A stretch of 37,149 nt of DNA, taken from the UHGV virus genome UHGV-0075871; one strand, 5' to 3'. The notes under the pieces are model-generated. The model was given only the letters and a program-made list of their open reading frames with translations. It had not been told where the DNA came from and did no database searches. Source of the DNA: a virus. The position numbers and the translations under genes are program-made. This document shows positions 1 to 37,149 of this stretch, in pieces (positions within the stretch are counted from its first letter, which is position 1; every line of letters begins with the position of its first letter).

Positions 1-49
1 ATGTTTGCAGTTTCAAGGCATTTTCTTAAATCTGCTGGTGATGCCCTGT

Positions 50-712
50 TCATGCAGCACGCTCCCGCCCCTGGTTGTCTATTGGTGACACCTGAGCATT
101 GCTGAATGCATTTGTTAATCCGCCAATATCCAACGCGTATCCAGGGTGTAGTTGCACTGCCGGGTCTTCGCACTGATTACCCCAAACATCGAAGCCATGA
201 GACGTCTGGCGGGCGAACAGTTCAATGCGAGAAACATCGCCTAACAATTGCACAAGTTTTTCACGAACGATATCTGGTTTTCTTGAGTGCTCAAGCCGCG
301 GTGCGGTAAATGACTGAACGATCCCTGCATTAATGCGCGTAGGTAGTTTTCCCTTTACCGCAAACAGGCAATCTTCACTATTGGCGCGAGTCATGTGTCC
401 CATACCCATAACCAGTTTATCTGGTTGTCGACTACCACATTTTATCCACGTGAAGCCCTTCATCGTCATCAGACGAAATCCCCAGGCTTCAACAACTTTT
501 AGTGCTTCGAGTGGTTGTGTTGGCACCCACCACATGGCCAACAGACAGTTTTCAGCGGTCAAATCCCACACAGGAAGGCGGCAGATATCCAGCACACTCA
601 TAACTGGATATTTAAAACCGGCACCGCGATTACCATCTGCGGCTTTGTCCCGGTATACCCAGGGTGGATCTGCATAGATTAGTGTGTATTTCTTAGTCAT
701 AAACCACCCCAC
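50..712 (-). CDS. DNA N6-adenine methyltransferase (MT-A70 / Dam-like)
   Basis: 220 aa ORF; N-terminal LIYADPPWVY motif (DPPW catalytic motif of MT-A70-type adenine methylases); last gene of the leftward early operon. Confidence 0.8.
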   Translation of the reverse strand: MGWFMTKKYTLIYADPPWVYRDKAADGNRGAGFKYPVMSVLDICRLPVWDLTAENCLLAMWWVPTQPLEALKVVEAWGFRLMTMKGFTWIKCGSRQPDKLVMGMGHMTRANSEDCLFAVKGKLPTRINAGIVQSFTAPRLEHSRKPDIVREKLVQLLGDVSRIELFARQTSHGFDVWGNQCEDPAVQLHPGYALDIGGLTNAFSNAQVSPIDNQGRERAA

Positions 713-992
713 AACATCCTATGCCGCTATAGTCGCCACGGCGAAGGCCGTTACCTTTTGTGATACATTGGTCCCTGCGAACCGCGATCCTTGCACGTTC
801 AACATCACCAGAAGCAACATCCATACACTGAAGCCAAAGGTGAGCGGCAATGCGGAATTGCCCTTTTTTCTCTCTTTCAATCGCGCGTTTTTCGATCTCT
901 ATCGCCGCAGGAGTAACGGCGACAATCTTTGACGGACTGCGCATTGAAACCTTATTCATGTGATATTTTTCAAGTCGGCTTAACTTTCTCAC
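693..992 (-). CDS. hypothetical protein
   Basis: 99 aa ORF co-oriented with the leftward operon; GTG start preceded by GAGGG; overlaps the methylase start by 20 nt; competing + strand ORF 684..932 lacks operon context. Confidence 0.4.
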   Translation of the reverse strand: MRKLSRLEKYHMNKVSMRSPSKIVAVTPAAIEIEKRAIEREKKGQFRIAAHLWLQCMDVASGDVERARIAVRRDQCITKGNGLRRGDYSGIGCCGVVYD

Positions 993-1101
993 TTAATCCA
1001 ACCCTCTCTGAAAATTAATGCCAGCAGATAAAGCCATGCTGAAACAGAGGCCAGGAATAAGTACCATCCTGACCATTTGCTCCAGTGCCTTAGCAGCGCA
1101 C

Positions 1102-1350
1102 TCATGCAGCGTTGCTCACAGGACGATATACACGTTGCTGAACAGGAGGCTTTTTACCCTGGAACTCTGCCGGGCTTGCTGCCTGACGTTCATCAAGCCA
1201 ACGCTCAACTTCGTCACGGTTCCATGCGCAGCGTTTATCGGTGATATACCAGCGTTTAGGAAATTCCCCTGCGCGCTCCATACGGTCGATAGTGCTCCAT
1301 GACAGTGGCACCACCGCCAGGAGTTCCTTCTTACCTAATGCACCTTTCAT
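1102..1350 (-). CDS. AlpA-like / excisionase-like helix-turn-helix regulator
   Basis: 82 aa; segment LSWSTIDRMERAGEFPKRWYI...AWNRDEVERWLDER fits the AlpA/Xis-type pattern (S.STI.R....G.FP ... W...EV..WL..R). Confidence 0.65.
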   Translation of the reverse strand: MKGALGKKELLAVVPLSWSTIDRMERAGEFPKRWYITDKRCAWNRDEVERWLDERQAASPAEFQGKKPPVQQRVYRPVSNAA

Positions 1351-1399
1351 AAATACCTCTCTTGGTTGCAGTGCGGCGCGCGTGGCGCCGCGGTGGTGG

Positions 1400-2281
1400 T
1401 TACATAGATGTTTCGTTTAATTCTTCCCGACGAACGCTGTAAACGTCGGTGGCTTTTGCCAGCAGTTCGTCATCATCTGAAAGTTTTTGTGCAATGTATT
1501 TGTAAGCCTTATCCAGTTCGGAGACAGTGCTGTAATTCATCGCTGCGCTGGTAAAGGCCATCAGCATTTCTTCTGGATCACGGCTATCCGCTTTACGCGT
1601 TTGCTCATCAGGCTTTTTCGCTGGTTTAGCGTTGATCAGACTGTTCATTCCCGCAGCAGTGGTCGTTTGCGGAGTAATGTCTCGCTCAACGCGCGGTGCC
1701 GTTTCCTGTAATTCGTCAGGGGTGTAAACACCGAGAAGTACATCAGGAGCGTGCAGGCGAGCCCATCGTTTCGTGCAAAGATAGGCAAGCTGCTGGCGCG
1801 GATCCTGTTCCCACAATGGAGAGTTACGCACTCCGGCTTGCGCCATACTGATGGTAAGCTCACGGGGTTCTGCTTCTCCTTTAAGAACTGCTGACACAGT
1901 TACCGTCAGATTCGGTGATTTATCTGTTTTGCCGTTAACATTCGACCAGTCACCGCTCCAGCGATAATTCAGGCGTGTCGCTAGCAGGCTGGAAGAGGAT
2001 ACGACCGCGTTTACCAACTGTGCTTCGTAGCCTAACGTTCCGTTTACCACATGCGTTTTCTGCGCCACGGCGAAAGGGTTCATTCCCCACTGTGCCGCCT
2101 GCATGGTCACCGCCAGACAATCGGCAGGTTTGCCTTCAAGATGTTTCGGTACAGTCGCTTTGCTTTGTGACATCAACTCCGCGAAACGCACCAGTTGATT
2201 CATGCCCTCCTGGCTGAAGATTGCCGCAGCAGTACCTACAGTTGCGCCTGGTTGTGATGTGATTGCGATATCATTGCTCAT
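1400..2281 (-). CDS. single-strand annealing protein, Red-beta/Bet-like
   Basis: 293 aa; ADCLAVTMQAAQWGMNPF resembles the Bet segment AQFIALLIVANQYGLNPW, and a C-terminal ERDITP motif is shared with lambda Bet; start overlaps the stop of the upstream exonuclease gene. Confidence 0.7.
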   Translation of the reverse strand: MSNDIAITSQPGATVGTAAAIFSQEGMNQLVRFAELMSQSKATVPKHLEGKPADCLAVTMQAAQWGMNPFAVAQKTHVVNGTLGYEAQLVNAVVSSSSLLATRLNYRWSGDWSNVNGKTDKSPNLTVTVSAVLKGEAEPRELTISMAQAGVRNSPLWEQDPRQQLAYLCTKRWARLHAPDVLLGVYTPDELQETAPRVERDITPQTTTAAGMNSLINAKPAKKPDEQTRKADSRDPEEMLMAFTSAAMNYSTVSELDKAYKYIAQKLSDDDELLAKATDVYSVRREELNETSM

Positions 2282-3099
2282 ACGTACATATCCTGTTTAC
2301 GTGCCCAGTCAGGGCGTTTAATAATTTCCACTCCGCCCCACTCATCGTTGATGCGGCATTCGTGATAGGTATTCAGATCCCGGCGGAACAGAGCGTGCCC
2401 GGCATCGACATCCGGCGCATCCAGCTCGAACACGCGTACCGGATATCGACCACAATCAATGCTTTCGCTCACGGCAAGAAAGAAAAAACCATGCGGCTGA
2501 CCAGTAACCCTCATTGCGCCTTCGCGGTACATTGCGTCCTGCACGTGGTAGCGGAATTCCTCGATGTGGCGTGCAAAACGGTCCATATCTGCAACCTTTT
2601 TCACGTCGACGATCACGTTGTGCTCGTTCAGCCATTTGTCTGGACGAATGCGGCACAACTCACCCGTATCTTCATCGTTCCAGTACATTGATGCTTCGCA
2701 GTAACCAGGGGCTTCCAGCATCCAGCGTGCCGCCGGGTGAGCCATTGCGCTATCACGCATCAGCTCCAGTTTCCGCCACTGCTCGGCATCAAGTACCGTA
2801 ATCCCCATATCCGCCACATCAAGAAGAAATGCCTCTTCGTCATCTTTACCTTGTTTCGTCCGACGATCGAATTTCGGTGAAACGATGAAGCGTTTGTCGA
2901 ATTCTCCAGGTTCCAGAAGCAGGCAGTGCAATGCGGTTCCCATATCCAGTGCAGACTTTTTCTCTTCGTCTTCTGGTGCTGCCTGAACCCATTTAAGAAG
3001 CGCCGGATTCTTGGCAACCATGTCCAGTTGCGACTTACTCACGCCGTCACCGGCGTGGTAGTCTTCGTTGCTGATGTCGAAATAAATTCCCGGTTTCAT
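2278..3099 (-). CDS. PD-(D/E)xK family exonuclease (recombination partner of the annealing protein)
   Basis: 273 aa; N-terminal YFDISNEDYHA...VSKSQL typical of phage PDDEXK exonucleases; later VIVDVKK ... EEFRYHVQDAMY consistent with a D-x-K / Q-x-x-x-Y nuclease core; adjacent to and coupled with the Bet-like gene. Confidence 0.7.
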   Translation of the reverse strand: MKPGIYFDISNEDYHAGDGVSKSQLDMVAKNPALLKWVQAAPEDEEKKSALDMGTALHCLLLEPGEFDKRFIVSPKFDRRTKQGKDDEEAFLLDVADMGITVLDAEQWRKLELMRDSAMAHPAARWMLEAPGYCEASMYWNDEDTGELCRIRPDKWLNEHNVIVDVKKVADMDRFARHIEEFRYHVQDAMYREGAMRVTGQPHGFFFLAVSESIDCGRYPVRVFELDAPDVDAGHALFRRDLNTYHECRINDEWGGVEIIKRPDWARKQDMYV

Positions 3100-3395
3100 G
3101 CCGCGTCCCTCTGCCCATCAAGCTGATCAGCCAGATCCCAGCGGGCGATAATTGCCATTGCCTCTCGCCGATAGGCATCCATCAGTTCTTCGAACTCAGG
3201 GCTGTCTTTAGCAGCCTCCAGTACTTCCTGACGAACGCCTTTGCCTGTTACAACGTCGAAAGTTGAGGACAGTTGATGAAGTCGGATGCTCTCAATCAGT
3301 TCAACTTGTCGGTCATATAGCTGTTCTGACAGGCGGTAGTCCTTGTCGAATGCCAGCATGATTTTTTGAAGATTTTTCTGCTGATTAACGTTCAT
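3096..3395 (-). CDS. hypothetical early protein
   Basis: ORF track 3096..3410; start moved to the internal ATG (MNVNQQK...) because GGAGGG lies 8 nt upstream. Confidence 0.55.
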   Translation of the reverse strand: MNVNQQKNLQKIMLAFDKDYRLSEQLYDRQVELIESIRLHQLSSTFDVVTGKGVRQEVLEAAKDSPEFEELMDAYRREAMAIIARWDLADQLDGQRDAA

Positions 3396-3400
3396 TATCA

Positions 3401-3550
3401 GCCCTCCCATATCTCGTTATCGTTGGCCACATCGCGAGCTTCTTTGCTGACGAAAGCCCACTTAATGCCTTCCTGTAAGGTGCGGAACTTCCAGCTCATG
3501 AATCCGCATGCAGTAACGCAGTACCAACCGTTGATGATTTTCCACTGCAT
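3401..3550 (-). CDS. small hypothetical protein (49 aa), first gene of the leftward operon
   Basis: Not in the ORF track (<60 aa); ATG at 3550 with GAGG upstream; its stop overlaps the RBS/start of the next gene (ATGGGAGGGCTGATAATG), suggesting translational coupling. Confidence 0.35.
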
Positions 3551-3556
3551 AACTTG

Positions 3557-3646
3557 TTACCTCGGTCTGTTACCGTTGAGGTAATGATTATGCGTATTTG
3601 GTTTGGTGTCAATAGATATGAGTTAAAAAAATTACCCTTAAGGTAA
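3557..3646. promoter_or_regulatory. OL-like operator cluster: TTACC-N5-GGTAA palindromes
   Basis: Perfect palindromes TTACCGTTGAGGTAA (3570..3584) and TTACCCTTAAGGTAA (3632..3646) plus a half-site at 3557..3561, between the repressor gene terminator and the first leftward gene. Confidence 0.6.
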
Positions 3647-3656
3647 TTGTGTAGAC

Positions 3657-3682
3657 AATAAAAAAGCCGCCAGAAGGCGGCT
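3657..3682 (-). terminator. rho-independent terminator downstream of the repressor gene
   Basis: On the minus strand GCCGCC-TTCT-GGCGGC followed by TTTTTTATT. Confidence 0.7.
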
Positions 3683-3703
3683 TACTTACTGAAAAATATG
3701 ATT

Positions 3704-4288
3704 TTATTGTTTGTTTTTTTCGTTCTGGTTGATGACAAATTCAATGTAACTTTCGATCTTTGCTTTCTCGGTTTCGGGTAACAATGCGTAGCGCGAGCGG
3801 TCATAGTTGATGGTCGCAGGGTCGTGCGGGTGAATCAGTAATTCATAGCCGTGACGCCCGAATGCGGATGCAACATTCTCCAGGGTGGAAATGGAAACGC
3901 TGACCTCATTGTTTAACAGGCGGCTGATTGTCACCTGGGCGACGCCGGATGCGCGGTGAAGTTTTCCCTGTGTTGAAAGGTCGCGGCTTTCGCTCATCCA
4001 GCGTTCCAGGTTGTGAGCCGCCAGCTGACCAATGTCGCTTGGGCCGACAGGCTGAAAACCTTCCTGAGAAAGCGAGCGATCGATATCAAGCCAGTTACGG
4101 GGTTTATTGGCGGCAGCTTCAATTTTTCGCGCAACCTGGTCGCCGATAACCTTCTTGCCAAGAGCCCAGCGGTTTACCAGATTTGCCTGAGTTCCAAGTT
4201 TTTCTGCCATCCGCGTCTGAACACCATTGAATTCACGGTCGATCAAGTCGTTGAGATTTTGCCTGCGGACGTCCTGGATACTTTTCAT
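3704..4288 (-). CDS. phage immunity repressor (CI-like, two HTH motifs, no S24 peptidase domain)
   Basis: 194 aa; two HTH-like segments (TRMAEKLGTQANLVNRWALG and VAQVTISRLLNNEVSVSIS); divergent from a Cro-like gene across an operator-rich spacer; no G-D-S-M / Ser-Lys autocleavage motif. Confidence 0.7.
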   Translation of the reverse strand: MKSIQDVRRQNLNDLIDREFNGVQTRMAEKLGTQANLVNRWALGKKVIGDQVARKIEAAANKPRNWLDIDRSLSQEGFQPVGPSDIGQLAAHNLERWMSESRDLSTQGKLHRASGVAQVTISRLLNNEVSVSISTLENVASAFGRHGYELLIHPHDPATINYDRSRYALLPETEKAKIESYIEFVINQNEKNKQ

Positions 4289-4343
4289 TTTCTGGAAAAT
4301 CGCCTCGTATATGAATCAGTAGATGATTCAATTTAAAGCAATA

Positions 4344-4406
4344 TTACCCAACAGGTAAATGCACCCCATAGGTAACTATCCTTGATTTTTGTTACCTTAT
4401 GGGTGA
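4344..4406. promoter_or_regulatory. OR-like operator cluster between repressor and Cro-like genes
   Basis: TTACCCAACAGGTAA (4344..4358, perfect), GCACCCCATAGGTAA (4361..4375, variant), TTACCTTATGGGTGA (4392..4406, variant): three tandem sites as in lambdoid OR. Confidence 0.6.
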
Positions 4407-4442
4407 ATATTTATTATCTGAAATAAATATCAGGCAATAGCT

Positions 4443-4673
4443 ATGAGCGATAACGGACATTTCGATTTCAAAAAGCACTGGCTTGCACTTACTCCGGATG
4501 AGCGTGAAGCCTTCGCACAGGAAGCCGGAACGACGAGTCACTATATCCAGACTCACTTAACAGGTAAGCGCAAAATGCCAGGTAAAGTATTGATGAATGG
4601 GCTTTTTAAAGCCTGTAAAACAAGACAATGGCTGCGCTCAAAAGCAGAACTGGCATACTTCTTCTACTCATGA
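4443..4673 (+). CDS. Cro-like / small HTH regulator
   Basis: 76 aa ORF divergent from the repressor gene, followed by a terminator; position and size match a cro analogue; sequence family not recognised. Confidence 0.55.
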   Translation: MSDNGHFDFKKHWLALTPDEREAFAQEAGTTSHYIQTHLTGKRKMPGKVLMNGLFKACKTRQWLRSKAELAYFFYS

Positions 4674-4696
4674 TATCCAGCCACAACCCTCTGTAG

Positions 4697-4718
4697 ACCG
4701 CCACCCGGCGGTCTTTTC
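4697..4718 (+). terminator. rho-independent terminator after the Cro-like gene
   Basis: GACCGCC-ACCC-GGCGGTC followed by TTTT. Confidence 0.6.
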
Positions 4719-4728
4719 ATATCTATTC

Positions 4729-4743
4729 GCACCTCAAAGGTAA
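4729..4743. promoter_or_regulatory. variant operator-like palindrome GCACC-N5-GGTAA
   Basis: GCACCTCAAAGGTAA directly after the terminator and upstream of the next small gene. Confidence 0.35.
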
Positions 4744-4823
4744 TAAAAAACCAAATCTGGTTGATCTTTTTTTTGTGTCAGCACAAAATGACCGTAATCC
4801 CAATACTAATAACAGGGCTTACC

Positions 4824-5024
4824 ATGGAAATCATTACACGTATTGATGCCGCAAAGCGCGGACTTAAACGCTACTACACCGGAAAACCATGTAAGCACGG
4901 ACATGACAGTGAACGTTGGGTTTACAACGGACACTGTGTTGAGTGCACCATGGAATCAAACCGTCGCATCAGGGCTGAGATTAAGCAGATCATGATTAAT
5001 TCCTCCCCACAACATTCAAGCTGA
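4824..5024 (+). CDS. small Cys/His-rich hypothetical protein (possible zinc ribbon)
   Basis: ORF track 4761..5024; likely start at MEIITR; KPCKHGHDSERWVYNGHCVEC suggests a Zn-binding ribbon; occupies the cII position but does not resemble lambda CII. Confidence 0.4.
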   Translation: MEIITRIDAAKRGLKRYYTGKPCKHGHDSERWVYNGHCVECTMESNRRIRAEIKQIMINSSPQHSS

Positions 5025-5039
5025 TAGCGGAGATTAATC

Positions 5040-5855
5040 ATGAGCAGACATGCAACAGATTGGGCCTGGGAGACAGATCCAGGTAGCTCATCATTAAAGC
5101 TCATACTGCTCTCGATGGCTGACAGAGCCGATGAATATAACCTCTGCTACCCCAGCATAGAACGCCTCGTTAAAGACACTTGCCTGAATAAAAAAACCGT
5201 GCAGGCCGGGCTTATATCGCTCATGAAAATGGGGCTTATTTCAGATACCGGAGAGAGAAAGGGAGCGACAAAAAGAGTGCGGGTTTTCTCTCTTAATATA
5301 ACCAAAAACGGGAACATTAAAGGCAACCGAGAGGGGGGCAATGAACCCGAAAACGGTAATGTTACCGAAAACGGGAATATACCCAAAAACGGGATGTTGA
5401 ATGATCCCAAAAACGGGATGTTGAATGATCCCAAAAACGGGATCCAGAACCAGTCATATAACCAGTCATTTAACCAAGAGAGGGAGAGCAGGACAAAAAA
5501 CGGGGATTCTGTGCATCATGACCCCGGCGCAAACAACGCCGTGATGAATAACTTTGTTCCTCCTGGTGGGCCAGGGCAATTAGGCAAATTTGTCATGCAT
5601 GAACAATGGCAGCCATCAGATGACTTTCTTCGGAAAAGCTCATTGCAGGGGATCTACCTGGACAGTCTGCCAACGGCACAGGAACTTGCAGAGTTCAGAA
5701 TTTACTGGATGGCTGAGGGTAAGGCATACCATCAGGCACAGTGGGAGCAGAAGCTGGCAAGGCGGCTGCAGATTAGCAGACAGAAGCAATCAACATTACC
5801 TGATAACAACGTTCCGCACTGGAACAGCCCTGAAGCATGGGAGGATTTCTTGTGA
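5040..5855 (+). CDS. replication initiator (lambda O-like position; N-terminal winged-helix, iterons within gene)
   Basis: 271 aa; ATG with GGAG 8 nt upstream; N-terminal HTH-like region; central N/G/K-rich linker encoded by direct DNA repeats; directly upstream of, and overlapping, a lambda P homologue. Confidence 0.7.
   Translation: MSRHATDWAWETDPGSSSLKLILLSMADRADEYNLCYPSIERLVKDTCLNKKTVQAGLISLMKMGLISDTGERKGATKRVRVFSLNITKNGNIKGNREGGNEPENGNVTENGNIPKNGMLNDPKNGMLNDPKNGIQNQSYNQSFNQERESRTKNGDSVHHDPGANNAVMNNFVPPGGPGQLGKFVMHEQWQPSDDFLRKSSLQGIYLDSLPTAQELAEFRIYWMAEGKAYHQAQWEQKLARRLQISRQKQSTLPDNNVPHWNSPEAWEDFL
5302..5447. repeat. iteron array (candidate phage replication origin) inside the initiator gene
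   Basis: About six direct repeats of CC(C/G)AAAACGGGA, including two identical 24-bp copies CCCAAAAACGGGATGTTGAATGAT at 5382..5405 and 5406..5429, then CCCAAAAACGGGATCCAG. Confidence 0.6.
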
Positions 5856-6637
5856 ACAACGTTTTTACCGCGATACAAAACCGTGACGGAGAAGCCCTTT
5901 CTCGCATGTCAGGTTATGAGCATCAGTACACCAACAATGACAACGTGGTGAACATGTCAGCAGAGAGGCTTGTTGATGCCCTTTTCAAACAGCTGAAACA
6001 ACTGTTTCCGGCGGCAGTGGTAACCAACCTGAAGACGCCAGAGCAGGAAGTTGCTGCAAAACAGCAGTGGATTGCTGCGTTTGCCGAAGGGGGGATCCGA
6101 ACCCGTGAACAGGTTTCTGCTGGTATGCGCCACGCCCGCGCCAGTGAGTCTCCGTTCTGGCCGTCGCCAGGGCAATTCATCAAGTGGTGTAAAGACAGCA
6201 AGATGGTTCTTGGCGTCACCATTGACGATGTGATGGCGGAGTTTCACCGGTACAGCAAGGAAAAAAGTTTATATCCTGGTGGTCCCGAAAGATTCCCGTG
6301 GCGACATCCGGTTATGTACTGGGTCGTATGTGATACCCGCCGTGCAATGTATCAGCGCCAGCTTAGCGAGATTGAGGTTGAGAAACACGCGCGCAGGCTG
6401 CTCGATGATTGGGCGAAAAAGGTAGCTTCCGGACAGCAGATACCCGATCCGGTGATCAGCATACAGGCAAAGCGAGAGCCCATGAGTACACCTCCGGACA
6501 CAGGGAGAGACGTTTACCATCCACCAGGGCGAAGTTTCGGGTGCATGCCTAACGCCGCCACCCTTGGGGGAATAACACCGGCGCAGTGGCTGATGGAGGA
6601 ATACAGGCGGGGAAAGGCGGCAGGATTTATCAAGTAA
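5852..6637 (+). CDS. P: replication protein P-like (helicase loader)
   Basis: EQVSAGMRHARASESPFWPSPGQFIKWCKD aligns closely with lambda P EQVNAGMRVARRQNRPFLPSPGQFVAWCRE; GTG start at 5852 with GGGAGGA 7 nt upstream, overlapping the O-like stop (ORF track begins at 5837). Confidence 0.85.
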   Translation: MNNVFTAIQNRDGEALSRMSGYEHQYTNNDNVVNMSAERLVDALFKQLKQLFPAAVVTNLKTPEQEVAAKQQWIAAFAEGGIRTREQVSAGMRHARASESPFWPSPGQFIKWCKDSKMVLGVTIDDVMAEFHRYSKEKSLYPGGPERFPWRHPVMYWVVCDTRRAMYQRQLSEIEVEKHARRLLDDWAKKVASGQQIPDPVISIQAKREPMSTPPDTGRDVYHPPGRSFGCMPNAATLGGITPAQWLMEEYRRGKAAGFIK

Positions 6638-6674
6638 TACCAGCGCGATAGCGCATTTTTTTACGTCTTGATAA

Positions 6675-6751
6675 TTACCTGTTGGGTAATAAAATATTCT
6701 AAAATCTATTGATTTCGTGTCTTATGTGGTTTTTAATTACCTTAGAGGTAA
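6675..6751. promoter_or_regulatory. two TTACC-N5-GGTAA operator-like palindromes upstream of the next operon
   Basis: TTACCTGTTGGGTAA (6675..6689) and TTACCTTAGAGGTAA (6737..6751), the latter overlapping the RBS of the gene starting at 6755. Confidence 0.55.
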
Positions 6752-6754
6752 ATC

Positions 6755-7102
6755 ATGAGAAAACAGATACAGGCTCTTGGTCGACTCAAAACAGGCCAGA
6801 TGAACAAAACAGAATCTGCGTATTGCCAGCACCTTGAGCAGCGTAAACGTGCAGGGGAAATCGCCTGGTATCGATTCGAGGGTATTAAGCTGCGGTTAGC
6901 TGACAACACGTTCTATACGCCCGATTTCGCTGTGATGCTCGCCACCGGAGAGATGGAACTGCACGAAGTGAAAGGGGGATTCTGGACCGACGACGCCAGG
7001 GTGAAAACCAAAGTAGCCGCAGATCAGTATCCGTTCCGAATCATCGGGGTAACGGTTAAACCAAAGAAAGCAGGTGGCGGCTGGAACATCGAAGAGTTCT
7101 GA
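6755..7102 (+). CDS. conserved prophage protein, possible PD-(D/E)xK-type nuclease
   Basis: 115 aa; YTPDFAV ... ELHEVKG resembles a D ... E-x-K nuclease core; family assignment by memory only. Confidence 0.5.
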   Translation: MRKQIQALGRLKTGQMNKTESAYCQHLEQRKRAGEIAWYRFEGIKLRLADNTFYTPDFAVMLATGEMELHEVKGGFWTDDARVKTKVAADQYPFRIIGVTVKPKKAGGGWNIEEF

Positions 7103-7163
7103 ATCGACGATCTTTTTAGTTATCAATGTAATCAATAAGTTATGTGGATAAGCGAGGGTAAAG

Positions 7164-7598
7164 ATGGAAAGTAATATCAAAGGGTTAGTTTCCGCCGGGC
7201 ATGAGATGGCTTCGGAACTGAAAGCTGAATGTGGTGCCGTTGATATGCGCAGTGTGGCAAAGCTGATCAGCGATTTGGCAACGCAACTGGAAGTGCAATT
7301 GGTGCGTGCTAATGCGCTGGCAGCGGAGAATGCGGCAATGCATGAAACTATTGAAGCCGTTCGGAGTGTTGCGGATAACTCCAGTGGAATTGCCGGATGG
7401 CATTTGAATGGCGATATCGCTACATGGGAAGAGATTCTTCCTGAAATTAACGATATCGAAACCACAGCCACCGATGCTTTCCTGGCTGAAGTGCGGGCGC
7501 AGGGCGTGGAGATGTTTGCGGAGTGTGCATACACGCTTGAACATCATGATCACGCAGTAGCCTTCGCCGCTGAGCTTCGCAAAGGAGGCAACCAGTGA
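7164..7598 (+). CDS. hypothetical protein
   Basis: 144 aa ORF with GAGGG RBS; coupled to the downstream gene (GTGA overlap). Confidence 0.6.
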   Translation: MESNIKGLVSAGHEMASELKAECGAVDMRSVAKLISDLATQLEVQLVRANALAAENAAMHETIEAVRSVADNSSGIAGWHLNGDIATWEEILPEINDIETTATDAFLAEVRAQGVEMFAECAYTLEHHDHAVAFAAELRKGGNQ

Positions 7599-8038
7599 GC
7601 AAGATTGATTATCAAAAGCTTCGTGAAATCGCTGAAAAAACAAAAATTGCTGGTGAAGCACCTGTAATGCCCTTCGATCAGCGAATTAATGCGCTTAACG
7701 ATTTTATGAAGCACTTTTCGCCAGATATCGCGCTGGCACTGCTGGATGAACGGGAAAGAAACCTGCAATACATCAAAAGCCGCGATCAGGAGAACGAGGA
7801 TATTGCGCTAACGGTAGGGAAGCTGCGCGTTGAGCTTGAAGCAGAAAAACAGCGGGCAAAAGTTCTATTTATGGAAAATGCTCGGCTTAAGTCAGGCATA
7901 GCCGGTCTGATACACCTCGGTATTCGATATGCAGATGTTGATGTCATGAAAATTGCTGGAGATGCCCAGCTTTCTACCCCATGCACTGACAGCATCATAA
8001 ACAGCATTGCAACAGGCATTCGCATCAAAGGAGAGTGA
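7595..8038 (+). CDS. ead/Ea22-like family protein
   Basis: 147 aa; GTG start with AAAGGAGG 6 nt upstream; N-terminal MSKIDYQKLREIAEK ... ALALLDERERNLQ typical of Ea22-like prophage proteins (recalled, not searched). Confidence 0.55.
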   Translation: MSKIDYQKLREIAEKTKIAGEAPVMPFDQRINALNDFMKHFSPDIALALLDERERNLQYIKSRDQENEDIALTVGKLRVELEAEKQRAKVLFMENARLKSGIAGLIHLGIRYADVDVMKIAGDAQLSTPCTDSIINSIATGIRIKGE

Positions 8039-8039
8039 T

Positions 8040-8249
8040 ATGGCTATCGCTGCAAGTTACACCATGCATCTCTATTGTGACTGCCGCCAGTGTACGGAAG
8101 GTGTATATCCAGTGCCAGACTTCGGTGAGTATATCGGTACGTCATGGTCTGGTTGTGCAAAAGAGGCCCGTAAAGACGGGTGGCGAATAAGTAAAGACAA
8201 AACACGTGCTTTTGCGCCCGGGCATAAAGTTTTGAGGATTAACAAATGA
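8040..8249 (+). CDS. small Cys-rich hypothetical protein
   Basis: ORF track 8007..8249; start moved to the ATG at 8040 just after the upstream stop with AAAGGAGAG RBS; CDCRQC motif. Confidence 0.45.
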   Translation: MAIAASYTMHLYCDCRQCTEGVYPVPDFGEYIGTSWSGCAKEARKDGWRISKDKTRAFAPGHKVLRINK

Positions 8250-16445: not shown

Positions 16446-17438
16446 ATGACAATGGCTGTTAAAGGCTTAACTGCGCTAACGCTGGCTGACTGGGGTAAGC
16501 GCGTCGATCCAAACGGGAAAGTCGATAAGATTATCGAGCTTCTCGGTCAAACTAACCCGATCCTTCAGGATATGCCTTTTGTCGAAGGGAACCTTCCTAC
16601 CGGACACCGAACCACCATTCGTTCTGGTTTACCTTCAGCTACCTGGCGTTTGCTGAACTATGGCGTACAGCCAAGCAAATCAACCACAGTGCAGGTAACC
16701 GATTCCGTTGGCATGCTGGAAACCTATGCTGAAGTCGATAAGTCACTGGCTGATCTGAACGGTAATACCGCCGAATTCCGCCTGTCTGAAGACCGCGCAT
16801 TTATTGAAGCGATGAATCAGCAGATGGCGCAGACGTTGTTTTATGGTGATTCCAGCGTTAACCCTCAGCAGTTTATGGGATTGTCCTCCCGCTATTCCAG
16901 CCTGTCTGCGGGTAATGCTCAGAACATCATTGATGCTGGTGGCACGGGTACAGATAACACCTCAATCTGGTTAGTGGTGTGGGGCGAAAACACCGTGCAT
17001 GGTATCTTCCCGAAAGGGCAGAAGGCTGGCATCCAGATGGAAGATAAAGGCCAGGTGACACTGGAAGATGCTAATGGCGGCAAGTACGAAGGCTATCGCA
17101 CCCATTATAAATGGGATAACGGACTTGCTCTGCGTGACTGGCGTTATGTTGTTCGCATTGCAAACATCGATGTCAACAATCTTTCAGAACCTTCCTCTGC
17201 CGCAAATATTGCGAAGTTGATGGTTAAAGCACTGCATCGCATTCCAAACCGTGGCATGGGCCGCCCGGTGTTCTACATGAACCGCACTGTAGGCCAGGCT
17301 CTTGATCTGCAATCTCTGGAGAAAACATCTCTGGCTATCAGCGTAAAAGAGACTGAAGGCGAGTGGTGGACTTCATTCCGTGGTGTACCAATCCGTGAAA
17401 CTGATGCGCTTCTGGAAACAGAAGCCCGCGTGGTGTAA
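16446..17438 (+). CDS. major capsid protein
   Basis: 330 aa after the scaffold gene with a strong RBS; size and position typical of an HK97-fold capsid protein. Confidence 0.75.
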   Translation: MTMAVKGLTALTLADWGKRVDPNGKVDKIIELLGQTNPILQDMPFVEGNLPTGHRTTIRSGLPSATWRLLNYGVQPSKSTTVQVTDSVGMLETYAEVDKSLADLNGNTAEFRLSEDRAFIEAMNQQMAQTLFYGDSSVNPQQFMGLSSRYSSLSAGNAQNIIDAGGTGTDNTSIWLVVWGENTVHGIFPKGQKAGIQMEDKGQVTLEDANGGKYEGYRTHYKWDNGLALRDWRYVVRIANIDVNNLSEPSSAANIAKLMVKALHRIPNRGMGRPVFYMNRTVGQALDLQSLEKTSLAISVKETEGEWWTSFRGVPIRETDALLETEARVV

Positions 17439-17489
17439 CGCCTGTTATTAACCTGTGGGCCGCAACAGGCCCACTAATGGAGAAAGAAG

Positions 17490-17927
17490 ATGATCACCGA
17501 CAAACTGTTGATGTTCTCCGAAGCTCAGGCGGTTACGAATACCGCGGCTTCTACTGACGTAATCGATCTCGGTCCAATTGATGGAAACCGTCGCGATATC
17601 GGCGTGGGTTATCCGCTTGAGTTTTGGGTGCTGGTTAACGAAGCCGCCACGGCAAGTGGTGAGGCAACTGTAAACATCCAGTTGCAGACGAGTGAGAATA
17701 ACAGCTCATGGTCCACTATTTATGATAGTGGCGCACTGGCAAAGGCTACCCTGACAGCAGGTAAACGAGTTGTTTCTGCAAAGGTGCCTGCCGGTGTTCA
17801 GCGATATCTGCGTGTTAACTACTCCGTCGCAACTGGCCCACTAACAGCCGGCAAATTCACTGCGGGTATCAGTCTGGATGTTGATGCCAATACACCGTAC
17901 CCGATCCGCTCAAAAGTAACTGGTTAA
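17490..17927 (+). CDS. virion protein, possible capsid decoration protein
   Basis: 145 aa Thr/Ser/Ala/Gly-rich ORF right after the capsid gene. Confidence 0.5.
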   Translation: MITDKLLMFSEAQAVTNTAASTDVIDLGPIDGNRRDIGVGYPLEFWVLVNEAATASGEATVNIQLQTSENNSSWSTIYDSGALAKATLTAGKRVVSAKVPAGVQRYLRVNYSVATGPLTAGKFTAGISLDVDANTPYPIRSKVTG

Positions 17928-17937
17928 GGTGATATCG

Positions 17938-18273
17938 ATGTCAGGTGAGAAACCAAGATACCGCGTTCTGCGCCTCTCTCATATCCATAACACACTGTGG
18001 CCGGAGGGGGCAGAAATCGAATACGAAGGTGAGCCTGGTAGCGCACTGGAACCTGTTAACGATGCAGCCAGACAGGCAAAAGCAAAGGTAGCAGGAAAGG
18101 TGTCTATGGCAGCAACCAGCACCAAAATCATCAACGATGTGTCAGATGATGGTGAACTGGATAAGCTCCGTGAAGAGTACGAATTGCTCTTTAACGAGAA
18201 GCCACACCATAACGCCAAAGCCGAAACGCTCCGCGAGAAGATCGCAGATAAGCGTAAAGAACTGGGCGTGTAA
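17938..18273 (+). CDS. hypothetical protein
   Basis: ORF track 17929..18273; ATG at 17938 has AAGGTGA upstream; followed by a terminator. Confidence 0.5.
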   Translation: MSGEKPRYRVLRLSHIHNTLWPEGAEIEYEGEPGSALEPVNDAARQAKAKVAGKVSMAATSTKIINDVSDDGELDKLREEYELLFNEKPHHNAKAETLREKIADKRKELGV

Positions 18274-18288
18274 GCCTCGCGGATCAGA

Positions 18289-18311
18289 CAAGGGGCTTCG
18301 GCCCCTTTATT
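18289..18311 (+). terminator. rho-independent terminator after the head genes
   Basis: AGGGGC-TTCG-GCCCCT followed by TTATT. Confidence 0.65.
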
Positions 18312-18323
18312 GCAGGAGTGTAT

Positions 18324-18647
18324 ATGGAACTCGTAAACCTCAAAACCGGCACTGACAGCTACCAGGATGAGAGCGGAGAAACCAGAACTCGCGATGAATA
18401 CCCGTGGGGGCTGTGCATCACTCTTAATAACGACACATTGAATAAGCTGAAGGCGCAACCTCAGGGCGTCGGAACAGAAGTGATGATAACTGCAAAGGCT
18501 GTTATTCGAGGCCTGTCTGCCAGAGAAACTGACGATGGGGTTAATCGCAGCGCCGATCTGCAGATCACTGATATGGCGATCGCTCCTGTTTCCGGGGATG
18601 TAGAAAAATCAGCGGCTGAAACCCTGTACGGCAATGGGGGTGAGTAA
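18324..18647 (+). CDS. hypothetical virion protein
   Basis: ORF track 18318..18647; ATG at 18324 lies 5 nt after AGGAG. Confidence 0.5.
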   Translation: MELVNLKTGTDSYQDESGETRTRDEYPWGLCITLNNDTLNKLKAQPQGVGTEVMITAKAVIRGLSARETDDGVNRSADLQITDMAIAPVSGDVEKSAAETLYGNGGE

Positions 18648-19252
18648 TGGCCTCTGTAGTAGAGATCTGCAATCGTGCGCTGTCCAATATTGGCAATAGC
18701 CGCAGCATTAACAGCCTGACGGAAGCCAGCAAGGAAGCTGGGGAATGTTCGCTGCACTTTGAGGCCTGCCGTGATGCTGTTCTTTCTGATTTTGACTGGA
18801 ACTTTGCTACCAAACGCGTGGCGCTTGCAGATACGAGCAATCCACCGCCTGACTGGGAATATGCGTACCAGTACCCGTCCGATTGTCTGCGCATTACTGA
18901 AATTATGCTTCTTGGTGTACGCAATCCAACAGCAGCAATGCGCGTTCAGTACGAAGTTGGTGCAGACACCAACGGAACAGGAAAGTTGATCTACACAGAC
19001 CAGCCGCAGGCATGGCTCAAGTATGTATCTCGCGTTTCAGATGTGAACATGTTTGATGCCATTTTTATGGAGGCGCTGGCCTGGCGTCTTGCGGCAGCCA
19101 TTAACATGGCGCTGACTGGGAATGCGGATCTCGGTACATTTGCTCTCAATATGTACAATCGCGTGATTCTTAGTGCTGGTTCGCATAGCCAGAATGAATC
19201 ACAGGAACCACAGCCACCGGTTGACGAGTTTACCATTGCGAGGTTGTCCTGA
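18647..19252 (+). CDS. tail tubular protein A-like / adaptor (T7 gp11-like)
   Basis: 201 aa; N-terminal VVEICNRALSNIGNSRSINSLTE follows the same pattern as T7 gp11 (VNDILASIGEPPVSTLE); precedes a ~820 aa gp12-like gene. Confidence 0.55.
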   Translation: MASVVEICNRALSNIGNSRSINSLTEASKEAGECSLHFEACRDAVLSDFDWNFATKRVALADTSNPPPDWEYAYQYPSDCLRITEIMLLGVRNPTAAMRVQYEVGADTNGTGKLIYTDQPQAWLKYVSRVSDVNMFDAIFMEALAWRLAAAINMALTGNADLGTFALNMYNRVILSAGSHSQNESQEPQPPVDEFTIARLS

Positions 19253-21723
19253 TGGCTATCAGTTGGATCCAGCCCAGCTTTGCCGGTGGTGAGATTGGAC
19301 CGTCGTTGTACGGTCGTATCGACATGGCGAAGTACCAGGTGGCATTGCGCAAGTGCGATAACTTTATCGTGCGGCAGTATGGCGGCGTTGAGAATCGACC
19401 TGGTACGCGTTTTGTCGGTGCCGCCAAATACCCAAATCGGAAATGCCGCCTGATCCCGTTCCAGTTCTCGACGGTTCAGACTTATGCTCTGGAGTTCGGA
19501 CACCAGTACATGCGCGTTATCAAAGATGGTGCGTTGGTGCTGAACAGCAGCAATGTTATTTATGAAATTGCAACGCCATATACTGAAGCCGATCTGTTCC
19601 GAATTAAATTCACGCAAAGCGCCGACGTGCTTACGCTGGTTCACCCGGCATACCCGCCGAAAGAGTTGCGCCGATATGCTCATGACAACTGGCAACTGGT
19701 TGATGTGGTAACGAAGAACGGGCCATTTGAAGATATCAATATTGACGAGTCAGTGACGGTTTATGCCAGCGCCAGCACCGGGACAATTACGTTAACGGCA
19801 AGCGCCTCTATTTTTGGCGCGGAGCAGGTAGGCAAATTGTTCTATCTGGAACAGCCTGCAGTGGATTCAGTGCCGGTATGGGAAACCAGTAAGAGTACGT
19901 CGATTGGCGATATTCGCCGTGCAGACAGTAACTACTATCGCGCCGTTACAGCAGGCAAAACAGGTACTTTGCGCCCTTCGCATACAGAAGGCACATCATG
20001 GGATGGCTGGGGCGGATCCGGTGATGATGATACTGGCATTGAGTGGGAATATCTGCACAGTGGTTTTGGCATTGCCCGTATCACTGCTGCAAATGGAACT
20101 ACTGCAACTGCCGAGGTGATTTCCTATATCCCTTCGCAGGTAGTTGGCGAGGATAATGCCAGCTATAAATGGGCTAAATATGCCTGGAACAGTGTTAATG
20201 GTTATCCTGGCACTGTTGTTTATTATCAACAACGTCTTTACTTCGCCGCATCGACTGCGTTCCCTCAGACTATCTGGGCCAGCCGTACCGGGGATTATAA
20301 GGATTTTGGCAAAAGCAATCCTACGCAGGATGACGACAGAATTATCTACACCTATGCCGGGCGTCAGGTTAATGAGATCCGCCACCTGATTGATGTCGGT
20401 TCGCTGGTGGCACTGACTTCCGGAGGTGAGTACGTCATCACCGGCGACCAGAACAAAGTGTTAACCCCATCATCATTTGCATTCAGCTCTCAGGGATCAA
20501 ATGGCTCGAGCAATGTCCCACCAATTGCCGTGGCGAATATTGCTCTGTTCGTCCAGGAGAAAGGCAGTGTTGTCCGTGATCTGGCCTACTCATTCGATGT
20601 TGACGGCTATCAGGGGAACGACCTGACCATCCTTGCCAATCATCTTTTTCAGAAGCACAGCATTGTTGACTGGTGCTTCTCTATTGTCCCTTACTCCAGC
20701 GCCTTCTGCATTCGTGATGACGGTAAATTACTGGTGATGACCTATTTGCGTGATCAGCAGGTTTTTGCATGGGCACCACAATCCAGTACCGGAAAATATG
20801 AAAGCACATGCAGTATCAGCGAAGGAAATGAAGATGCGGTGTATTTCGTCGTTAACCGAACCGTTAACGGGCAAACAGTGAGATACATCGAGCGACTGTC
20901 CAGCCGTTTATTTACCAGCGATGAAGATGCTTTCTTTGTTGATTCTGGCCTTAGCTATGATGGAAGAAATACGTCTGACAGAACGATGACCATCACTGGT
21001 GGTTCTGGCGAATGGGATTACCGCGCGGAATATACAATCAGTATTTCTGGCGGTGCGTACTTCACCAGTAGTGATGTCGGTGCGCAACTACAGTTCCCTT
21101 ATACCGGAACTGATCCTGATACTGGCGATGAAGTGTCAAAAGAATTACGTTGCGACATTATTTCTGTAACCAGCAACACCGCTGTAGTGGTTCGTGCTAA
21201 CAGGAACGTCCCGCCATCCCTCAGGAATGTGGCCACCACGAACTGGCAGATGGCACGCCGGACATTTGGAGGCCTGTCTCATCTTGAAGGCCAGACCGTA
21301 AACATTCTCTCTGATGCGAACGTGGAACCACAGAAAGTGGTTTCCGGAGGTGCCGTCACGCTGGAATCTCCGGGGGCTGTAGTGCACATCGGCCTGCCAA
21401 TAACTGCTGAATTCGAAACACTGGATATCAACATTAACGGACAGGAAACGCTGCTGGACAAAAAACAGGTGATCCCCTCCGTTACTCTGGTTGTGAATGC
21501 CAGTCGCGGCATCTGGGCGACTACGCCCGGCGGTAAATGGTACGAATATCCACAGCGTGAATTCGAGTTCTACGATGATCCTGTTGATGATGCTACCGGA
21601 AAAGTAGAAGTGAAACTGGACAGTAACTGGGGCAAAAACGGACGTGTAAAAATCCGTCAGCTTGATCCGTTGCCGCTGTCTGTTCTTGCCGTTATTCCTC
21701 GCCTTACTGTTGGGGGATTCTGA
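19252..21723 (+). CDS. tail tubular protein B-like (T7 gp12-like nozzle)
   Basis: 823 aa; N-terminal MAISWIQPSFAGGEIGPSLYGRIDMAKYQ resembles the start of podovirus tubular protein B; ATGA coupling to the upstream gene. Confidence 0.6.
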   Translation: MAISWIQPSFAGGEIGPSLYGRIDMAKYQVALRKCDNFIVRQYGGVENRPGTRFVGAAKYPNRKCRLIPFQFSTVQTYALEFGHQYMRVIKDGALVLNSSNVIYEIATPYTEADLFRIKFTQSADVLTLVHPAYPPKELRRYAHDNWQLVDVVTKNGPFEDINIDESVTVYASASTGTITLTASASIFGAEQVGKLFYLEQPAVDSVPVWETSKSTSIGDIRRADSNYYRAVTAGKTGTLRPSHTEGTSWDGWGGSGDDDTGIEWEYLHSGFGIARITAANGTTATAEVISYIPSQVVGEDNASYKWAKYAWNSVNGYPGTVVYYQQRLYFAASTAFPQTIWASRTGDYKDFGKSNPTQDDDRIIYTYAGRQVNEIRHLIDVGSLVALTSGGEYVITGDQNKVLTPSSFAFSSQGSNGSSNVPPIAVANIALFVQEKGSVVRDLAYSFDVDGYQGNDLTILANHLFQKHSIVDWCFSIVPYSSAFCIRDDGKLLVMTYLRDQQVFAWAPQSSTGKYESTCSISEGNEDAVYFVVNRTVNGQTVRYIERLSSRLFTSDEDAFFVDSGLSYDGRNTSDRTMTITGGSGEWDYRAEYTISISGGAYFTSSDVGAQLQFPYTGTDPDTGDEVSKELRCDIISVTSNTAVVVRANRNVPPSLRNVATTNWQMARRTFGGLSHLEGQTVNILSDANVEPQKVVSGGAVTLESPGAVVHIGLPITAEFETLDININGQETLLDKKQVIPSVTLVVNASRGIWATTPGGKWYEYPQREFEFYDDPVDDATGKVEVKLDSNWGKNGRVKIRQLDPLPLSVLAVIPRLTVGGF

Positions 21724-22187
21724 TGATCGATGTTCGAATTGTTCCCGCTACCGAAGAGCATCTTCAGATGATTTTGCCGGATGTTCGTCAGGCTGATATT
21801 GACGAACTGTATGCGGTATCGCTGATGACTACCGAAGATGCGCTGCGTGTTGGTCTTCGCACTGCGACTATGGCCTGGTCAGGATTTGCGAACGGAGAAC
21901 TGGTAACCATGTTTGGCGTATCTCCGGCGTCAATGATCGGTGGCAATGGTACGCCCTGGCTGGTAGGAACCAGCCGTATTGAAAAATATCAGAAGACATT
22001 TCTTCGCCACTGCCGCCCTGTATTGCAGCAGATGCTGGCAGTTTATCCGCGCCTGGAAAACTACGTCGACGAGCGAAACCATGTTGCCAAAGAATGGCTG
22101 CACTGGCTTGGATTCAGGCTTGAAGAAGCCGCGCCTTATGGTGCTCTTGGTCTTAATTTCCACAGATTTCACATGGAGAGAAAATAA
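21723..22187 (+). CDS. hypothetical virion protein
   Basis: 154 aa ORF coupled between tail tube and ejection-protein genes. Confidence 0.55.
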   Translation: MIDVRIVPATEEHLQMILPDVRQADIDELYAVSLMTTEDALRVGLRTATMAWSGFANGELVTMFGVSPASMIGGNGTPWLVGTSRIEKYQKTFLRHCRPVLQQMLAVYPRLENYVDERNHVAKEWLHWLGFRLEEAAPYGALGLNFHRFHMERK

Positions 22188-22732
22188 TGTGCGATCCGGT
22201 TATTGCTGGTGGCGCAATGCTCGCCATGAGTGGCATTCAGGCATACACCCAGTACCAACAGGGAAAGTATGCCTCGAAGGTTGCAGAAGCGAACGCAGAT
22301 ATAGCCACAGCTCAGGCAAATGATGCAATAAACAGAGGTAACGCTGAAGCTGAGCAACGACGCAGAGAGACCCGACAGCGGCTTGGTACACAGGCGGCGA
22401 CAATGGGGGCTACCGGCGCTGATTTATCTACAGGTAACGCGCTGGATATATTTGGCGACACTGCCCAGTTTGGCGCTCTTGATTCGCTGACGACGGTGAA
22501 TAACGCGCAACGCGAGGCTTACGGTTATCAGGTTCAGGCTGCCAACTATAAAGCAGAAGCCAGTTCAGCCCGTAAACAGGGGAATGTGGGAGCAGCAACA
22601 ACATTGCTCACTGCGCCTCTGAAGGCATACGGTGCGTACCAGATGTTTGGTGGGACGTGGAGTCCGTTTACTCAAAGCACTCCTGCGCCAATCGGGGCAG
22701 CAGCAGGAACCAGATTACCCGGAGGATTATAA
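22187..22732 (+). CDS. internal virion protein (putative)
   Basis: 181 aa Ala/Gly/Gln-rich ORF in the position of a T7 gp14-like protein. Confidence 0.55.
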   Translation: MCDPVIAGGAMLAMSGIQAYTQYQQGKYASKVAEANADIATAQANDAINRGNAEAEQRRRETRQRLGTQAATMGATGADLSTGNALDIFGDTAQFGALDSLTTVNNAQREAYGYQVQAANYKAEASSARKQGNVGAATTLLTAPLKAYGAYQMFGGTWSPFTQSTPAPIGAAAGTRLPGGL

Positions 22733-25245
22733 TGCCAGTCGTACCAACAGTATCCGGACGTCAGGTTGAGAGTCGTGGAGTTCAGTCAGCAGGCTTGCAG
22801 ACGTTTTCTCAGCAAGGTATTGGTGATGCTTTTGTTCGGGCAGGGACAGAGGCAATTGATGTTTTGGGGCAGGCAAAACAGCGTGCCAATATCGCTCTGG
22901 CTCAGGAGGCATCTCTTAACCTCAGTCAGATAAGCAGCGATCTGCTGAATAATCCTGAAACAGGATTGCTTAACCTGAAAGGGAAAAATGCTATTGGAAA
23001 AGGCCATGAGTATACGCAGCAGTTTGATGCTCAGGTCGAACAACTGGCTATGTCGCTGCCGGATGAACAGGCTCGTAATGCTTTCATGCAGCAGGCGCAG
23101 CAGCAGCGCATTCAGTTCACTACGCAGGCCGGGCGACACGAGATAGGGCAAATTAATGCCTACGAAGAAGGCCAGTTTCAGGCGACACTGCTGAACAATG
23201 GTAAAAATGCCGCAGCATTGTATGGCGACAACGCCGCATACGTATTGGCTAACAAACAAACTTTCCAGCAAATTGAGGAGTACGGTGTTGCACATGGCTG
23301 GAGCAACGAGCAAATCCAGGCCAAGAAAATCGAGTTTAAAGAGAAGGTTGCTGATGCTGCATTGTCCCAGTGGTCGGCAAACAATGCGACCGCATTCATC
23401 CAAAGTAATGGCGAGTTAAGTGATACTGCTGCTGGAGCTCGCCGTGCTGTAGCAGATAGTGACTCTTCCGAGCGTGCCCGTGGCATACGCAACAATAACC
23501 CAGGAAATCTCGAATACAGCAAAACTAATCCGTGGGTAGGCCAGACCGGTGATGATGGTCGATTTGCTAAATTCGAAACACCTGAACACGGGATTCGTGC
23601 ATTAGGGCGGAACCTGATGTCGTATCAGAGGCAGGGTATTGATACCGTCAGCGAGATAATTAATCGCTGGGCACCGCCTGCTGATAAAAATGACACTATG
23701 TCGTATATCAAAGCAGTGTGCGAACAACTTGGCGTTTCTGCTGATGAGCCTCTCGATGCATCTAATCCTGATACCCTGAAGGCGCTTTGTGCAGCCATTA
23801 TCCATCATGAGAACGGTAGCCAGCCATACAGTGATCAGCAGTTAACTGCTGGTGTCAGTGCAGCACTTGGTTTATCAACAATTCCAACCAACACCAAACG
23901 CTATACCGGTAATGCAGCATTCGATGCGGCATCTCCTGAGGCGCAGGCAAGTTTTATGCGACAGGCGGATCAACTGCGTCGGCAGCAGCAGGCTGAATAT
24001 AAAACGATGATTGACAGCCAGGTTCGCGATGCGACAGCTGCGTATATGCGTGGCGTTGAATTTCCTAACCCACCTGGTGAGGCTGATTTTATTGCAGCTT
24101 ATGGAGTAAGAGAAGGAAACCTGCGATATACCGAGTTCAGAAATACGCAAATCGCCGGACAGTATATAGGCTCTTTCCGCAACATGCCGACAAGCAGCAT
24201 TACAGCATATGTTGAGCAATTACGCCCGGATACTGGTGAGACAGGGGAGGGTTATGCGGCACGAGCCGCTCTTTATGACAACGTTGTGTCGGCTGCAAGT
24301 CAGGTGATAAAGCAGCGACAGGCTGATCCTGTACAGTTCTCTCTTGCCGCCGGACAGACAAAGCCTATCGACATGAGCAATAAGGATAACTTTGGACAGA
24401 GCGTTGCCTTGCGTGCTGCTCAGGTCAGTGACCTTGCTAAGTCATATGGCACTCCACTGACGTTCTTTTCCAAAGACGAGGCCAATCAGATCGGTGTTTT
24501 CTTTCGTGATGCGCCCGTTTCCCAACAGGCAGCATATCTCGATACCATCAGGCAGAGCACTGGTGGTGGGCAGGTGTATATGTCAGCACTACAGCAGATC
24601 AGTGCCAACGCTCCATCTGCTGCCGTTGCCGGGATACTGATGGATAAGCCAGGTGGTATTTTGGCAGAAAAAAACTGGTTTAATCCGGATGTTTCCGTGT
24701 CTCCTGAAACCGCTGCGCAGACAATTCTTGCTGGCGCGGCGGCTCGTAAAGGTACTGATGATGCGAAAGGTATTCCGATGCCTAAAGATGCTGATCTTCG
24801 CCTTGAGTTTTCTGACATGGTGAAGGATGCATTTGCTGGTGACGCTCAGGGGGCATCAATGGCATACGAGATCGCAAAGGACTATTACGCTGGTGTGATG
24901 GCGAAAAAAGGCGTGGTATCAGGCGAAATTGACAATGATATCTGGAAACAGGCTGTTAACGTAGCTACAGGTGGCGTGCATGACTATAACGGAATGGGGA
25001 ATGTCCTTTTGCCGTGGGGAATGTCTGCAGAGCAATTCGATAAGCAGGTTAATCAGGCTTGGAATGAACAAGTTGTCGGCTCTGGGATAAAAACACCGCC
25101 TGGTCAGTATGGTTTGCAAAGTTACGGCGATAGTCAGTACCTGGTGAAACTTGGTACTGGTTATCTGCTGAAAGATGATGGTTCTCCCGTTGTTCTTAAT
25201 CTGACACAGAAGCGTCAGAGATTCTCCGGAGATATTCCGCAATGA
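22732..25245 (+). CDS. internal virion / DNA-ejection protein (large)
   Basis: ORF track 22657..25245; start moved to MPVVP with GGAGG 7 nt upstream and TAATG overlap with the upstream stop; one of three consecutive large proteins between tail tube and tailspike. Confidence 0.65.
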   Translation: MPVVPTVSGRQVESRGVQSAGLQTFSQQGIGDAFVRAGTEAIDVLGQAKQRANIALAQEASLNLSQISSDLLNNPETGLLNLKGKNAIGKGHEYTQQFDAQVEQLAMSLPDEQARNAFMQQAQQQRIQFTTQAGRHEIGQINAYEEGQFQATLLNNGKNAAALYGDNAAYVLANKQTFQQIEEYGVAHGWSNEQIQAKKIEFKEKVADAALSQWSANNATAFIQSNGELSDTAAGARRAVADSDSSERARGIRNNNPGNLEYSKTNPWVGQTGDDGRFAKFETPEHGIRALGRNLMSYQRQGIDTVSEIINRWAPPADKNDTMSYIKAVCEQLGVSADEPLDASNPDTLKALCAAIIHHENGSQPYSDQQLTAGVSAALGLSTIPTNTKRYTGNAAFDAASPEAQASFMRQADQLRRQQQAEYKTMIDSQVRDATAAYMRGVEFPNPPGEADFIAAYGVREGNLRYTEFRNTQIAGQYIGSFRNMPTSSITAYVEQLRPDTGETGEGYAARAALYDNVVSAASQVIKQRQADPVQFSLAAGQTKPIDMSNKDNFGQSVALRAAQVSDLAKSYGTPLTFFSKDEANQIGVFFRDAPVSQQAAYLDTIRQSTGGGQVYMSALQQISANAPSAAVAGILMDKPGGILAEKNWFNPDVSVSPETAAQTILAGAAARKGTDDAKGIPMPKDADLRLEFSDMVKDAFAGDAQGASMAYEIAKDYYAGVMAKKGVVSGEIDNDIWKQAVNVATGGVHDYNGMGNVLLPWGMSAEQFDKQVNQAWNEQVVGSGIKTPPGQYGLQSYGDSQYLVKLGTGYLLKDDGSPVVLNLTQKRQRFSGDIPQ

Positions 25246-27044
25246 GTTACTTTGGCCTTAATCCAGTAAACCAGAATCAGCAGCTTGACGAAGCAGCATC
25301 AAATCCAGCTGGCTTTAACAGCGATGTTGGTTTTTTCGACAATGCTGTAGGAGCGGCATTGTCTGGTTTGTACTCCGGGCTGGTGGCAAAGCCAGATCAG
25401 TTGCTATGGGCAGGGATGGATAAAATCGTATCCCCGATTGCTCAGTTTGTTAACGAAAACACCTCGCTCAATGATACTTCAGTTTCATACATTGCCGAGC
25501 AGAGAAAACTAGCAGAGCAGCAGGTTAAGCGGCTGACGCCTGATGCCGCGACAACTGGAACCGCTGGGCAGGTTCTTTATGGGTTGTTCGATATGGGCGG
25601 GCAGGCTGTTGTCGGTACAACGCTCGGTGGTCCGGTCGGAGGTGCTGCGGCGGTAACTTCTCTACAGGGTTTTTCTGAGTTTGAACGGCTGACAGCACAG
25701 GGTGTTGATTTCAGGACGGCGCAGGAAGCGGGATTAGTGCAGGGCATTACTGCTGGTGCCGGAACGCTGATCCCTATGAGCCTCGGGTTACGTGCTGGTG
25801 GTGCGCTGGCGGAAGGTGTGGCGGCTCAGCTTGCGCGGACGGGTGAGAGTTCAGTGCGACGCGCCGCAGCAACAGCAGTACGTGCAACGCCAGATATTGC
25901 CTATGCCGCAGGTACAAATATTGCGTTCGGTATGGCACAGCGTGGGCTTACTGCAAAAACGCTTCGTGATGGTGGCTATAGCGAAATGGCTAACCAGTAT
26001 GATGTGTTGGATCGACAGGCAATTGCTATTGATGCTGTTCTTGGGGTGGCGTTTGGTGGTGTCGGCAGATTTATTAACTCTCGCGGCGAGTCTACAAGCA
26101 CACCAAATTTTTCACCAGTTGATATCGATGCTGCACTGGCGGCGAATGCCGCTCATCATGCTGAAATTGATATTGCTCCTGGCGTGCCGATCAACGTGCT
26201 TTCGCGTAATTCTCACATTCAGGCTCTGCGAAAAGCTATGTCTGATGTTAGCCAGGGGAGACCTGTAGACGTTGCCAGCATTGTTGAGTCTGCATCTTTC
26301 AGTGAAATTCCTGGGCGCAAGAATCTGCTGTCTCAGGCAGTTAATGAGGCTCTGTCATCTGTAGATGATGGAGTAACGGCGCGCGCTATCGAAAATCGGT
26401 TGCTTGAAGAACAGGCTGCGCAGCTTTTGCCGCGTGGCGATAGACAGGTTTACCAGTCTGAAATCGCTAATAGCCAACGAATTATCGACAATCTCACTGA
26501 ACAGCGTGCACAAATTCTTGCAGAAGAGCCAACCGGTAGCGGTAAAGCTTTGTCTCGTGCTCGATCAGATAAACAGGCCAGACTTCGCGATATTGATCAA
26601 CGAATCCGGCAGGCACAAGAACGCCTGGAATTTTCCCGTAACGCGTTGGCGCCGCACGAGCCTGGAGGTCAGTTTTTTGAAGCTCGAGCAGAACTGGCAC
26701 GGCGACAGCAGGCAGAAAGTGAACTTAATGCTCAGGCTGTTTCATTCTATAAAACAGCAGAGGTCAGGACGCCAGACGAAGTAGCTCCTTTTGAGCCCGG
26801 TAAGATATTGCAACAGACAGAACAAAAAATGATGGCAGATCCGGCAGGAGATATTGATCTGCGTATAGCTGAAGACTCGCTGCTTGAATCTCCGGACATG
26901 ATAATCACCGTGCTGGATGATGATGGTAATCCACAATCGCGCAGTGCGCGTGAAGTACTGGATGAAGCGAACAGGGAAAGTGAGCAGGCAATACAGGATT
27001 CCAGCCTGTTTGATGTTGCTGTGGCGTGTTTCTTGAGAGGTTAA
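25242..27044 (+). CDS. internal virion / DNA-ejection protein
   Basis: 600 aa, ATGA-coupled to the previous gene; Ala/Gly-rich N-terminus and helical C-terminus. Confidence 0.65.
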   Translation: MSYFGLNPVNQNQQLDEAASNPAGFNSDVGFFDNAVGAALSGLYSGLVAKPDQLLWAGMDKIVSPIAQFVNENTSLNDTSVSYIAEQRKLAEQQVKRLTPDAATTGTAGQVLYGLFDMGGQAVVGTTLGGPVGGAAAVTSLQGFSEFERLTAQGVDFRTAQEAGLVQGITAGAGTLIPMSLGLRAGGALAEGVAAQLARTGESSVRRAAATAVRATPDIAYAAGTNIAFGMAQRGLTAKTLRDGGYSEMANQYDVLDRQAIAIDAVLGVAFGGVGRFINSRGESTSTPNFSPVDIDAALAANAAHHAEIDIAPGVPINVLSRNSHIQALRKAMSDVSQGRPVDVASIVESASFSEIPGRKNLLSQAVNEALSSVDDGVTARAIENRLLEEQAAQLLPRGDRQVYQSEIANSQRIIDNLTEQRAQILAEEPTGSGKALSRARSDKQARLRDIDQRIRQAQERLEFSRNALAPHEPGGQFFEARAELARRQQAESELNAQAVSFYKTAEVRTPDEVAPFEPGKILQQTEQKMMADPAGDIDLRIAEDSLLESPDMIITVLDDDGNPQSRSAREVLDEANRESEQAIQDSSLFDVAVACFLRG

Positions 27045-27049
27045 ATTAA

Positions 27050-29524
27050 ATGAGACAGGAATGTATACAAGCGGTCCAGCAGGCGGCGCAGCGCACGTTA
27101 ACGGCGCGAGAAATACAGAACATTGAAGACCGCATTTATCGAAATATGCGCTCCATTGCTCGTGATGACCCGATGTCGTGGCGACAACTTTCCGAATCAG
27201 AACGGTTGTATCGTGCAGCACAATTGGCATCTGAAGAATTACAGCGAGAAGCGGCATTAAAGAAACGTCGTGTGGCCCTCACTATAGCCGCACGTCAGAG
27301 ATTGGATAAATTTATCAATAGCTATCAAGGGGCTGATGGGAAACTTGGCGCTCTTAACCGTACTATTGCTTTTAATGCAGACGGTAAATCGAATTTCCTC
27401 TCTGTTGAATCCAGAACAAAAGCCACTCGTGATTATGCATTGAGTCAATTGCAGGAGGCATTTGAAGCAGTTGATCCTCGCTTTTTTGGCCTGTTTGAAG
27501 ATGAAGCGGGCGTGCGTGACCTGGTATATGAAATGCGAGGGCAAAATACTGGCAATGCTAAAGCAAGAAAAGGTGCTAAGGCGTGGAGAGAAGTGACAGA
27601 TCTACTGCGCCGCCGGTTTAATGATGCTGGTGGGGACATTGGCTATCTCGAAAACTGGGGGATCCCTCAACATCATTCTATGGAAAAGGTTGGGGCGGTA
27701 TCAAAAGATAAATGGGTTAGCGATGTTATAGGTAAGCTGGATCGCAAATATTATACCCGAGCCGATGGACAACTGATGAACGATGCCGAGTTGTCTGCAT
27801 TTCTTGGAGAGGCTTATAACACGATCGCTACTGGTGGGCTGAATAAGCTTACTGATACCGGAATGCGAATTTCCGGCGCACGTGCTAACCGTGGTAATGC
27901 ATCACGACAGATACATTTCAAAGATGCAGATTCCTATCTGCAATATCAGCAACTTTATGGCGATCGCTCTCTATGGGAAATCATGGTCGGTCACCTTGAA
28001 GGTATCAGTAAAGATATTGCACTGGTGGAAACATATGGCCCAAACCCCGATCATGTTTTCCGCTCTCTTCTTGATCAGGTGAAGGCAGAAACGGCAACAG
28101 CTAACCCGAGTAAAACCGGTAAAGTCGAGCGGCTGGCGAACAACACAGAGAATCTGTACAACTTTATTTCCGGAAAGACACAGCCTGTAGCGAATCCGCA
28201 CATCGCGCGATGGTCTGACAATATCCGCAACTGGCTGGTTGCCAGCAGACTCGGATCCGCGTTGCTGTCATCGTTCTCTGATCTTGGAACCATGTATCTG
28301 TCTGCGAAGGTGACCAACCTTCCAATGAACCAGTTATTCCGCAACCAGCTTGAAGCTATGGACCCAACGAACCGTACAGAACTTGCGCGGGCGCGCCGCG
28401 CTGGTCTGGCGATGGAATCTCTACTTGGCAGCGTTAACCGCTGGGCGATGGATAATATGGGGCCGTCTGTGTCTCGTTGGGCTGCAACGGCGGTAATGCG
28501 TGCCAGTGGGCTTACAGCATGGTCAGATGCGCACAAGCGCGCCTATGGCGTAACCATGATGGGAAGCCTGGGAGAAGTAGTGTCACGGACACCAGACCTT
28601 CGTAGCCTCGATGATTCTGATTTTCGTATCCTGAAAAGCAAAGGGATTACTGACACAGACTGGAGCGTATGGAAGCTGGCGCAACAGGAGGACTGGGGGA
28701 ACGGCAATAATACGATGCTGACACCGGAAAGCATTATGCGTATCCCTGATTCAGCAGTTAAACATCTTGGTGAGCCTGAACGCGTGAAATTTGAGGCAAT
28801 GCGTAAACTGCTCGGTGCCGTAACTGAAGAAGTTGATATGGCTGTTATTACACCGGGAGCACGTGAGCAACTGATAACCGGTTCTGGTATTCAGCGTGGA
28901 ACATGGAAAGGTGAATTAACGAGAAGTGTTTTCCTGTTTAAATCGTTCCCTATCTCGGTGGTTATGCGTCACTGGTCACGCGCTATGGGTATGCCGTCTG
29001 CTGGTGGGCGTGCGGCATATATTGCGACGTTTATTGCCAGTACGACCATTCTTGGCGCTTTGTCGCAGCAACTTAACGACCTTGCGTCTGGTCGTAATCC
29101 TCGCGAGATGACAGGAGAAGATGCTGCTAAATTTTGGCTTGGTGCTCTACTGAAAGGTGGTGGTCTTGGCCTTTACGGTGACTTTTTATTGTCAGATCAC
29201 ACTAGTTACGGAAGCGGCGCGCTGGCGTCGATGCTTGGCCCGGTAGCTGGTCTGGTTGATGACGTAGTGAAGATTGCTCAGGGCATACCGTTAAATGCTG
29301 TGGAAGGGAAGAGTGAGCAGACTGGTGGTGATCTGGTGAAGCTGGGGAAAGGTTTGATGCCAGGTGCGAATCTCTGGTACTTAAAGGCGGCTCTCGATCA
29401 TATGATCTTTAACCAGATGCAGGAGTATTTTTCACCAGGCTATTTGCGTAAAATGGAGCAACGTTCGAAGAAAGAGTTTAACCAGACATACTGGTGGCGA
29501 CCTCAGGATGTCACTCCGCAATAA
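27050..29524 (+). CDS. internal virion / DNA-ejection protein (largest)
   Basis: 824 aa; third member of the ejection-protein trio. Confidence 0.65.
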   Translation: MRQECIQAVQQAAQRTLTAREIQNIEDRIYRNMRSIARDDPMSWRQLSESERLYRAAQLASEELQREAALKKRRVALTIAARQRLDKFINSYQGADGKLGALNRTIAFNADGKSNFLSVESRTKATRDYALSQLQEAFEAVDPRFFGLFEDEAGVRDLVYEMRGQNTGNAKARKGAKAWREVTDLLRRRFNDAGGDIGYLENWGIPQHHSMEKVGAVSKDKWVSDVIGKLDRKYYTRADGQLMNDAELSAFLGEAYNTIATGGLNKLTDTGMRISGARANRGNASRQIHFKDADSYLQYQQLYGDRSLWEIMVGHLEGISKDIALVETYGPNPDHVFRSLLDQVKAETATANPSKTGKVERLANNTENLYNFISGKTQPVANPHIARWSDNIRNWLVASRLGSALLSSFSDLGTMYLSAKVTNLPMNQLFRNQLEAMDPTNRTELARARRAGLAMESLLGSVNRWAMDNMGPSVSRWAATAVMRASGLTAWSDAHKRAYGVTMMGSLGEVVSRTPDLRSLDDSDFRILKSKGITDTDWSVWKLAQQEDWGNGNNTMLTPESIMRIPDSAVKHLGEPERVKFEAMRKLLGAVTEEVDMAVITPGAREQLITGSGIQRGTWKGELTRSVFLFKSFPISVVMRHWSRAMGMPSAGGRAAYIATFIASTTILGALSQQLNDLASGRNPREMTGEDAAKFWLGALLKGGGLGLYGDFLLSDHTSYGSGALASMLGPVAGLVDDVVKIAQGIPLNAVEGKSEQTGGDLVKLGKGLMPGANLWYLKAALDHMIFNQMQEYFSPGYLRKMEQRSKKEFNQTYWWRPQDVTPQ

Positions 29525-29533
29525 GGAAGTGTT

Positions 29534-29707
29534 GTGTTTTTAATTATTTTGAGTGTGATAATTTCTGGTGGGTTGTTATTTATTGACCGCTACAAATATT
29601 TTCTTAACCCTCAGACTCAAGCTATTTGCTGGTTCATCTTTGTTGTGCAGGGAATAGTTCTTGTTGCAAGCCTTATTGAGGGGAGGCCTCTGATTTTTAC
29701 TGGGTAA
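29534..29707 (+). CDS. small two-helix membrane protein (candidate)
   Basis: Not in the ORF track (<60 aa); GTG at 29534 four nt after AAGGAAG; predicted product has two hydrophobic helices (FLIILSVIISGGLLFI and AICWFIFVVQGIVLVASLI). Confidence 0.35.
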   Translation: MFLIILSVIISGGLLFIDRYKYFLNPQTQAICWFIFVVQGIVLVASLIEGRPLIFTG

Positions 29708-29719
29708 ATAGGTGACTAC

Positions 29720-30016
29720 ATGCAAGCTATAGGATTCATTGTTTATATCGTCGTTGGTCTTTTTCAGTTGGCAGCAATTATGGCTGGGCTTGAATCATGG
29801 TGGGGATTGCACTGGATAATTGCAGCCCCCATTGCTTTCATCGTGAGCTATATTCCATTTGTTGGAGCGATTGTTGGTATGGTTGGCGCTGTGGATGTAT
29901 GGCGGTGGGAGTGGTGGCAGGCTGGCATTCTCTTCTTTGGTGGGATCATCTTTGCTGTTGTCTGCGGTGGAATGTCATCATTTTTCGAATGGCTATCATT
30001 CAGAAAAGGGACGTGA
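29720..30016 (+). CDS. small multi-pass membrane protein (Trp-rich), candidate superinfection-exclusion function
   Basis: 98 aa, about three hydrophobic helices and a WRWEWWQ motif; stop codon inside the palindrome GTGACATGTCAC, followed by a terminator. Confidence 0.6.
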   Translation: MQAIGFIVYIVVGLFQLAAIMAGLESWWGLHWIIAAPIAFIVSYIPFVGAIVGMVGAVDVWRWEWWQAGILFFGGIIFAVVCGGMSSFFEWLSFRKGT

Positions 30017-30025
30017 CATGTCACA

Positions 30026-30049
30026 GGCCGCTTTCGCGGCCTTGTTTTT
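30026..30049 (+). terminator. rho-independent terminator after the membrane-protein genes
   Basis: GGCCGC-TTTC-GCGGCC followed by TTGTTTTT. Confidence 0.65.
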
Positions 30050-30209
30050 AACGAATGCCACCGCCACCCGGGCGGGAATCCGCAGAACGCCCACCGCAGC
30101 GGGAGCCGTCAGCGGCAGTATCGCTGTCGTGCTGACAACGACCGGCAAAAGCCTGAGTTGAAGCTACCAGAGACAACAAAACGAACAGTGCAGCAAATGC
30201 TTTTTTCAT
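30048..30209 (-). CDS. small secreted peptide (candidate)
   Basis: Internal ATG of ORF 30048..30281 gives MKKAFAALFVLLSLVASTQAFA-GRCQ..., a classic Sec signal peptide with AXA cleavage site; plausible promoter TTGACG-16-TATAGA upstream; weak RBS; mature part Gly/Arg-rich and GC-rich, so uncertain. Confidence 0.3.
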   Translation of the reverse strand: MKKAFAALFVLLSLVASTQAFAGRCQHDSDTAADGSRCGGRSADSRPGGGGIR

Positions 30210-30303
30210 TGTGAAATTTCCATCTATAAGCCACCTCAATGTGGCGTCAATGAGTGTAGCACTGACTTTTGTTTCGTCCACAAAAAAAGCCCGCAGCGCT
30301 GGC

Positions 30304-30843
30304 TTACCAAAACTTGTACCACGGGGATTTATCCTTCAATGGGCAATCCTTCCATCGTGTGGCCAACCATTCATATTCTTTAAAATATGTGTTTATGTTT
30401 TCTTTTTCTCTAATGGCTTGTATAAGAGGTAGCGCAATCTGATAGTTATTTACAACGGAGCTGTAAAATACTTCCTTAATCATGGTCTCATCATAAGTTT
30501 TCCGCTTCACGCTCACAGCCATGCGTTCGTAGAAACCTAGACAGTAAATTATTTCTCTCTTCTCTGTCTTTTCTTCATCCGTAAGATCAGCCTGCCCATT
30601 GCTTGGATACATATAAGAGCGGAATGATTTGTTCGACTCGTGAATGCGGCGCATAGTAGATAGGCCTTTCTTATAATCTACATCAAACCTGCTTTCACCA
30701 AGGAATACTGAAGTGTGTACTTTTCTCGCTGTATTTACATTATAAATAATAGTAGCGATAGCTATGAACAAGCCAAGCGAAACCGCGACTGCACTTACGA
30801 TTTGAGCCACAGCCATGGCAAATTGCATTTCTTCACTTAACAC
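30304..30843 (-). CDS. moron: single-pass membrane protein, function unknown
   Basis: 179 aa; N-terminal hydrophobic helix (MAVAQIVSAVAVSLGLFIAIATIIY) then a soluble Lys/Glu/Tyr-rich domain; lower GC than neighbours; opposite strand; own leader with a 10-codon ORF and hairpin. Confidence 0.65.
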   Translation of the reverse strand: MLSEEMQFAMAVAQIVSAVAVSLGLFIAIATIIYNVNTARKVHTSVFLGESRFDVDYKKGLSTMRRIHESNKSFRSYMYPSNGQADLTDEEKTEKREIIYCLGFYERMAVSVKRKTYDETMIKEVFYSSVVNNYQIALPLIQAIREKENINTYFKEYEWLATRWKDCPLKDKSPWYKFW

Positions 30844-30902
30844 AAACTGTCTCCAGACATGAAAACGGGGCCTGATGGCCCCGTCATTAAACTATCCGAA
30901 TG

Positions 30903-30935
30903 TTAAACGCCTTCGTACTCGTCAAATTTTCTCAT
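30903..30935 (-). other. 10-codon leader ORF (MRKFDEYEGV) with strong RBS, followed by a hairpin
   Basis: On the minus strand GGAGGAG, 5 nt, ATG, 10 codons, stop; then after about 18 nt the hairpin ACGGGGCC-ATCA-GGCCCCGT (30865..30884) followed by TTTC; lies between an operator-like site and the moron start. Confidence 0.3.
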
Positions 30936-30972
30936 GTGGGCTCCTCCTGTATCGGTGCCTAATCGCTATGGA

Positions 30973-30987
30973 TCACCCGTAAGGTAA
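30973..30987. promoter_or_regulatory. variant operator-like palindrome TCACC-N5-GGTAA
   Basis: TCACCCGTAAGGTAA upstream (minus-strand sense) of the leader ORF and moron. Confidence 0.35.
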
Positions 30988-31059
30988 TAGTACTCTATTC
31001 ACCCCCCGGTCTGCAATCGTACAGGATTATTTAAAGGCACATCCCTGTGCCGCCGCCCG

Positions 31060-31752
31060 TCAGAAGAACCCAGCCTTGTCGTTGATGTACTCCGCGTGCG
31101 TCTGGATATCACGCAGGCATTTGCTCACACCAACGATGTAGCAGAACATGGTGGTCAGCTCCGCCGCCGCGCCCGATACGTCGTGCCCGTCGTCCTGTAA
31201 CTGGTTCAGCAGATTCATCAGCAGTGAGTTCTCCGTCAGGCCGAGAACACCAGACGGAGAATGAATCAGGCTACGGTAGCCGGGCTTCAGTGGAGCACTG
31301 TAGGTTTTGTTCTCTATCTTCATCGCCTGCATTACTGCTGACGCCGTGGCGTTGGCTACCTGGTCGGCAACCATCTTTATGCGTTCTTCCTGCGGTAGCG
31401 AGTTTTTAATGTAACTTCCGGTGCGGCGGATCTGAGGAAGAACCTCGCCTGTAACCCATTCAAGAAATCTGAATGCTCTCGTTCCCTCAGTCATTGCCTC
31501 TTTGCAACGCAGAATAAGGATGTAGAGACCTGATTCTGAAACGATGGATAGTTCTTGTATTCCACCAGGGGTCTGTATTGAATACAGCCCCTTTTTGTTC
31601 CAGCCTTTTTTATCAAGTTTTCTCGCTTGTGTAACATCAATATTCAAAGCATTGCACACATCTTTGGTGACAAACCAAGGTTCTCCGTCAATCATGAACA
31701 TACGGATCTGGCAGGATGACTCAAAGGAAAAGATGGAAGGTTTGGTATTCAT
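31060..31752 (-). CDS. antirepressor-type protein with Bro-N-like N-terminal domain
   Basis: ORF track 31060..31797; start moved to MNTKPSIFSF with AAGGTG RBS; N-terminal FESSCQIRMFMIDGEPWFVTKDVCNALNI resembles Bro-N; C-terminal ~85 aa paralogous to the small gene at 32067..32324. Confidence 0.7.
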   Translation of the reverse strand: MNTKPSIFSFESSCQIRMFMIDGEPWFVTKDVCNALNIDVTQARKLDKKGWNKKGLYSIQTPGGIQELSIVSESGLYILILRCKEAMTEGTRAFRFLEWVTGEVLPQIRRTGSYIKNSLPQEERIKMVADQVANATASAVMQAMKIENKTYSAPLKPGYRSLIHSPSGVLGLTENSLLMNLLNQLQDDGHDVSGAAAELTTMFCYIVGVSKCLRDIQTHAEYINDKAGFF

Positions 31753-31778
31753 GGCGATCACCTTTGTAGTTAGGTTAA

Positions 31779-31811
31779 TCACCACCGCTGAGACCAATCA
31801 GATGGTGGTGA
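31779..31811 (-). other. stem-loop in the 5' leader of the Bro-N gene with hexaloop GACCAA (plus-strand sense)
   Basis: TCACCACCGCTGA-GACCAA-TCAGATGGTGGTGA; imperfect 12-bp stem; same loop sequence as the hairpin at 31949..31964. Confidence 0.4.
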
Positions 31812-31904
31812 ACTGTGCAGAGTTGGTCTTACCGGCTACAAAGGAACCCGGCGCACCTTTCGGTGCCCCCACACAGCCCACCATAGAATAGGTGCGCTTT
31901 ACAC

Positions 31905-31994
31905 ATAAAAAAAACCGCTTATGCGGCATATGTGCCTCTGTAGTAATCCGGGAGACCAATCCCGGCACTGGATTTTGCCAGTGCCCGATTACTA
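31905..31994 (-). ncRNA. candidate structured RNA element / small RNA between the two antirepressor genes
   Basis: Outer 8-bp stem TAGTAATC/GATTACTA (31941..31948 with 31987..31994) enclosing hairpins CGGGA-GACCAA-TCCCG and GCACTGG-ATTTTG-CCAGTGC; in minus-strand sense followed by short hairpin CCGC-ATAA-GCGG and T8 (31907..31926); operator palindrome just upstream. Confidence 0.25.
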
Positions 31995-32020
31995 TGGCAC
32001 AAGAGGAGTGCGATGTAAAT

Positions 32021-32035
32021 TTACCTCAAAGGTAA
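32021..32035. promoter_or_regulatory. TTACC-N5-GGTAA operator-like palindrome
   Basis: TTACCTCAAAGGTAA between the two antirepressor-type genes. Confidence 0.5.
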
Positions 32036-32066
32036 ATATAAGCACTCCACTTGGTAATTGCAAACC

Positions 32067-32324
32067 TTATCTGGTTTGTTTTCGTAATTGTTCGGCACAA
32101 TAGTCGAGATGTGTTTGCAGATCCCGCATAGACATCTGTGAGCTGGTGACGTAGTTAATCAGTGCAGTCAGTTCGGCAAGTGGGCCATCGACATTAAATC
32201 CATCCTTATCGAGATCCCGGAGTAATTTCATCAAGTGCGATCCCTCCACCAGTGACCTGACGCCTCCCGGCGTGTGAATCCTTTCGGTAAATCCGTCTTC
32301 CAGTGGATAGTGATACCGCTGCAT
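32067..32324 (-). CDS. small antirepressor-domain protein (paralogue of the Bro-N protein C-terminus), LexA-controlled
   Basis: ORF track 32067..32342 (TTG start); likely start at the ATG (MQRYHYP...) with GGAGAAG RBS; IHTPGGVRSLVEGSHLMKLLRDLDKDGFNVDGPLAELT...MRDLQTHLDY parallels the C-terminal region of the 31060..31752 product; LexA box about 20 nt upstream. Confidence 0.6.
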   Translation of the reverse strand: MQRYHYPLEDGFTERIHTPGGVRSLVEGSHLMKLLRDLDKDGFNVDGPLAELTALINYVTSSQMSMRDLQTHLDYCAEQLRKQTR

Positions 32325-32345
32325 CTTATCTTCTCCATGCAATAA

Positions 32346-32361
32346 CTGTATATTTATACAG
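32346..32361. promoter_or_regulatory. LexA (SOS) box
   Basis: AACTGTATATTTATACAGTA: CTGT-N8-ACAG with an AT-rich spacer, near-consensus. Confidence 0.7.
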
Positions 32362-32400
32362 TATCAAATAATTTGTTTGCTATCCAGCACGTTTTGCAAA

Positions 32401-32415
32401 TTACCATAAAGGTAA
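32401..32415. promoter_or_regulatory. TTACC-N5-GGTAA operator-like palindrome
   Basis: TTACCATAAAGGTAA in the divergent spacer between the small antirepressor gene and the tailspike gene. Confidence 0.5.
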
Positions 32416-32519
32416 TATCTATTGGTATTTATAGTCTTTCTATACATATATGGTTTTTCAGGTAATAGAATAACCAGATATGCGGCGCAACGGGTGCTGC
32501 GACTATCTGGAGATTTAAC

Positions 32520-35126
32520 ATGACGGTCTCAACCGAAGTTGACCACAACGAATACACCGGTAACGGCGTTACGACATCGTTTCCGTATGCCTTTAGGGTT
32601 TTCAATAAATCTGATTTGATTGTGCAGGTTGTTGATATTCATGAAAATATCACCGTACTGACTCTTGATACTGATTATATAGTTACCGGGGCCGGAGGAT
32701 ACAATGGTGGAAATGTAATATTGTCGAAGGCGTTGGCCAATGGCTATAAGATTTCTATATCACGAGAGCTACCGGTTACACAGGAAACTGATCTGCGCAA
32801 TCAGGGTAAGTTCTTTGCGGAAGTGCATGAGGATGCTTTTGATAAGCTAACGATGCTGATCCAGTTAGTCAAAAGCATGGCTCGGCTGGCTCTTCGTAAA
32901 CCATCATTTAGTGCCACTTACTACGATGCACTCGGCAATCGTATTCGTAACCTTGATGATCCATTATTTCCTCAGGACGCTTCCACGAAGAAATATACAG
33001 ACTCATCTATCAAAGGAGTTATTAACAGCAACATATCTAAAACACTCCGCTTCCCTGAGATAGTAAGCGAAATGGCATCAGCATCTTCTAGGGCAAACTC
33101 AATTCAGGGGTATGACAGTTTAGGACGTCCTGTTCCTATTTTTTCAATTACAGATACTGCTGATTTATGCCTTAAGCTAGCAAGTGTCAACGGATCATCA
33201 TACGTTGGTACCAGATTTGGTGATACACTTGAACAGACGCTAAATAGTACTCAGTTCATTAATTCCTGCAGTTTAGTCACATCTAAAACACTTGAGAGAT
33301 TATCAAGGCCTAACTCAAAAATAGTGTTAGTTGGTGACAGCTTAAGTGCCCCATATAATATAAGCACAGTGGATCGATCAAGCATTTTTGCCGCTCATCT
33401 TAAGAGAGTTTTGCAAGAGAAATTCCCAAGTTCTACTTTATTTAACAGAGCAATTGGTGGAATGAGGTACTATGACCTTGGAAAAGATACACCAGCAATT
33501 ACTTCTTATAACTCACAGTACCCATGGTATTCAGACACGAACAGACGCTGGATTGATTACATTCGTGATATTAACCCTGATGTTGTTATTATTGCTTTTG
33601 GCATGAATGACGGAGATGGTTGGGATGTTGGTAACTTCCCGCAGAAAACTTTTTTTAAATTGATGGCTGAACTGAATGATATTACTTCAATGCCTGAAAT
33701 TGTTTTTTGTACAAATATCCTCCCATCAAGTACCACAAGTGACTCTGAATTTAGCAGTTTAGAAGCTCAGAATGGACGAAACGCAATGGCAGGATGGACT
33801 CGTTCATATGCGCAGTATGTTGGCGCTGGGCTTATTGATTTTAATCGTTACTTTAATGCAGTACGTGATGGGGTTGATGTGGTTTCTGGTAATTATGTGA
33901 GGGCAACTATTTCAAAAGATGTTACATTGCCTTATGAATATGAAGATTTATCATATTCTTACTCCGTAAGGATTCAATTTGTAGATATTGAAATCCTTAG
34001 TTCTGGGATTCAATTCCAATTGTCTTCATACCATAATAATTTCATTAACTTGAAATATACAGGCTCTGCCTTTGAAACCACACACTATACTGCATCAACA
34101 GGGACTGTAGGTGTTTTTATGCGCAATATTGTTAAATTATCTGCTCCACTTGGTTTGTTTTCAGTTGAATTTAAACTTATTGGAAACTTCGTTGAGATAA
34201 CACTTAACGATAACGAAATACTATTCAGTAGTAATATTGTAAGGTTTGGTGGTTTATTTTATCCTCGCATCGGTGGTTCAGGGAACTGCAAAATTGATAT
34301 GCAGCCGATGATTCCTGTTAAGCTTAAAAAGTCAATGACTAACGAAGATGTTTATTCGCCTGGTAGTGGTAATAATAAGAATCACCCAACAGCTTATGCA
34401 AGCTCTAGAATATATCCACCGGTTCTTGATGGATGCTTTAATAGCATTTTCTTTAAAGAGATGAAAACTGATGGCGTTTACCTTGATTTTATCACAGGAC
34501 AATATGAAATAGTTAATAGCTATTCTCCCAACTTATCTAAAAAAGGAAACGTATCTGATATTCTTTCCTTTGTTTCAGGTGACCTTATTTATTCCTATTC
34601 ATCAGATATTTTAGAAGGGGCTGTTTTTGGTTCCGCAAATAAATGCTATATAGACAGTAATAAGTTTTTGCTAGCTAATCAGAAATTAAGAGGGATTACT
34701 GTTATTGTTGAGGGGAAACAATATGCAGGTGGAGAATTGGCGTATTATGTCACACTTGGTGAGGGGTTAACTGGTAACCGTCTGCATATGACAATAACCG
34801 ATAATAATATTCCACGCTGTACTGCAGTGATGAATGGAGTATCTTCTGATCTTATCGGTTCAAATTCGTTTCAGGTAAACCCATCTATTTTTCACAAACA
34901 TACTAGTTCAATCGATGTCAATAATGGAATTCATTCTATGGCATACGATAATCACATGGCCTCTGGTAACATTGCAGAAACTGAAATATCTGAACTTACT
35001 CAGGATATTGTATCTAAAATAAAACTTGGTTATGCAAGTGAAACGACTTCTGGAGTTGATGTTGTTATTGCCAGAGTGCAGGTTATTTTTGATGGATTAA
35101 CATCATCTGGAGTTTGCAGGAAATAA
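32520..35126 (+). CDS. tailspike / tail fibre protein with central SGNH (GDSL)-like hydrolase domain
   Basis: 868 aa; conserved-looking N-terminal particle-binding region; KIVLVGDSLSAPYN (GDS block) and IIAFGMNDG (G-x-N-D block) about 80 aa apart; AT-rich distal two-thirds typical of exchanged receptor-binding modules; no clear D-x-x-H block seen. Confidence 0.75.
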   Translation: MTVSTEVDHNEYTGNGVTTSFPYAFRVFNKSDLIVQVVDIHENITVLTLDTDYIVTGAGGYNGGNVILSKALANGYKISISRELPVTQETDLRNQGKFFAEVHEDAFDKLTMLIQLVKSMARLALRKPSFSATYYDALGNRIRNLDDPLFPQDASTKKYTDSSIKGVINSNISKTLRFPEIVSEMASASSRANSIQGYDSLGRPVPIFSITDTADLCLKLASVNGSSYVGTRFGDTLEQTLNSTQFINSCSLVTSKTLERLSRPNSKIVLVGDSLSAPYNISTVDRSSIFAAHLKRVLQEKFPSSTLFNRAIGGMRYYDLGKDTPAITSYNSQYPWYSDTNRRWIDYIRDINPDVVIIAFGMNDGDGWDVGNFPQKTFFKLMAELNDITSMPEIVFCTNILPSSTTSDSEFSSLEAQNGRNAMAGWTRSYAQYVGAGLIDFNRYFNAVRDGVDVVSGNYVRATISKDVTLPYEYEDLSYSYSVRIQFVDIEILSSGIQFQLSSYHNNFINLKYTGSAFETTHYTASTGTVGVFMRNIVKLSAPLGLFSVEFKLIGNFVEITLNDNEILFSSNIVRFGGLFYPRIGGSGNCKIDMQPMIPVKLKKSMTNEDVYSPGSGNNKNHPTAYASSRIYPPVLDGCFNSIFFKEMKTDGVYLDFITGQYEIVNSYSPNLSKKGNVSDILSFVSGDLIYSYSSDILEGAVFGSANKCYIDSNKFLLANQKLRGITVIVEGKQYAGGELAYYVTLGEGLTGNRLHMTITDNNIPRCTAVMNGVSSDLIGSNSFQVNPSIFHKHTSSIDVNNGIHSMAYDNHMASGNIAETEISELTQDIVSKIKLGYASETTSGVDVVIARVQVIFDGLTSSGVCRK

Positions 35127-35289
35127 ATTTTGGCAACTAATAAACATCCTTACATTTATGGTTGTTTATGAATATTGTCATCAAAAACCAATGAATTGAT
35201 AGTTATTTCAGAATATCTGATGGTTAAACATATATGGTTTGTTGTGTGTGGTGATCTGTAAGTGAAGAGGTTCGATATGTACAAAAAAA

Positions 35290-35706
35290 ATGGTGTGTGC
35301 TATGTCGGTTAACATAACAACTGAGTCTTTAAATCAATGGCTTAGTGTGAGCTCTCTTGCTGCGGTTATCGTAGGCGTTCCGCCAGAGGTGGCGCTCGGT
35401 GCTCTTGCTGGTGCGGTAATTTTTGTTACCTCTGCGGTAGAGTATCCAATTCGTCGTCGCGTACTCTTGTCGATGCTCAGCTTTCTCTGCGGACTTCTTT
35501 TCTACAAACCAGCAGCATCAATTCTTATCGGCATAGCCAGCCTGATCCCTACCATCACGCAGGACTCTTTTGAAAAAGGTATTGTTTTCTCTGCTGGCGC
35601 ATTCGTGTCAGCAATTGTCGCTGTGCGTATTGGTATATGGCTCTACCACCGTTCAGACAATCCACGCGATTTAATTCCGGGGAGAAAAGACGATGGTAAC
35701 GCATGA
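35290..35706 (+). CDS. holin-like membrane protein
   Basis: 138 aa with about three hydrophobic helices and a charged C-terminus; first gene of the lysis cassette. Confidence 0.5.
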   Translation: MVCAMSVNITTESLNQWLSVSSLAAVIVGVPPEVALGALAGAVIFVTSAVEYPIRRRVLLSMLSFLCGLLFYKPAASILIGIASLIPTITQDSFEKGIVFSAGAFVSAIVAVRIGIWLYHRSDNPRDLIPGRKDDGNA

Positions 35707-36001
35707 GTTTTTTTTGCTTATCACCAATGCAGTTATTTGTACTGGCATAGCAATTCGCGTTGTCACATTCCGGCGTAACGGCTCTCAACATCGAAGATGG
35801 GGAGGGTGGCTTGCTTATTTCCTTATTGTTGCTGCGGCCAGTATTCCTGTTCGTGTCGTCTATGCAATCTGGTTACGCACGCCAATGGCTGTGGATTTAT
35901 CTGAGGTCATTATCAACGCTGTCATGCTTGCCGCGGTTATTAAAACACGCGGTAACGTTGTTCAGATTTTCAAAATATCGAGGTCTAAACATGGAGATTA
36001 A
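35693..36001 (+). CDS. second small membrane protein of the lysis cassette (holin/antiholin-like)
   Basis: 102 aa, about three hydrophobic helices; overlaps the holin-like gene end and the endolysin start. Confidence 0.45.
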
Positions 36002-36620
36002 ACAATTCCAGCGAGCTGCTGGTATTAGCGAGGCGCTGGCCGCACGCTGGTTCTCGCATATAACTTCTGCGATGAAAGAGTTTGGTATCAGCAAACCAGA
36101 AGATCTGGCAATGTTTATTGCTCAGGTCGGGCATGAATCTGTGGGCTTCACCAGATTGCAGGAGAATTTCAACTACAGTGTCAGCGGTCTGGCTAACTTC
36201 GTTCGGGCTGGGCGTCTCACTCAGGGGCAGGCTAATGCACTGGGTCGCCGTGCTGGTGAACCACCATTGCCACTCGAGCGCCAGCGAGCGATCGCCAATC
36301 TGGTGTACAGCAAACGCATGGGGAACAATTCCCCTGGTGACGGCTGGAATTACCGAGGCCGTGGACTTATCCAGATTACCGGTTTGAATAACTATCGTGA
36401 CTGCGGAAACGGCCTGAAAGTGGACCTGCTGGAGAATCCTGAACTGTTAGCGCAGGACGAATATGCGGCTCGTAGCGCGGCGTGGTTCTTCTCCAGCAAA
36501 GGTTGCATGAAGTATACCGGCGATATTGCACGTGTAACTTTGATTATCAATGGTGGCAGGAACGGCATCGACGACCGGAGAGCGCGGTACATCACTGCCA
36601 GTAAGGTGCTGGCGGTATGA
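35991..36620 (+). CDS. endolysin, glycoside hydrolase family 19 (chitinase-like) type
   Basis: ORF track 35760..36620; start moved to MEIKQFQ with [21 protein letters not shown] and [15 protein letters not shown] match GH19 endolysin signatures. Confidence 0.8.
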
Positions 36621-37099
36621 TCTGGGCATTCGTAAAAGCATACTGGAAACAGTTGCTTATCGTGGCGGTGCTTGCTGTTCTGGTCATATCAGGGGTTGTT
36701 GCCTGGAATGTACACGGTAGTCGTCAGTACGACGCCGGGTATGCACAGGCGAAAGAAGACCGCAAAACCGAAGATGAGAGAGTTCGTCAGCACTACGAAC
36801 AGGAGAAATCGATCAATGAACGTGAAGCGCAGCAGAGGATCGACCAGGCGCGCAATGATGCTCTTGATGCTGCCGCTCGCGCTGGCCGGTTGCAGCAACA
36901 GCTCGTTGCCATCCGTGAGCAGCTCAGGCAGTATAACGCCATTGTCGGCGCTGGGACGTCAGCCGCAGACACCGGAGTTTTGCTTGCCGACGTGCTCAGT
37001 AAATCTCTCGAGAGAAACAGACAACTGGCAGAGTATGCTGACCGGGCAGCCGAAGCCGGAAGAGTCTGTGAAAAACAGTACGACACCCTGACCAGATAG
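36617..37099 (+). CDS. Rz: i-spanin (Rz-like)
   Basis: 160 aa; N-terminal TM helix then Gln/Arg/Glu-rich coiled-coil region; ATGA overlap with the endolysin gene. Confidence 0.7.
36816..37091 (+). CDS. Rz1: o-spanin (Rz1-like lipoprotein) embedded in the +1 frame of the i-spanin gene
   Basis: Internal ATG with AGGAG upstream gives [26 protein letters not shown]...: basic n-region, hydrophobic core, lipobox L-A-G-C; Pro-rich mature region; wholly inside the Rz-like gene. Confidence 0.6.
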   Translation: MNVKRSRGSTRRAMMLLMLPLALAGCSNSSLPSVSSSGSITPLSALGRQPQTPEFCLPTCSVNLSRETDNWQSMLTGQPKPEESVKNSTTP

Positions 37100-37149
37100 C
37101 ATGGCATTTTTCATGGTACTGATTTCCGGTGACGGTATATAAAACGGTA

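What the first reader, a model, noticed from the sequence alone, without database searches (positions are those of the whole stretch)
3557..32415. Genome-wide 15-bp palindrome TTACC-N5-GGTAA at promoter-like intergenic regions (dispersed operator network)
Nine perfect copies were found by eye: 3570..3584, 3632..3646, 4344..4358, 6675..6689, 6737..6751, 12827..12841, 13441..13455, 32021..32035, 32401..32415. Half-degenerate variants (xxACC-N5-GGTAA or TTACC-N5-GGTGA) lie at 4361..4375, 4392..4406, 4729..4743 and 30973..30987. A fixed 10-nt palindromic pattern is expected about 0.04 times by chance in 37 kb. All copies are intergenic and promoter-proximal: three flank each side of the repressor gene like OL/OR, but others precede the nin-like operon, both AT-rich morons, the virion gene block and both antirepressor genes. 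This suggests one dimeric DNA-binding protein (candidates: the 194-aa two-HTH repressor or the Cro-like protein) controls nearly every transcription unit, closer to phage P1 C1 operators or mycobacteriophage stoperators than to lambda. The motif could alternatively be a promoter element for an activator.
Basis: seen in the sequence. Interest (0 to 1): 0.75.

Follow-up and report, generated by a model that had tools for sequence, protein, structure and literature searches.

The report
Repressor operator sites of a phiV10-like prophage
The repeated palindrome TTACC-N5-GGTAA is real and marks the binding sites of this E. coli prophage's lysogeny repressor in front of almost every transcription unit, but the same sites are already annotated in the related Salmonella phage epsilon15, so it is a sound observation rather than a discovery.

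Summary
Shuffles give none. All ten lie in the 6% of the window that is intergenic.

The window is a phiV10/epsilon15-like podophage (genus Uetakevirus). The epsilon15 GenBank record already annotates the identical palindrome ATTACC-N5-GGTAAT as "repressor / lysogeny" binding sites. Those sites occupy the same dispersed positions: before terS, the virion block, the tail fibre gene, PL and the nin-like operon.

The 194-aa protein (3704..4288, -) is a full-length homologue of SPC32H Rep (PDB 5D50). Its sequence is identical to the ZX5 repressor, whose overexpression shuts off lysis-gene transcription.

Across 87 related loci the arms are almost invariant and the spacer is hypervariable. Paired sites keep a 62-bp spacing. 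Sites occur only where Rep keeps the NLVNRW/TLVNRW helix.

At seven or more units the operator overlaps a -35, spacer or -10/+1. The best model is promoter occlusion by a Rep tetramer, relieved by a LexA-controlled Ant.

A C4-RNA/antirepressor module sits behind one operator. Novelty is low.

Open points are how the late-unit sites act and whether spacer composition sets immunity type.

The parts
3570..3584 (.). Operator OL1, perfect. It abuts the -10 of the leftward early promoter PL and covers about -7 to +8.
3632..3646 (.). Operator OL2, perfect. It lies 62 bp from OL1, upstream of the PL -35 and just after the rep terminator (3683..3664).
3584..3612 (-). PL-like promoter, TTGACA-17-AATCAT (10 of 12 consensus positions).
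3704..4288 (-). Rep, the 194-aa lysogeny repressor. It has an N-terminal HTH DNA-binding domain with the invariant helix NLVNRW, a middle HTH_3-like domain and a C-terminal tetramerisation/Ant-binding domain.
   Evidence: PMC9986798
4344..4358 (.). OR-side operator, perfect.
4361..4375 (.). OR-side operator with 2 mismatches (GCACC..GGTAA), 17 bp from 4344. The same 17-bp pair is found in epsilon15, SPC32H and the Klebsiella phage.
4392..4406 (.). OR-side operator with 1 mismatch (GGTGA). It overlaps the -35 and spacer of the rightward promoter.
4389..4417 (+). PR-like promoter, TTGTTA-17-TATTAT, reading into the Cro-like gene.
4443..4673 (+). Cro-like 76-aa protein (phrog_35 'transcriptional repressor'). 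Its HTH 'AGTTSHYIQTHLT' is invariant across the genus, so it is a possible second user of the same operators.
4729..4743 (.). Degenerate site (GCACC..GGTAA) just after the terminator 4695..4714 and before the replication genes. Relatives carry GTACC here.
6675..6689 (.). Operator, perfect. It fills the spacer of the nin-like promoter TTGATA(6668)-16-TAAAAT(6695).
6737..6751 (.). Operator, perfect. It lies 62 bp from 6675 and ends 3 nt before the ATG at 6755.
9786..9800 (.). It follows the terminator 9749..9766 and abuts an extended -10 (TGgTACTAT, 9778..9786) upstream of terS.
9804..9818 (.). Operator with 1 mismatch (GGTTA), 18 bp from 9786. It overlaps the terS ribosome-binding site and start codon.
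12827..12841 (.). Operator, perfect, 33 bp upstream of the AT-rich 296-aa gene (11904..12794, -). It lies inside a candidate promoter GTGACT-17-TAATAT (8 of 12 consensus positions).
13441..13455 (.). Operator, perfect, between the tRNA-Arg gene and the virion block. It contains the -10 (TACCTT) of a leftward promoter whose -35 TTGACA (13477..13472) is conserved in 7 genomes. It also lies 41 bp upstream of a conserved late-promoter-like element.
30973..30987 (.). Operator with 1 mismatch (TCACC) upstream of the AT-rich DUF4760 gene (30304..30843, -). It abuts a candidate -10 TACTAT (TTGCAG-18-TACTAT).
32021..32035 (.). Operator, perfect. It abuts the -10 of the leftward promoter TTGCAA-17-TATATT (32063..32035), which drives isrK-like RNA, then C4 RNA, then the Bro-N antirepressor.
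31060..31984 (-). immI-like module: isrK-like RNA 31984..31908, C4 antisense RNA 31888..31801, and a Bro-N protein with an Ant-like C-terminal domain 31797..31060.
32401..32415 (.). Operator, perfect, in the divergent ant/tailspike intergenic region. It fills the spacer of a weak rightward candidate promoter (TTGCAA-16-TATCTA) and lies about 57 bp upstream of the candidate LexA-controlled ant promoter.
32067..32324 (-). Small antirepressor Ant, 87% identical to the SPC32H protein annotated as ant (anti-repressor).
32346..32361 (.). LexA (SOS) box CTGTATATTTATACAG, 22 nt upstream of the ant start codon.

Best explanation
TTACC-N5-GGTAA (fuller form A-TTACC-nnWnn-GGTAA-T) is the operator of the prophage's lysogeny repressor Rep (3704..4288, -). 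Rep is an epsilon15/SPC32H-type repressor with no autocleavage domain. I infer that pairs of N-terminal HTH domains from a Rep tetramer each read one palindrome. At PL, PR, the nin-like promoter, the terS promoter, the immI-like promoter and probably the two AT-rich accessory genes, the operator sits on the -35, the spacer or the -10/+1, so bound Rep would exclude RNA polymerase. Pairs spaced 62 bp (PL, nin) and 17-18 bp (OR, terS) would let one tetramer hold two sites cooperatively, bending the DNA between them. Rep would therefore silence early, replication, packaging, tail and accessory units directly, instead of only PL and PR as in lambda. Induction would not need repressor cleavage. DNA damage removes LexA from the box at 32346..32361, the small Ant is made, and Ant takes Rep off the DNA. 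That also opens the Rep-controlled C4-RNA/Bro-N-Ant module as a second antirepressor layer. The Cro-like protein probably uses the same sites during lytic growth. What is shown here: the sites, their positions relative to promoter-like hexamers, their conservation and spacing, the protein homologies and the annotation precedent. What is inferred: binding itself, the tetramer bridging, and the order of events at induction.
For: (1) The depositors' epsilon15 record (AY150271.2 and NC_004775) marks seven ATTACC-N5-GGTAAT sites as protein_bind 'repressor / lysogeny', before terS, gp3, the tail fibre gene, PL (three sites) and the nin/RuvC unit. These are the same motif in the same layout.
(2) Rep aligns end to end with SPC32H Rep, PDB 5D50, at E = 4e-42. 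Published descriptions give that protein an N-terminal DNA-binding domain, a middle dimerisation domain and a C-terminal tetramerisation/Ant-binding domain, and say it binds palindromic sites as a tetramer (PMC9986798, PMC9638917).
(3) The window's Rep is 100% identical to ZX5 ORF21. Overexpressing ORF21 abolished free phage and cut endolysin and holin transcripts by 99.99% and 99.97% (PMC9782041).
(4) All 10 perfect sites are intergenic, P = 6e-13.
(5) The best-scoring sigma-70-like sites in the scan regions coincide with operators: PL, the nin-like promoter, PR and the immI-like promoter.
(6) Seven Uetakevirus genomes from E. coli, Salmonella, Enterobacter and Klebsiella each have 8-11 perfect sites at syntenic places.
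(7) In 87 loci, 5 of 80 arm columns vary, against 28 of 40 spacer columns and 153 of 454 other intergenic columns (Fisher p = 4e-13 and 5e-8).
(8) Neighbouring sites are 62 bp apart in 162-165 pairs.
(9) Prophages whose Rep keeps the NLVNRW or TLVNRW helix have 4-7 perfect sites within 5 kb of rep. Loci with a homologous N-terminal domain but a different helix (Paraburkholderia, Hydrogenovibrio, Thiomicrospira, Pseudomonas phage PseuP_224) have none.
(10) The Ant homologue is 87% identical to SPC32H Ant and has a LexA box upstream.
Against: No binding data for these sites could be read here. Kropinski 2007, Kim & Ryu 2013 and Kim 2016 are not in the held library, and the epsilon15 features may themselves be predictions. 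Rep and the Cro-like protein always occur together and both have invariant recognition helices, so sequence cannot say which one binds, or whether both do. At the virion, tailspike and (in relatives) lysis units the operator lies 29-41 bp upstream of a conserved late-promoter-like element. That places it roughly 60-85 bp upstream of the likely start, which is not an occlusion position. Several proposed promoters match only 8 or 9 of 12 consensus positions. The lysis cassette in this window has no operator.
Confidence: 0.85

Rival explanations
1. The palindrome is mainly or only the site of the 76-aa Cro-like protein (4443..4673), which turns units down during lytic growth, while Rep recognises something else.
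For: The Cro-like protein is more conserved across the genus (58-84% identity) than Rep (43-78%), and its HTH segment is invariant, which matches the invariant arms. It falls in a PHROG annotated 'transcriptional repressor'. It co-occurs with the motif in every Uetakevirus genome examined.
Against: No other repeated palindrome lies between rep and cro that Rep could use. The epsilon15 depositors assign the sites to the repressor. The Rep N-terminal helix is also invariant. Sharing operators between repressor and Cro is the norm in lambdoid phages (established knowledge), so exclusive use by Cro is the less economical reading.
Confidence: 0.08
2. A subset of the sites (post-cro 4729, terS 9786/9804, virion 13441, tailspike 32401) does not occlude a promoter. 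These sites would instead act as roadblocks to read-through transcription (stoperator-like), or as anti-activation or looping anchors upstream of activator-dependent late promoters.
For: 4729 and 9786 lie 15-20 bp downstream of intrinsic terminators. At three late units a conserved CATATrTGGTT-N7-TAATAA/TAATAG/TATAAT element with no -35 lies 29-41 bp downstream of the operator. The C-terminal domain of the Rep homologue has been classed as a DNA-looping tetramerisation fold (PMC9986798).
Against: The sites are symmetric, so they cannot carry the orientation bias that defines stoperators. Every site is intergenic and none lies within an operon. 9786 abuts an extended -10 and 13441 contains the -10 of a conserved leftward promoter, so simple occlusion remains possible at these two.
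Confidence: 0.2
3. The motif is a promoter element or activator site, or the site of a host factor, rather than a repressor operator.
For: The right arm GGTAAT is often followed by A/T-rich -10-like sequence (GGTAATAAAAT, GGTAATATGC), and the motif precedes nearly all units.
Against: The sites occupy the -35, the spacer or the -10/+1 of otherwise good sigma-70 promoters, which are repressor positions. They cluster on both sides of the repressor gene. They are absent from phages and loci that lack a Rep with this helix. Overexpressing Rep silences lysis genes (PMC9782041).
Confidence: 0.03

Closest known systems
Repressor-binding sites annotated in Salmonella phage epsilon15 (AY150271.2 / NC_004775) and the Rep-Ant switch of Salmonella phage SPC32H (PDB 5D50, 5D4Z)
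   Same: The palindrome is identical (ATTACC-N5-GGTAAT). The dispersed layout is the same: terS, virion block, ant/tail fibre region, PL, OR and the nin unit. The 62-bp and 17-bp spacings match. Rep is homologous over its full length, Ant is 87% identical, and a LexA box lies upstream of ant.
   Different: Rep here is only about 42% identical to the epsilon15/SPC32H protein and belongs to the phiV10-type clade. Its operators have more G/C in the 5-bp spacer. The window adds sites before two AT-rich accessory genes and before a C4-RNA/Bro-N-Ant module. The phiV10 and PAS61 records annotate no operators, and the epsilon15 record marks only 7 of its 11 perfect sites.
Phage P1 C1 repressor with its many dispersed operators, and the immI region (c4 antisense RNA - icd - ant) (from established knowledge of P1)
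   Same: One repressor has operators spread over the genome, including in front of late and accessory functions. An antirepressor operon begins with a repressor-controlled promoter and a C4-family antisense RNA (Rfam RF01695, 78.6 bits).
   Different: The P1 operators are asymmetric 17-mers and C1 is an unrelated protein. Here the sites are palindromic, and Rep contains HTH_3/XRE-type HTH domains and is described as a tetramer in its SPC32H homologue. The similarity is one of logic, not of family.
Stoperators of Cluster A mycobacteriophages such as L5 (from established knowledge)
   Same: Many copies of one repressor site lie outside the immunity region, and a few copies here sit just after terminators.
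   Different: Stoperators are asymmetric 13-14-mers, oriented with transcription, number 20-30 or more, and often lie within operons. Here there are about 15 sites, all symmetric and all intergenic, and most overlap promoter hexamers.
Lambda/P22-type OL/OR operators with a cI/C2 repressor
   Same: The repressor gene is flanked by divergent early promoters with multiple adjacent operators, and a Cro-like gene is transcribed from the rightward promoter.
   Different: Rep has no S24 peptidase or autocleavage domain. Operators are not confined to the immunity region. Induction is by an antirepressor.

Membership tests
Uetakevirus (epsilon15/SPC32H-type) Rep operator network | A repressor homologous to SPC32H/epsilon15 Rep over its full length (N-terminal HTH DNA-binding domain, middle domain, C-terminal tetramerisation/Ant-binding domain) | tested here: met
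   phmmer against PDB 5D50, E = 4e-42, query residues 1-190 aligned. The genus alignment shows the invariant helix NLVNRW.
Uetakevirus (epsilon15/SPC32H-type) Rep operator network | Operator sequence identical to the sites annotated as repressor-binding in epsilon15 | tested here: met
   All seven epsilon15 protein_bind 'repressor' features read (A)TTACC-N5-GGTAA(T).
Uetakevirus (epsilon15/SPC32H-type) Rep operator network | Sites flank rep and recur at syntenic positions before terS, the virion block, the ant/tailspike region and the nin unit, with conserved spacing | tested here: met
   Seven genomes compared. The 62-bp spacing occurs in 162-165 pairs across 87 loci.
Uetakevirus (epsilon15/SPC32H-type) Rep operator network | A small Ant antirepressor controlled by a LexA box | tested here: met
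   Ant is 87% identical to SPC32H Ant. CTGTATATTTATACAG lies at 32346..32361, 22 nt upstream of the start codon. That LexA controls ant in SPC32H is recalled from Kim & Ryu 2013, which could not be read here.
Uetakevirus (epsilon15/SPC32H-type) Rep operator network | Physical binding of Rep to the palindrome and repression of the adjacent promoters | not testable with these tools
   Only indirect support: overexpression of the identical ZX5 Rep silences the lysis genes (PMC9782041).
Phage P1 C1 regulon | A C1-family repressor and an asymmetric 17-bp operator | tested here: not met
   Pfam finds only HTH_3/HTH_26/YdaS-type matches in Rep, and the sites are perfect palindromes. The C1 operator consensus is taken from memory.
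Phage P1 C1 regulon | An immI-type antirepressor operon with a C4 antisense RNA behind a repressor-controlled promoter | tested here: met
   Rfam C4 (RF01695) at 31888..31801, 78.6 bits against a gathering score of 45. The promoter and operator are at 32063..32021. The Bro-N/Ant gene lies downstream.
Cluster A mycobacteriophage stoperators | Asymmetric sites with an orientation bias relative to transcription, many lying within operons | tested here: not met
   The sites are symmetric. All 10 perfect copies and 5 of the 6 degenerate copies judged real or possible are intergenic.
Lambda-type cI/OL-OR switch | A repressor with a RecA-dependent S24 autocleavage domain, and operators confined to the immunity region | tested here: not met
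   Rep has no Peptidase_S24 match, and 9 of the 15 sites lie outside the rep/cro region.

The most novel reading that the evidence does not exclude
Two things are not excluded by the evidence. First, the 5-bp spacer, rather than the arms, may carry immunity specificity. All Uetakevirus Reps share the TTACC half-site and the NLVNRW/TLVNRW helix. Yet genomes with a phiV10-type Rep have 1.3-2.0 G/C per spacer and genomes with an epsilon15-type Rep have 0.2-0.9, with no overlap in 6 versus 7 genomes. Within the phiV10 type the spacer varies more than the surrounding intergenic DNA. This would be indirect readout, as known for the 434 and P22 repressors. Second, the solitary sites 60-85 bp upstream of the conserved late-promoter-like element CATATrTGGTT may act through Rep-tetramer looping or anti-activation rather than occlusion. 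That would make the prophage a looped, two-key regulon.
Probability: 0.2. Interest if true: 0.5.

Novelty: already known. Interest (0 to 1): 0.3.

Why it matters
The practical value is annotation transfer. The phiV10-type prophages are very common in E. coli: over 300 IMG/VR stretches encode a relative of this Rep, and the 80 loci kept are all 100% identical to it. Yet the phiV10 and PAS61 records mark no operators. Mapping about 15 sites and their promoter geometry gives a ready regulatory map for phiV10-based reporter and biocontrol phages, and for reading prophage induction data. The conserved 62-bp pairs give a concrete DNA substrate for the tetrameric 'trans' binding model of SPC32H Rep, whose repression mechanism is described as not extensively characterised (PMC9986798). 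If spacer composition sets immunity type, it would explain how a genus with a single half-site can still hold different immunity groups.

Tried and rejected
- Primary papers: Kropinski 2007, Kim & Ryu 2013 and Kim 2016 were sought by DOI and by PMC id, and none is held. Full-text searches for the motif string and for 'Uetakevirus repressor' found no paper describing the operator. The epsilon34 genome paper says nothing about epsilon15 operators.
- IMG/VR scan with a Rep alignment: it returned 80 loci that all encode the identical Rep. These were useful for polymorphism counts but not for covariation.
- Distant N-terminal-domain homologues (Paraburkholderia, Hydrogenovibrio, Thiomicrospira, PseuP_224): they lack the motif. 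An enumeration of palindromes found no clear replacement, so this is only a negative control, not positive covariation.
- AACC-N6-GGTT as a second palindrome: not significantly enriched, 19 hits against 12 expected. The narrower CATATRTGGTT is enriched.
- PADLOC: no defence-system match for the two AT-rich genes or the neighbouring ORFs.
- PDB sequence searches for the Cro-like and gp49-like proteins: nothing usable.
- Host-factor and restriction-modification explanations: considered and rejected because the motif follows Rep across four host genera and is confined to promoter regions.

Full report
**Observation**

A scan for TTACCNNNNNGGTAA finds 10 perfect copies. The tenth is 9786..9800.
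- No match occurred in 100 dinucleotide-preserving shuffles.
- Allowing one mismatch adds 4392, 9804, 30973 and 35426, with 0.57 expected by chance.
- The two-mismatch copies 4361 and 4729 are the only two-mismatch hits in intergenic DNA, and both sit next to other copies or regulatory signals.

I built a conservative gene map from the ORF list and the annotations of close relatives. In it, 6.0% of the window is intergenic, and all ten perfect copies fall there (P = 6e-13). Base composition of the intergenic DNA predicts 0.003 copies.

9786 and 9804 lie inside the terS CDS as annotated in phiV10 and PAS61. In epsilon15 and Tyrion, however, terS is annotated to start right after the second site. 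An in-frame ATG-ATG follows 9804 at 9818/9821. I therefore treat these two sites as upstream of terS. Pooled over seven genomes, the consensus is A-TTACC-nnWnn-GGTAA-T.

**What the window is**

The window is a phiV10/epsilon15-like temperate podophage of the genus Uetakevirus. It is 96-98% identical over most of its length to PAS61, phiv142-3, ZX5 and phiV10. It runs from the left-operon methylase gene to the Rz-like lysis gene and lacks int.

**Decisive comparison**

Extracting them shows each is (A)TTACC-N5-GGTAA(T). They lie:
- before terS,
- before gp3 (the virion block),
- before the tail fibre gene,
- three times at PL,
- before the nin/RuvC unit.

The motif, its assignment to the repressor and its dispersal are therefore already public for this genus. 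Epsilon15 actually has 11 perfect copies, four of them unannotated. The phiV10 and PAS61 records annotate none.

**The protein**

The 194-aa product of 3704..4288 (-) has HTH matches only and no S24 peptidase domain.
- It aligns over residues 1-190 with SPC32H Rep, PDB 5D50, at E = 4e-42.
- Papers that describe that structure say Rep has an N-terminal DNA-binding domain, a middle dimerisation domain and a C-terminal tetramerisation domain that also binds the antirepressor Ant. They say it binds palindromic sites as a tetramer, and that its repression mechanism has not been extensively characterised (PMC9986798; PMC9638917).
- The window's Rep is identical to ORF21 of phage ZX5. Overexpressing ORF21 abolished free phage and cut endolysin and holin transcripts by 99.99% and 99.97% (PMC9782041).

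**Comparative tests run here**

1. Seven Uetakevirus genomes from four host genera each have 8-11 perfect copies at syntenic places. The one-mismatch variants are also conserved: TCACC before the lysis genes and GGTAT about 57 bp before int.
2. I aligned the PL, OR, post-cro and nin regions across 87 related loci. Only 5 of 80 arm columns vary, against 28 of 40 spacer columns and 153 of 454 other intergenic columns (Fisher p = 4e-13 and 5e-8). Selection therefore acts on the arms, and the spacer is freer than the background.
3. Spacing between neighbouring sites is fixed: 62 bp in 162-165 pairs (range 61-63), 17-18 bp, and 48 bp across the OR triple.
4. Overall identity among Reps is as low as 43%, yet the N-terminal helix NLVNRW is invariant. 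In a scan of one genome per species, prophages of Superficieibacter, Erwinia, Klebsiella, Citrobacter and Scandinavium keep NLVNRW or TLVNRW and carry 4-7 perfect sites within 5 kb of rep. Loci with a homologous N-terminal domain but a different helix carry none; these are Paraburkholderia, Hydrogenovibrio, Thiomicrospira and Pseudomonas phage PseuP_224.

The Cro-like 76-aa protein is equally conserved in its HTH. Sequence alone therefore cannot exclude that it binds the same sites, and by analogy with lambdoid phages it probably does.

**Geometry**

The top-scoring sigma-70-like matches coincide with operators.

| Promoter | Hexamers | Operator position |
|---|---|---|
| PL | TTGACA-17-AATCAT | OL1 begins at the last base of the -10 |
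| immI-like | TTGCAA-17-TATATT | same register, operator 32021 |
| terS | extended -10 TGgTACTAT | same register, operator 9786 |
| DUF4760 (candidate) | TTGCAG-18-TACTAT | same register, operator 30973 |
| nin-like | TTGATA-16-TAAAAT | operator 6675 fills the spacer |
| tailspike (weak candidate) | TTGCAA-16-TATCTA | same register as nin, operator 32401 |
| PR | TTGTTA-17-TATTAT | its -35 is overlapped by 4392 |
| 296-aa gene (candidate) | GTGACT-17-TAATAT | 12827 lies inside it |
| leftward, toward tRNA-Arg | TTGACA-17-TACCTT | 13441 contains the -10; the -35 is conserved in all seven genomes |

These are repressor positions, not activator positions. The second members of the 62-bp pairs lie upstream of the PL -35 (3632) or over the ribosome-binding region of the first nin gene (6737). 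That fits one tetramer holding two sites.

**Induction module**

- The ORF at 32067..32324 (-) is 87% identical to the SPC32H protein annotated as ant. A near-consensus LexA box lies 22 nt upstream.
- From memory of Kim & Ryu 2013, which I could not read here, Ant in SPC32H is LexA-controlled and inactivates the non-cleavable Rep.
- Directly downstream, the promoter at 32063..32035 with operator 32021 leads into an isrK-like RNA and a C4 antisense RNA, both above the Rfam gathering scores.
- Next comes a Bro-N protein whose C-terminal 80 residues are homologous to the small Ant (43% identity, E = 3e-16).
The family test for P1 C1 fails, because the operator is symmetric and the protein unrelated.

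**Unresolved**

At the virion, tailspike and lysis units a second conserved element follows the operator by 29-41 bp. It reads CATATrTGGTT-N7-TAATAA/TAATAG/TATAAT and has no -35. All seven matches with at most one mismatch in the window are intergenic, against 1.3 expected.

If this is an activator-dependent late promoter, the operators there sit roughly 60-85 bp upstream of the start. They would then have to work by anti-activation, looping or roadblock, or else they control other promoters, such as the leftward one at 13441. The lysis cassette of this window has the element but no operator.

Spacer G/C content separates phiV10-type from epsilon15-type Rep genomes without overlap. This hints at spacer-encoded immunity, but it rests on a single phylogenetic contrast.

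**Verdict**

The kind of system is already known and annotated in a sister phage, so novelty is low and interest modest.

Noticed in passing
window 31801..31984 (-): Two Rfam families score above their gathering thresholds: isrK Hfq-binding RNA (31984..31908, 74.7 bits) and C4 antisense RNA (31888..31801, 78.6 bits). They lie between the small ant gene and the Bro-N antirepressor gene, which resembles the P1 immI layout. The 56-aa ORF 31798..31968 is therefore probably not a gene.
   Followed up: partly
window 31060..31797 (-) and 32067..32324 (-): The 245-aa Bro-N protein carries a C-terminal domain homologous to the small Ant (43% identity over 74 aa, both in phrog_450). The phage therefore encodes two proteins with the Ant module. 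One is under LexA and one is under the Rep operator plus C4 RNA.
   Followed up: partly
window 32346..32361: A near-consensus LexA SOS box, CTGTATATTTATACAG, lies 22 nt upstream of the ant start codon and overlaps a candidate -10 (TACTGT). It is conserved in all seven genomes compared.
   Followed up: yes
window 13497..13525, 32445..32473, 35229..35257 (also 6721..6731, 35153..35163): A second conserved motif, CATATrTGGTT followed 7 nt later by a -10-like TAATAA/TAATAG/TATAAT, precedes the virion, tailspike and lysis units in every Uetakevirus genome examined. All 7 hits with at most one mismatch in the window are intergenic, against 1.3 expected. It looks like an activator-dependent late promoter. 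The candidate regulators are the gp49-like protein (9361..9699) and the PerC-like protein (693..992).
   Followed up: partly
window 13043..13119 (-): A tRNA-Arg(UCU) gene, followed by a 14-bp-stem terminator (12999..12964), lies in the long non-coding stretch between terL and the virion block. The overlapping 79-aa ORF 12874..13113 (+) is probably spurious.
   Followed up: partly
window 9740..9821; L001 12387; L002 41: The terS start annotated in phiV10 and PAS61 (equivalent to TTG 9740 here) places a terminator and two operators inside the CDS. The ATG at 9818/9821, matching the epsilon15 and Tyrion annotations, is the more likely start.
   Followed up: partly
13 genomes: window, L001-L006, L089-L094: The G/C content of the 5-bp operator spacer separates genomes by Rep clade. 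phiV10-type genomes have 1.3-2.0 G/C per spacer and epsilon15-type genomes 0.2-0.9, with no overlap, while flank composition is the same.
   Followed up: partly
L001 238, L002 26870, L003 26882, L004 26960, L005 28568, L006 12620 (outside the window): A conserved one-mismatch variant, TTACC-N5-GGTAT, lies about 57 bp upstream of the integrase start codon in every relative. int may therefore also be under Rep control. The window ends before int.
   Followed up: no
window 3704..4288 versus 32067..32324: Between this phage and SPC32H, Ant is 87% identical while its target Rep is only about 42% identical. That is an unexpected asymmetry for a binding pair.
   Followed up: no
window 11904..12794 (-) and 30304..30843 (-): Two AT-rich accessory genes (GC 0.33 and 0.40 against 0.49 for the window) each have an operator upstream. 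One encodes a 296-aa protein of unknown function and the other a DUF4760 protein. Neither matches a PADLOC defence model. If Rep represses them, they are not expressed in the lysogen as a typical moron would be.
   Followed up: partly
L003 24704, 33341, 33358, 35969: The epsilon15 record annotates only 7 of its 11 perfect copies. The two OR copies, the second nin copy and the copy before the lysis genes are unmarked.
   Followed up: yes

What the first reader, a model, noticed from the sequence alone, without database searches (positions are those of the whole stretch)
5302..5447. Iteron array inside the replication-initiator gene (candidate origin)
About six direct repeats of CC(C/G)AAAACGGGA, two of them identical 24-mers, encode the N/G/K-rich linker of the O-like protein. 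This mirrors lambda, where the origin iterons lie inside O and are bound by the O protein. The AT-rich stretch expected beside the iterons should lie just downstream.
Basis: partly seen in the sequence, partly recalled or inferred. Interest (0 to 1): 0.45.

Follow-up and report, generated by a model that had tools for sequence, protein, structure and literature searches.

The report
Origin iterons inside phage initiator gene
The repeats are real and are very probably the sites where this phiV10-like E. coli phage's replication initiator binds its own gene to start DNA copying, as in phage lambda; this is an ordinary, unannotated member of a known kind of origin.

Summary
Six strong copies of CC(A/G)AAAACGG(G/T)A lie at 5302-5442, against 0.5 expected in the whole 37-kb window, and none occurs elsewhere. 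They sit in the linker of a 271-aa initiator with an HTH_36 winged-helix N-domain and a DnaT-like C-domain. A lambda-P-family helicase loader gene follows.

- Relatives with only 36-58% identical N-domains carry arrays with the same core at the same place in the gene.
- In 39 of 54 protein clusters the core is read in more than one reading frame (PKNG / PKTG / QKR), so the DNA is what is conserved.
- Against distant relatives the array is 75-86% identical in DNA, versus 52-63% for the folded N-domain.
- The 16-bp unit ATCCC-AAAAAC-GGGAT is a shortened version of lambda's annotated iteron ATCCCTC-AAAAC-GAGGGA.
- True Phage_rep_O genes also use the short form.
- Edwardsiella phage GF-2 joins this N-domain and array to a lambda-O C-terminus.

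The predicted AT-rich tract is weak here (57.5% AT against 51% background). It is a family-conserved block of tandem 9-13-bp units, 5444-5490 in the window. Copy number varies among E. coli prophages. I rate it a new member of a known kind, of modest interest.

The parts
5040..5855 (+). Replication initiator gene (271 aa), lambda-O-like in organisation
   Evidence: ORF listed. Pfam HTH_36 (aa 18-67) plus DnaT domain (aa 184-252). phrog_1032 'replication initiation protein', E=1.4e-108. 98% identical to phiV10 p43.
5040..5300 (+). Coding region of the N-terminal winged-helix DNA-binding domain (aa 1-87)
   Evidence: HTH_36. Alignment A1 with 11 phage relatives. Weak MarR/ArsR-type PDB matches. 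It shares the N-terminal part of phrog_678/345 profiles with lambda O.
5299..5314 (+). Iteron 1, TAACCAAAAACGGGAA
5323..5338 (+). Degenerate iteron-like copy GCAACCGAGAGGGGGG (GAGAG centre); weak
   Evidence: It fills the 45-bp gap, giving 24 and 21-bp spacings.
5344..5359 (+). Iteron 2, AACCCGAAAACGGTAA
5362..5377 (+). Iteron 3, TTACCGAAAACGGGAA (10/16 self-complementary)
5380..5395 (+). Iteron 4, TACCCAAAAACGGGAT
5404..5419 (+). Iteron 5, ATCCCAAAAACGGGAT (10/16 self-complementary; arms ATCCC/GGGAT)
5428..5443 (+). Iteron 6, ATCCCAAAAACGGGAT
5444..5490 (+). Candidate unwinding / helicase-entry block: CAGAACCAGTCAT ATAACCAGTCAT TTAACCAAGAGAG plus a purine run; 12-bp tandem units
   Evidence: TRF finds 12 bp x2.4. 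The equivalent block of 9-13-bp tandem units follows the last iteron in most relatives. It is AT-enriched in 40/43 relatives, but only +6 points here. The function is inferred.
5491..5506 (+). Distal weak iteron-like copy GGACAAAAAACGGGGA
   Evidence: Two mismatches to the 12-mer core and no dyad arms.
5580..5834 (+). Coding region of the C-terminal DnaT-like domain (aa 181-265)
   Evidence: Pfam DnaT at 1.1e-15. PDB DnaT chains 9zbt, 6aep and 4ou6 at E=7e-21 to 4e-20.
5852..6637 (+). Lambda-P-family helicase loader gene. GTG 5852 overlaps the initiator's stop codon; an ATG at 5837 is the alternative start.
   Evidence: Pfam Phage_lambda_P at 1.5e-56. phrog_109 'P-like helicase loader'. phiV10 annotation.

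Best explanation
The array is the initiator-binding part of a lambda-type replication origin that lies inside the initiator's own gene.

**Shown here**
- The gene encodes a winged-helix N-domain, a low-complexity linker and a DnaT-like C-domain.
- The linker DNA carries six strong and up to three weak copies of a 16-bp, partly dyad-symmetric unit: TCCC / GGGA arms 10 bp apart around an A5 tract.
- This unit is conserved as DNA across a wide family of phage initiators.
- A block of short tandem repeats follows the array.
- A lambda-P-type loader gene comes next.

**Inferred**
- Dimers of the N-domain bind each unit and build an 'O-some'-like complex.
- This complex strains and opens the adjacent tandem-repeat block at 5444-5490.
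- The C-domain holds single-stranded DNA and/or docks the P-DnaB complex, so that host DnaB is loaded.
- Early rightward transcription through the gene probably assists, as it does in lambda.
- Iteron number drifts by in-frame duplications and deletions of 18, 24 or 63 bp.
For: **The repeats are real and unique to this spot.** 6 hits against 0.51 expected, none elsewhere in the window; TRF arrays.

**The protein is an initiator with a P-type loader downstream**.

**Arrays with the same core sit 3' of the N-domain in 11 annotated phages.** Their N-domains are 36-58% identical to the window's.

**The reverse search finds the same gene context.** A scan of IMG/VR for three tandem cores, using DNA alone, returned 120 loci.
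- In 85 of them the array lies in an ORF just after a match to the N-domain HMM.
- Most of the others lie in other putative winged-helix initiators (no Pfam match for the two largest groups). Four are true Phage_rep_O genes.

**The element is constrained as DNA.**
- The core occupies more than one reading frame in 39 of 54 clusters. Frame totals are 171 / 59 / 47.
- DNA identity is 75-86% in the array region, against 52-63% in the N-domain coding region.

**Likeness to lambda.**
- Lambda's annotated iterons have the same arms and the same AAAAC centre.
- Phage GF-2 fuses this N-domain and array to a lambda-O C-terminal domain and a P gene.
- Iteron copy number differs between lambda (4) and Stx phages (6) (PMC7466680). 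Here alleles range from 263 to 311 aa, and the listed 279-311-aa alleles carry 5-12 units.

**The downstream block is a family feature.**
- Best self-match is 15.5/24 on average, against 10.4 in control segments.
- It is AT-enriched in 40 of 43 relatives, p=4e-12.

**The alternative module has its own repeats.** The module in ZX5 carries a different set of in-gene repeats: 5 of 6 GTAACGC copies lie in its initiator gene, against 0.31 expected for the locus.

**The same inference is already in print for relatives.** It was published for Obolenskvirus phages (PMC10888812).
Against: - No binding, unwinding or replication data exist for this protein family in the literature I could search.
- In this window all strong copies are in one reading frame, so the window alone cannot separate DNA-level from peptide-level constraint.
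- The adjacent segment is only mildly AT-rich. It is not the least stable stretch near the gene: the intergenic regions at 4300-4440 and 6660-6760 are less stable.
- Homology of the N-domain to lambda O's is weak in direct profile comparison (hhalign probability 41%).
- The GC-skew minimum near 4-5 kb coincides with the switch in transcription direction, so it is uninformative.
Confidence: 0.8

Rival explanations
1. The repeats are initiator-binding sites, but they act in autoregulation or titration of the initiator. DNA opening and helicase loading happen elsewhere, for example in the AT-rich intergenic regions at 4300-4440 or 6660-6760.
For: Those intergenic stretches are the least stable DNA near the gene. 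The block beside the array is only 57.5% AT.
Against: A conserved, AT-enriched tandem block directly abuts the last iteron across the family, including in GC-rich hosts: 0.60 against 0.30, and 0.57 against 0.36. In lambda, iterons plus the adjacent tract are the origin (PMC7466680). The intergenic AT-rich regions hold operator-like repeats and annotated terminators.
Confidence: 0.1
2. The repeats are only a peptide feature: a flexible N/G/K-rich linker expanded by replication slippage. The DNA repetition would then be a by-product with no role as DNA.
For: All strong copies in the window are in frame and encode (P/T)(K/E)NG. Copy number changes only in multiples of 3 bp.
Against: - The same DNA core is translated in two or three frames in 39 of 54 clusters.
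- Spacings of 17, 22 and 23 bp are common.
- The array DNA is more conserved than the folded domain's DNA.
- The units have dyad arms.
- The core is shared with genes of a different N-domain family.
Confidence: 0.05
3. The array is bound by some other factor (a host protein or another phage protein), or it mainly serves as a recombination joint for swapping initiator domains.
For: Domain swaps occur around this region. GF-2 carries a lambda-O C-terminus, and relatives carry several different C-domains.
Against: The array always travels with the N-terminal DNA-binding domain, not with the C-domain. I saw no resemblance to a host-factor site, but I did not scan for DnaA-box or IHF consensus sequences. 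Recombination joints would not require a conserved dyad core.
Confidence: 0.05

Closest known systems
Phage lambda ori-lambda with O protein (Pfam Phage_rep_O) and P
   Same: - The origin lies inside the initiator gene, in the linker after an N-terminal winged-helix domain.
- The iterons have TCCC/GGGA arms around an AAAAC centre.
- An AT-enriched segment lies immediately 3' of the iterons.
- A P-family loader gene comes next (PMC7466680).
   Different: - The unit is 16 bp with arms 10 bp apart, not 18-19 bp with arms 13 bp apart.
- There are 6-9 copies, not 4.
- The N-domain scores as HTH_36, not Phage_rep_O, and direct profile similarity is weak.
- The C-domain is DnaT-like, not the lambda-O C-domain.
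- The adjoining tract is tandem 12-mers with only modest AT excess.
Stx phages 933W / P27 origins with six iterons
   Same: Extra iterons add residues to the initiator's linker, and copy number differs between close relatives (PMC7466680).
   Different: Those are true lambda-O alleles with 18-bp iterons.
Obolenskvirus (Acinetobacter phages AB1, AP22, Brutus, Scipio) replication-protein gene
   Same: Same N-domain family (47-51% identity). Same core repeats in the middle of the gene. The authors already suggested that the origin lies there (PMC10888812).
   Different: Different C-domain. A DnaB-type helicase gene follows instead of a P-type loader.
Edwardsiella phage GF-2 'O' protein (phrog_391)
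   Same: 58% identical N-domain. Iterons ATCCCAAAATTGGGAT with 24-bp spacing, followed by tandem 12-mers. 85% DNA identity to the window over the array.
   Different: It carries a lambda-O C-terminal domain and the lambda-like palindrome after the tandem block.
E. coli DnaT (primosomal protein I)
   Same: The C-terminal 85 residues match DnaT's ssDNA-binding domain at E=7e-21. This is why GenBank and PGAP call the protein 'primosomal protein' or 'DnaT-like'.
   Different: The N-terminal two-thirds are unrelated to DnaT. The gene context is a phage initiator-loader module, not replication restart.
Iteron plasmids (Rep_3 RepA / pi / TrfA)
   Same: Winged-helix initiators bind tandem direct repeats next to an unwinding element that has short repeats (PMC4980987 and PMC10602881, as listed).
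   Different: Plasmid iterons lie outside the rep gene. There was no Rep_3 match here.

Membership tests
Lambda-type origin (ori inside the initiator gene) | Tandem initiator-binding repeats located within the initiator's coding sequence, after the DNA-binding domain | tested here: met
   Six strong copies at nt 260-404 of an 816-nt gene, directly after the HTH_36 domain.
Lambda-type origin (ori inside the initiator gene) | Repeats constrained as DNA, independent of reading frame | tested here: met
   Met for the family: 39 of 54 clusters have cores in more than one frame, and lambda's own iterons are in frames 0, 2, 2, 1. In this window all copies share one frame.
Lambda-type origin (ori inside the initiator gene) | Dyad-symmetric unit with G/C arms around an A-tract | tested here: met
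   ATCCC-AAAAAC-GGGAT. Three copies are 10/16 self-complementary, which 2.8% of window 16-mers reach. Lambda's iterons score 6-16 of 19.
Lambda-type origin (ori inside the initiator gene) | AT-rich unwinding tract adjoining the iterons | tested here: inconclusive
   In the window the tract is 57.5% AT against 51%, at the 8th-11th instability percentile. Across the family the excess averages +12.9 points and is positive in 40 of 43.
Lambda-type origin (ori inside the initiator gene) | The initiator binds the repeats and the fragment supports initiator/loader-dependent replication | not testable with these tools
   Needs EMSA or footprinting and an origin-cloning assay.
Pfam Phage_rep_O (lambda O N-terminal domain) | Match to PF04492 above the gathering score | tested here: not met
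   There is no PF04492 hit; HTH_36 matches instead. hhalign against lambda-type N-domains gives probability 41%. Both domains match the N-terminal part of phrog_678/345. So this is at best a remote relative, not a member.
HTH_36 / phrog_1032 phage replication initiators | HTH_36 domain above cut-off and a full-length phrog_1032 match | tested here: met
   40.9 bits against a cut-off of 25. phrog_1032 E=1.4e-108 over residues 1-269.
E. coli DnaT (replication-restart primosomal protein) | Full-length similarity to DnaT, including its N-terminal domain | tested here: not met
   Only residues 180-265 match DnaT residues 85-170. The 'primosomal protein' name in the records reflects this one domain.
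Lambda P-type helicase loader partner | A Phage_lambda_P gene immediately downstream | tested here: met
   PF06992 at E=1.5e-56.

The most novel reading that the evidence does not exclude
The array plus the adjoining block of 9-13-bp tandem units (usually beginning GAAC or GAAT) may define one widespread and so far unannotated origin architecture. It is shared by initiators with at least three different winged-helix N-domains: HTH_36-type, Phage_rep_O-type and a Bacteroidetes-like type. In this reading the tandem block is a sequence-specific element, for example for strand-specific ssDNA capture by the initiator (analogous to DnaA-trios or the plasmid 13-mers), and not merely easy-melting DNA.
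Probability: 0.25. Interest if true: 0.5.

Novelty: new member of a known kind. Interest (0 to 1): 0.3.

Why it matters
- It places the probable origin of phiV10-like (Uetakevirus) phages, and of a prophage module found in about 8% of complete E. coli genomes, at a defined 200-bp segment.
- It corrects the misleading 'primosomal protein / DnaT' annotation of the initiator.
- It gives a simple DNA signature, tandem CCNAAAACGG cores followed by short tandem units, that locates origins in many uncharacterised phage genomes.
- It is useful for engineering phiV10-based reporter phages and for building origin-based incompatibility or exclusion tools.
- It does not change how we think phage replication starts.

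Tried and rejected
- **AlphaFold2 on the single sequence.** The model was unusable (mean pLDDT 37.5), so I made no fold search.
- **The search for related loci with the N-domain alignment.** I replaced it with a DNA-pattern scan.
- **Direct hhalign of this N-domain against lambda-type N-domains.** It was weak (probability 41%), so I do not claim membership of Phage_rep_O.
- **Cumulative GC skew.** The minimum is near 4-5 kb but coincides with the divergent-transcription switch, so it says nothing about the origin.
- **The epsilon15 genome paper.** It could not be retrieved. Searches for the repeat sequence, and for 'iteron' together with phiV10, epsilon15 or Uetakevirus, found nothing relevant. 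The ZX5 and PAS61 papers do not discuss the origin.
- **A strong AT-rich tract right of the iterons.** None is present in this window.
- **The minus-strand ORF 5147-5434.** I reject it as a gene; it is a translation of the repeats.

Full report
**What is there**

The window is a phiV10-like (Uetakevirus) temperate phage or prophage. Region 4400-6700 is 98% identical to phiV10, PAS61 and phiv142-3.

ORF 5040-5855 encodes a 271-aa protein.
- It has a Pfam HTH_36 domain at aa 18-67 and a DnaT domain at aa 184-252.
- It gives a full-length match to phrog_1032 'replication initiation protein' (E=1.4e-108).
- Its C-terminal 85 residues match solved DnaT structures (E=7e-21).

The next gene is a lambda-P-family helicase loader (PF06992, E=1.5e-56). 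Upstream lie a divergent repressor and a cro-like gene. This is the layout of a lambdoid early-right operon.

**Checking the observation**

- CCNAAAACGGGA with at most one mismatch occurs six times, all on the + strand between 5302 and 5442. Shuffles give 0.51 expected for the whole 37-kb window, and there are no hits elsewhere.
- Tandem Repeats Finder reports a perfect 24-bp array (x2.6, 5382-5443), an 18-bp array (5345-5394) and a 12-bp array AACCAGTCATAT (x2.4, 5448-5476).
- The full unit is a 16-mer. The two best copies read ATCCCAAAAACGGGAT, with 5-bp inverted arms around AAAAAC. That makes them 10/16 self-complementary, a level reached by 2.8% of 16-mers in the window.
- Weaker copies lie at 5491-5506, and two with a GAGAG centre lie at 5323-5338 and 5471-5486.
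- All strong copies share one reading frame and encode (P/T)(K/E)NG.

**DNA element or peptide repeat?**

The window alone cannot answer this, so I turned to relatives.

A tblastn search with the N-domain found phages of Edwardsiella, Vibrio, Acinetobacter, Burkholderia and Pseudomonas, an EBPR podovirus and E. coli PPompW prophages, at 36-58% identity. Almost every one has a repeat array at nt 270-470 of the gene. Most of these arrays share a CC-N-A(A/T)...-(C/T)GG core. Spacings are often not multiples of three:
- Bcep176: 17, 17, 22, 22, 22;
- MD-2021a: 17, 17, 22;
- AB1: 17, 22, 24.

I then searched in the opposite direction, scanning IMG/VR for three tandem cores as DNA only.
- In 85 of them the array lies in an ORF directly after a match to the N-domain HMM.
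- Most of the remainder are other putative winged-helix initiators (the two largest groups, the Bacteroidetes-like ones, have no Pfam match). They include four genuine Phage_rep_O genes with TTCCCGAAAACGGGAAAA units.

After clustering at 80% identity there are 54 clusters. In 39 of them the core is read in more than one frame, appearing as PKNG, PKTG or QKR. Frame totals are 171 / 59 / 47.

DNA conservation is the reverse of what a floppy linker would show. Against GF-2 and Vibrio phage H20, only the array region aligns by blastn. DNA identity there is 75-86%, compared with 52-63% for the codon-aligned N-domain. The constrained object is therefore the DNA.

**Comparison with lambda**

Lambda's GenBank record annotates four O-binding iterons, for example ATCCCTCAAAACGAGGGA. 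They lie in frames 0, 2, 2 and 1 of gene O. The window's unit keeps the ATCCC / GGGAT arms and the AAAAC centre but lacks the inner TC / GA. As a result the arms are 10 bp apart rather than 13 bp.

Footprinting of lambda and Stx-phage O proteins shows contacts at the G tracks and bending at the A-tract. It also shows that iteron number varies (4 against 6), with matching insertions in the O linker (PMC7466680). The same variation is seen here:
- the BP9 record lacks one 24-mer and phiV10 has an extra 12-mer;
- alleles of this gene run from 263 aa (the BP9 phage record) to 311 aa, and the listed E. coli alleles (279-311 aa) carry 5-12 units, including duplications of 63-bp blocks.

Edwardsiella phage GF-2 links the two systems directly. 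It joins this N-domain, ATCCCAAAATTGGGAT iterons and tandem 12-mers to a lambda-O C-terminal domain and a P gene.

Membership of Phage_rep_O itself is not met. There is no PF04492 hit, and the direct profile comparison is weak (probability 41%). Both N-domains do match the same part of phrog_678 and phrog_345.

**The segment to the right of the array**

In the window, 5444-5483 is only 57.5% AT against 51.4% background, and it is not the least stable DNA nearby.

It is nonetheless part of a conserved architecture. In most relatives the last iteron is followed at once by two to four tandem units of 9-13 bp, usually starting GAAC or GAAT. The window has CAGAACCAGTCAT ATAACCAGTCAT TTAACCAAGAGAG.
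- Best self-match over 24 nt averages 15.5, against 10.4 in control segments of the same genes. 20 of 43 relatives reach 16 or more, against 0.7% of controls.
- 25 of 43 periods are not multiples of three.
- This segment is AT-enriched relative to the rest of the gene in 40 of 43 relatives (mean +12.9 points, p=4e-12). The excess is large in GC-rich hosts.

I take it to be the unwinding and helicase-entry element. That is an inference.

**Mechanism proposed**

N-domain dimers bind the 16-mers and assemble a wrapped complex. The adjacent tandem block then opens. The DnaT-like C-domain binds the exposed strand and/or docks the P-DnaB complex, and host DnaB is loaded. Only the anatomy and the conservation are shown here; binding, opening and loading are inferred by analogy with lambda.

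**Rivals**

- Autoregulatory sites with opening elsewhere (confidence 0.1).
- A purely peptide-level repeat (0.05). The frame data and the DNA-conservation data argue against this.
- Binding by another factor, or a role as a recombination joint (0.05).

**Module exchange**

ZX5, TL-2011b and HEMP4 replace window 4767-6106 with a different module. That span covers a small ORF, the whole initiator and the 5' end of P. The replacement initiator has another N-domain and its own in-gene repeats: five of the six GTAACGC copies in the locus lie in it, against 0.31 expected. This is consistent with initiator and sites travelling together.

**Novelty**

- None of the 15 GenBank records I inspected annotates the array.
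- PGAP names the protein 'DnaT-like ssDNA-binding domain-containing protein' in the listed hits; the gene is in 424 of 5426 complete E. coli genomes.
- I found no paper linking iterons with phiV10, epsilon15 or Uetakevirus.
- However, authors of an Obolenskvirus study already noted direct repeats in the middle of the homologous replication-protein gene and suggested the origin lies there, citing lambda (PMC10888812).

So this is a new, unannotated member of a well-known kind of origin. Its distinguishing details are the short 16-bp iterons, the tandem-unit block and the DnaT-like C-domain. Interest is modest.

Noticed in passing
window 5448-5483 (and the equivalent position in L004-L015 and many of L017-L136): A block of two to four tandem 9-13-bp units, usually starting GAAC or GAAT, follows the last iteron across the family. 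Periods are often not multiples of 3. It is AT-enriched in 40 of 43 relatives.
   Followed up: yes
window 4359-4408 and 4730-4749: Inverted repeat ATGCACCCCATAGGTAAC / GTTACCTTATGGGTGAAT between the divergent repressor (3704-4288, -) and the cro-like ORF (4443-4673, +), with a third related copy after the cro-like gene. These are probably operators.
   Followed up: no
window 4767-6106 versus L002 (phage ZX5): ZX5, TL-2011b and HEMP4 carry a different cassette here: a small ORF, the whole initiator and the 5' end of P. Its initiator has another N-domain, the same DnaT-like C-domain, and GTAACGC / GCGTTAC repeats inside the gene.
   Followed up: partly
L003 (PP488543, phage BP9, 138 kb) and PP350014 (PH444, 115 kb): Records classified or sized as large virulent phages carry this phiV10-like replication module. 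In BP9 it lies near the end of the record. These may be chimeric assemblies or contaminating prophage DNA.
   Followed up: no
window 5040-5855: GenBank and PGAP name the product 'primosomal protein I', 'DnaT' or 'DnaT-like ssDNA-binding domain-containing protein'. Only the last 85 residues resemble DnaT; the protein is a phage initiator. The gene is present in 424 of 5426 complete E. coli genomes and is 100% identical in strain TUM10828.
   Followed up: yes
window 5323-5338 and 5471-5486: Two iteron-like copies have a GAGAG centre instead of the A-tract (CCGAGAGGGGGG and CCAAGAGAGGGA). One lies inside the array and one at the end of the 12-mer block. Their meaning is unknown.
   Followed up: no
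window 5147-5434, minus strand: A 95-aa ORF with FNIPFLG repeats is the reverse-strand reading of the iterons. It is not a gene.
   Followed up: partly
window 5837-5855: The initiator's stop codon TGA (5853-5855) overlaps GTG 5852, the P start annotated in phiV10 and preceded by GGAGGA. This suggests translational coupling. An in-frame ATG at 5837 is the alternative start.
   Followed up: no
window 32000-36000: A low-GC block (0.37-0.40 against about 0.50 elsewhere), probably an acquired accessory region.
   Followed up: no
L067, L058 and 23 further IMG/VR loci: Initiator-like genes with no Pfam match, possibly from Bacteroidetes phages, carry GTCCGAAAACGGAC iterons after an unrelated-looking putative winged-helix N-domain, followed by a very AT-rich run. 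This extends the same origin design to another protein family.
   Followed up: partly

What the first reader, a model, noticed from the sequence alone, without database searches (positions are those of the whole stretch)
29534..30209. Cluster of small membrane or secreted proteins right after the DNA-ejection genes
After the three large ejection-protein genes come a 58-codon two-helix membrane ORF (29534..29707, absent from the ORF track), a 98-aa Trp-rich multi-pass membrane protein (29720..30016), a terminator, and on the opposite strand a candidate 53-aa secreted peptide with a textbook signal sequence. Small inner-membrane proteins at this position are typical superinfection-exclusion factors that block incoming DNA injection (as P22 SieA or T4 Imm do), and could be expressed in the lysogen.
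Basis: inference. Interest (0 to 1): 0.5.

Follow-up and report, generated by a model that had tools for sequence, protein, structure and literature searches.

The report
Three small envelope genes in prophage
Just after the DNA-ejection genes of a phiV10-like E. coli prophage lie three real, conserved small genes (two inner-membrane proteins and one exported 31-residue peptide); they are swappable accessory genes of unknown function, plausibly protecting the cell envelope, and are unrelated to any known exclusion protein.

Summary
The window is a Uetakevirus (epsilon15/phiV10-like) prophage, identical over this locus to E. coli TUM10828.

All three ORFs are real genes under purifying selection:
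- ORF A, 29534-29707: 57 aa, 2 TM.
- ORF B, 29720-30016: 98 aa, 3-4 TM, Trp-rich, phrog_3075.
- ORF C, 30048-30209 minus strand: 53 aa, a signal peptide plus a nearly invariant Cys-loop peptide, phrog_14503.

An intrinsic terminator (30025-30049) separates B from C.

None matches SieA, Imm, any Pfam, NCBIfam or PADLOC family, or a solved fold.

The locus is a hypervariable accessory slot. phiV10 has a 99% identical ejection protein but a different 46-aa 2-TM gene and no B or C. Other relatives carry a periplasmic protein or a lipoprotein there.

- A always abuts the last ejection gene, so it is probably transcribed late.
- B also occurs in a siphovirus-type prophage, beside an integrase and on a plasmid-like contig.
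- C is a self-contained moron found in several phage types and in 450 of 5426 complete E. coli genomes.
- C's mature peptide carries a widespread extracytoplasmic motif that no family library models (379 protein clusters).

Envelope-level exclusion is plausible but untested. Unlike sieA, A and B sit on the late-operon strand with no detectable promoter.

The parts
27050..29524 (+). Last of three large internal-virion/ejection protein genes (epsilon15 gp17 / PhiV10p20 type). This is the context gene to which ORF A is tightly joined.
   Evidence: phrog_684 'virion structural protein', E = 0. 818/824 residues identical to PhiV10p20. A T7_gp14-family gene lies upstream at 22187-22732.
29534..29707 (+). 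ORF A: 57-aa two-helix inner-membrane protein with a basic, invariant inter-helix loop (DRYKYFL). It has a GTG start and an AAGGAAG ribosome-binding site. It is not annotated in RefSeq E. coli genomes.
   Evidence: Sequence. 13 homologues of 56-58 aa. dN/dS 0.17-0.30. Lies 9-10 nt after the 824-aa gene in Citrobacter and K. oxytoca prophages as well. Present in 205 of 5426 complete E. coli genomes, with 'none' annotated in all 12 sampled records.
29720..30016 (+). ORF B: 98-aa Trp-rich inner-membrane protein of 3-4 helices (phrog_3075, WP_001546911.1), with a basic C-terminal tail.
   Evidence: phrog_3075, E = 3e-54. 46 homologues, with invariant G13, Q16, P46, W63 and other positions. dN/dS 0.06-0.17. 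AlphaFold2 pLDDT 89, helices 2-28, 32-43, 46-60 and 65-97. No fold or sequence match. Present in 216 of 5426 E. coli genomes.
30025..30049 (+). Intrinsic terminator ending the late-operon transcript that carries ORFs A and B. The same hairpin lies directly after the ORF C stop codon on the other strand. The block is shared with phiV10 and TL-2011b.
   Evidence: Scan hit with 7-bp stem, 6 GC pairs and a T-run. Folds at -17.2 kcal/mol on the + strand and -17.9 on the minus strand. Annotated as a terminator in phiV10.
30048..30209 (-). ORF C: 53-aa precursor (WP_000708858.1, named 'transmembrane anchored protein', phrog_14503). It has a Sec-type signal peptide (1-22, AFA|G) and a 31-aa mature peptide, GRCQHDSDTAADGSRCGGRSADSRPGGGGIR, with two invariant Cys.
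   Evidence: Alignment A2 shows a variable signal peptide and a nearly invariant mature core. dN/dS about 0.02-0.03 in the mature part against Citrobacter and K. oxytoca. Present in 450 of 5426 E. coli genomes. The motif occurs in 379 protein clusters.
30230..30245 (-). Conserved hairpin (GCCAC-n6-GTGGC) between the candidate promoter and the ORF C ribosome-binding site. It is probably a 5'-UTR stem-loop.
   Evidence: Alignments A4 and A5. 90% of cells are paired against 30-53% when the partners are slid, and two pairs change on both sides. Only 6 sequences, so support is modest.
30253..30280 (-). Candidate sigma-70 promoter of ORF C: -35 TGGACG, 16-nt spacer, extended -10 TGcTACACT.
   Evidence: Read from the sequence. 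It scores 8 of 12, below the scan's threshold, so the scan did not report it. The -10 hexamer TACACT/TACAAT/TACGAT is conserved in Citrobacter, Klebsiella and Pectobacterium copies whose synonymous sites are saturated. This is an inference.
30282..30305 (-). Imperfect hairpin plus T7 run that ends the upstream DUF4760 gene. It forms the upstream edge of the ORF C cassette.
   Evidence: Fold. The cassette shared with TL-2011b and many E. coli genomes runs 30012-30304.
30304..30843 (-). DUF4760 gene: the variable neighbour of the ORF C cassette. Related prophages have DUF2335, a YafO toxin or another gene here instead.
   Evidence: Pfam DUF4760, E = 8e-31. Alternative neighbours.

Best explanation
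This is the accessory-gene junction of a phiV10-like Uetakevirus prophage, between the ejection-protein operon and the tailspike gene. It holds three independent, swappable modules, and all three encode proteins sent to the cell envelope.

Shown:
- ORF A is a 2-TM inner-membrane protein fused to the distal end of the late virion operon.
- ORF B is a 3-4-TM Trp-rich inner-membrane protein. It travels between podovirus prophages, a siphovirus-type prophage and a plasmid-like element.
- ORF C is a convergent single-gene moron whose product has a cleavable signal peptide and a 31-residue mature part with two invariant Cys.
- All three are under purifying selection, and none belongs to a known family with an assigned function.

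Inferred:
- A and B are made from late-operon read-through that stops at the 30025-30049 terminator.
- C is transcribed from its own weak promoter (30253-30280) with a 5' hairpin, and so can be made in the lysogen. The peptide is exported by Sec, cleaved after AFA, and oxidised to a 14-residue disulfide loop in the periplasm.

Most likely function (inference, about 30%): they make the envelope of the phage-carrying cell refractory to attack from outside. A and B would act at the inner membrane against incoming DNA-delivery conduits or membrane-active agents. C would act in the periplasm by binding an envelope target. This would be functionally analogous to SieA, Imm or Sp, but not homologous to them.
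For: Real genes.

Envelope targeting: hydropathy; AlphaFold2 four-helix model, pLDDT 89; variable signal peptide against invariant mature peptide.

Accessory and swappable:
- The ejection protein is 99% identical to phiV10's, but phiV10 has a different 46-aa 2-TM gene and no B or C.
- The same slot holds a 46-aa 2-TM protein in SPN1S, a periplasmic protein of 102 or 123 aa, a lipoprotein of 126 aa, or ORF B alone.

ORF B is autonomous. It follows an opposite-strand gene in Yersinia, lies at the end of a siphovirus-type prophage, next to an integrase, and on a contig with replicase and ProQ genes.

ORF C as a moron:
- The cassette 30012-30304 alone is shared with P22-like TL-2011b and hundreds of E. 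coli genomes, next to different partner genes.
- It occurs as a solitary gene in other phage types.
- It is flanked by terminators.
- It has a conserved -10 element and a 5' hairpin.
- Its GC content is 56.8% against 48.6% for the window.

Position: the locus is analogous to sieA in P22.
Against: - There are no functional or expression data of any kind.
- No similarity to any known exclusion or defence family.
- A and B are on the late-operon strand with no detectable promoter, so they may not be made in lysogens.
- The ORF C promoter is below the scan threshold, and the hairpin covariation rests on 6 sequences.
- ORF B's presence in a siphovirus-type prophage and on a plasmid-like contig weakens any specific link to podovirus ejection proteins.
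- The mature ORF C peptide gave a low-confidence model, pLDDT 45-63.
- The wider motif family is mostly chromosomal, solitary and uncharacterised, so it says nothing about phages.
Confidence: 0.45

Rival explanations
1. One reading: ORFs A and/or B are SieA/Imm-type superinfection-exclusion proteins. They would be made in the lysogen and would block the inner-membrane step of DNA injection by phages with the same kind of ejection proteins.
For: - Small inner-membrane proteins at the sieA-equivalent position.
- ORF B follows the last large internal-virion gene in four distinct podovirus lineages.
- SieA acts on the C-terminal parts of the ejection proteins (abstract).
Against: - No homology to SieA and no FxRYPxEAxxFNK motif.
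- No Imm or other exclusion family hit.
- Same strand as the late operon, spacers of 9 and 12 nt, and no promoter found. sieA has its own promoter on the opposite strand.
- phiV10 has a 99% identical ejection protein but lacks A and B.
- ORF B also sits in a siphovirus-type prophage and on a plasmid-like contig.
Confidence: 0.2
2. ORFs A and B are late lytic-cycle membrane proteins that serve the producing cell rather than the lysogen. They might tune lysis timing, condition the membrane during assembly, or stop progeny from wasting DNA on cells that are already infected.
For: - Operon anatomy: same strand, tight spacing, a shared terminator and no promoter.
- Every Uetakevirus examined has some small membrane or envelope gene glued to the end of this operon.
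- ORF B gives a weak sub-threshold hit to Phage_holin_5_2, E = 0.047, 14.4 bits against a cut-off of 29.2.
Against: - A complete lysis cassette with two holin-family genes exists elsewhere, at 35290-36001.
- The slot's contents are non-homologous between close relatives, which is unusual for a needed lytic function.
- ORF B occurs as a stand-alone gene outside any late operon.
Confidence: 0.2
3. ORF B and/or ORF C are host-fitness (lysogenic-conversion) factors unrelated to phage exclusion. ORF B might be an orphan immunity-like protein against membrane-active bacteriocins or a stress-tolerance factor. ORF C might be a periplasmic modulator of an envelope process or sensor, or a host-interaction peptide.
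For: - ORF B resembles small 3-4-TM immunity proteins in size and location only (own knowledge, not tested), and is carried by non-phage elements.
- ORF C is very prevalent (450 of 5426 genomes) across phage types.
- Its motif occurs in non-phage proteins of Alphaproteobacteria, Cyanobacteria, Vibrio and Bacteriovorax, sometimes alongside PG_binding_1 or SH3_3 domains.
Against: No homology to any immunity, virulence or signalling family. No bacteriocin gene lies nearby. The idea rests on architecture alone.
Confidence: 0.14
4. One or more of the ORFs is a chance open frame and not a gene. ORF A is the main suspect, because it is missing from the ORF track and from RefSeq annotation.
For: ORF A is short, uses GTG and is unannotated in all 12 sampled RefSeq E. 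coli records. PHROG gives only a weak hit, E = 0.064.
Against: - Length is conserved at 56-58 aa across E. coli, Citrobacter, Klebsiella, Salmonella and Enterobacter, with 29 invariant columns.
- dN/dS is 0.17-0.30, with third-position changes in excess.
- A good ribosome-binding site is present.
- ORFs B and C are even more strongly constrained.
Confidence: 0.01

Closest known systems
P22 SieA (inner-membrane superinfection-exclusion protein of P22-like phages)
   Same: An inner-membrane protein encoded between the last ejection-protein gene and the tailspike gene of a temperate podovirus. It is an accessory gene, present in only some relatives.
   Different: - SieA is 162-164 aa with three predicted TM domains and a conserved FxRYPxEAxxFNK motif. 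ORFs A and B are 57 and 98 aa with no detectable similarity.
- sieA is on the opposite strand with its own promoter. A and B are in line with the late operon.
- An exclusion phenotype is demonstrated for SieA and untested here.
PhiV10p21 / SPN1S_0020 (46-aa two-helix membrane proteins of phiV10 and SPN1S)
   Same: Same position, directly after the gp17-type gene and before the same terminator. Same architecture as ORF A: TM, a short basic loop, TM.
   Different: No detectable sequence homology to ORF A (hhalign probability 0.3%). These phages have no ORF B or ORF C. Their function is equally unknown.
Phage morons in the HK97/lambda sense (for example lambda bor and lom): an extra gene with its own promoter and terminator inserted between conserved genes. 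This definition is from my own knowledge of the moron concept (Juhala et al. 2000).
   Same: ORF C is a single gene bounded by terminators, with a candidate promoter and atypical GC content. It is present or absent among close relatives and shared between unrelated phage types. PHROG files it under 'moron, auxiliary metabolic gene and host takeover'.
   Different: The product is a tiny soluble periplasmic peptide, not an outer-membrane protein or lipoprotein. Promoter activity and expression in the lysogen are not demonstrated.
T4 Sp (spackle) and T4 Imm (from my own knowledge)
   Same: Small phage proteins that act in the periplasm (Sp, with a signal peptide) or the inner membrane (Imm, 2 TM) to stop incoming phage DNA. 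These are the same compartments predicted for ORF C and for ORFs A and B.
   Different: No Pfam hit to the Imm family or to any other family at E <= 1. Sp and Imm are early genes of a lytic phage. The resemblance is one of compartment and size only.

Membership tests
P22 SieA family | Sequence homology, including the conserved cytoplasmic motif FxRYPxEAxxFNK | tested here: not met
   hhalign of ORF B profile A1 and ORF A profile A3 against P22 SieA gives probability 0.2% and 0.1%. The motif is absent from both sequences.
P22 SieA family | Inner-membrane protein of about 160-200 aa with three or more TM segments | tested here: not met
   ORF A is 57 aa with 2 TM. ORF B is 98 aa with 3-4 TM. SieA is 162-164 aa.
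P22 SieA family | Gene located between the last ejection-protein gene and the tailspike gene | tested here: met
   ORFs A-C lie between 27050-29524 (gp17-type) and the tailspike gene at 32520-35126. Compare P22.
P22 SieA family | Own promoter and expression from the prophage | tested here: inconclusive
   A and B are on the same strand as the late operon, with spacers of 9 and 12 nt and no promoter-like site at 29000-29720. Expression itself cannot be tested here.
P22 SieA family | Blocks DNA injection by related phages | not testable with these tools
   Needs plating-efficiency and DNA-entry assays.
T4 Imm and other curated exclusion or defence families (Pfam, NCBIfam, PADLOC) | Match to the family profile above its threshold | tested here: not met
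   ORFs A, B and C give no hit at E <= 1 in Pfam, apart from one sub-threshold holin hit for B. There are no significant NCBIfam hits and no PADLOC hits.
Holins (Pfam Phage_holin_5_2) | Profile score above the gathering cut-off, and a place in the lysis cassette | tested here: not met
   ORF B scores 14.4 bits against a cut-off of 29.2. The lysis cassette, with Phage_holin_8 and Phage_holin_3_7, is at 35290-36001.
PHROG phrog_3075 (ORF B) and phrog_14503 (ORF C) | Full-length profile match | tested here: met
   E = 3.4e-54 over 1-98 of 98, and E = 2.3e-40 over 1-53 of 53. phrog_3075 has no known function. phrog_14503 carries only the label 'membrane associated protein'.
Moron (promoter-gene-terminator insertion) | Present or absent among close relatives, and shared between otherwise unrelated phages | tested here: met
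   ORF C is absent from phiV10 and SPN1S. It is present in P22-like TL-2011b, in Pectobacterium and in other E. coli phage types.
Moron (promoter-gene-terminator insertion) | Own terminator | tested here: met
   Hairpin 30025-30042 lies directly after the ORF C stop codon and folds at -17.9 kcal/mol on the minus strand, although the minus strand has no U-run. An upstream terminator at 30282-30305 insulates the cassette.
Moron (promoter-gene-terminator insertion) | Own promoter | tested here: inconclusive
   The candidate TGGACG-16-TGcTACACT scores 8 of 12, below the scan threshold. The -10 hexamer is conserved in 5 of 6 diverged copies. No transcript data are available.
Sec-exported, signal-peptidase-I-cleaved proteins | n-h-c signal peptide with small residues at -3 and -1, and no lipobox | tested here: met
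   The sequence reads MKK, AFAALFVLLSLVA, STQAFA|G. The A/S/V-x-A|G pattern is kept in homologues while the rest of the signal peptide varies. SignalP was not available, and cleavage has not been shown experimentally.

The most novel reading that the evidence does not exclude
The mature ORF C peptide is the free, phage-borne form of a previously undescribed and phylogenetically broad extracytoplasmic Cys-loop mini-domain: [AS]G[NP]-C-x4-[DQ]-x-A-x-DGSRCG-x-R[SA]A-x-x-RPGG.

In bacteria this domain is tethered to lipoproteins, signal-anchored proteins and proteins carrying PG-binding or SH3 domains. Prophages of several types would secrete it into the periplasm as a decoy or inhibitor of whatever envelope component the domain binds. 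That could give exclusion of incoming phages or remodelling of the lysogen's envelope.
Probability: 0.15. Interest if true: 0.7.

Novelty: new member of a known kind. Interest (0 to 1): 0.4.

Why it matters
These genes are common. ORFs A and B are each in about 4% of complete E. coli genomes and ORF C is in about 8%. All three are conserved across Enterobacterales, yet none has a known function, and ORF A is not even annotated in RefSeq.

They sit in the one place in temperate podoviruses where an injection-blocking protein (SieA) is known to reside. That makes them cheap, well-defined candidates for new envelope-level exclusion factors, which matters for phage-therapy host range and for prophage competition.

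Separately, the ORF C motif defines an uncurated small extracytoplasmic domain found from enterobacteria to rhizobia and cyanobacteria. A phenotype for the phage peptide would give a first handle on that whole family.

Tried and rejected
- Pfam, NCBIfam and PADLOC scans of all three ORFs gave nothing significant.
- PDB sequence searches with profiles A1 and A2 found nothing.
- ORF C structure: the mature part had pLDDT 45-63, so no fold search was attempted.
- ORF A showed no homology to SieA or to the phiV10 46-aa protein.
- Literature searches found nothing: 'transmembrane anchored protein' with prophage, 'DGSRCG', DUF4760, and Uetakevirus with membrane protein and superinfection. The epsilon15 genome paper was not held.
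- Promoter scans upstream of ORF B homologues in siphovirus-type and integrase-adjacent contexts were uninformative.
- A search for conserved neighbours around 57 motif-family loci from other taxa found no recurrent neighbour.
- Rfam found no RNA family inside 29534-30310.
- The chance-ORF reading and the holin reading were considered and rejected.
Full report
**What the window is.**
The region 29300-30500 matches Uetakevirus (epsilon15/phiV10-like) phages: HEMP4, phiv142-3 and Phi05_2388 at about 98-99% over 84% of the query, and phiV10 in part. Over 29500-30310 it is 100% identical to a prophage in E. coli TUM10828. The upstream genes are a T7_gp14-family protein (22187-22732) followed by three large proteins. 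The last of these (27050-29524) is phrog_684 'virion structural protein' and 818/824 residues identical to PhiV10p20. Downstream lie a minus-strand arm, a tailspike gene with a GDSL esterase domain, and a separate lysis cassette.

**Checking the observation.**
All four features are where they were described.
- ORF A (29534-29707) has a GTG start, an AAGGAAG ribosome-binding site, 57 aa and two hydrophobic helices around a basic loop.
- ORF B (29720-30016) is 98 aa with 8 Trp. AlphaFold2, run on a 25-sequence alignment, gives a confident four-helix model: pLDDT 89, helices 2-28, 32-43, 46-60 and 65-97.
- The terminator is a 7-bp, GC-rich hairpin at 30025-30042 followed by TGTTTTT. phiV10's annotators marked the same element as a terminator.
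- ORF C (30048-30209, minus strand) is a 53-aa precursor with a canonical signal peptide ending AFA|G.

RefSeq annotates B (WP_001546911.1) and C (WP_000708858.1) but not A.

**Are they genes?**
Yes, all three.
- ORF A has 13 homologues of 56-58 aa in E. coli, Citrobacter, Klebsiella, Salmonella and Enterobacter, with 29 invariant columns including the loop DRYKYFL. Against the Citrobacter and K. oxytoca copies, dN/dS is 0.30 and 0.17. The start codon is GTG, TTG or ATG at the same position.
- ORF B has 46 homologues of about 98 aa, down to about 45% identity. dN/dS is 0.06-0.17 where dS is measurable.
- ORF C shows the classic pattern of an exported peptide. The signal peptide changes freely, while the mature core CQHDSDTAADGSRCGGRSADSRPGG is almost invariant. 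In the mature part, dS is 1.9-2.6 and dN about 0.05-0.06.

The chance-ORF rival is rejected.

**What they are not.**
None of the three hits any Pfam, NCBIfam or PADLOC family at a meaningful level. ORF B's match to Phage_holin_5_2 scores 14.4 bits against a cut-off of 29.2, and the phage already has two holin-family genes elsewhere. Profile-profile comparison with P22 SieA gives probabilities of 0.2% and 0.1%. ORF B's model has no convincing structural neighbour among viral predicted structures or PDB chains, and profile searches of PDB sequences are empty. PHROG recognises B (phrog_3075, unknown function) and C (phrog_14503, 'membrane associated protein', moron category).

**Anatomy of the slot.**
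The decisive comparative result is that this is a hypervariable accessory slot, and its contents are almost always envelope proteins.
- phiV10 has a 99% identical ejection protein. Immediately after its stop codon it has an unrelated 46-aa two-helix protein, then the same terminator, and no B or C. SPN1S has a homologue of that 46-aa protein.
- Citrobacter has an ORF A homologue followed by a 126-aa lipoprotein. K. oxytoca has ORF A alone.
- Cronobacter and a quite different Salmonella podovirus-type prophage have ORF B directly after the last large internal protein.
- Klebsiella and another E. coli prophage have a periplasmic protein of 102 or 123 aa followed by ORF B.

ORF A is therefore always glued (9-10 nt) to the gp17-type gene, and the three genes are independent modules.

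ORF B is not tied to ejection genes.
- In Yersinia it follows a gene on the opposite strand.
- In one metagenomic prophage it lies after lambda-like tail-tip genes, next to DinI.
- In another it lies beside an integrase.
- In a third contig it lies among replicase and ProQ genes, which suggests a plasmid.

**ORF C as a moron.**
The block 30012-30304 (the shared terminator, ORF C, its upstream region and the upstream terminator) is what P22-like TL-2011b and several hundred E. coli genomes share with this window. In those genomes it lies next to different partner genes: DUF4760, DUF2335, a YafO toxin or others. Homologues also occur as solitary genes between opposite-strand genes in a Pectobacterium phage, and next to a RelB/YafQ pair in another E. 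coli phage.

Upstream of the ATG I read the following elements:
- an imperfect terminator for the DUF4760 gene, 30282-30305;
- a sub-threshold promoter, TGGACG-16 nt-TGcTACACT, 30253-30280;
- a hairpin, GCCAC-n6-GTGGC, 30230-30245.

The -10 hexamer and the hairpin are retained in copies whose synonymous sites are saturated. The Pectobacterium copy carries a compensatory A-U to G-C change. Pairing is 90%, against 30-53% in slid controls, but only six sequences were available. GC content is 56.8% against 48.6% for the window. This layout is what one expects for a gene that can be expressed from the repressed prophage, but no transcript data exist.

**Transcription of A and B.**
A and B lie on the late-operon strand, 9 and 12 nt after the preceding stop codons and upstream of the operon's terminator. 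No sigma-70-like site was found between 29000 and 29720. P22 sieA, by contrast, is on the opposite strand with its own annotated promoter. The simplest reading is that A and B are made late in the lytic cycle. ORF B's stand-alone contexts elsewhere show that it can also function as an independent unit.

**The ORF C motif.**
A profile of ORF C, searched against 1.84 billion representative proteins, found 379 clusters at E <= 0.001. Nearly all of the top 146 contain the motif [AS]G[NP]-C-x4-[DQ]-x-A-x-DGSRCG-x-R[SA]A-x-x-RPGG. The motif appears in several arrangements:
- as a stand-alone peptide of signal peptide plus motif;
- directly after a signal peptide or lipobox of larger proteins;
- at the extreme C-terminus after a hydrophobic segment;
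- sometimes twice in one protein;
- as a four-Cys variant.

No Pfam or NCBIfam model covers it. A few larger proteins also carry PG_binding_1 or SH3_3 domains. A genome scan found it in Enterobacterales, many Alphaproteobacteria, Cyanobacteria, Vibrio, Bacteriovorax and others. Every member that carries a name is 'hypothetical', and no neighbour gene recurs. AlphaFold2 did not give a confident fold for the mature peptide.

**Mechanism.**
Shown:
- three constrained small genes;
- two predicted inner-membrane products and one predicted exported product;
- accessory, modular inheritance;
- terminators on both sides of ORF C.

Inferred:
- late co-transcription of A and B;
- independent transcription of C, possibly in the lysogen;
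- Sec export, cleavage after AFA, and a C25-C38 disulfide.

My best functional guess, at about 30%, is envelope-level protection of the phage-carrying cell, meaning exclusion in the broad sense. It rests on three points: the sieA-like position; the fact that everything found in this slot is an envelope protein (2-TM, 4-TM, periplasmic or lipoprotein); and the rapid swapping expected of genes in an arms race.

The rivals are:
- a strict SieA-like, lysogen-expressed injection block by A and B (0.2);
- a late lytic-cycle membrane role (0.2);
- a host-fitness or immunity-like role unrelated to phages (0.14).

**Comparison and novelty.**
The locus resembles P22 sieA in position and compartment but fails every sequence and size criterion for SieA membership. 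ORF A is a positional and architectural analogue of PhiV10p21, without detectable homology. ORF C fits the moron definition except for an unproven promoter. I therefore file the locus as new members of a known kind: prophage accessory genes for small envelope proteins and candidate exclusion factors.

The genes are common. ORF A is in 205, B in 216 and C in 450 of 5426 complete E. coli genomes. That prevalence, the missing annotation of ORF A and the uncurated ORF C motif make the locus worth a simple plating experiment, but nothing here would greatly surprise a phage specialist.

Noticed in passing
window 30048-30209 (minus strand); proteins P0117-P0262; loci L032-L088: The mature ORF C peptide carries a widespread ~28-aa extracytoplasmic Cys-bracketed motif that no family library models: [AS]G[NP]-C-x4-[DQ]-x-A-x-DGSRCG-x-R[SA]A-x-x-RPGG. 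It occurs in 379 protein clusters from Enterobacterales, Alphaproteobacteria, Cyanobacteria, Vibrio and Bacteriovorax. It appears free, lipid- or TM-tethered, duplicated, or as a 4-Cys variant. No Pfam, NCBIfam or PDB match was found.
   Followed up: partly
window 31801-31888 and 31908-31984 (minus strand): Rfam finds a C4 antisense RNA (78.6 bits) and an isrK Hfq-binding sRNA (74.7 bits) directly upstream of the Bro-N antirepressor gene (31060-31797). This suggests a P1-type immI-like RNA-controlled antirepressor module heading the minus-strand arm, which continues into DUF4760.
   Followed up: no
window 30304-30843 (minus strand): A DUF4760 gene (N-terminal TM plus a soluble domain) occupies a second variable slot next to ORF C. 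Related prophages carry DUF2335, a YafO-family toxin, HicAB or other genes there, which suggests a hotspot for toxin/antitoxin- or defence-like cargo. It gave no PADLOC hit, and only one paper in the library mentions DUF4760.
   Followed up: partly
window 29534-29707: ORF A is a conserved, selected gene, but no feature is annotated at this locus in any of the 12 sampled RefSeq complete E. coli genomes. It is present in 205 of 5426 genomes. This is a systematic annotation gap for a 57-aa GTG-start membrane protein.
   Followed up: yes
window 32520-35126: The tailspike gene carries a GDSL/SGNH esterase domain (Lipase_GDSL_2, E = 2e-9). This suggests a receptor-deacetylating rather than glycan-cleaving tailspike, unlike phiV10's.
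   Followed up: no
window 30012-30023: The perfect palindrome GTGACATGTCAC overlaps the ORF B stop codon, just before the terminator. It marks the left edge of the block shared with phiV10 and TL-2011b. A similar palindrome, GTGATATATCAC, follows the ORF B homologue in an unrelated siphovirus-type prophage (L018). It may be a recombination junction, a binding site or an extra terminator stem.
   Followed up: no
window 13046-13119 (minus strand): A tRNA gene (Rfam 73.3 bits) lies inside the prophage, just upstream of the late operon.
   Followed up: no
L021 4279-4659; L015 2684-2992; L026 4636-5007; L028 5539-5982: In related prophages the same slot holds a 126-aa lipoprotein (Citrobacter), homologous periplasmic proteins of 102 and 123 aa (Klebsiella, E. 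coli) or a 147-aa secreted protein on the opposite strand (Yersinia). All are envelope-targeted and uncharacterised.
   Followed up: partly

What the first reader, a model, noticed from the sequence alone, without database searches (positions are those of the whole stretch)
31060..32324. Two antirepressor modules: a Bro-N fusion and a stand-alone paralogue of its C-terminal domain
The last ~85 residues of the 31060..31752 product (...IHSPSGVLGLTENSLLMNLLNQLQDDGHDVSGAAAELTTMFCYIVGVSKCLRDIQTHAEYI) align over their full length with the 32067..32324 product (...IHTPGGVRSLVEGSHLMKLLRDLDKDGFNVDGPLAELTALINYVTSSQMSMRDLQTHLDY). The shared domain is probably the repressor-interacting module, present once fused to Bro-N and once free behind a LexA box. 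The paralogues may target different repressors (cross-induction of co-resident prophages) or act as a decoy pair.
Basis: seen in the sequence. Interest (0 to 1): 0.5.

Follow-up and report, generated by a model that had tools for sequence, protein, structure and literature searches.

The report
Two differently wired prophage antirepressor genes

Summary
The last ~80 residues of the 230-aa product of 31060..31752 (-) align without gaps to the 85-aa product of 32067..32324 (-): 43% identity, E 2e-20.

The small protein is the orthologue (87%) of Ant of Salmonella phage SPC32H, whose complex with its repressor Rep is solved (PDB 5D50). It sits behind a near-consensus LexA box, and a Rep homologue lies at 3704..4288.

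The larger protein is a Bro-N domain fused to an old paralogue of that Ant domain. An 80%-identical homologue in phage ZX5 lowers lysogeny about 1000-fold when overexpressed.

The 315-bp "spacer" between the genes is not empty. It holds a promoter, an IsrK-type sRNA with terminator and a C4 antisense RNA, as in P1 immI and Gifsy-1 isrK-anrP. The two C4 recognition elements are complementary to IsrK and to the fusion gene's ribosome-binding site. This complementarity co-varies across 97 related leaders.

A palindrome, TTACC-N5-GGTAA, marks the rep-cro region and both antirepressor promoters.

Best reading: both proteins target the phage's own Rep. One is SOS-triggered; the other is controlled by RNA and probably by Rep. 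The cross-induction and decoy ideas are not supported. Verdict: a new variant of known kinds.

The parts
32401..32415 (.). Operator-like palindrome TTACC-ATAAA-GGTAA abutting a TTGCAA -35-like hexamer upstream of ant
   Evidence: One of 14 sites (up to 1 mismatch) against 0.57 expected. 13 of the 14 are intergenic in a window that is about 90% coding. SPC32H has the same site at the same place.
32344..32363 (.). LexA (SOS) box overlapping the ant promoter
   Evidence: AACTGTATATTTATACAGTA has 2 mismatches to the 20-nt consensus and is the only such site in the window. It is positionally conserved with the SPC32H ant LexA box.
32067..32324 (-). ant (Ant1): stand-alone 85-aa antirepressor, orthologue of SPC32H Ant
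   Evidence: 5D50 chain E at E 3.5e-46. 87.1% identity to SPC32H Ant. PHROG 450 at E 1.2e-47. No Pfam or NCBIfam family.
32021..32035 (.). Operator-like palindrome TTACC-TCAAA-GGTAA directly upstream of the -35 of the isrK promoter
   Evidence: Present in 15/18 related leaders whose cargo has the Ant domain and in 0/79 with other cargo.
31991..32019 (-). isrK promoter: -35 TTTACA (32019-32014), 17-nt spacer, TG-extended -10 CATAGT (31996-31991). The predicted +1 coincides with the IsrK 5' end at 31984
   Evidence: Promoter scan. Conserved in alignment A2. Homologous position to the Gifsy-1 isrK promoter.
31908..31984 (-). IsrK-type sRNA carrying b1 (UUGGUCU, 31959-31953), a1 (CUACAGAGG, 31943-31935) and an intrinsic terminator (31927-31914 plus a U run)
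   Evidence: Rfam RF01394, 74.7 bits against a gathering score of 50. The overlapping c4-a1b1 model RF03163 scores 39.9 bits, below its gathering score of 46.7. Terminator.
31801..31888 (-). C4 antisense RNA with recognition elements a' (CCUUUGUAG, 31844-31836, hairpin-2 loop) and b' (AGACCAA, 31829-31823)
   Evidence: Rfam RF01695, 78.6 bits against a gathering score of 45. Folds alone to -43.6 kcal/mol with the expected structure.
31758..31797 (-). Downstream C4 targets: b2 (UUGGUCU, 31797-31791) and a2 (CUACAAAGG, 31769-31761), the latter overlapping the Shine-Dalgarno AAGGUGA (31764-31758) of the fusion gene
   Evidence: Read directly from the sequence. Co-variation across relatives.
31060..31752 (-). 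Bro-N::Ant2 fusion antirepressor, 230 aa. Bro-N is residues 16-106 (nt 31435-31707). The Ant-like domain is residues ~147-228 (nt 31069-31314)
   Evidence: Pfam Bro-N E 1.8e-13. PHROG 130 'anti-repressor Ant' E 2.1e-50 and PHROG 450 at residues 147-228. 5D50 chain E at E 1.6e-13. The ZX5 ORF4 homologue is experimentally pro-lytic.
3704..4288 (-). rep: the presumed target of both antirepressors, homologue of SPC32H Rep
   Evidence: 5D50 chain A at E 4e-42. 42.7% identity to SPC32H Rep. 98.5-100% identical in all E. coli Uetakeviruses.
4344..4406 (.). Two copies of the same palindrome in the rep / cro-like intergenic region (4344-4358 and 4392-4406)
   Evidence: SPC32H has three copies in the equivalent region.

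Best explanation
The window is an E. coli Uetakevirus (epsilon15/phiV10/SPC32H-like) prophage with a non-cleavable repressor Rep and two antirepressors built on one Rep-binding domain.

(1) ant (32067..32324, -) is the SPC32H-type Ant. LexA sits on its promoter. DNA damage removes LexA, Ant is made, and, as shown for SPC32H, an Ant tetramer binds the C-terminal tetramerisation/Ant-binding domain of Rep and splits the DNA-bound Rep tetramer.

(2) The fusion gene (31060..31752, -) encodes a Bro-N domain fused to an old paralogue of the Ant domain. It has its own immI-type leader, in this order: promoter, IsrK-like sRNA (a1/b1 plus terminator), C4 antisense RNA (a'/b'), then b2 and a2, with a2 lying on the gene's Shine-Dalgarno. 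In the lysogen, C4 pairs with b2/a2, or the same pairing forms in cis in read-through RNA, and blocks translation. IsrK carries the same target sequences and competes for C4, which relieves the block.

The TTACC-N5-GGTAA palindrome next to the isrK promoter, also found in the rep-cro region, probably lets Rep hold this promoter down. Loss of Rep activity would then feed forward into a second, LexA-independent supply of antirepressor that commits the phage to lytic growth. The same gene also biases new infections towards lysis.

Shown here: the homologies, the RNA elements and their complementarity, and the distribution and co-variation of the parts. Shown elsewhere for relatives: Ant-Rep binding (SPC32H), the pro-lytic effect of the Bro-N protein (ZX5), and C4 and IsrK function (P1, Gifsy-1). 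Inferred: that Ant2 binds this Rep, that the palindrome is the Rep operator, and the feed-forward logic.
For: Domain homology.

Rep in the window.

LexA box.

SPC32H mechanism as summarised in PMC9638917 and PMC9986798.

RNA genes above Rfam gathering scores.

Every relative with the fusion has isrK plus C4 immediately upstream of it, and SPC32H has neither.

Gifsy-1 has the same leader in front of an unrelated antirepressor, AnrP. IsrK and AnrP function there: PMC4825925.

P1 immI logic (C1 operator plus C4 RNA controlling ant): PMC8198154.

Alignment-free co-variation in 97 unique leaders. The cognate b' has a perfect complement of at least 7 nt both in IsrK and downstream in 90/97 leaders, against 0/5548 non-cognate pairs. 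The a' loop has a perfect complement of at least 7 nt in the stretch just upstream of the start codon in 77/97, against 4.2%.

In the window, a2 overlaps the Shine-Dalgarno.

The read-through RNA is strongly structured (z -4.9), and its minimum-energy fold pairs IsrK b1/a1 with C4 a'/b'.

Palindrome: 14 sites against 0.57 expected, 13 of them intergenic, 2 in the rep-cro region. Conserved in SPC32H. At the isrK promoter in 15/18 leaders with Ant-domain cargo against 0/79 others.

Ant2-C follows Rep identity while Bro-N does not.

ZX5 ORF4 overexpression lowered lysogens from 1e9 to 1e6 and rep mRNA by 75%.
Against: No direct evidence that the Ant2 domain binds this Rep or forms tetramers. The AlphaFold model of the C-terminal part is weak (pLDDT 37-74) and Foldseek found nothing significant.

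The palindrome also precedes terminase and portal genes, so it could be the site of Cro or another phage regulator rather than Rep. The primary SPC32H papers could not be read to check the operator sequence.

The sign of IsrK/C4 action is taken from P1 and Gifsy-1. The Gifsy-1 model needs translational coupling through orf45, but here the equivalent 28-codon ORF stops 46 nt before the ATG.

phiV10 has the fusion truncated inside the Ant2 domain, and PAS61 lacks it altogether, yet both have the same Rep. The second antirepressor is therefore dispensable.

The Rep/Ant2 co-variation rests on only six relatives and, like the 15/18 against 0/79 palindrome association, is not corrected for shared ancestry.
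Confidence: 0.6

Rival explanations
1. Cross-talk: the fusion's Ant2 domain is tuned to repressors of other, co-resident prophages. Induction of this phage, or derepression of the isrK promoter, would then co-induce heteroimmune neighbours.
For: There is precedent. Gifsy and Fels antirepressors act on non-cognate repressors, and FsoA is under its own phage's repressor yet targets Gifsy-2 (PMC3121763). Ant1 is 87% identical between phages whose Reps are only 42% identical, which suggests broad recognition in this family. TL-2011b carries two Ant2-type fusions in addition to Ant1.
Against: The Ant2 domain follows the resident Rep across relatives (100/98, 98.5/99, 78/79, 45/54%), and stays at 97-99% where the Bro-N part is swapped for a 64% allele. 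In the phage collection the Ant domain family is confined to Uetakevirus-like genomes with this Rep family. ZX5 ORF4 acts on ZX5 itself.
Confidence: 0.15
2. Decoy or modulator: because Ant works as a tetramer, the fusion co-assembles with Ant1. It would poison or tune the Ant tetramer, or tether it to DNA through Bro-N, and so set the induction threshold rather than act as an antirepressor itself.
For: [quoted passage not shown] The two domains share 14 invariant positions across both subfamilies. The AlphaFold monomer model of the C-terminal domain is poorly defined, as expected for a part that folds on assembly.
Against: Overexpression of the ZX5 homologue promotes lysis and lowers lysogeny 1000-fold, the opposite of an inhibitory decoy. 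Within-genome Ant1/Ant2 identity is only 38-43% in every lineage, so nothing keeps their interfaces matched. The two genes have different triggers and are separated by about 1 kb of cargo in EC.W1-9 and TL-2011b.
Confidence: 0.1
3. The fusion's main role is unrelated to Rep. It could, for example, be a Bro-N DNA-binding regulator, an exclusion or anti-defence factor, or a moron like its neighbours, with the Ant-like tail serving only as an oligomerisation domain.
For: It lies in a variable cargo region next to a DUF4760 membrane protein and small membrane ORFs. It is dispensable in some relatives. The function of Bro-N is poorly defined.
Against: The C4/IsrK leader is found in front of antirepressor genes in P1 and Gifsy-1. 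The immunity-region palindrome sits at its promoter only when the cargo has the Ant domain. There is experimental anti-lysogeny activity in ZX5. There are no PADLOC hits.
Confidence: 0.1

Closest known systems
SPC32H Ant/Rep/LexA antirepression switch (Kim & Ryu 2013; Kim et al. 2016; PDB 5D4Z, 5D50)
   Same: The small gene is the orthologue (87% identity, 85 against 86 aa). It has the same LexA box position, the same location divergent from the tailspike gene, a Rep homologue and the same palindromes in the immunity region.
   Different: SPC32H and all other Salmonella members have only this one Ant gene, with no IsrK/C4 and no Bro-N gene. Rep here is only 42.7% identical.
P1/P7 immI operon (c4 - icd - ant1/2), controlled by a C1 operator and C4 antisense RNA
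   Same: A C4 RNA (Rfam RF01695) is encoded in the leader of an antirepressor gene. It has two recognition elements complementary to one target set upstream and one downstream, the latter at the ribosome-binding site. A repressor-operator-like site lies at the promoter. Many specificity variants exist, as between P1 and P7.
   Different: There is no icd-like coupled ORF; the a2 target lies on the antirepressor's own Shine-Dalgarno. The antirepressor protein is unrelated to P1 Ant. The host phage is a podovirus with a second, LexA-controlled antirepressor of the same domain family.
Gifsy-1 isrK - orf45 - anrP locus (Hershko-Shalev et al. 2016), together with the LexA-controlled GfoA (Lemire et al. 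2011)
   Same: The order is identical: a1b1/IsrK with terminator, then C4-like RNA, then an antirepressor. Gifsy-1 also has one LexA-controlled antirepressor and one IsrK-controlled one.
   Different: AnrP has an ORF6N domain and no detectable similarity to the fusion. In Gifsy-1 the two antirepressors are not reported to share a domain, and this was not tested here. There is no isrJ here. The orf45 equivalent is 28 codons long and not coupled. The promoter carries the Uetakevirus palindrome, which Gifsy-1 lacks.
vB_EcoP_ZX5 ORF4 'anti-repressor' (PMC9782041)
   Same: The same protein family (80% identity over residues 6-230), the same Rep (100% identical) and the same locus.
   Different: That study described only the Bro-N domain. 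It treated ORF4 as the phage's sole antirepressor and did not note the small Ant gene, which is annotated as hypothetical, the shared domain or the RNA leader.
Modular Bro-N / KilA-N / AntA / pRha / ORF6N / P22_AR_N phage regulators with swapped C-terminal domains
   Same: The Ant domain occurs C-terminal to each of these N-domains, the usual shuffling pattern of phage antirepressor-like proteins.
   Different: The C-terminal partner here is the SPC32H-type Ant domain. It has no Pfam or NCBIfam model and is a small family: 68 representative clusters among 1.84 billion proteins.

Membership tests
SPC32H-type Ant (small gene) | Sequence homology to the crystallised Ant over its full length | tested here: met
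   5D50 chain E, E 3.5e-46, residues 2-84 against 3-85. 87.1% identity.
SPC32H-type Ant (small gene) | LexA box overlapping the promoter | tested here: met
   32344-32363, 2 mismatches to the consensus, unique in the window, same position as in SPC32H.
SPC32H-type Ant (small gene) | Cognate Rep of the SPC32H family in the same phage | tested here: met
   3704..4288 (-), 5D50 chain A at E 4e-42.
SPC32H-type Ant (small gene) | Physical binding to Rep and disassembly of the Rep tetramer | not testable with these tools
   Known only for SPC32H.
SPC32H-type Ant domain (C-terminus of the fusion) | Significant homology to Ant | tested here: met
   BLASTP to the small protein E 2e-20. 5D50 chain E at E 1.6e-13. 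PHROG 450 at E 4.8e-37.
SPC32H-type Ant domain (C-terminus of the fusion) | Same fold, tetramer formation and Rep binding | tested here: inconclusive
   In the AlphaFold model the C-terminal part is helical but pLDDT is 37-74. Foldseek against the PDB found no significant hit. Binding cannot be tested here.
Bro-N domain proteins | Pfam PF02498 above its gathering score | tested here: met
   51.4 bits against 25.6, residues 16-106. Modelled with pLDDT of about 80-88.
P1-type C4 antisense RNA system | C4 RNA matching the covariance model | tested here: met
   RF01695, 78.6 bits against 45, full length.
P1-type C4 antisense RNA system | Two recognition elements complementary to targets at the ribosome-binding site of the downstream gene | tested here: met
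   a' CCUUUGUAG pairs with a2 CUACAAAGG on the Shine-Dalgarno. b' AGACCAA pairs with b2 UUGGUCU. Co-variation in 97 leaders.
P1-type C4 antisense RNA system | Second target set (a1/b1) upstream of C4 | tested here: met
   b1 and a1 lie inside the IsrK match. The c4-a1b1 model itself scores 39.9 bits, below its gathering score of 46.7, but the cognate complementarity holds.
P1-type C4 antisense RNA system | icd-like ORF translationally coupled to ant | tested here: not met
   The only ORF in the leader is 28 codons from the AUG at 31883 and stops at 31798, 46 nt before the ATG.
P1-type C4 antisense RNA system | Operon promoter under the prophage repressor | tested here: inconclusive
   The immunity-region palindrome abuts the -35. 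Binding by Rep has not been shown.
P1-type C4 antisense RNA system | C4 released from the precursor by RNase P | not testable with these tools
   The conserved 3' ...CACCACC tail is present. Processing was not assayed.
Gifsy-1 isrK-orf45-anrP locus | IsrK sRNA with its own promoter and intrinsic terminator | tested here: met
   RF01394, 74.7 bits against 50. Terminator at 31927-31914. Promoter TTTACA-17-CATAGT.
Gifsy-1 isrK-orf45-anrP locus | AnrP-type (ORF6N) antirepressor and isrJ downstream | tested here: not met
   No similarity between the fusion and AnrP. AnrP has an ORF6N domain. No isrJ hit in the window.

The most novel reading that the evidence does not exclude
The SPC32H-type Ant domain is a portable warhead against the Rep tetramerisation domain, and the phage deploys it twice in a coupled relay. 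The SOS-induced ant transcript has no canonical terminator before the IsrK terminator, so it would carry the IsrK a1/b1 sequences at its 3' end. It would then act as a sponge for C4 and unlock translation of the Bro-N::Ant2 fusion, while loss of Rep opens the isrK promoter. That would be an mRNA-embedded anti-antisense linking the SOS response to a self-reinforcing second antirepressor. The many a'/b' variants would then keep co-resident prophages insulated from each other's C4 RNAs.
Probability: 0.2. Interest if true: 0.65.

Novelty: new variant of a known kind. Interest (0 to 1): 0.45.

Why it matters
This module occurs in about one in ten complete E. coli genomes: 542 of 5426 have a match and 113 hold most of it. 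The annotation pipeline calls the SPC32H-type Ant a hypothetical protein, calls the fusion only "BRO-N domain-containing", and does not annotate the RNA genes.

Three things follow from recognising that both genes carry a Rep-binding domain with a solved structure, and that one is under LexA while the other is under an immI-type RNA switch. First, it gives a concrete, testable circuit for how these prophages commit to induction, including induction independent of DNA damage. Second, it explains why the ZX5 "Bro" protein is pro-lytic. Third, it defines a compact domain family, absent from Pfam, that is recombined onto at least five different N-terminal modules.

None of the individual parts is new. 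Ant/Rep, C4, IsrK and Bro-N antirepressors are all described.

Tried and rejected
1. Homology between the fusion and Gifsy-1 AnrP: none. Only the RNA leader is shared.

2. Structure route. The AlphaFold model from a 24-sequence alignment gave a good Bro-N domain but a weak C-terminal part. Foldseek against the PDB gave nothing below E 0.08; the best hits were the SKI Dachshund-homology domain, Mbp1 APSES and the CpGV Orf22 N-domain. No structural claim is made beyond sequence homology to 5D50.

3. The primary SPC32H papers and the epsilon15 genome paper are not in the library. The Ant-Rep contact residues and the published operator sequence could therefore not be mapped.

4. Whole-molecule RNAduplex energies for C4 against IsrK or the leader were only weakly better than shuffles (37/500 and 21/500 shuffles reached them). 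I replaced this with explicit loop-to-target complementarity and a cognate against non-cognate test.

5. A first palindrome search used the wrong spacer (N6) and found nothing relevant. N5 is correct.

6. Genomic context of stand-alone 95-aa Ant2-type ORFs in Klebsiella: these lie in degraded prophage remnants next to HicAB and say nothing about target specificity.

7. PADLOC and NCBIfam gave no meaningful hits for either protein.

8. A second LexA box in front of the fusion gene: none.

9. The cargo between ant and isrK in EC.W1-9 is not a recognisable insertion sequence.
Full report
**What the window is.** The region matches E. coli phages of the genus Uetakevirus (epsilon15/phiV10 type). 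It is 98% identical to EC.W1-9 and 92% to phiV10. It is 100% identical to a prophage in E. coli TUM10828.

**Check of the observation.** Both ORFs lie on the minus strand at the stated coordinates, and their translations contain the quoted peptides.
- BLASTP of the 230-aa product (31060..31752) against the 85-aa product (32067..32324) gives 43% identity over 74 residues with no gap, E 2e-20.
- PHROG 450 covers residues 147-228 of the large protein and 2-85 of the small one.
- Pfam Bro-N matches residues 16-106 of the large protein.
- CTGTATATTTATACAG at 32346-32361 is a near-consensus LexA box and the only one in the window.

**Identity of the small protein.** It is the orthologue of Ant of Salmonella phage SPC32H: PDB 5D50 chain E at E 3.5e-46, 87% identity.
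- In SPC32H, ant sits alone between a small membrane-protein gene and the tailspike gene, divergent from the latter. The position is the same here.
- The LexA box and ribosome-binding site align between the two phages.
- The repressor is at 3704..4288 (-): 5D50 chain A at E 4e-42. It is only 42.7% identical to SPC32H Rep.
- According to papers that summarise the SPC32H work, Rep binds DNA as a tetramer. Its C-terminal domain both tetramerises and binds Ant, and tetrameric Ant binds two Rep dimers and breaks the tetramer.
- The primary papers could not be read.
- This protein has no Pfam or NCBIfam family. PHROG lists its family as of unknown function. RefSeq annotates it as hypothetical.

**Identity of the large protein.** It is a Bro-N domain fused to an Ant-like domain (5D50 chain E at E 1.6e-13).
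- The family is common in Enterobacteriaceae and is annotated as BRO-like or anti-repressor.
- Phage vB_EcoP_ZX5 has an 80%-identical protein, ORF4, and an identical Rep. Overexpressing ORF4 lowered lysogens from 1e9 to 1e6 and rep mRNA by 75% (PMC9782041). That study noted only the Bro-N domain and did not mention the small Ant.
- An AlphaFold model is confident for Bro-N but weak for residues 137-230. Foldseek found nothing significant.

**The domain family.**
- In 50,697 phage records the Ant domain occurs in only 35, all Uetakevirus-like. Salmonella members have one copy. Most E. coli members, Enterobacter phage Tyrion and three Klebsiella phages have two. TL-2011b and HEMP4 have three.
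- The third copy in TL-2011b is a P22_AR_N::Ant2 protein behind an Arc-like repressor gene.
- A profile search of 1.84 billion representatives found only 68 clusters. Most are stand-alone proteins of 85-95 aa. The rest are C-terminal fusions to AntA, Bro-N, Phage_pRha or ORF6N.
- Two subfamilies are visible. Ant1 is the SPC32H type and Ant2 is the type found in the fusion. They share 14 invariant positions.
- Within every genome, Ant1 and Ant2 are 38-43% identical, so the duplication is old.

**What lies between the two genes.** The 315 bp between them is not a spacer. Rfam finds two RNAs on the minus strand, both above gathering scores:
- an IsrK-type sRNA at 31984 to 31908 (74.7 bits against 50);
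- a C4 antisense RNA at 31888 to 31801 (78.6 bits against 45).

The c4-a1b1 target motif overlaps IsrK but scores below its threshold.
- IsrK ends in the hairpin plus U-run at 31927-31914.
- A promoter, TTTACA-17-TG-extended CATAGT, places the transcription start at the IsrK 5' end.
- The C4 hairpin-2 loop CCUUUGUAG is the exact complement of CUACAAAGG, which overlaps the Shine-Dalgarno of the fusion gene.
- C4 AGACCAA complements UUGGUCU just 3' of C4, and again in the loop of IsrK hairpin 2.
- CUACAGAGG in the IsrK linker matches the C4 loop with one G-U pair.
- Gifsy-1 has the same order of elements in front of an unrelated antirepressor, AnrP.
- Every relative that carries the fusion has IsrK and C4 in front of it. 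SPC32H has neither.

**Co-variation test.** A pattern scan of viral contigs gave 97 unique leaders with 15 b' variants and 41 a' variants.

| Element | Test | Cognate | Non-cognate |
|---|---|---|---|
| b' | perfect complement of at least 7 nt both in IsrK and downstream of C4 | 90/97 | 0/5548 |
| a' | perfect complement of at least 7 nt just upstream of the start codon | 77/97 | 4.2% |

This is the P1/P7 immI logic, in which C4 RNA together with C1 repressor silences icd-ant (PMC8198154). It also fits the Gifsy-1 result that short IsrK acts in trans on the read-through mRNA to switch on antirepressor translation (PMC4825925).

The read-through RNA here is strongly structured (z -4.9). In its minimum-energy fold the IsrK targets pair with the C4 loops.

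There are two differences from the models. No icd or orf45-type coupled ORF is present. C4 targets the antirepressor's own Shine-Dalgarno.

**An operator-like palindrome.** TTACC-N5-GGTAA occurs 14 times against 0.57 expected.
- 13 of the 14 sites are intergenic, in a window that is about 90% coding.
- Two copies lie in the rep / cro-like region. One abuts the -35 of the isrK promoter and one lies upstream of ant.
- SPC32H has the same sites, including three between rep and the cro-like gene and one upstream of ant.
- Among the 97 leaders, the palindrome sits upstream of isrK in 15/18 whose cargo carries the Ant domain and in 0/79 others. This is not corrected for shared ancestry.
- The likeliest reading is a Rep (or Cro) operator. 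That would parallel the C1 operator of P1 immI, but binding has not been shown.

**Which repressor does the second domain serve?**

| Relative | Rep % | Ant1 % | Ant2 domain % | Bro-N % |
|---|---|---|---|---|
| EC.W1-9 | 100 | 98 | 98 | 100 |
| TL-2011b | 98.5 | 98 | 99 | 64 |
| Tyrion | 78 | 86 | 79 | 57 |
| Klebsiella phages | 45 | 61-65 | 54 | 49-56 |

All values are identity to the window's proteins.
- The Ant2 domain follows the resident Rep and the Bro-N part does not. This favours the phage's own Rep as the target, and Bro-N as an exchangeable accessory.
- The sample is small.
- Salmonella Ant1 (87%) with Rep at 42% shows that the relation is loose.
- phiV10 carries a fusion truncated inside the Ant2 domain, and PAS61 lacks the module, yet both have the same Rep. 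The second antirepressor is therefore accessory.

**Coupling of the two genes.** The scan finds no intrinsic terminator between the ant stop codon and IsrK. There is only an imperfect hairpin enclosing the palindrome. SOS-driven transcripts may therefore end at the IsrK terminator and carry the C4 target sequences. In EC.W1-9 and TL-2011b about 1 kb of opposite-strand cargo separates ant from isrK, so such coupling is not universal. I treat it as a hypothesis.

**Conclusion.** The guesses about different targets or a decoy pair are not supported.

The main missed feature is that the second gene sits behind an immI/IsrK-type RNA switch and a probable repressor operator. The locus is best read as a two-tier antirepressor circuit acting on one Rep.

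All components belong to known kinds. This arrangement, and the recognition of the Ant domain as a shuffled C-terminal module, appear undescribed in the papers I could search.

Noticed in passing
window 31801-31997 (-): IsrK-type sRNA and C4 antisense RNA lie between the two antirepressor genes. They are not annotated in phiV10 (which lists only a terminator and a 'similar to SF0880' feature there) or in the RefSeq E. coli genomes.
   Followed up: yes
window 3570, 3632, 4344, 4392, 6675, 6737, 9786, 9804, 12827, 13441, 30973, 32021, 32401, 35426: Palindrome TTACC-N5-GGTAA: 14 sites against 0.57 expected, 13 of them intergenic. Several come in pairs 62 bp apart (3570/3632 and 6675/6737), which would suit a looping tetrameric repressor. 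Sites also precede the terminase and portal regions.
   Followed up: partly
L014 (TL-2011b) 1561-2745; record 31060-32244: TL-2011b carries a third Ant-domain gene: P22_AR_N fused to an Ant2-type C-terminus (83% identity over 101 aa to the window's fusion). It is preceded by an Arc-like repressor gene, in a P22 immI-like arrangement. One phage therefore has three Ant-domain genes, each with its own control.
   Followed up: partly
L001 (phiV10) 2512-3191: In phiV10 the fusion is split into PhiV10p23 (194 aa) and p22 (29 aa). The break is inside the Ant2 domain, so the second antirepressor is probably inactive in this well-studied phage.
   Followed up: partly
window 3704-4288 against SPC32H rep: Rep is 98.5-100% identical in all E. 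coli Uetakeviruses but only 42% identical to the Salmonella Rep. Ant1 is 87% identical and the palindrome is unchanged. The extreme C-terminus of Rep (the Ant-binding/tetramerisation part) looks better conserved than the rest.
   Followed up: partly
window 29534-30843: There is a cargo cluster between the last virion gene and the fusion gene that SPC32H lacks. It holds a DUF4760 membrane protein (30304..30843, -, E 8e-31), a 77-aa protein that appears to have a signal peptide (30048..30281, -) and two small membrane ORFs on the plus strand. Relatives carry other cargo here, such as a YafO toxin in TL-2011b.
   Followed up: partly
L011-L013 (Klebsiella chromosomes), gene at 10001-10288: Stand-alone 95-aa Ant2-type ORFs sit in degraded prophage remnants next to an AlpA-like gene, HicA/DUF1902 and Rap1a-like genes. 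They may be leftovers of fusions that lost their N-domain.
   Followed up: partly
window 13043-13119 (-): tRNA-Arg (anticodon TCT), as in SPC32H and Gifsy-1.
   Followed up: no
window 32036-32050 and 32003-32012 (-); L001 ~3430-3480: The palindrome at the isrK promoter is embedded in a longer inverted repeat (GGAGTGC ... GCACTCC). In phiV10 this becomes a perfect 18-bp repeat. As RNA it would form a strong hairpin at the 3' end of the ant message, with unknown effect on termination or stability.
   Followed up: no
97 C4 leaders from viral contigs (L015 onwards): The C4 leaders carry 15 b' and 41 a' variants in many combinations. This suggests diversifying selection for orthogonal antisense specificities among co-resident prophages. 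Only 18 of the 97 precede an Ant-domain protein. The rest precede other protein types, recurring N-termini of which begin MTTQISVE (as in Gifsy-1 AnrP), MATVPAL and MANRKQ.
   Followed up: partly

What the first reader, a model, noticed from the sequence alone, without database searches (positions are those of the whole stretch)
31779..31994. Structured RNA element with two hairpins sharing the hexaloop GACCAA in the antirepressor leader
Between the two antirepressor genes (transcribed on the minus strand) lies a nested structure: outer stem TAGTAATC/GATTACTA enclosing hairpins CGGGA-GACCAA-TCCCG (31949..31964) and GCACTGG-ATTTTG-CCAGTGC (31965..31984), followed by a short hairpin plus T8 (31907..31926). 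A second, longer hairpin with the identical loop (TCACCACCGCTGA-GACCAA-TCAGATGGTGGTGA, 31779..31811) sits about 27 nt upstream of the Bro-N gene start. Identical loops on different stems suggest sites for one RNA-binding factor (nut/boxB-like) or kissing-loop partners of a small RNA, by analogy with the P22 sar antisense RNA controlling ant. An operator palindrome (32021..32035) lies just upstream, so a short regulated transcript of about 100 nt is plausible.
Basis: seen in the sequence. Interest (0 to 1): 0.55.

Follow-up and report, generated by a model that had tools for sequence, protein, structure and literature searches.

The report
P1-type C4 antisense RNA antirepressor switch
The two hairpins with the same loop are the known docking sites of a phage antisense RNA (C4), encoded between them, that keeps the prophage's antirepressor gene silent; this is an ordinary, well-conserved member of a system first described in phages P1 and P7.

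Summary
The sequence features are at the stated coordinates. On the transcribed minus strand the shared loop reads UUGGUC, not GACCAA.

Rfam places the region in two curated families above their gathering scores:
- isrK (31984..31908, 74.7 bits).

The two identical loops are the a1 and a2 target sites of C4. C4 carries the complementary AGACCAA (a') in a single-stranded junction. Its second loop, CCUUUGUAG (b'), is complementary to two further sites: b1 (CUACAGAGG) and b2 (CUACAAAGG). Site b2 covers the Shine-Dalgarno sequence of the Bro-N antirepressor gene.

In 91 related cassettes from viral contigs, a'/b' and all four target sites co-vary. Both target hairpins keep their pairing through compensatory changes.

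Its 5' arm lies on an invariant -10 promoter element, upstream of the likely transcript start.

The palindrome is one of 14 dispersed operator-like sites in the prophage.

Verdict: a real, functional-looking riboregulator, but an already known kind. It matches the P1/P7 immI c4-ant system and Gifsy-1 IsrK, and the same C4 + IsrK + BRO-N arrangement has been reported in APSE phages. The "small-RNA partner" idea is right. The boxB and sar analogies are not. Interest is low.

The parts
32019..32037 (.). Operator-like palindrome ATTTACC-N5-GGTAAAT (core TTACC-N5-GGTAA at 32021-32035). It sits between two promoter-like sites.
   Evidence: Read from the sequence. The core motif has 14 copies with at most 1 mismatch in the window, against 0.57 expected. 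The copies are nearly all intergenic. Four lie on either side of an HTH repressor-like gene at 3704..4288.
32035..32063 (-). Distal promoter-like site: TTGCAA, 17-nt spacer, TATATT. Its -10 element abuts the operator.
   Evidence: Consensus scan only. Positionally analogous to P2c4/P51a of P1. Weak evidence.
31991..32019 (-). Proximal promoter: -35 TTTACA (32019..32014) and extended -10 TGcCATAGT (hexamer 31996..31991). Predicted transcript start is near 31984.
   Evidence: Found by the scan. In 92 relatives the A and T of the -10 hexamer are invariant at a fixed distance from hairpin 1. A TTGAC block is conserved 16-18 nt upstream. The geometry is the same as the annotated P1c4 promoter of P1.
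31908..31984 (-). IsrK-like short RNA, equivalent to the a1/b1 leader element. It has hairpin 1, the a1 hairpin, the b1 site and a terminator.
   Evidence: Rfam isrK RF01394, 74.7 bits against a gathering score of 50, covering model positions 1-77. It overlaps a c4-a1b1 RF03163 match of 39.9 bits, below that family's gathering score of 46.7.
31965..31984 (-). Hairpin 1: GCACUGG-CAAAAU-CCAGUGC. Its function is unknown.
   Evidence: 97.8% of cells are paired and 6 of 7 pairs show changes on both sides in 92 relatives.
31949..31964 (-). a1 hairpin: CGGGA-UUGGUC-UCCCG. The a1 site UUGGUCU is at 31959..31953.
   Evidence: 96.7% paired. The 7-nt site is complementary to C4 a'. It corresponds to the a1 site annotated in P1.
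31935..31943 (-). b1 site CUACAGAGG.
   Evidence: Nine contiguous pairs (one G-U) with the C4 b' loop. b1 tracks b' across 52 distinct b' loops.
31907..31927 (-). Intrinsic terminator: CCGC-AUAA-GCGG followed by U8. It ends the short RNA; read-through would give the long transcript.
   Evidence: Terminator scan. It forms the 3' end of the isrK model. A GC hairpin plus T-run sits at the same place in almost every related cassette listed; the few exceptions have a broken or absent T-run.
31801..31888 (-). C4 antisense RNA gene. By homology with the P1 annotation the mature RNA would be about 31882..31804.
   Evidence: Rfam C4 RF01695, 78.6 bits against a gathering score of 45, covering model positions 1-87. 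It scores 85.0 bits with my own model R1. The predicted fold has a basal stem, two hairpins and a free junction, z = -3.7.
31836..31844 (-). b' recognition loop CCUUUGUAG, in C4 hairpin 2.
   Evidence: Unpaired in the predicted fold. Complementary to b1 and b2.
31823..31829 (-). a' recognition sequence AGACCAA, in the single-stranded junction of C4.
   Evidence: Unpaired in the predicted fold. Complementary to both UUGGUCU loops.
31779..31811 (-). a2 hairpin: UCACCACCAUCUGA-UUGGUC-UCAGCGGUGGUGA. The a2 site is at 31797..31791. Its 5' arm is also the 3' strand of the C4 basal stem.
   Evidence: z = -4.0. The outer helix is 93% paired, with changes on both sides in 6 of 8 pairs across 69 relatives.
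31758..31769 (-). b2 site CUACAAAGG (31769..31761), overlapping the Shine-Dalgarno sequence AAGGUGA (31764..31758).
   Evidence: Nine Watson-Crick pairs with b'. b2 lies 30-37 nt after the C4 match in most relatives, and a start codon follows about 10-20 nt later.
31060..31752 (-). Regulated gene: Bro-N antirepressor (230 aa from the ATG at 31752).
   Evidence: Pfam Bro-N, E = 1.8e-13. PHROG 130 'anti-repressor Ant', E = 2e-50. The Bro-N anti-repressor ORF4 at the matching position in phage vB_EcoP_ZX5 promotes lytic growth when overexpressed (PMC9782041; its cassette region is 85% identical to the window's).

Best explanation
This is the immunity (immI-type) riboregulatory cassette of a phiV10/epsilon15-like prophage. 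It belongs to the family first defined in phages P1 and P7.

Proposed sequence of events:
1. A promoter next to a repressor operator starts transcription at about 31984.
2. Most transcripts stop at the terminator (31927..31907). This gives a roughly 77-nt IsrK-like RNA that carries target sites a1 and b1.
3. Read-through transcripts carry the C4 precursor, which is trimmed to an RNA of about 79 nt. In P1 the 5' cut is made by RNase P.
4. C4 uses two exposed sequences to bind the leader of the antirepressor mRNA. Its junction a' (AGACCAA) pairs with a2 (UUGGUCU), which is displayed in a hairpin loop. Its loop b' (CCUUUGUAG) pairs with b2 (CUACAAAGG), which overlaps the ribosome binding site.
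5. This blocks translation of the Bro-N antirepressor, and probably causes premature termination as well. The prophage repressor therefore stays active.
6. The upstream a1/b1 copy pairs with the same C4 sequences, both in cis and as the free short RNA. It therefore competes with the mRNA for C4 and sets the threshold.

What is shown here: family membership, the structures, the complementarity, and their co-variation across relatives.

What is inferred from P1/P7 and Gifsy-1: RNA processing, translational repression, and the direction of the a1/b1 effect.
For: Family membership:
- Rfam matches above the gathering score to C4 and isrK, both full length.
- The same pair of families occurs side by side in 12 of the 13 related loci scanned; in L052 the contig ends before C4. 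P1 has C4 plus c4-a1b1.

Correspondence with P1:
- The P1 record annotates operator, two promoters, a1, b1, c4, a2, b2 and then the regulated genes, in the same order and spacing as here.

Complementarity:
- 7 nt for a'/a1 and a'/a2.
- 9 nt for b'/b1 and b'/b2.
- Local duplex energies are -9.2 and about -13 kcal/mol.

Co-variation between the RNA and its targets:
- 91 unique cassettes give 52 different b' loops and 10 a' hexamers, and the matching complement is present at both target positions.
- At least 9 contiguous pairs occur in 62% of cognate b'/b2 comparisons, against 4.8% of non-cognate ones.

Structure conservation:
- Hairpin 1: 97.8% paired.
- a1 hairpin: 96.7% paired.
- a2 hairpin: 93% paired, with compensatory changes.

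Promoter:
- Invariant A and T of a -10 hexamer at a fixed distance from hairpin 1, plus a conserved TTGAC -35 block.

Regulated gene:
- It is an antirepressor by Pfam and PHROG.
- The Bro-N anti-repressor ORF4 at the matching position in phage ZX5 promotes lytic growth when overexpressed.

Experimental support for a1:a' pairing in a homologue:
- In Gifsy-1 the published compensatory pairs G28:C162 and G31:C159 map exactly onto a1 and a'.
Against: - Nothing was measured for this prophage: no transcript ends, no processing, no repression.
- The cassette lacks the small icd gene through which P1 couples C4 binding to Rho-dependent termination. That step may therefore differ.
- The Gifsy-1 study found that the short IsrK RNA activates downstream translation. 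It also found that mutating a1 in cis raised expression, and it explained this by a conformational switch rather than by titration of free C4. The role I assign to a1/b1 is therefore uncertain.
- The c4-a1b1 Rfam model scores below its gathering threshold here (39.9 against 46.7).
Confidence: 0.85

Rival explanations
1. Gifsy-1-type activation switch.
- The long read-through transcript is locked in an inactive conformer by cis pairing of a1/b1 with a'/b'.
- The short IsrK-like RNA acts in trans to displace that pairing and turn on antirepressor translation.
- On this reading a free C4 RNA is not the main repressor.
- This overlaps with the best explanation and differs mainly in which pairing is decisive.
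For: - It is the mechanism shown experimentally for the homologous Gifsy-1 locus (PMC4825925).
- The bases mutated in that study map onto a1, a' and the C4 basal stem.
- The centroid fold of the window's 296-nt leader shows the same long-range a1:a' and b1:b' pairing, 8 kcal/mol above the minimum-energy fold.
Against: - The Gifsy-1 model needs orf45, whose stop overlaps the anrP start. Here the equivalent ORF has 28 codons and stops 45 nt before the ant ATG.
- Across the family the length of that ORF runs from 3 to more than 74 codons.
- a2 and b2 co-vary with a'/b' as tightly as a1 and b1 do. A purely cis a1/b1 lock does not predict this.
Confidence: 0.3
2. The identical loops are binding sites for one RNA-binding protein.
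For: - Two hairpins on one transcript present the same hexaloop.
- Nothing else supports it.
Against: - The loop sequence differs between relatives (UUGGUC, UUGGCG, UUGGAA, UUGACA and others), always matched by the complementary change in the C4 junction.
- There is no boxA-like element on the transcribed strand in 31740-32070.
- The region matches RNA families with a known RNA-RNA mechanism.
Confidence: 0.02
3. P22 sar-like control: a cis-antisense RNA transcribed from the + strand across the antirepressor start.
For: One weak + strand promoter-like site (GTGACA, 17-nt spacer, AATCAT, at 31667-31695) points towards the ant start.
Against: - The number of promoter-like hits equals the chance expectation (4 found, 3.2 expected).
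- No + strand terminator follows that site.
- Conservation and co-variation are all explained by minus-strand RNAs.
Confidence: 0.02
4. The inverted repeats act as DNA, for example as protein-binding palindromes or a cruciform, and not as RNA.
For: - The + strand folds as well as the minus strand, as any inverted repeat does.
- The nearby palindrome at 32021-32035 is indeed a DNA site.
Against: - G-U pairs are tolerated in the stems: 20 GU at one a1-hairpin pair and 16 GU at one hairpin-1 pair. These pair in RNA of this strand but not in the complementary strand.
- There are strand-specific covariance-model matches and a terminator U-run.
Confidence: 0.01

Closest known systems
immI operon of phages P1 and P7 (c4 antisense RNA, a1/b1 and a2/b2 targets, icd, ant). 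Citron & Schuster 1990 Cell 62:591, cited in PMC2864571 and PMC7313666. Rfam RF01695 and RF03163.
   Same: - Same order of parts: operator, promoter(s), two-hairpin a1/b1 element, terminator-like hairpin, C4, a2 hairpin, b2 at a ribosome binding site, then an antirepressor.
- Same C4 fold.
- a' lies in the junction and b' in the second loop.
- Recognition sequences differ, but with matching changes in all four targets.
   Different: - There is no icd gene. b2 covers the ribosome binding site of the antirepressor itself. Both layouts occur in the family.
- The antirepressor is a Bro-N protein, unlike P1 Ant1/2.
- The host phage is an integrated epsilon15/phiV10-like podovirus, not a plasmid prophage.
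- The recognition sequences are different (AGACCAA and CCUUUGUAG, against CUGUCAA and CACUAAC in P1).
IsrK sRNA locus of the Salmonella Gifsy-1 prophage (isrK-orf45-anrP; STnc1160). Hershko-Shalev et al. 2016, PMC4825925. Rfam RF01394.
   Same: - Full-length isrK match with promoter, two hairpins and terminator.
- A C4-type RNA (STnc1160 in Gifsy-1) follows immediately, and then an antirepressor-like gene.
- The long transcript has the same two alternative folds.
   Different: - The Gifsy-1 orf45 overlaps the anrP start. Here the equivalent ORF stops 45 nt upstream.
- The downstream protein family differs (AnrP against Bro-N).
- The genomic position differs: next to the late-gene antiterminator Q in Gifsy-1, next to the tailspike gene here.
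c4 and isrK sRNA pair next to a BRO-N gene in APSE phages of Hamiltonella (Rouil et al. 2020, PMC7313666).
   Same: - The same three parts sit together.
- The authors already noted that a'/b' match the non-coding region upstream of the BRO-N gene.
- APSE-1 was recovered here by DNA similarity and with model R1.
   Different: - Different host and phage genus.
- The APSE paper also places an a'/b' match in the 3' end of the DNA polymerase gene and does not link isrK to c4; in APSE-1 my scan places both copies of each target within the cassette.
P4 immunity: CI RNA with seqA and seqC targets. Described in PMC4825925 as the structural homologue of IsrK and STnc1160.
   Same: - A processed RNA from an untranslated leader.
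- It pairs with one copy of its target upstream and one downstream on the same transcript.
   Different: - In P4 the outcome is premature transcription termination of replication genes, not control of an antirepressor ribosome binding site.
- P4 was not compared by sequence here.
P22 immI: sar antisense RNA controlling ant
   Same: An antirepressor gene is kept off by a small RNA that pairs at its ribosome binding site.
   Different: - sar is transcribed from the opposite strand of its target and is fully complementary to it.
- Here the regulator is encoded upstream on the same strand and pairs through two short patches.

Membership tests
C4 antisense RNA (Rfam RF01695; P1/P7 c4) | Covariance-model score at or above the curated gathering score, over the full model. 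| tested here: met
   78.6 bits against a gathering score of 45, model positions 1-87 of 87, at 31888..31801 on the minus strand.
C4 antisense RNA (Rfam RF01695; P1/P7 c4) | A long basal stem enclosing two hairpins, with a single-stranded junction (a') and an exposed second loop (b'). | tested here: met
   The minimum-energy and centroid folds agree, z = -3.7. The Rfam alignment shows no non-standard pairs.
C4 antisense RNA (Rfam RF01695; P1/P7 c4) | a' and b' are complementary to two target pairs on the same transcript: a1/b1 upstream and a2/b2 downstream. | tested here: met
   Matches of 7 + 9 nt at both places. The targets co-vary with a'/b' in 91 cassettes.
C4 antisense RNA (Rfam RF01695; P1/P7 c4) | b2 overlaps the ribosome binding site of the first downstream gene of an antirepressor operon. 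| tested here: met
   b2 at 31769..31761 overlaps AAGGUGA at 31764..31758, 5 nt before the AUG. The gene is a Bro-N / PHROG 130 anti-repressor.
C4 antisense RNA (Rfam RF01695; P1/P7 c4) | A small icd gene lies between c4 and ant and is translationally coupled to ant, as in P1. | tested here: not met
   No such ORF is present; the antirepressor follows directly. In the family, 62-81 aa Icd-like ORFs and direct 157-395 aa genes both occur. This feature belongs to P1 rather than to the RNA family.
C4 antisense RNA (Rfam RF01695; P1/P7 c4) | The RNA is released from a precursor by RNase P as a species of about 77 nt. | not testable with these tools
   Only the sequence context is conserved: UAU|GGUGGG at the 5' end and CCACC at the 3' end, as at the annotated P1 ends.
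C4 antisense RNA (Rfam RF01695; P1/P7 c4) | The operon promoter is controlled by the phage's main repressor through an adjacent operator (Op51/Oc4 in P1). | tested here: inconclusive
   A palindrome sits between the two promoter-like sites. It belongs to a 14-copy dispersed motif, against 0.57 expected. Binding was not tested.
IsrK sRNA (Rfam RF01394) | Covariance-model score at or above the gathering score, over the full model, including the terminator. | tested here: met
   74.7 bits against a gathering score of 50, model positions 1-77 of 77, at 31984..31908.
IsrK sRNA (Rfam RF01394) | Its own promoter lies directly upstream, so that the RNA starts at hairpin 1. | tested here: met
   TTTACA, 17-nt spacer, TGcCATAGT. 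The -10 A and T are invariant in 92 relatives and the -35 TTGAC block is conserved. The transcript start itself is inferred, not measured.
IsrK sRNA (Rfam RF01394) | The read-through isoform encodes orf45, translationally coupled to the downstream gene (the Gifsy-1 model). | tested here: not met
   The equivalent ORF has 28 codons and stops 45 nt before the ant AUG. Its length is not conserved in the family.
IsrK sRNA (Rfam RF01394) | Hfq binding and trans-activation of the long isoform. | not testable with these tools
   Requires experiments.
c4-a1b1 motif (Rfam RF03163) | Covariance-model score at or above the gathering score. | tested here: not met
   39.9 bits against 46.7, E = 1.2e-08, at 31997..31945. 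The same two hairpins are captured above threshold by the overlapping isrK model. In relatives both models hit the same place.
Lambda-type nut site (boxA + boxB) | A boxA consensus upstream of a hairpin whose loop is fixed for an N-type protein. | tested here: not met
   No boxA-like match on the minus strand in 31740-32070, and window-wide counts are at chance. The loop sequence varies with the C4 junction.
P22 sar-type cis-antisense RNA | A promoter and terminator on the strand opposite to ant, spanning its start. | tested here: not met
   Only one weak + strand promoter-like hit, at chance frequency, with no + strand terminator after it.

The most novel reading that the evidence does not exclude
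The most novel reading is that three RNA parts in one 250-nt leader form a single circuit:
- a decoy (the IsrK-like a1/b1 RNA);
- an antisense repressor (C4);
- a target (a2/b2 at the antirepressor ribosome binding site).

The circuit would have a built-in folding switch, because the 3' strand of the C4 basal stem is also the 5' arm of the a2 hairpin. C4 maturation and display of a2 would then be mutually exclusive on any one transcript.

If true, IsrK (studied as an activator in Salmonella) and C4 (studied as a repressor in P1) would be two faces of one widespread device. The diversity of b' loops would be an immunity-specificity code across hundreds of prophages.

This reading is about the family as a whole. 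Nothing sets this window's copy apart.
Probability: 0.35. Interest if true: 0.4.

Novelty: already known. Interest (0 to 1): 0.15.

Why it matters
For this locus, the result explains how a phiV10/epsilon15-like E. coli prophage keeps its Bro-N antirepressor silent. It also supplies precise coordinates for two small RNA genes that genome annotations leave out:
- The phiV10 record labels only a 'terminator'.
- The 12 best-matching RefSeq E. coli genomes list no RNA feature there.

The cassette is common:
- About 9% of complete E. coli genomes carry it (467 of 5426).
- More than 225 phage records carry it.
- More than 120 IMG/VR contigs carry it.

Annotating it would improve predictions of prophage immunity and induction.

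It does not open a new question. The mechanism was worked out in P1/P7 and Gifsy-1. The one modestly useful point is that the two bodies of literature describe the same cassette. The published Gifsy-1 compensatory mutations fall exactly on the a1 and a' sites of the C4 system.

Tried and rejected
1. Outer stem (TAGTAATC/GATTACTA) and the flanking GUGCC/GGCAC helix as conserved RNA structure. Rejected.
- Only 49% and 44% of cells pair across 92 relatives.
- In close relatives that keep the 5' arm (TAGTGATC), the 3' side changes with the b' specificity and pairing is lost (L087, L102, L125).
- The 5' arm coincides with the -10 hexamer.

2. Whole-molecule RNA duplex and cofold energies as a test of the C4-target interaction. 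Uninformative.
- duplexfold ignores intramolecular structure, and some shuffled targets scored as well.
- cofold cannot represent loop-loop contacts.
- Only the local site duplexes were used.

3. RNAalifold on a MAFFT alignment of the a2 hairpin found only 4 pairs, because of gap placement. The helix was scored instead with a structure I supplied.

4. First palindrome search with a 6-nt spacer missed the site, because the true spacer is 5 nt.

5. tRNA-like or ribozyme readings of the three-way junction. No tRNA is predicted there, and no other Rfam family scores better than E about 1.

6. The orf45-type coding reading of the C4 region. Rejected for this locus and as a family feature.

7. Literature search for a published description of the epsilon15/phiV10 operator motif or a c4-like RNA in these phages. 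Nothing was found in the searchable library. The original epsilon15 and phiV10 genome papers are not held there.
Full report
**1. The observation**

- TAGTAATC (31941-31948) and GATTACTA (31987-31994).
- CGGGA-GACCAA-TCCCG (31949-31964).
- GCACTGG-ATTTTG-CCAGTGC (31965-31984).
- A8 plus CCGC-TTAT-GCGG (31907-31926).
- The long hairpin 31779-31811 with the same GACCAA loop.
- The palindrome at 32021-32035.

The flanking genes are on the minus strand. The relevant RNA is therefore the reverse complement, and the shared loop reads UUGGUC. The minus-strand RNA folds much better than shuffled sequence:
- z = -6.0 for the 296-nt leader.
- z = -6.4 for the upstream element.
- z = -4.0 for the downstream hairpin.

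**2. What it is**

A scan of the whole window against Rfam gave two hits in this intergenic region, both above the curators' gathering scores and both full length:
- isrK (RF01394) at 31984..31908, 74.7 bits against 50.
- C4 antisense RNA (RF01695) at 31888..31801, 78.6 bits against 45.

A permissive scan added c4-a1b1 (RF03163), the a1/b1 targets of C4, at 31997..31945. That hit scores 39.9 bits, below its threshold of 46.7.

The regulated gene (ATG at 31752) is a Bro-N antirepressor (Pfam E = 1.8e-13; PHROG 130 'anti-repressor Ant' E = 2e-50).

The prophage is of the phiV10/epsilon15 type (genus Uetakevirus):
- The cassette is 83% identical to that of phiV10, where the stretch is annotated only as 'terminator' plus a similarity note.
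- It is 100% identical to several E. coli chromosomes.

**3. Anatomy by comparison with P1**

The P1 record annotates, in order: operator Oc4, promoters P2c4 and P1c4, a1, b1, c4, a2, b2, icd, ant. In P1:
- a1 and a2 are UUGACAG, matched by CUGUCAA in the C4 junction.
- b1 and b2 are GUUAGUG, matched by CACUAAC in the second C4 loop.

The window has the same layout with different letters:

| Element | Sequence | Coordinates (minus strand) | Note |
|---|---|---|---|
| a' | AGACCAA | 31829..31823 | single-stranded junction of C4 |
| b' | CCUUUGUAG | 31844..31836 | loop of C4 hairpin 2 |
| a1 | UUGGUCU | 31959..31953 | hairpin loop |
| b1 | CUACAGAGG | 31943..31935 | |
| a2 | UUGGUCU | 31797..31791 | hairpin loop |
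| b2 | CUACAAAGG | 31769..31761 | overlaps Shine-Dalgarno AAGGUGA, 5 nt before the AUG |

The two identical loops are therefore a1 and a2. They are identical because both must pair with the same 7 nt of C4.

**4. Related sequences**

- Rfam found isrK and C4 side by side in 12 of the 13 loci tested; in L052 the contig ends before C4. In P1 it found C4 with c4-a1b1.
- A covariance model built from 15 C4 sequences found 99 C4 copies in 100 sources. These gave 91 unique cassettes.
- The cassettes carry 52 different b' loops and 10 a' hexamers.
- In nearly all of them, the complement of a' is present both upstream and just after C4. The complement of b' is present both upstream and at the downstream ribosome binding site.
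- Cognate b'/b2 comparisons reach 9 or more contiguous pairs in 62% of cases, against 4.8% for non-cognate ones.

This intermolecular co-variation is the strongest evidence that the pairing is the function.

**5. Which structures are conserved**

On an anchored alignment of 92 distinct upstream elements:

| Helix | Cells paired | Comment |
|---|---|---|
| Hairpin 1 | 97.8% | changes on both sides in 6 of 7 pairs |
| a1 hairpin | 96.7% | |
| Flanking GUGCC/GGCAC helix | 44% | not conserved |

The same alignment shows two invariant columns, A and T, at positions 2 and 6 of a hexamer (CATAGT here, at 31996..31991). This hexamer lies 6-7 nt before hairpin 1. A conserved TTGAC block lies 16-18 nt further upstream.

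This is a sigma-70 promoter with the same geometry as P1c4 of P1. It places the transcript start at about 31984, which is position 1 of the isrK model.

The 5' arm of the 'outer stem' is therefore promoter DNA. It could be part of an RNA only in transcripts that start further upstream.

The downstream a2 hairpin is conserved: 93% paired in its outer helix, with compensatory changes. Its 5' arm is the same nucleotides as the 3' strand of the C4 basal stem, so the two folds exclude each other on one molecule.

**6. The palindrome**

TTACC-N5-GGTAA occurs 14 times in the window with at most one mismatch, against 0.57 expected.
- The sites are almost all intergenic.
- Four sites lie on either side of an HTH repressor-like gene at 3704..4288.
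- The copy at 32021-32035 lies between a distal promoter-like site and the proximal promoter, like Oc4 in P1.
- A further copy at 32401-32415 precedes the upstream 91-aa ORF.

That ORF is not a full antirepressor. It matches only the C-terminal 74 residues of the Bro-N protein (43% identity, E = 3e-20; PHROG 450).

**7. Mechanism**

I commit to the P1-type mechanism given under the best explanation:
- C4, released from read-through transcripts, pairs through a' and b' with a2 and b2.
- This blocks the antirepressor ribosome binding site.

The a1/b1 copy competes for the same C4 sequences, both within the long transcript and as the terminated short RNA.

The second part is less certain. In Gifsy-1, Hershko-Shalev et al. 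showed that short IsrK activates translation of the long isrK-orf45-anrP transcript by shifting it between two conformers. Numbering Gifsy-1 from the isrK model start reproduces all six bases they mutated:
- G28 and G31 fall in a1.
- C159 and C162 fall in a'.
- G114 and C175 fall in the C4 basal stem.

So their helix b-I is the a1:a' pairing, and their structure B contains the folded C4. The window's leader shows the same two alternatives in its minimum-energy and centroid folds.

Their orf45 is the ORF that starts at the AUG inside the C4 basal stem. Its length is not conserved across the family. Here it has 28 codons and ends 45 nt before the ant AUG. That coupling step is therefore unlikely in this prophage.

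There is also no icd gene. Both layouts, an Icd-like ORF first or the antirepressor directly, are common in the family.

**8. Comparison with what is known, and novelty**

The element passes the defining tests for the C4 and IsrK RNA families. It fails only features specific to single model phages (icd in P1, orf45 coupling in Gifsy-1).
- The combination of c4, isrK and a BRO-N gene has already been reported for APSE phages, including the match between a'/b' and the region upstream of the BRO-N gene (PMC7313666).
- The Gifsy-1 paper already likened IsrK and STnc1160 to P4 seqA and CI.
- The Bro-N anti-repressor (ORF4) of phage vB_EcoP_ZX5, at the matching position in a phage whose cassette region is 85% identical, promotes the lytic cycle when overexpressed (PMC9782041). 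That paper does not mention the RNAs.

The finding is therefore a correct detection of a real riboregulator, but of an already known kind.

**9. Verdict**

- Confidence in the identification is about 0.95, and in the proposed mechanism about 0.8; the 0.85 given above for the best explanation lies between these.
- Interest is 0.15.

Noticed in passing
window 3570, 3632, 4344, 4392, 6675, 6737, 9786, 9804, 12827, 13441, 30973, 32021, 32401, 35426: A dispersed palindrome, TTACC-N5-GGTAA, has 14 copies with at most one mismatch against 0.57 expected. The copies are nearly all intergenic, and four lie on either side of an HTH repressor-like gene (3704..4288, minus strand). It looks like a genome-wide operator set, as P1 has for its C1 repressor.
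   Followed up: partly
window 32067..32342 (minus strand): This 91-aa ORF is a stand-alone copy of the C-terminal domain of the Bro-N antirepressor (43% identical over 74 residues, E = 3e-20; PHROG 450, function unknown). It has its own operator-like site at 32401-32415.
   Followed up: partly
window 31811..31801 (shared by C4 and the a2 hairpin): The 3' strand of the C4 basal stem is also the 5' arm of the a2 hairpin, so the two folds exclude each other on an unprocessed transcript. The arrangement is conserved, with co-variation, in 69 relatives.
   Followed up: partly
window 31965..31984 (minus strand); alignment A3: Hairpin 1 has a well-covarying stem. Its loop, GCAAAAUC, was fixed by my search pattern. 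It is nearly the same in P1 (GCAAAUUC) and in the Rfam isrK and c4-a1b1 consensus sequences. It is not complementary to C4, and its role is unknown.
   Followed up: no
L002:1597-1738 (Gifsy-1) and window 31884..31798: The published Gifsy-1 orf45 is the ORF that starts at the AUG inside the C4 basal stem. Across 91 cassettes the length of this ORF runs from 3 to more than 74 codons, which argues against a conserved peptide.
   Followed up: yes
L035, L044, L055, L059, L083: Several viral contigs carry two C4 cassettes with different a'/b' recognition sequences. An example is L035 at 9203-9289 and 10988-11075.
   Followed up: no
L025:5856-6047 (minus strand): There is a strong Rfam match to RT-15 RNA (RF03018, 173 bits) a few kb from a C4 cassette in an IMG/VR contig.
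   Followed up: no
window 13043..13119 (minus strand): A tRNA-Arg (anticodon TCT) is encoded in the prophage, between two operator-like sites.
   Followed up: no
window 32520..35126 (plus strand): This 868-aa protein is tail-fibre/tailspike-like. By DNA similarity it lies at the position of the phiV10 tail fibre gene, which that record says resembles the epsilon15 tail fibre at its N-terminus. It carries a GDSL lipase/esterase domain at residues 268-447.
   Followed up: no
window 30304..30843 (minus strand): A DUF4760 gene (E = 8e-31) lies downstream of the antirepressor, preceded by an operator-like site at 30973-30987.
   Followed up: no

What the first reader, a model, noticed from the sequence alone, without database searches (positions are those of the whole stretch)
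32325..32415. Near-consensus LexA box on a small antirepressor-type gene, combined with a repressor lacking an autocleavage domain
AACTGTATATTTATACAGTA (32344..32363) sits about 20 nt upstream of the 85-aa gene at 32067..32324. The immunity repressor (3704..4288) shows no S24 peptidase motif (no G-D-S-M, no Ser-Lys dyad region). Together this predicts SOS induction through a LexA-repressed antirepressor rather than RecA-stimulated repressor self-cleavage, as in coliphage 186 Tum or Gifsy prophages. An operator palindrome at 32401..32415 in the same spacer suggests dual control by LexA and the phage regulator.
Basis: partly seen in the sequence, partly recalled or inferred. Interest (0 to 1): 0.65.

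Follow-up and report, generated by a model that had tools for sequence, protein, structure and literature searches.

The report
LexA-controlled antirepressor of phiV10-like prophage
This is the E. coli (phiV10-type) copy of a prophage induction switch already worked out in Salmonella phage SPC32H, in which DNA damage lifts LexA off the promoter of a small antirepressor that then disables a repressor unable to cut itself. It is real but ordinary.

Summary
AACTGTATATTTATACAGTA (32344-32363) matches the E. coli LexA consensus at 18 of 20 positions. It is the only such site in the window and lies 19 nt upstream of an 85-aa gene (32067-32324, minus strand). That protein is 87% identical to the Ant chain of PDB 5D50 (Salmonella phage SPC32H, Rep-Ant complex). 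The repressor (3704-4288) is a full-length homologue of the 5D50 Rep chain and is 100% identical to the phiV10 repressor. It has HTH domains only, with no S24 peptidase. The LexA box is conserved at the same position in nine Uetakevirus relatives. SPC32N, the clear-plaque sibling of SPC32H, differs there by one C-to-A change in the box. Tum and Gifsy are analogues only.

The palindrome at 32401-32415 is real. It is the family-wide operator ATTACC-N5-GGTAAT (14 sites here against 0.6 expected, annotated as repressor sites in the epsilon15 record). Its geometry fits the divergent tailspike promoter better than ant.

Not in the finding: directly downstream of ant lies a P1/Gifsy-1-type IsrK-C4 antisense-RNA module. 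It controls a Bro-N protein whose C-terminus is Ant-like.

The parts
32344..32363 (.). LexA (SOS) box AACTGTATATTTATACAGTA; reads TACTGTATAAATATACAGTT in the ant orientation.
   Evidence: 18 of 20 to consensus, unique in the window, 27.3-bit PWM score. It is conserved in 9 relatives, and SPC32N carries a C-to-A change in the ACAG arm.
32358..32386 (-). Putative ant promoter: -35 TGGATA (32386-32381), 17-nt spacer, extended -10 TG (32366-32365), -10 TACTGT (32363-32358). The LexA box would cover about -12 to +8.
   Evidence: Inferred from the sequence and from invariant columns CTGGA.A ... TG.TA.TGT in alignment A1. The simple promoter scan did not call it. The TSS is not mapped.
32067..32324 (-). 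ant: 85-aa antirepressor, orthologue of SPC32H Ant. RBS GGAG at 32336-32333.
   Evidence: PDB 5D50_E 'Anti-repressor protein', E 3.5e-46. 87% identical to the SPC32H ant CDS. PHROG 450, E 1e-47.
3704..4288 (-). rep: 194-aa lysogeny repressor of the SPC32H Rep type, with two HTH-type domains and no S24 peptidase.
   Evidence: 5D50_A 'Repressor', E 4e-42, residues 1-190. Pfam HTH_3 only. 100% identical to the phiV10 repressor, 42% to SPC32H Rep. No GDSM motif and no AG/CG dipeptide.
32400..32416 (.). Repressor-type operator palindrome ATTACC-ATAAA-GGTAAT in the ant-tailspike spacer.
   Evidence: motif enrichment. Invariant arms in 9 relatives. The homologous epsilon15 site is annotated protein_bind 'repressor / lysogeny'.
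32443..32471 (+). Putative tailspike/lysis promoter: -35 TACATA (32443-32448) and -10 TAGAAT (32466-32471), with a conserved operator half-site GGTAAT at 32461-32466.
   Evidence: Inferred from invariant columns TATTACC / AACC / ATATG in A1. The geometry, a full site at about -70 and a half-site at about -20, mirrors P_R. Not tested experimentally.
3570..3646 (.). O_L operator pair (3570-3584 and 3632-3646) flanking P_L (TTGACA-17-AATCAT, minus strand).
4344..4406 (.). O_R operator pair (4344-4358 perfect; 4392-4406 with one mismatch) overlapping P_R (TTGTTA-17-TATTAT) between rep and the cro-like gene.
32021..32035 (.). Operator palindrome just downstream of the ant stop codon. It overlaps the -10/+1 of TTGCAA-17-TATATT and abuts the -35 of TTTACA-17-CATAGT, the promoter whose predicted start coincides with the isrK 5' end.
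31908..31984 (-). IsrK-like sRNA with an intrinsic terminator (31927-31914 plus a T run). It carries a1 UUGGUCU (31959-31953) and b1 CUACAGAGG (31943-31935).
   Evidence: Rfam RF01394, 74.7 bits (gathering score 50). Terminator. Complementarity read.
31801..31888 (-). C4-type antisense RNA. b' CCUUUGUAG at 31844-31836 and a' AGACCAA at 31829-31823.
   Evidence: Rfam RF01695, 78.6 bits (gathering score 45), full-length model match.
31060..31752 (-). Second antirepressor gene: Bro-N domain protein (230 aa from ATG 31752) whose C-terminal ~80 aa are homologous to Ant. Its Shine-Dalgarno region carries b2 CUACAAAGG (31770-31762), and a2 UUGGUCU lies at 31797-31791.
   Evidence: Pfam Bro-N, E 2e-13. 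BLASTP against Ant: 43% identity over 74 aa, E 3e-16. PHROG 130 'anti-repressor Ant' and PHROG 450. Sequences.

Best explanation
The window is a phiV10-type Uetakevirus (epsilon15-like podovirus) prophage of E. coli. It carries the SPC32H-type antirepression switch.

In the lysogen, Rep (3704-4288) holds the operators ATTACC-N5-GGTAAT at P_L, P_R and the heads of the other transcription units. Host LexA sits on the box at 32344-32363, which overlaps the -10/+1 region of the ant promoter.

DNA damage activates RecA and LexA cleaves itself, so ant (32067-32324) is transcribed. By homology with the 5D50 complex, Ant tetramers bind the C-terminal domains of Rep. This splits the DNA-binding Rep tetramer into dimers and releases it from the operators without proteolysis, and lytic transcription starts.

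Shown here: the box, its uniqueness and conservation; the homology of both proteins to the solved complex; and the absence of a peptidase domain.

Inferred from the SPC32H work: LexA binding, Ant-Rep binding, and the non-cleavage of Rep in this particular phage.
For: - Ant is homologous to 5D50_E 'Anti-repressor protein' (E 3.5e-46, residues 2-84). It is 87% identical to the CDS annotated 'ant: anti-repressor protein' in SPC32H.
- Rep is homologous to 5D50_A 'Repressor' over residues 1-190 (E 4e-42).
- Pfam finds only HTH domains and no S24. There is no GDSM motif or AG/CG cleavage dipeptide.
- The LexA box is 18 of 20 to consensus, unique, and scores 27.3 bits against 10.8 for the next best site.
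- Alignment of the ant-tailspike spacer from 9 Uetakeviruses shows the box at the same position in all of them. SPC32H and SPC32N differ there by a single C-to-A change in the ACAG arm.
- Synteny is the same in SPC32H, epsilon15 and phiV10: ant diverges from the tailspike gene.
- Literature held in the library. LexA-controlled antirepressors that inactivate non-cleaved repressors are cited for Salmonella phages, including Kim & Ryu 2013 (PMC7380047). Rep is a DNA-binding tetramer that is dismantled by tetrameric Ant (PMC9638917; bioRxiv 10.1101/2025.11.27.690993).
Against: - Nothing was tested biochemically for this phage.
- Rep here is only 42% identical to SPC32H Rep, while Ant is 87% identical. 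The Ant-Rep interface is therefore assumed, not shown, to be conserved.
- The ant TSS is not mapped, and the consensus promoter scan did not call a promoter there.
- A second, LexA-independent antirepressor gene lies next door. Ant may therefore not be the only route to induction.
- The primary SPC32H papers could not be read in the library. Details of their experiments rest on my recollection of the abstracts.
Confidence: 0.9

Rival explanations
1. Genuine dual control of ant. Rep (or the Cro-like protein) bound at the 32400-32416 palindrome also regulates the ant promoter, either co-repressing it with LexA or activating it from an upstream position, so that ant fires only in lysogens under SOS.
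For: The palindrome is a bona fide operator-type site. It is invariant in 9 relatives and keeps a nearly fixed spacing to the LexA box. It abuts a TTGCAA hexamer (32399-32394) that could be an alternative -35, which would put the operator centre at about -44. The same abutting arrangement occurs at the isrK promoter.
Against: The TTGCAA hexamer and its -10 are not conserved in the Enterobacter and Klebsiella relatives, whereas TGGATA-17-TGnTACTGT is. Relative to that promoter the operator is centred at about -57, outside the core promoter. The same palindrome plus the conserved half-site at 32461-32466 reproduces the P_R geometry (-73/-25) on the divergent tailspike promoter (-70/-20). SPC32N has an identical palindrome, yet a single LexA-box change is reported to give constitutive Ant (phenotype from my own knowledge of Kim & Ryu 2013).
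Confidence: 0.2
2. The neighbouring Bro-N/Ant-like protein (31060-31752), under IsrK/C4 RNA control, is the physiologically dominant antirepressor of this phage, and the small LexA-controlled Ant is redundant or accessory.
For: The Bro-N protein carries an Ant-like C-terminal domain (43% identity). In the related phage vB_EcoP_ZX5, which has an identical repressor, over-expression of its Bro-N antirepressor lowered lysogeny about 1000-fold (PMC9782041).
Against: The Bro-N module is absent from SPC32H, epsilon15, BUCT554 and BUCT711, while ant plus its LexA box is present in every relative examined. No LexA box precedes the Bro-N gene. C4/IsrK modules are known as anti-immunity or stress modules rather than SOS sensors (PMC4825925).
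Confidence: 0.07
3. Classical induction: Rep is inactivated by RecA-stimulated self-cleavage, and the LexA box and small gene are irrelevant to induction.
For: None found. This is only the textbook default for lambdoid repressors.
Against: There is no S24 peptidase domain. There is no catalytic-motif or cleavage-site dipeptide. The full-length homology is to a repressor whose solved structure has HTH and tetramerisation domains only (PMC9986798).
Confidence: 0.02

Closest known systems
Salmonella phage SPC32H Ant/Rep antirepression system (Kim & Ryu 2013 J Virol; Kim et al. 2016 PNAS; PDB 5D50, 5D4Z)
   Same: Same genus (Uetakevirus). The gene order is the same, with ant divergent from the tailspike gene. 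Ant is orthologous (87% identity) and so is Rep (full length, 42% identity). The LexA box is at the homologous position overlapping the ant promoter, and the operator consensus ATTACC-N5-GGTAAT is the same.
   Different: The host is E. coli, and Rep is of the phiV10 immunity type (100% identical to phiV10, only 42% to SPC32H). Downstream of ant, SPC32H has only a terminator, while this phage has an IsrK-C4-Bro-N antirepressor module and a DUF4760 gene. In E. coli records the gene is still annotated 'hypothetical protein'.
Coliphage 186 Tum and Gifsy-1/-3 GfoA/GfhA (LexA-repressed antirepressors; Shearwin 1998, Lemire 2011)
   Same: The logic is the same: a LexA box on the antirepressor promoter, a non-cleavable repressor inactivated by protein-protein binding, and an antirepressor gene far from the immunity region (PMC7380047).
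   Different: No detectable sequence relationship. Ant hits no Pfam or NCBIfam family and has no DinI-like domain. The phage morphotype and the repressor fold are different. These are analogues, not family members.
P1 immI (c4-icd-ant) and Gifsy-1 isrK-orf45-anrP modules. These apply to the neighbouring gene, not to the finding itself.
   Same: Rfam C4 and isrK match at full length and above the gathering scores. The C4 a'/b' elements are complementary to a1/b1 in the IsrK-like RNA and to a2/b2 over the Shine-Dalgarno of a Bro-N antirepressor gene. A repressor operator sits on the module's promoter, as Op51 does in P1 (P1 detail from my own knowledge).
   Different: Here the regulated protein ends in an SPC32H-Ant-like domain. 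The module also sits immediately downstream of a LexA-controlled ant gene with no intervening terminator.
Lambda cI / LexA-type S24 autocleaving repressors
   Same: The role is the same (lysogeny maintenance, operators at P_L and P_R), and there is an N-terminal HTH.
   Different: No S24 peptidase domain, catalytic Ser/Lys region or cleavage site. The C-terminal part is a second HTH-like domain plus a tetramerisation/Ant-binding domain (PMC9986798).

Membership tests
SPC32H-type Ant/Rep antirepression module | Small (~86 aa) antirepressor homologous to SPC32H Ant | tested here: met
   5D50_E E 3.5e-46. 87% identity to the SPC32H ant CDS.
SPC32H-type Ant/Rep antirepression module | Repressor homologous to SPC32H Rep over its full length (N-terminal DNA-binding domain plus C-terminal Ant-binding/tetramerisation domain) | tested here: met
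   5D50_A E 4e-42, residues 1-190 aligned. 5D4Z C-terminal fragment E 4e-20. 68 invariant columns spread over both domains in 6 relatives.
SPC32H-type Ant/Rep antirepression module | LexA box overlapping the ant promoter at the homologous position | tested here: met
   Alignment A1. Box score. The SPC32H/SPC32N difference lies in the same box.
SPC32H-type Ant/Rep antirepression module | ant located between the virion-structure genes and the divergently transcribed tailspike gene, far from the immunity region | tested here: met
   ant is about 28 kb from rep in the window.
SPC32H-type Ant/Rep antirepression module | LexA binds the box. Ant binds Rep and releases it from DNA. Rep is not cleaved during SOS. 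| not testable with these tools
   This needs EMSA, pull-down and western blots. It is inferred from the orthologous system only.
Coliphage 186 Tum family | Sequence homology to Tum (DinI-like C-terminal region) | tested here: not met
   No Pfam hit other than a sub-threshold DUF724 match. No NCBIfam hit. The DinI-like nature of Tum is from my own knowledge.
Gifsy GfoA/GfhA antirepressors | Sequence homology to GfoA/GfhA | not tested
   Their sequences were not retrieved. The PHROG and PDB assignments point to a different family.
S24 (LexA/cI-type) autocleaving repressors | Peptidase_S24 domain with a Ser-Lys dyad and an Ala-Gly/Cys-Gly cleavage site | tested here: not met
   No S24 hit at E<=0.1. 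No G[DEN]SM motif and no AG/CG dipeptide in Rep.
P1 immI / Gifsy-1 isrK-anrP antisense-RNA-controlled antirepressor module (neighbouring locus 31060-32063) | C4 antisense RNA and IsrK/a1b1 RNA upstream of a Bro-N/Ant-type gene, with C4 complementarity over the gene's ribosome-binding site | tested here: met
   RF01695 at 78.6 bits and RF01394 at 74.7 bits. c4-a1b1 at 39.9 bits, below its gathering score. a'/b' complementarity to a1/b1 and a2/b2 read. Bro-N E 2e-13.

The most novel reading that the evidence does not exclude
In phiV10-type phages the known LexA-Ant switch is wired in series with a second antirepressor. No terminator was found between the ant stop codon (32067) and the IsrK-like RNA (31984-31908). 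LexA-derepressed ant transcripts should therefore carry the a1/b1 decoy for the C4 antisense RNA at their 3' end.

The IsrK-C4-Bro-N operon promoter is itself covered by a Rep operator (32021-32035), and the Bro-N protein ends in an Ant-like Rep-binding domain.

SOS would thus give a first pulse of Ant. That pulse would both relieve Rep repression and, through IsrK, relieve C4 repression of a second Ant-domain protein. The result would be a positive-feedback lock that makes induction irreversible.

In addition, Ant (87% conserved) would act across Rep types that are only 42% identical, allowing cross-induction among co-resident Uetakevirus prophages.
Probability: 0.2. Interest if true: 0.45.

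Novelty: already known. Interest (0 to 1): 0.15.

Why it matters
The practical value is mainly in annotation. The same ant-LexA-box segment occurs in 543 of 5,426 complete E. coli genomes, and in the listed top hits the gene is labelled 'hypothetical protein'. A 2022 study of a sibling phage with an identical repressor analysed only the Bro-N antirepressor and mentions neither LexA nor SPC32H (PMC9782041).

Recognising the SPC32H-type switch predicts that SOS-inducing antibiotics will induce these prophages without repressor cleavage. It also identifies which gene to delete to stabilise phiV10-based reporter or engineered lysogens. It adds nothing new in concept to prophage induction biology.

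Tried and rejected
- The primary papers could not be read. Kim & Ryu 2013, Kim et al. 2016 and Kropinski et al. 2007 were tried by DOI and PMC id and none is held. I used secondary descriptions, GenBank annotation and my own recollection, marked as such.
- The consensus promoter scan did not call any ant promoter. The promoter given here rests on conservation in alignment A1.
- An alternative ant promoter, TTGCAA-17-ACAAAT, was considered and set aside because it is not conserved outside the E. coli and Salmonella members.
- Whole-molecule RNAduplex energies for C4 against isrK and against the Bro-N translation-initiation region were only about 2 SD below shuffles and not informative. The short a/b complementarities were read directly from the sequence instead.
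- PADLOC gave no hits for Ant, the Bro-N protein, the DUF4760 protein or the 296-aa minus-strand ORF. NCBIfam gave no hits for Ant or the Bro-N protein.

Full report
**What is at the coordinates**

The sequence AACTGTATATTTATACAGTA lies exactly at 32344-32363. On the minus strand it reads TACTGTATAAATATACAGTT. It is followed by 19 nt that contain GGAG (32336-32333) and then the ATG at 32324. That ATG opens an 85-codon ORF ending at 32067.

The box matches the E. coli LexA consensus TACTGTATATATATACAGTA at 18 of 20 positions. It is the only site in 37 kb within 3 mismatches of that consensus, and none of 100 dinucleotide-preserving shuffles produced one. Two other CTGT-N8-ACAG strings exist, but they have GC-rich spacers inside genes.

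I built a weight matrix from about 20 E. coli SOS boxes written from memory, so the training set is approximate. With it the site scores 27.3 bits. That is higher than every training site, 16 bits above the runner-up in the window, and above the maximum of 18.2 bits in shuffles.

**What the two proteins are**

The 85-aa product matches one PDB sequence only. It is chain E of 5D50, 'Anti-repressor protein', at E 3.5e-46 over residues 2-84.

The 194-aa repressor (3704-4288) matches chain A of the same entry, 'Repressor', at E 4e-42 over residues 1-190. It also matches the C-terminal fragment 5D4Z.

5D50 is the Rep-Ant complex of Salmonella phage SPC32H. tblastn finds the SPC32H gene annotated 'ant: anti-repressor protein' at 87% identity and 'rep: repressor' at 42%.

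Pfam sees only HTH_3/HTH_26-type domains in Rep and no Peptidase_S24. No G[DEN]SM motif exists in any frame of the window, and Rep has no Ala-Gly or Cys-Gly dipeptide. Ant belongs to PHROG 450, which is of 'unknown function', and to no Pfam or NCBIfam family.

**What the window is**

The best DNA matches are Escherichia phages EC.W1-9, phiV10, TL-2011b and ZX5, all members of the genus Uetakevirus (epsilon15-like podoviruses). Rep is 100% identical to the phiV10 repressor.

The 741-bp ant segment occurs in 543 of 5,426 complete E. coli genomes. The listed top hits annotate the gene as 'hypothetical protein'.

**Conservation of the control region**

I aligned the ant-tailspike spacer from the window with those of phiV10, SPC32H, SPC32N, epsilon15, Tyrion, BUCT554, BUCT711 and Kp4865-1.

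- The LexA box is at the same position in all nine. The Klebsiella phages have ATGT in place of CTGT in one arm.
- SPC32H and SPC32N differ at just two positions in the 4.2-kb locus. One is a C-to-A change in the ACAG arm of this box.
- From my own knowledge of the Kim & Ryu 2013 abstract (the paper is not held), that mutation makes Ant constitutive and forces lytic growth. The same abstract states that Rep is not cleaved during SOS.
- The columns CTGGA.A, a 17-nt gap, and TG.TA.TGT are invariant. This supports an extended -10 promoter: -35 TGGATA at 32386-32381, TG at 32366-32365, and -10 TACTGT at 32363-32358. LexA would then cover about -12 to +8. This is an inference, because the consensus scan did not call a promoter there.

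**Mechanism**

By orthology, LexA represses ant. SOS-induced LexA self-cleavage releases it.

Tetrameric Ant then binds the C-terminal domains of Rep and converts the DNA-binding Rep tetramer into dimers that leave the operators. This part is described in PMC9638917, PMC9986798 and bioRxiv 10.1101/2025.11.27.690993. The LexA logic is reviewed in PMC7380047.

The steps shown here are the sequence features and the homologies. The binding events are inferred. One caveat is that Ant is 87% conserved while Rep is only 42% conserved relative to SPC32H. Sixty-eight Rep columns are nevertheless invariant across six relatives, in both domains. The interface is therefore plausibly conserved, though this is not proven.

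**The palindrome**

TTACCATAAAGGTAA (32401-32415) is real. The pattern TTACC-N5-GGTAA with up to one mismatch occurs 14 times against 0.57 expected.

The sites are almost all intergenic, at the heads of transcription units:

- two at P_L (3570, 3632), one of them sharing the last T of the -10 hexamer;
- two at P_R (4344, 4392);
- 6675 and 6737;
- 9786 and 9804, before the terminase genes;
- 12827 and 13441;
- 30973, 32021 and 32401.

The epsilon15 GenBank record already annotates seven such ATTACC-N5-GGTAAT sites as 'repressor / lysogeny', including the homologous one in its ant-tailspike spacer.

Whether that operator controls ant is doubtful.

- Relative to the conserved ant promoter it is centred at about -57, outside the core.
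- On the other strand, a conserved TAGAAT (32466-32471) with T(A/T)CATA 17 nt upstream is a plausible tailspike/lysis promoter. An invariant half-site GGTAAT (32461-32466) overlaps its spacer.
- The full palindrome would then sit at about -70 and the half-site at about -20. That is the same geometry as P_R, with a perfect site at -73 and an imperfect one at -25.
- The tailspike-lysis block is cut off from the upstream structural genes by the minus-strand ant block. It therefore needs its own repressible promoter.
- The SPC32N phenotype (my own knowledge) shows that loss of LexA control suffices for Ant synthesis even with an intact palindrome.

I give Rep control of ant about 0.2.

**Comparison with known systems**

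This is a member of the SPC32H Ant/Rep family. All four sequence-testable defining features are met.

Coliphage 186 Tum and the Gifsy antirepressors share the regulatory logic but not ancestry, since I found no shared domain. Rep is not an S24 autocleaving repressor.

The finding is therefore correct but already known. Its remaining value is that the E. coli orthologues are unannotated. A 2022 paper on the sibling phage ZX5, which has an identical Rep, tested only the Bro-N antirepressor and mentions neither LexA nor SPC32H.

**What lies next door**

This was not part of the finding. Immediately downstream of ant, on the same strand, Rfam finds an IsrK-like sRNA (31984-31908, 74.7 bits) and a C4 antisense RNA (31888-31801, 78.6 bits). 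Both are full-length matches above the gathering scores. A Bro-N domain gene follows (ATG 31752 to 31060).

The C4 elements CCUUUGUAG and AGACCAA are complementary to two sets of targets. The first set is CUACAGAGG and UUGGUCU in the IsrK-like RNA. The second set is CUACAAAGG and UUGGUCU in front of the Bro-N gene, where the first element overlaps its Shine-Dalgarno sequence. This is the P1 immI / Gifsy-1 isrK-orf45-anrP design (PMC4825925).

The last ~80 residues of the Bro-N protein are 43% identical to Ant (E 3e-16; alignment A3).

A Rep operator (32021-32035) overlaps one predicted promoter of this module. It also abuts the -35 of a second predicted promoter, whose predicted start coincides with the IsrK 5' end. 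No terminator was found between the ant stop codon and the IsrK terminator.

The module is present in phiV10, Tyrion and Kp4865-1. It is absent from SPC32H, epsilon15, BUCT554 and BUCT711.

A serial LexA-Ant to IsrK/C4-Bro-N::Ant circuit is the most novel reading that my evidence does not exclude. It is speculative.

**Verdict**

The system is already known (SPC32H Ant/Rep). Interest is low.

Noticed in passing
window 31801-32063 (minus strand): A P1 immI / Gifsy-1-type RNA module sits directly downstream of ant: an IsrK-like sRNA (31984-31908, RF01394, 74.7 bits) and a C4 antisense RNA (31888-31801, RF01695, 78.6 bits). The a'/b' elements are complementary to a1/b1 in the IsrK-like RNA and to a2/b2 over the Shine-Dalgarno of the next gene. 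No terminator was found between ant and isrK.
   Followed up: partly
window 31060-31752 (minus strand): A Bro-N domain 'antirepressor' whose C-terminal ~80 aa are homologous to the small Ant (43% identity, E 3e-16). This makes it a second protein carrying the putative Rep-binding domain. The module is present in phiV10, Tyrion and Kp4865-1 but absent from SPC32H and epsilon15.
   Followed up: partly
window 3570, 3632, 4344, 4392, 6675, 6737, 9786, 9804, 12827, 13441, 30973, 32021, 32401, 35426 (15-mer start coordinates): The operator motif (A)TTACC-N5-GGTAA(T) occurs 14 times against 0.57 expected. Nearly all copies are intergenic, at the head of a transcription unit, often in pairs 48-62 bp apart and often sharing the last T of a -10 hexamer. 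Rep therefore appears to repress every operon directly rather than through a cascade. The epsilon15 record annotates the same motif.
   Followed up: partly
window 3704-4288 versus 32067-32324, compared with loci L001-L014: Ant and Rep divergence are uncoupled. Salmonella phages have Ant 84-87% but Rep 42% identical to the window, while Enterobacter phage BUCT554 has Ant 79% but Rep 75%. This suggests mosaic exchange between the ant and immunity regions, and possibly a broad Ant specificity allowing cross-induction.
   Followed up: partly
window 13043-13119 (minus strand): A tRNA-Arg (anticodon TCT) lies in a minus-strand island between the terminase and portal genes. It is bracketed by operator sites at 12827 and 13441.
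   Followed up: no
window 30304-30843 (minus strand): A DUF4760 protein (Pfam E 8e-31) sits at the end of the minus-strand accessory block, with a one-mismatch operator site upstream (30973). It has no PADLOC hit, and it may be a moron or exclusion gene.
   Followed up: no
window 32520-35126 (plus strand): The 868-aa tailspike has the conserved epsilon15-type N-terminal adaptor. RefSeq copies are annotated as SGNH/GDSL hydrolase, and the receptor-binding part differs from those of phiV10 and epsilon15 (similarity ends about 350 bp into the gene).
   Followed up: no
L001/L002 position 1790 (SPC32H versus SPC32N): The only other difference between SPC32H and SPC32N in this 4.2-kb locus is a G-to-A change at nucleotide 14 of the tailspike coding sequence.
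   Followed up: no
Literature: PMC9782041 (phage vB_EcoP_ZX5): This published study of a sibling phage has a repressor 100% identical to the window's. It tested the Bro-N antirepressor and the repressor by over-expression, annotated the small Ant orthologue as hypothetical, and mentions neither LexA nor SPC32H.
   Followed up: yes

What the first reader, a model, noticed from the sequence alone, without database searches (positions are those of the whole stretch)
32520..35126. Tailspike with an SGNH/GDSL-like domain: possible polysaccharide deacetylase or esterase, possibly inactive
GDS (KIVLVGDSLSAPYN) and G-x-N-D (IIAFGMNDG) blocks of SGNH hydrolases are present in the central domain. Tailspikes with SGNH domains (for example phage G7C gp63.1) deacetylate O-antigen rather than cleave it, and that activity defines host range. 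I did not find a clear D-x-x-H catalytic block, so the domain may be divergent or inactive. The AT-rich distal two-thirds indicate a horizontally exchanged receptor-binding module. The gene is divergently transcribed from the LexA/operator-controlled antirepressor spacer.
Basis: partly seen in the sequence, partly recalled or inferred. Interest (0 to 1): 0.55.

Follow-up and report, generated by a model that had tools for sequence, protein, structure and literature searches.

The report
Prophage tailspike with sugar-deacetylating esterase domain
The gene encodes the receptor-binding tailspike of an epsilon15-like E. coli prophage whose cutting domain is replaced by an apparently intact SGNH acetyl-esterase flanked by two lectin-like domains, a known kind of phage spike that strips acetyl groups from a host surface sugar rather than cleaving it.

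Summary

"Possibly inactive" is not supported. The missing catalytic block is GNNKNHPT (aa 617-624, His622). It lies about 260 residues after block III because a ~150-aa beta-sandwich is inserted into the SGNH domain. Ser274, Asn363 and His622 are invariant in 189 homologues. The canonical Asp at His-3 is absent across the family (Gly in 134). The same motifs and insertion occur in Pectobacterium phage Possum gp66 (27% identity, E 2e-32), which has been shown to deacetylate O-polysaccharide.

Domain order: epsilon15-type virion-binding N-terminus (aa 1-245), split SGNH domain with inserted jelly roll, and a C-terminal jelly roll. There is no beta-helix depolymerase. The distal module is AT-rich (36% GC against 48.6% for the window) and occurs behind several different N-termini in other phages.

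The gene is ≥99.5% identical in 37 of 5,426 complete E. coli genomes. These lysogens carry at least three O-antigen types and two capsule types, so the substrate is unknown.

Verdict: a new member of a known kind, of modest interest.

The parts
32520..35126 (+). Tailspike gene, 868 aa plus stop codon
   Evidence: ORF list. Identical RefSeq CDS in 37 E. coli genomes. Full-length match to PHROG 17220. It sits after the tail/injection genes and before the holin/endolysin/Rz cassette.
32520..33254 (+). N-terminal virion-binding region (aa 1-245), epsilon15/Uetakevirus type
   Evidence: Tail and tailspike PHROGs match aa 1-245 only. PDB tailspike Dpo31 matches aa 1-165, E 5e-24. The first 345-435 nt share 78-87% DNA identity with the tailspike genes of Salmonella phage VB_ST_E15, E. 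coli TL-2011b, PAS61 and Enterobacter phage Tyrion, and the similarity stops there.
33282..33869 (+). SGNH esterase domain, first part (aa ~255-450). Block I is GDS with Ser274 (nt 33339-33341). Block II is NRAIGG with Gly314 (33459-33461). Block III is GMND with Asn363 (33606-33608).
33864..33878 (+). RDGVD motif (aa 449-453) at the entry to the insertion. Asp453 is a candidate acid partner of His622.
   Evidence: Asp453 is conserved in 187/188, Gly451 in 183/188 and Asp450 in 172/188 homologues. The motif is also present in Possum gp66 as RDGLD. A catalytic role is inferred, not shown.
33870..34331 (+). Beta-sandwich (concanavalin-A-like jelly roll) inserted into the SGNH domain (aa ~451-604)
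34332..34454 (+). SGNH domain, second part (aa ~605-645). Block V is GNNKNHPT (aa 617-624) with His622 (nt 34383-34385), followed by the last helix.
   Evidence: The family consensus GGNglNHP aligns with CGNDRIHP of BT4096 (7br2), E 5e-4. His622 is conserved in 183/183 and Asn621 in 179/183 homologues. The His-3 position is Gly in 134, Asp in 13 and Asn here.
34467..35123 (+). C-terminal jelly-roll domain (aa ~650-868), presumed distal glycan-binding domain
   Evidence: All-beta model segment at residues 413-619. Foldseek tandem lectin-domain hits span both beta domains. It is conserved at 37-45% identity in about 30 homologues but is replaced in more distant ones.

Best explanation
This is the single receptor-binding tailspike of an epsilon15/phiV10-like temperate podovirus integrated next to guaA in E. 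coli. The N-terminal ~245 residues dock it to the tail. The remainder is an esterase module rather than a beta-helix glycanase. It consists of an SGNH hydrolase domain with a lectin-like beta-sandwich spliced in between the helix after strand 5 and the block V loop, followed by a second lectin-like domain. The proposed mechanism is inferred from homology, not tested here. The two jelly rolls bind a host surface polysaccharide chain. Ser274 attacks an O-acetyl ester, activated by His622. The oxyanion is held by the Ser274 and Gly314 amides and the Asn363 side chain. Because the family has no Asp at His-3, catalysis would run either as a Ser-His dyad, as in CE2 esterases, or with the invariant Asp453/Asp450 of the RDGxD motif as the acid. 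Deacetylation without backbone cleavage would then give specific, possibly processive, adsorption that brings the tail to the outer membrane, as shown for Possum gp66 and G7C gp63.1. The polysaccharide substrate (O-antigen, capsule or a conserved glycan) is not identified.
Against: There is no biochemical evidence for this protein. Active-site geometry could not be measured because the model coordinates are not exposed, so the Ser274-His622 proximity and the identity of the acid are inferred. The block V Asp is missing. The lysogens carry at least three different O-antigen clusters (O15, O102, O17/O77-family) and two different group-2 capsule loci. No O-acetyltransferase gene is annotated in the two O-antigen clusters checked for one, O15 and O102. 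No acetylated substrate can therefore be named. Oligomeric state and attachment were not tested.
Confidence: 0.75

Rival explanations
1. The SGNH domain is a catalytically dead scaffold and the spike works as a pure lectin-type adhesin through its two jelly-roll domains.
For: There is no Asp at the canonical His-3 position. The two ConA-like domains could bind glycans on their own.
Against: Ser274, Asn363 and His622 are invariant, and Gly314 is nearly so, across 189 homologues down to ~25% identity. That pattern is not expected for a dead site. The experimentally active Possum gp66 has the same non-canonical block V (PMC9569702). Ser-His dyad SGNH esterases are known to be active.
Confidence: 0.08
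2. The enzyme acts on a non-carbohydrate ester such as an outer-membrane lipid, lipoprotein or lipid A acyl chain, or it transfers rather than removes acyl groups, like the SGNH-fold enzymes PatB and OatA.
Against: The best structural matches are carbohydrate acetyl-esterases: CEX, Ape1 and acetyl-xylan esterases. Two lectin-like domains are fused to the catalytic domain. The closest characterised relative is a polysaccharide deacetylase. No acyl donor is available to a virion protein outside the cell (inference).
Confidence: 0.07
3. It is a dual-function spike like epsilon15 gp20, combining endoglycosidase and esterase activities.
For: The phage backbone and the spike N-terminus are of epsilon15 type. 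Epsilon15 gp20 carries an SGNH 'petal' in addition to its beta-helix (bioRxiv 10.64898/2026.07.31.742079).
Against: No beta-helix or beta-sandwich barrel is present. The SGNH domain starts about 10 residues after the N-terminal region. The whole of aa 240-868 is accounted for by the SGNH domain plus two jelly rolls. In gp20 the insertion lies between blocks II and III, not before block V.
Confidence: 0.03

Closest known systems
Pectobacterium phage Possum gp66 (and Horatius/Arno152 orthologues), an O-polysaccharide-deacetylating tail spike
   Same: The catalytic modules are homologous: 27% identity over 438 aligned positions, E 2e-32. They share GDS, NRxxGG, GMND, RDGxD, the inserted beta-sandwich and GGNxxNHP without an Asp at His-3. 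Foldseek gives E 3e-33 over 560 columns. Possum gp66 has been shown to remove 2-O-acetyl from rhamnose of the host O-polysaccharide while leaving the backbone intact (PMC9569702).
   Different: Possum gp66 sits on an N4-like lytic phage, has a different N-terminal attachment region (TSP1/gp66 type) and needs an adaptor fibre. Its C-terminal domain is unrelated by sequence. Host and substrate differ.
Escherichia phage G7C gp63.1 (PDB 4QNL), esterase tailspike
   Different: It belongs to a different SGNH subfamily. Its domain is contiguous and has a canonical DTTH block V. Profile comparison is not significant, with hhalign probability 2%. Its N-terminus is also different.
Salmonella phage epsilon15 gp20 tailspike
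   Same: It has the same phage type and a homologous virion-binding N-terminus (78% DNA identity over the first ~390 nt to VB_ST_E15). It also carries an SGNH esterase domain with an inserted beta subdomain.
   Different: gp20 is a GH90 endorhamnosidase with a beta-helix and a beta-sandwich, and its esterase is a dispensable C-terminal 'petal'. Its insertion lies between blocks II and III, and it has a canonical Ser-His-Asp triad (S787, D1035, H1038). The protein studied here has the esterase module only.
Two-domain bacterial carbohydrate esterases: CEX (6hfz), CE2 enzymes and Ape1 (4k3u, 8gld)
   Different: They are secreted or periplasmic bacterial enzymes, not virion proteins. The jelly roll is attached or inserted at other positions. 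Sequence identity is 14-15%.
SGNH-domain receptor-binding proteins of Klebsiella prophages (PLoS Biol 2026, PMC13123978)
   Same: They are temperate-phage receptor-binding proteins in which an SGNH esterase replaces the beta-helix depolymerase. [quoted passage not shown]
   Different: The host genus and presumed substrate (capsule) differ. Direct homology to this protein was not tested.
Escherichia phage anhysbys SGNH protein (A0A6B9XI16) and the Kayfunavirus BDX03P1 spike
   Same: They carry the same complete module, at 44% and 40.5% identity over 95-97% of aa 240-868.
   Different: They are uncharacterised. The module sits on a 149-kb phage and on a Kayfunavirus, a different phage genus, behind other N-termini.

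Membership tests
SGNH/GDSL hydrolase superfamily | Block I GDS(L) with the nucleophilic Ser near the end of strand 1 | tested here: met
   VLVGDSLS with Ser274, directly after model strand E28-33. Conserved in 187/187 homologues.
SGNH/GDSL hydrolase superfamily | Block II Gly (oxyanion hole) | tested here: met
   NRAIGG with Gly314 after strand 2. Gly in 160/189 sequences and Ala or Ser in 25.
SGNH/GDSL hydrolase superfamily | Block III GxND Asn (oxyanion hole) | tested here: met
   FGMNDG with Asn363. Conserved in 188/188 homologues.
SGNH/GDSL hydrolase superfamily | Block V His in the loop before the last helix | tested here: met
   His622 in GNNKNHPT, immediately before model helix 386-402. 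It aligns with the His of DRIH in 7br2. Conserved in 183/183 homologues.
SGNH/GDSL hydrolase superfamily | Block V Asp three residues before the His (DxxH) | tested here: not met
   The position is Asn619 here. In the family it is Gly in 134, Asp in 13 and other residues or a gap in the rest, out of 189 sequences. This is also not met in many active CE2 enzymes and in SsEst, so it does not exclude membership or activity.
SGNH/GDSL hydrolase superfamily | Three-layer alpha/beta/alpha fold with a five-stranded parallel sheet | tested here: met
SGNH/GDSL hydrolase superfamily | Esterase activity | not testable with these tools
   Requires the purified protein.
Deacetylating phage tailspikes (Possum gp66 / G7C gp63.1 type) | Virion-attachment N-terminus and a position in the tailspike slot of the genome | tested here: met
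   Tail PHROGs and PDB Dpo31 match aa 1-245. The 5' end shares DNA identity with the spike genes of epsilon15-like phages. The gene lies between the injection-protein genes and the lysis cassette.
Deacetylating phage tailspikes (Possum gp66 / G7C gp63.1 type) | SGNH domain instead of, not in addition to, a beta-helix depolymerase | tested here: met
   There is no pectate-lyase-type hit. The model of aa 240-868 contains only the SGNH domain and two jelly rolls.
Deacetylating phage tailspikes (Possum gp66 / G7C gp63.1 type) | Sequence homology of the catalytic module to a characterised member | tested here: met
   Met for Possum gp66, with E 2e-32. Not met for G7C gp63.1, with hhalign probability 2%.
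Deacetylating phage tailspikes (Possum gp66 / G7C gp63.1 type) | Removal of O-acetyl groups from the host receptor polysaccharide, required for adsorption | not testable with these tools
   The substrate is not identified. The lysogens carry O15, O102 or O17/O77-family O-antigen clusters and different kps region 2 genes.

The most novel reading that the evidence does not exclude
The identical spike sits in lysogens with at least three unrelated O-antigen clusters and two capsule types. Its substrate might therefore be an acetylated glycan shared across serotypes, for example O-acetylated enterobacterial common antigen or another conserved 'key polysaccharide', rather than a serotype-specific O-antigen. 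That would make it a serotype-independent entry device for a temperate phage circulating in E. coli strains of at least three O serogroups. Separately, the split-block-V SGNH module lacks the canonical Asp, has an invariant RDGxD motif, and is found in about 290-490 sequence clusters, several of those checked carrying phage tail N-terminal domains. It may be an undescribed carbohydrate-esterase subfamily that uses an acid residue supplied from outside block V.
Probability: 0.15. Interest if true: 0.6.

Novelty: new member of a known kind. Interest (0 to 1): 0.3.

Why it matters
Tailspikes set phage host range. This one belongs to a prophage found at ≥99.5% identity in 37 of 5,426 complete E. 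coli genomes, mostly O102 and O15 isolates from humans, animals and food.

It adds an esterase-only spike on the epsilon15 scaffold, whose prototype spike is a glycosidase with an accessory esterase. This shows that the same virion adaptor accepts either chemistry.

The analysis also gives a practical annotation rule. In this family the catalytic His lies about 260 residues after block III, behind an inserted lectin domain, and there is no DxxH motif. Motif-based scans will therefore wrongly call these enzymes inactive.

If the substrate is shared across serotypes, the module could be useful for engineering host range or for probing surface-glycan acetylation.

Tried and rejected
1. A whole-protein sequence search of PDB found only N-terminal matches. 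A profile that included the homologues' foreign N-termini was again dominated by those regions. Removing the inserted domain was needed to align block V.

3. I tried to read the substrate from the hosts by typing the O-antigen clusters and the kps capsule loci of lysogens. This found O15, O102 and O17/O77-family clusters, and a K1-type region 2 versus a HAD-polymerase/CatB-acetyltransferase region 2. There was no common denominator, so the idea that a single O or K type identifies the receptor was dropped. Only 29 of the 37 carriers were typed (22 O102, 6 O15, 1 O17/O77-family).

4. The 342-aa hypothetical gene in the O102 cluster was tested as a possible acetyltransferase. It has no Pfam hit, and some records annotate it as a WaaS/CpsH-family glycosyltransferase.

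5. The O102 repeat-unit structure and its acetylation could not be retrieved from the held literature.

6. The G7C gp63.1 paper is not held. A profile comparison with gp63.1 was not significant, so gp63.1 was rejected as a close relative.

7. The promoter/terminator scan gave nothing above background in the spacer.

Full report
**What is there**

The window carries an ORF at 32520..35126 on the + strand that encodes 868 aa. It coincides exactly with a RefSeq CDS (WP_021523201.1, 'SGNH/GDSL hydrolase family protein'). That CDS is ≥99% identical in 37 of 5,426 complete E. coli genomes, always chromosomal.

The surrounding annotation in strain TUM10828 shows a ~38-kb prophage inserted next to guaA. 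Its gene order is integrase, recombination and replication genes, terminase, portal, capsid, T7-gp14-like and large injection proteins, this gene, two holins, a GH19 endolysin and an Rz-like gene. Gene order and DNA similarity place it with epsilon15/phiV10/TL-2011b-type temperate podoviruses. The first 345-435 nt of the gene are 78-87% identical to the tailspike genes of Salmonella phage VB_ST_E15, E. coli phages TL-2011b and PAS61 and Enterobacter phage Tyrion, and the similarity then stops.

**Checking the observation**

Both quoted peptides are present, KIVLVGDSLSAPYN at aa 267-280 and IIAFGMNDG at aa 357-365. They are not chance motifs. Pfam Lipase_GDSL_2 matches aa 271-447 with E 2.4e-9 and 38.4 bits, above the 32.9-bit gathering score.

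The distal part is AT-rich: GC is 0.36 for aa 240-868, 0.425 for aa 1-240 and 0.486 for the window. A perfect LexA-type palindrome, CTGTATATTTATACAG, lies at 32346-32361 in the 177-bp divergent spacer.

**Finding the missing catalytic block**

A search with aa 240-868 found about 30 proteins that are 37-45% identical over the whole module, plus more distant ones. In alignments the invariant positions include G-D-S (Ser274), N-R-x-x-G-G (Gly314), G-M-N-D (Asn363), R-D-G-x-D (aa 449-453) and G-N-x-x-N-H-P (His622).

An AlphaFold2 model of aa 240-868 built from 57 sequences is confident, with mean pLDDT 90.8 and pTM 0.88. Its secondary-structure order is a standard SGNH core (strand 1 then Ser, strand 2 then Gly, strand 3 then Asn, strands 4 and 5, and a helix). 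An all-beta segment of about 150 residues follows (aa ~451-604). The chain then returns to a loop carrying His622 and the final SGNH helix (aa 625-641). A second all-beta domain follows (aa ~650-868).

When the inserted segment is removed from 13 family members, the resulting profile aligns with solved SGNH enzymes through block V. The family's GGNglNHP pairs with CGNDRIHP of BT4096 (7br2, E 5e-4). This puts His622 on the catalytic His and residue 619 on the canonical Asp.

**Is the site intact?**

I aligned the query with 188 homologues, comprising 57 from the first search and 131 representatives from an exhaustive search of 1.84 billion cluster representatives. The counts are:

- Ser274: 187/187.
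- Asn363: 188/188.
- His622: 183/183.
- Asn621: 179/183.
- Asp453: 187/188.
- Asp450: 172/188.
- Gly314: 160, with Ala or Ser in 25.
- The His-3 position: Gly in 134 and Asp in only 13. It is Asn619 in this protein.

The absence of DxxH is therefore a family trait, not decay in this copy.

The decisive comparison is with Pectobacterium phage Possum gp66. It aligns at 27% identity over 438 aligned positions (E 2e-32) through GDS, NRAYGG, AFGMND, RDGLD, the insertion and GGNGINHPS. Its predicted structure matches over 560 columns (E 3e-33). Possum gp66 has been shown by NMR to remove the 2-O-acetyl group from rhamnose in its host O-polysaccharide while leaving the backbone intact (PMC9569702).

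Active SGNH esterases that lack the block V acid and use a Ser-His dyad, such as many CE2 enzymes and SsEst, are documented (PMC9487903). 'Possibly inactive' is therefore not supported. Whether this family uses a dyad or recruits Asp453/Asp450 from the RDGxD motif remains an inference, because model coordinates could not be inspected.

**Architecture and mechanism**

- aa 1-245 match tail and tailspike PHROGs and the N-terminus of a solved tailspike, Dpo31. This is the virion adaptor.
- There is no room and no signal for a beta-helix depolymerase.
- The rest of the protein is the esterase module.

The most likely mechanism follows Possum gp66 and G7C gp63.1 (PMC10743462). The lectin-like domains bind a surface polysaccharide, and the Ser274/His622 site strips O-acetyl groups without cutting the chain. 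This gives specific and possibly processive adsorption. This step is inferred.

**A horizontally exchanged module**

The same module sits behind different attachment domains in other proteins: TSP1/gp66 N-terminal PF18668, tail-collar PF12571 and T7-fibre PF03906. It also occurs in cultured phages of other types, namely anhysbys (149 kb, 44% identity) and Kayfunavirus BDX03P1 (40.5%).

The module is AT-rich. It uses AGA/AGG for 13 of its 24 Arg codons, against 28 of 232 in six other structural genes.

The wider family, most of whose matches span the SGNH domain and the insertion through block V, comprises 493 clusters at E ≤1e-3, 286 at ≤1e-10 and 44 at ≤1e-30.

**Comparison with known spikes**

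G7C gp63.1 is a functional analogue, not a close relative. Its SGNH domain is contiguous with a canonical DTTH block, and profile comparison is insignificant.

Epsilon15 gp20 shares the phage type and the N-terminus. However, it is a beta-helix endorhamnosidase whose SGNH 'petal' is C-terminal, carries its insertion between blocks II and III, and has a full Ser-His-Asp triad (bioRxiv 10.64898/2026.07.31.742079).

[quoted passage not shown] The finding is therefore a new member of a known kind.

**What is the substrate?**

Of the 37 carriers, 29 were typed.

- 22 have the O102 cluster.
- 6 have O15.
- One has an O17/O44/O73/O77/O106-family cluster.

O15 and O102 together make up only 207 of 5,426 genomes, but clonality confounds this enrichment. 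Neither the O15 nor the O102 cluster has an annotated O-acetyltransferase.

The capsule loci also differ. TUM10828 has a K1-type neu region 2. The O102:H6 strain has a large HAD-family polymerase plus a CatB-like O-acetyltransferase.

The hosts therefore do not point to one substrate. The remaining options are an O-antigen switch after lysogeny, acetylation encoded elsewhere in the genome, or a conserved acetylated glycan. This stays unexplained (note).

**Verdict**

The feature is an ordinary though nicely modular example of a deacetylating tailspike. It has two points of modest interest: the split block V without the canonical Asp, and the spread of one spike across several O and K types.

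Noticed in passing
window 32346-32361 (LexA box); ORF 32067..32342 (-); ORF 31060..31797 (-): A perfect LexA-type palindrome, CTGTATATTTATACAG, sits just upstream of a small minus-strand ORF (85-91 aa). That ORF is a paralogue (43% identity, E 4e-16) of the C-terminal ~75 aa of the neighbouring BRO-N domain protein. This suggests an SOS-controlled small antirepressor-like gene derived from the BRO-N protein's C-terminal domain.
   Followed up: partly
window 34807-37149; L015 3999-6341 (phage BP9, PP488543.1, ~125,362-127,704): The genome record of the lytic Vequintavirus BP9 contains 2,343 bp that are 99.2% identical to the right end of this prophage. The stretch covers the last 320 nt of the tailspike gene, both holins, the GH19 endolysin and the Rz-like gene. 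It is flanked by an IS2 InsA gene and an integrase. This is either a real capture of prophage DNA or an assembly chimera.
   Followed up: partly
window 13043-13119 (-) and 33237-35123 (+): The prophage encodes a tRNA-Arg(UCU). The AT-rich esterase module uses AGA/AGG for 13 of 24 Arg codons, against 28 of 232 in six other structural genes. The phage tRNA may therefore help translate the imported module.
   Followed up: partly
related loci L004, L008, L016, L019, L020 (O-antigen clusters); L010, L013 (kps loci): Lysogens with the same spike (≥99.5% identity) carry O15, O102 or O17/O44/O73/O77/O106-family O-antigen clusters. They also differ in group-2 capsule region 2: a K1-type neu cluster versus a HAD-family polymerase plus a CatB-like O-acetyltransferase. 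One receptor-binding protein across several serotypes is unexplained.
   Followed up: partly
window 11904-12794 (-): A 296-aa minus-strand ORF with no Pfam match sits with the tRNA gene between the terminase and portal genes, against the direction of the late operon. It is possibly a moron or accessory gene.
   Followed up: no
window 29720-30016 (+), 30304-30843 (-): Two small genes lie between the last injection-protein gene and the antirepressor-like genes, in a low-GC patch (0.39-0.42). One encodes a 98-aa hydrophobic protein with no family match. The other encodes a DUF4760 protein (E 8e-31). This is the position where phiV10-type phages are recalled (from my own knowledge, not checked here) to carry O-antigen-modifying or exclusion genes.
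   Followed up: no
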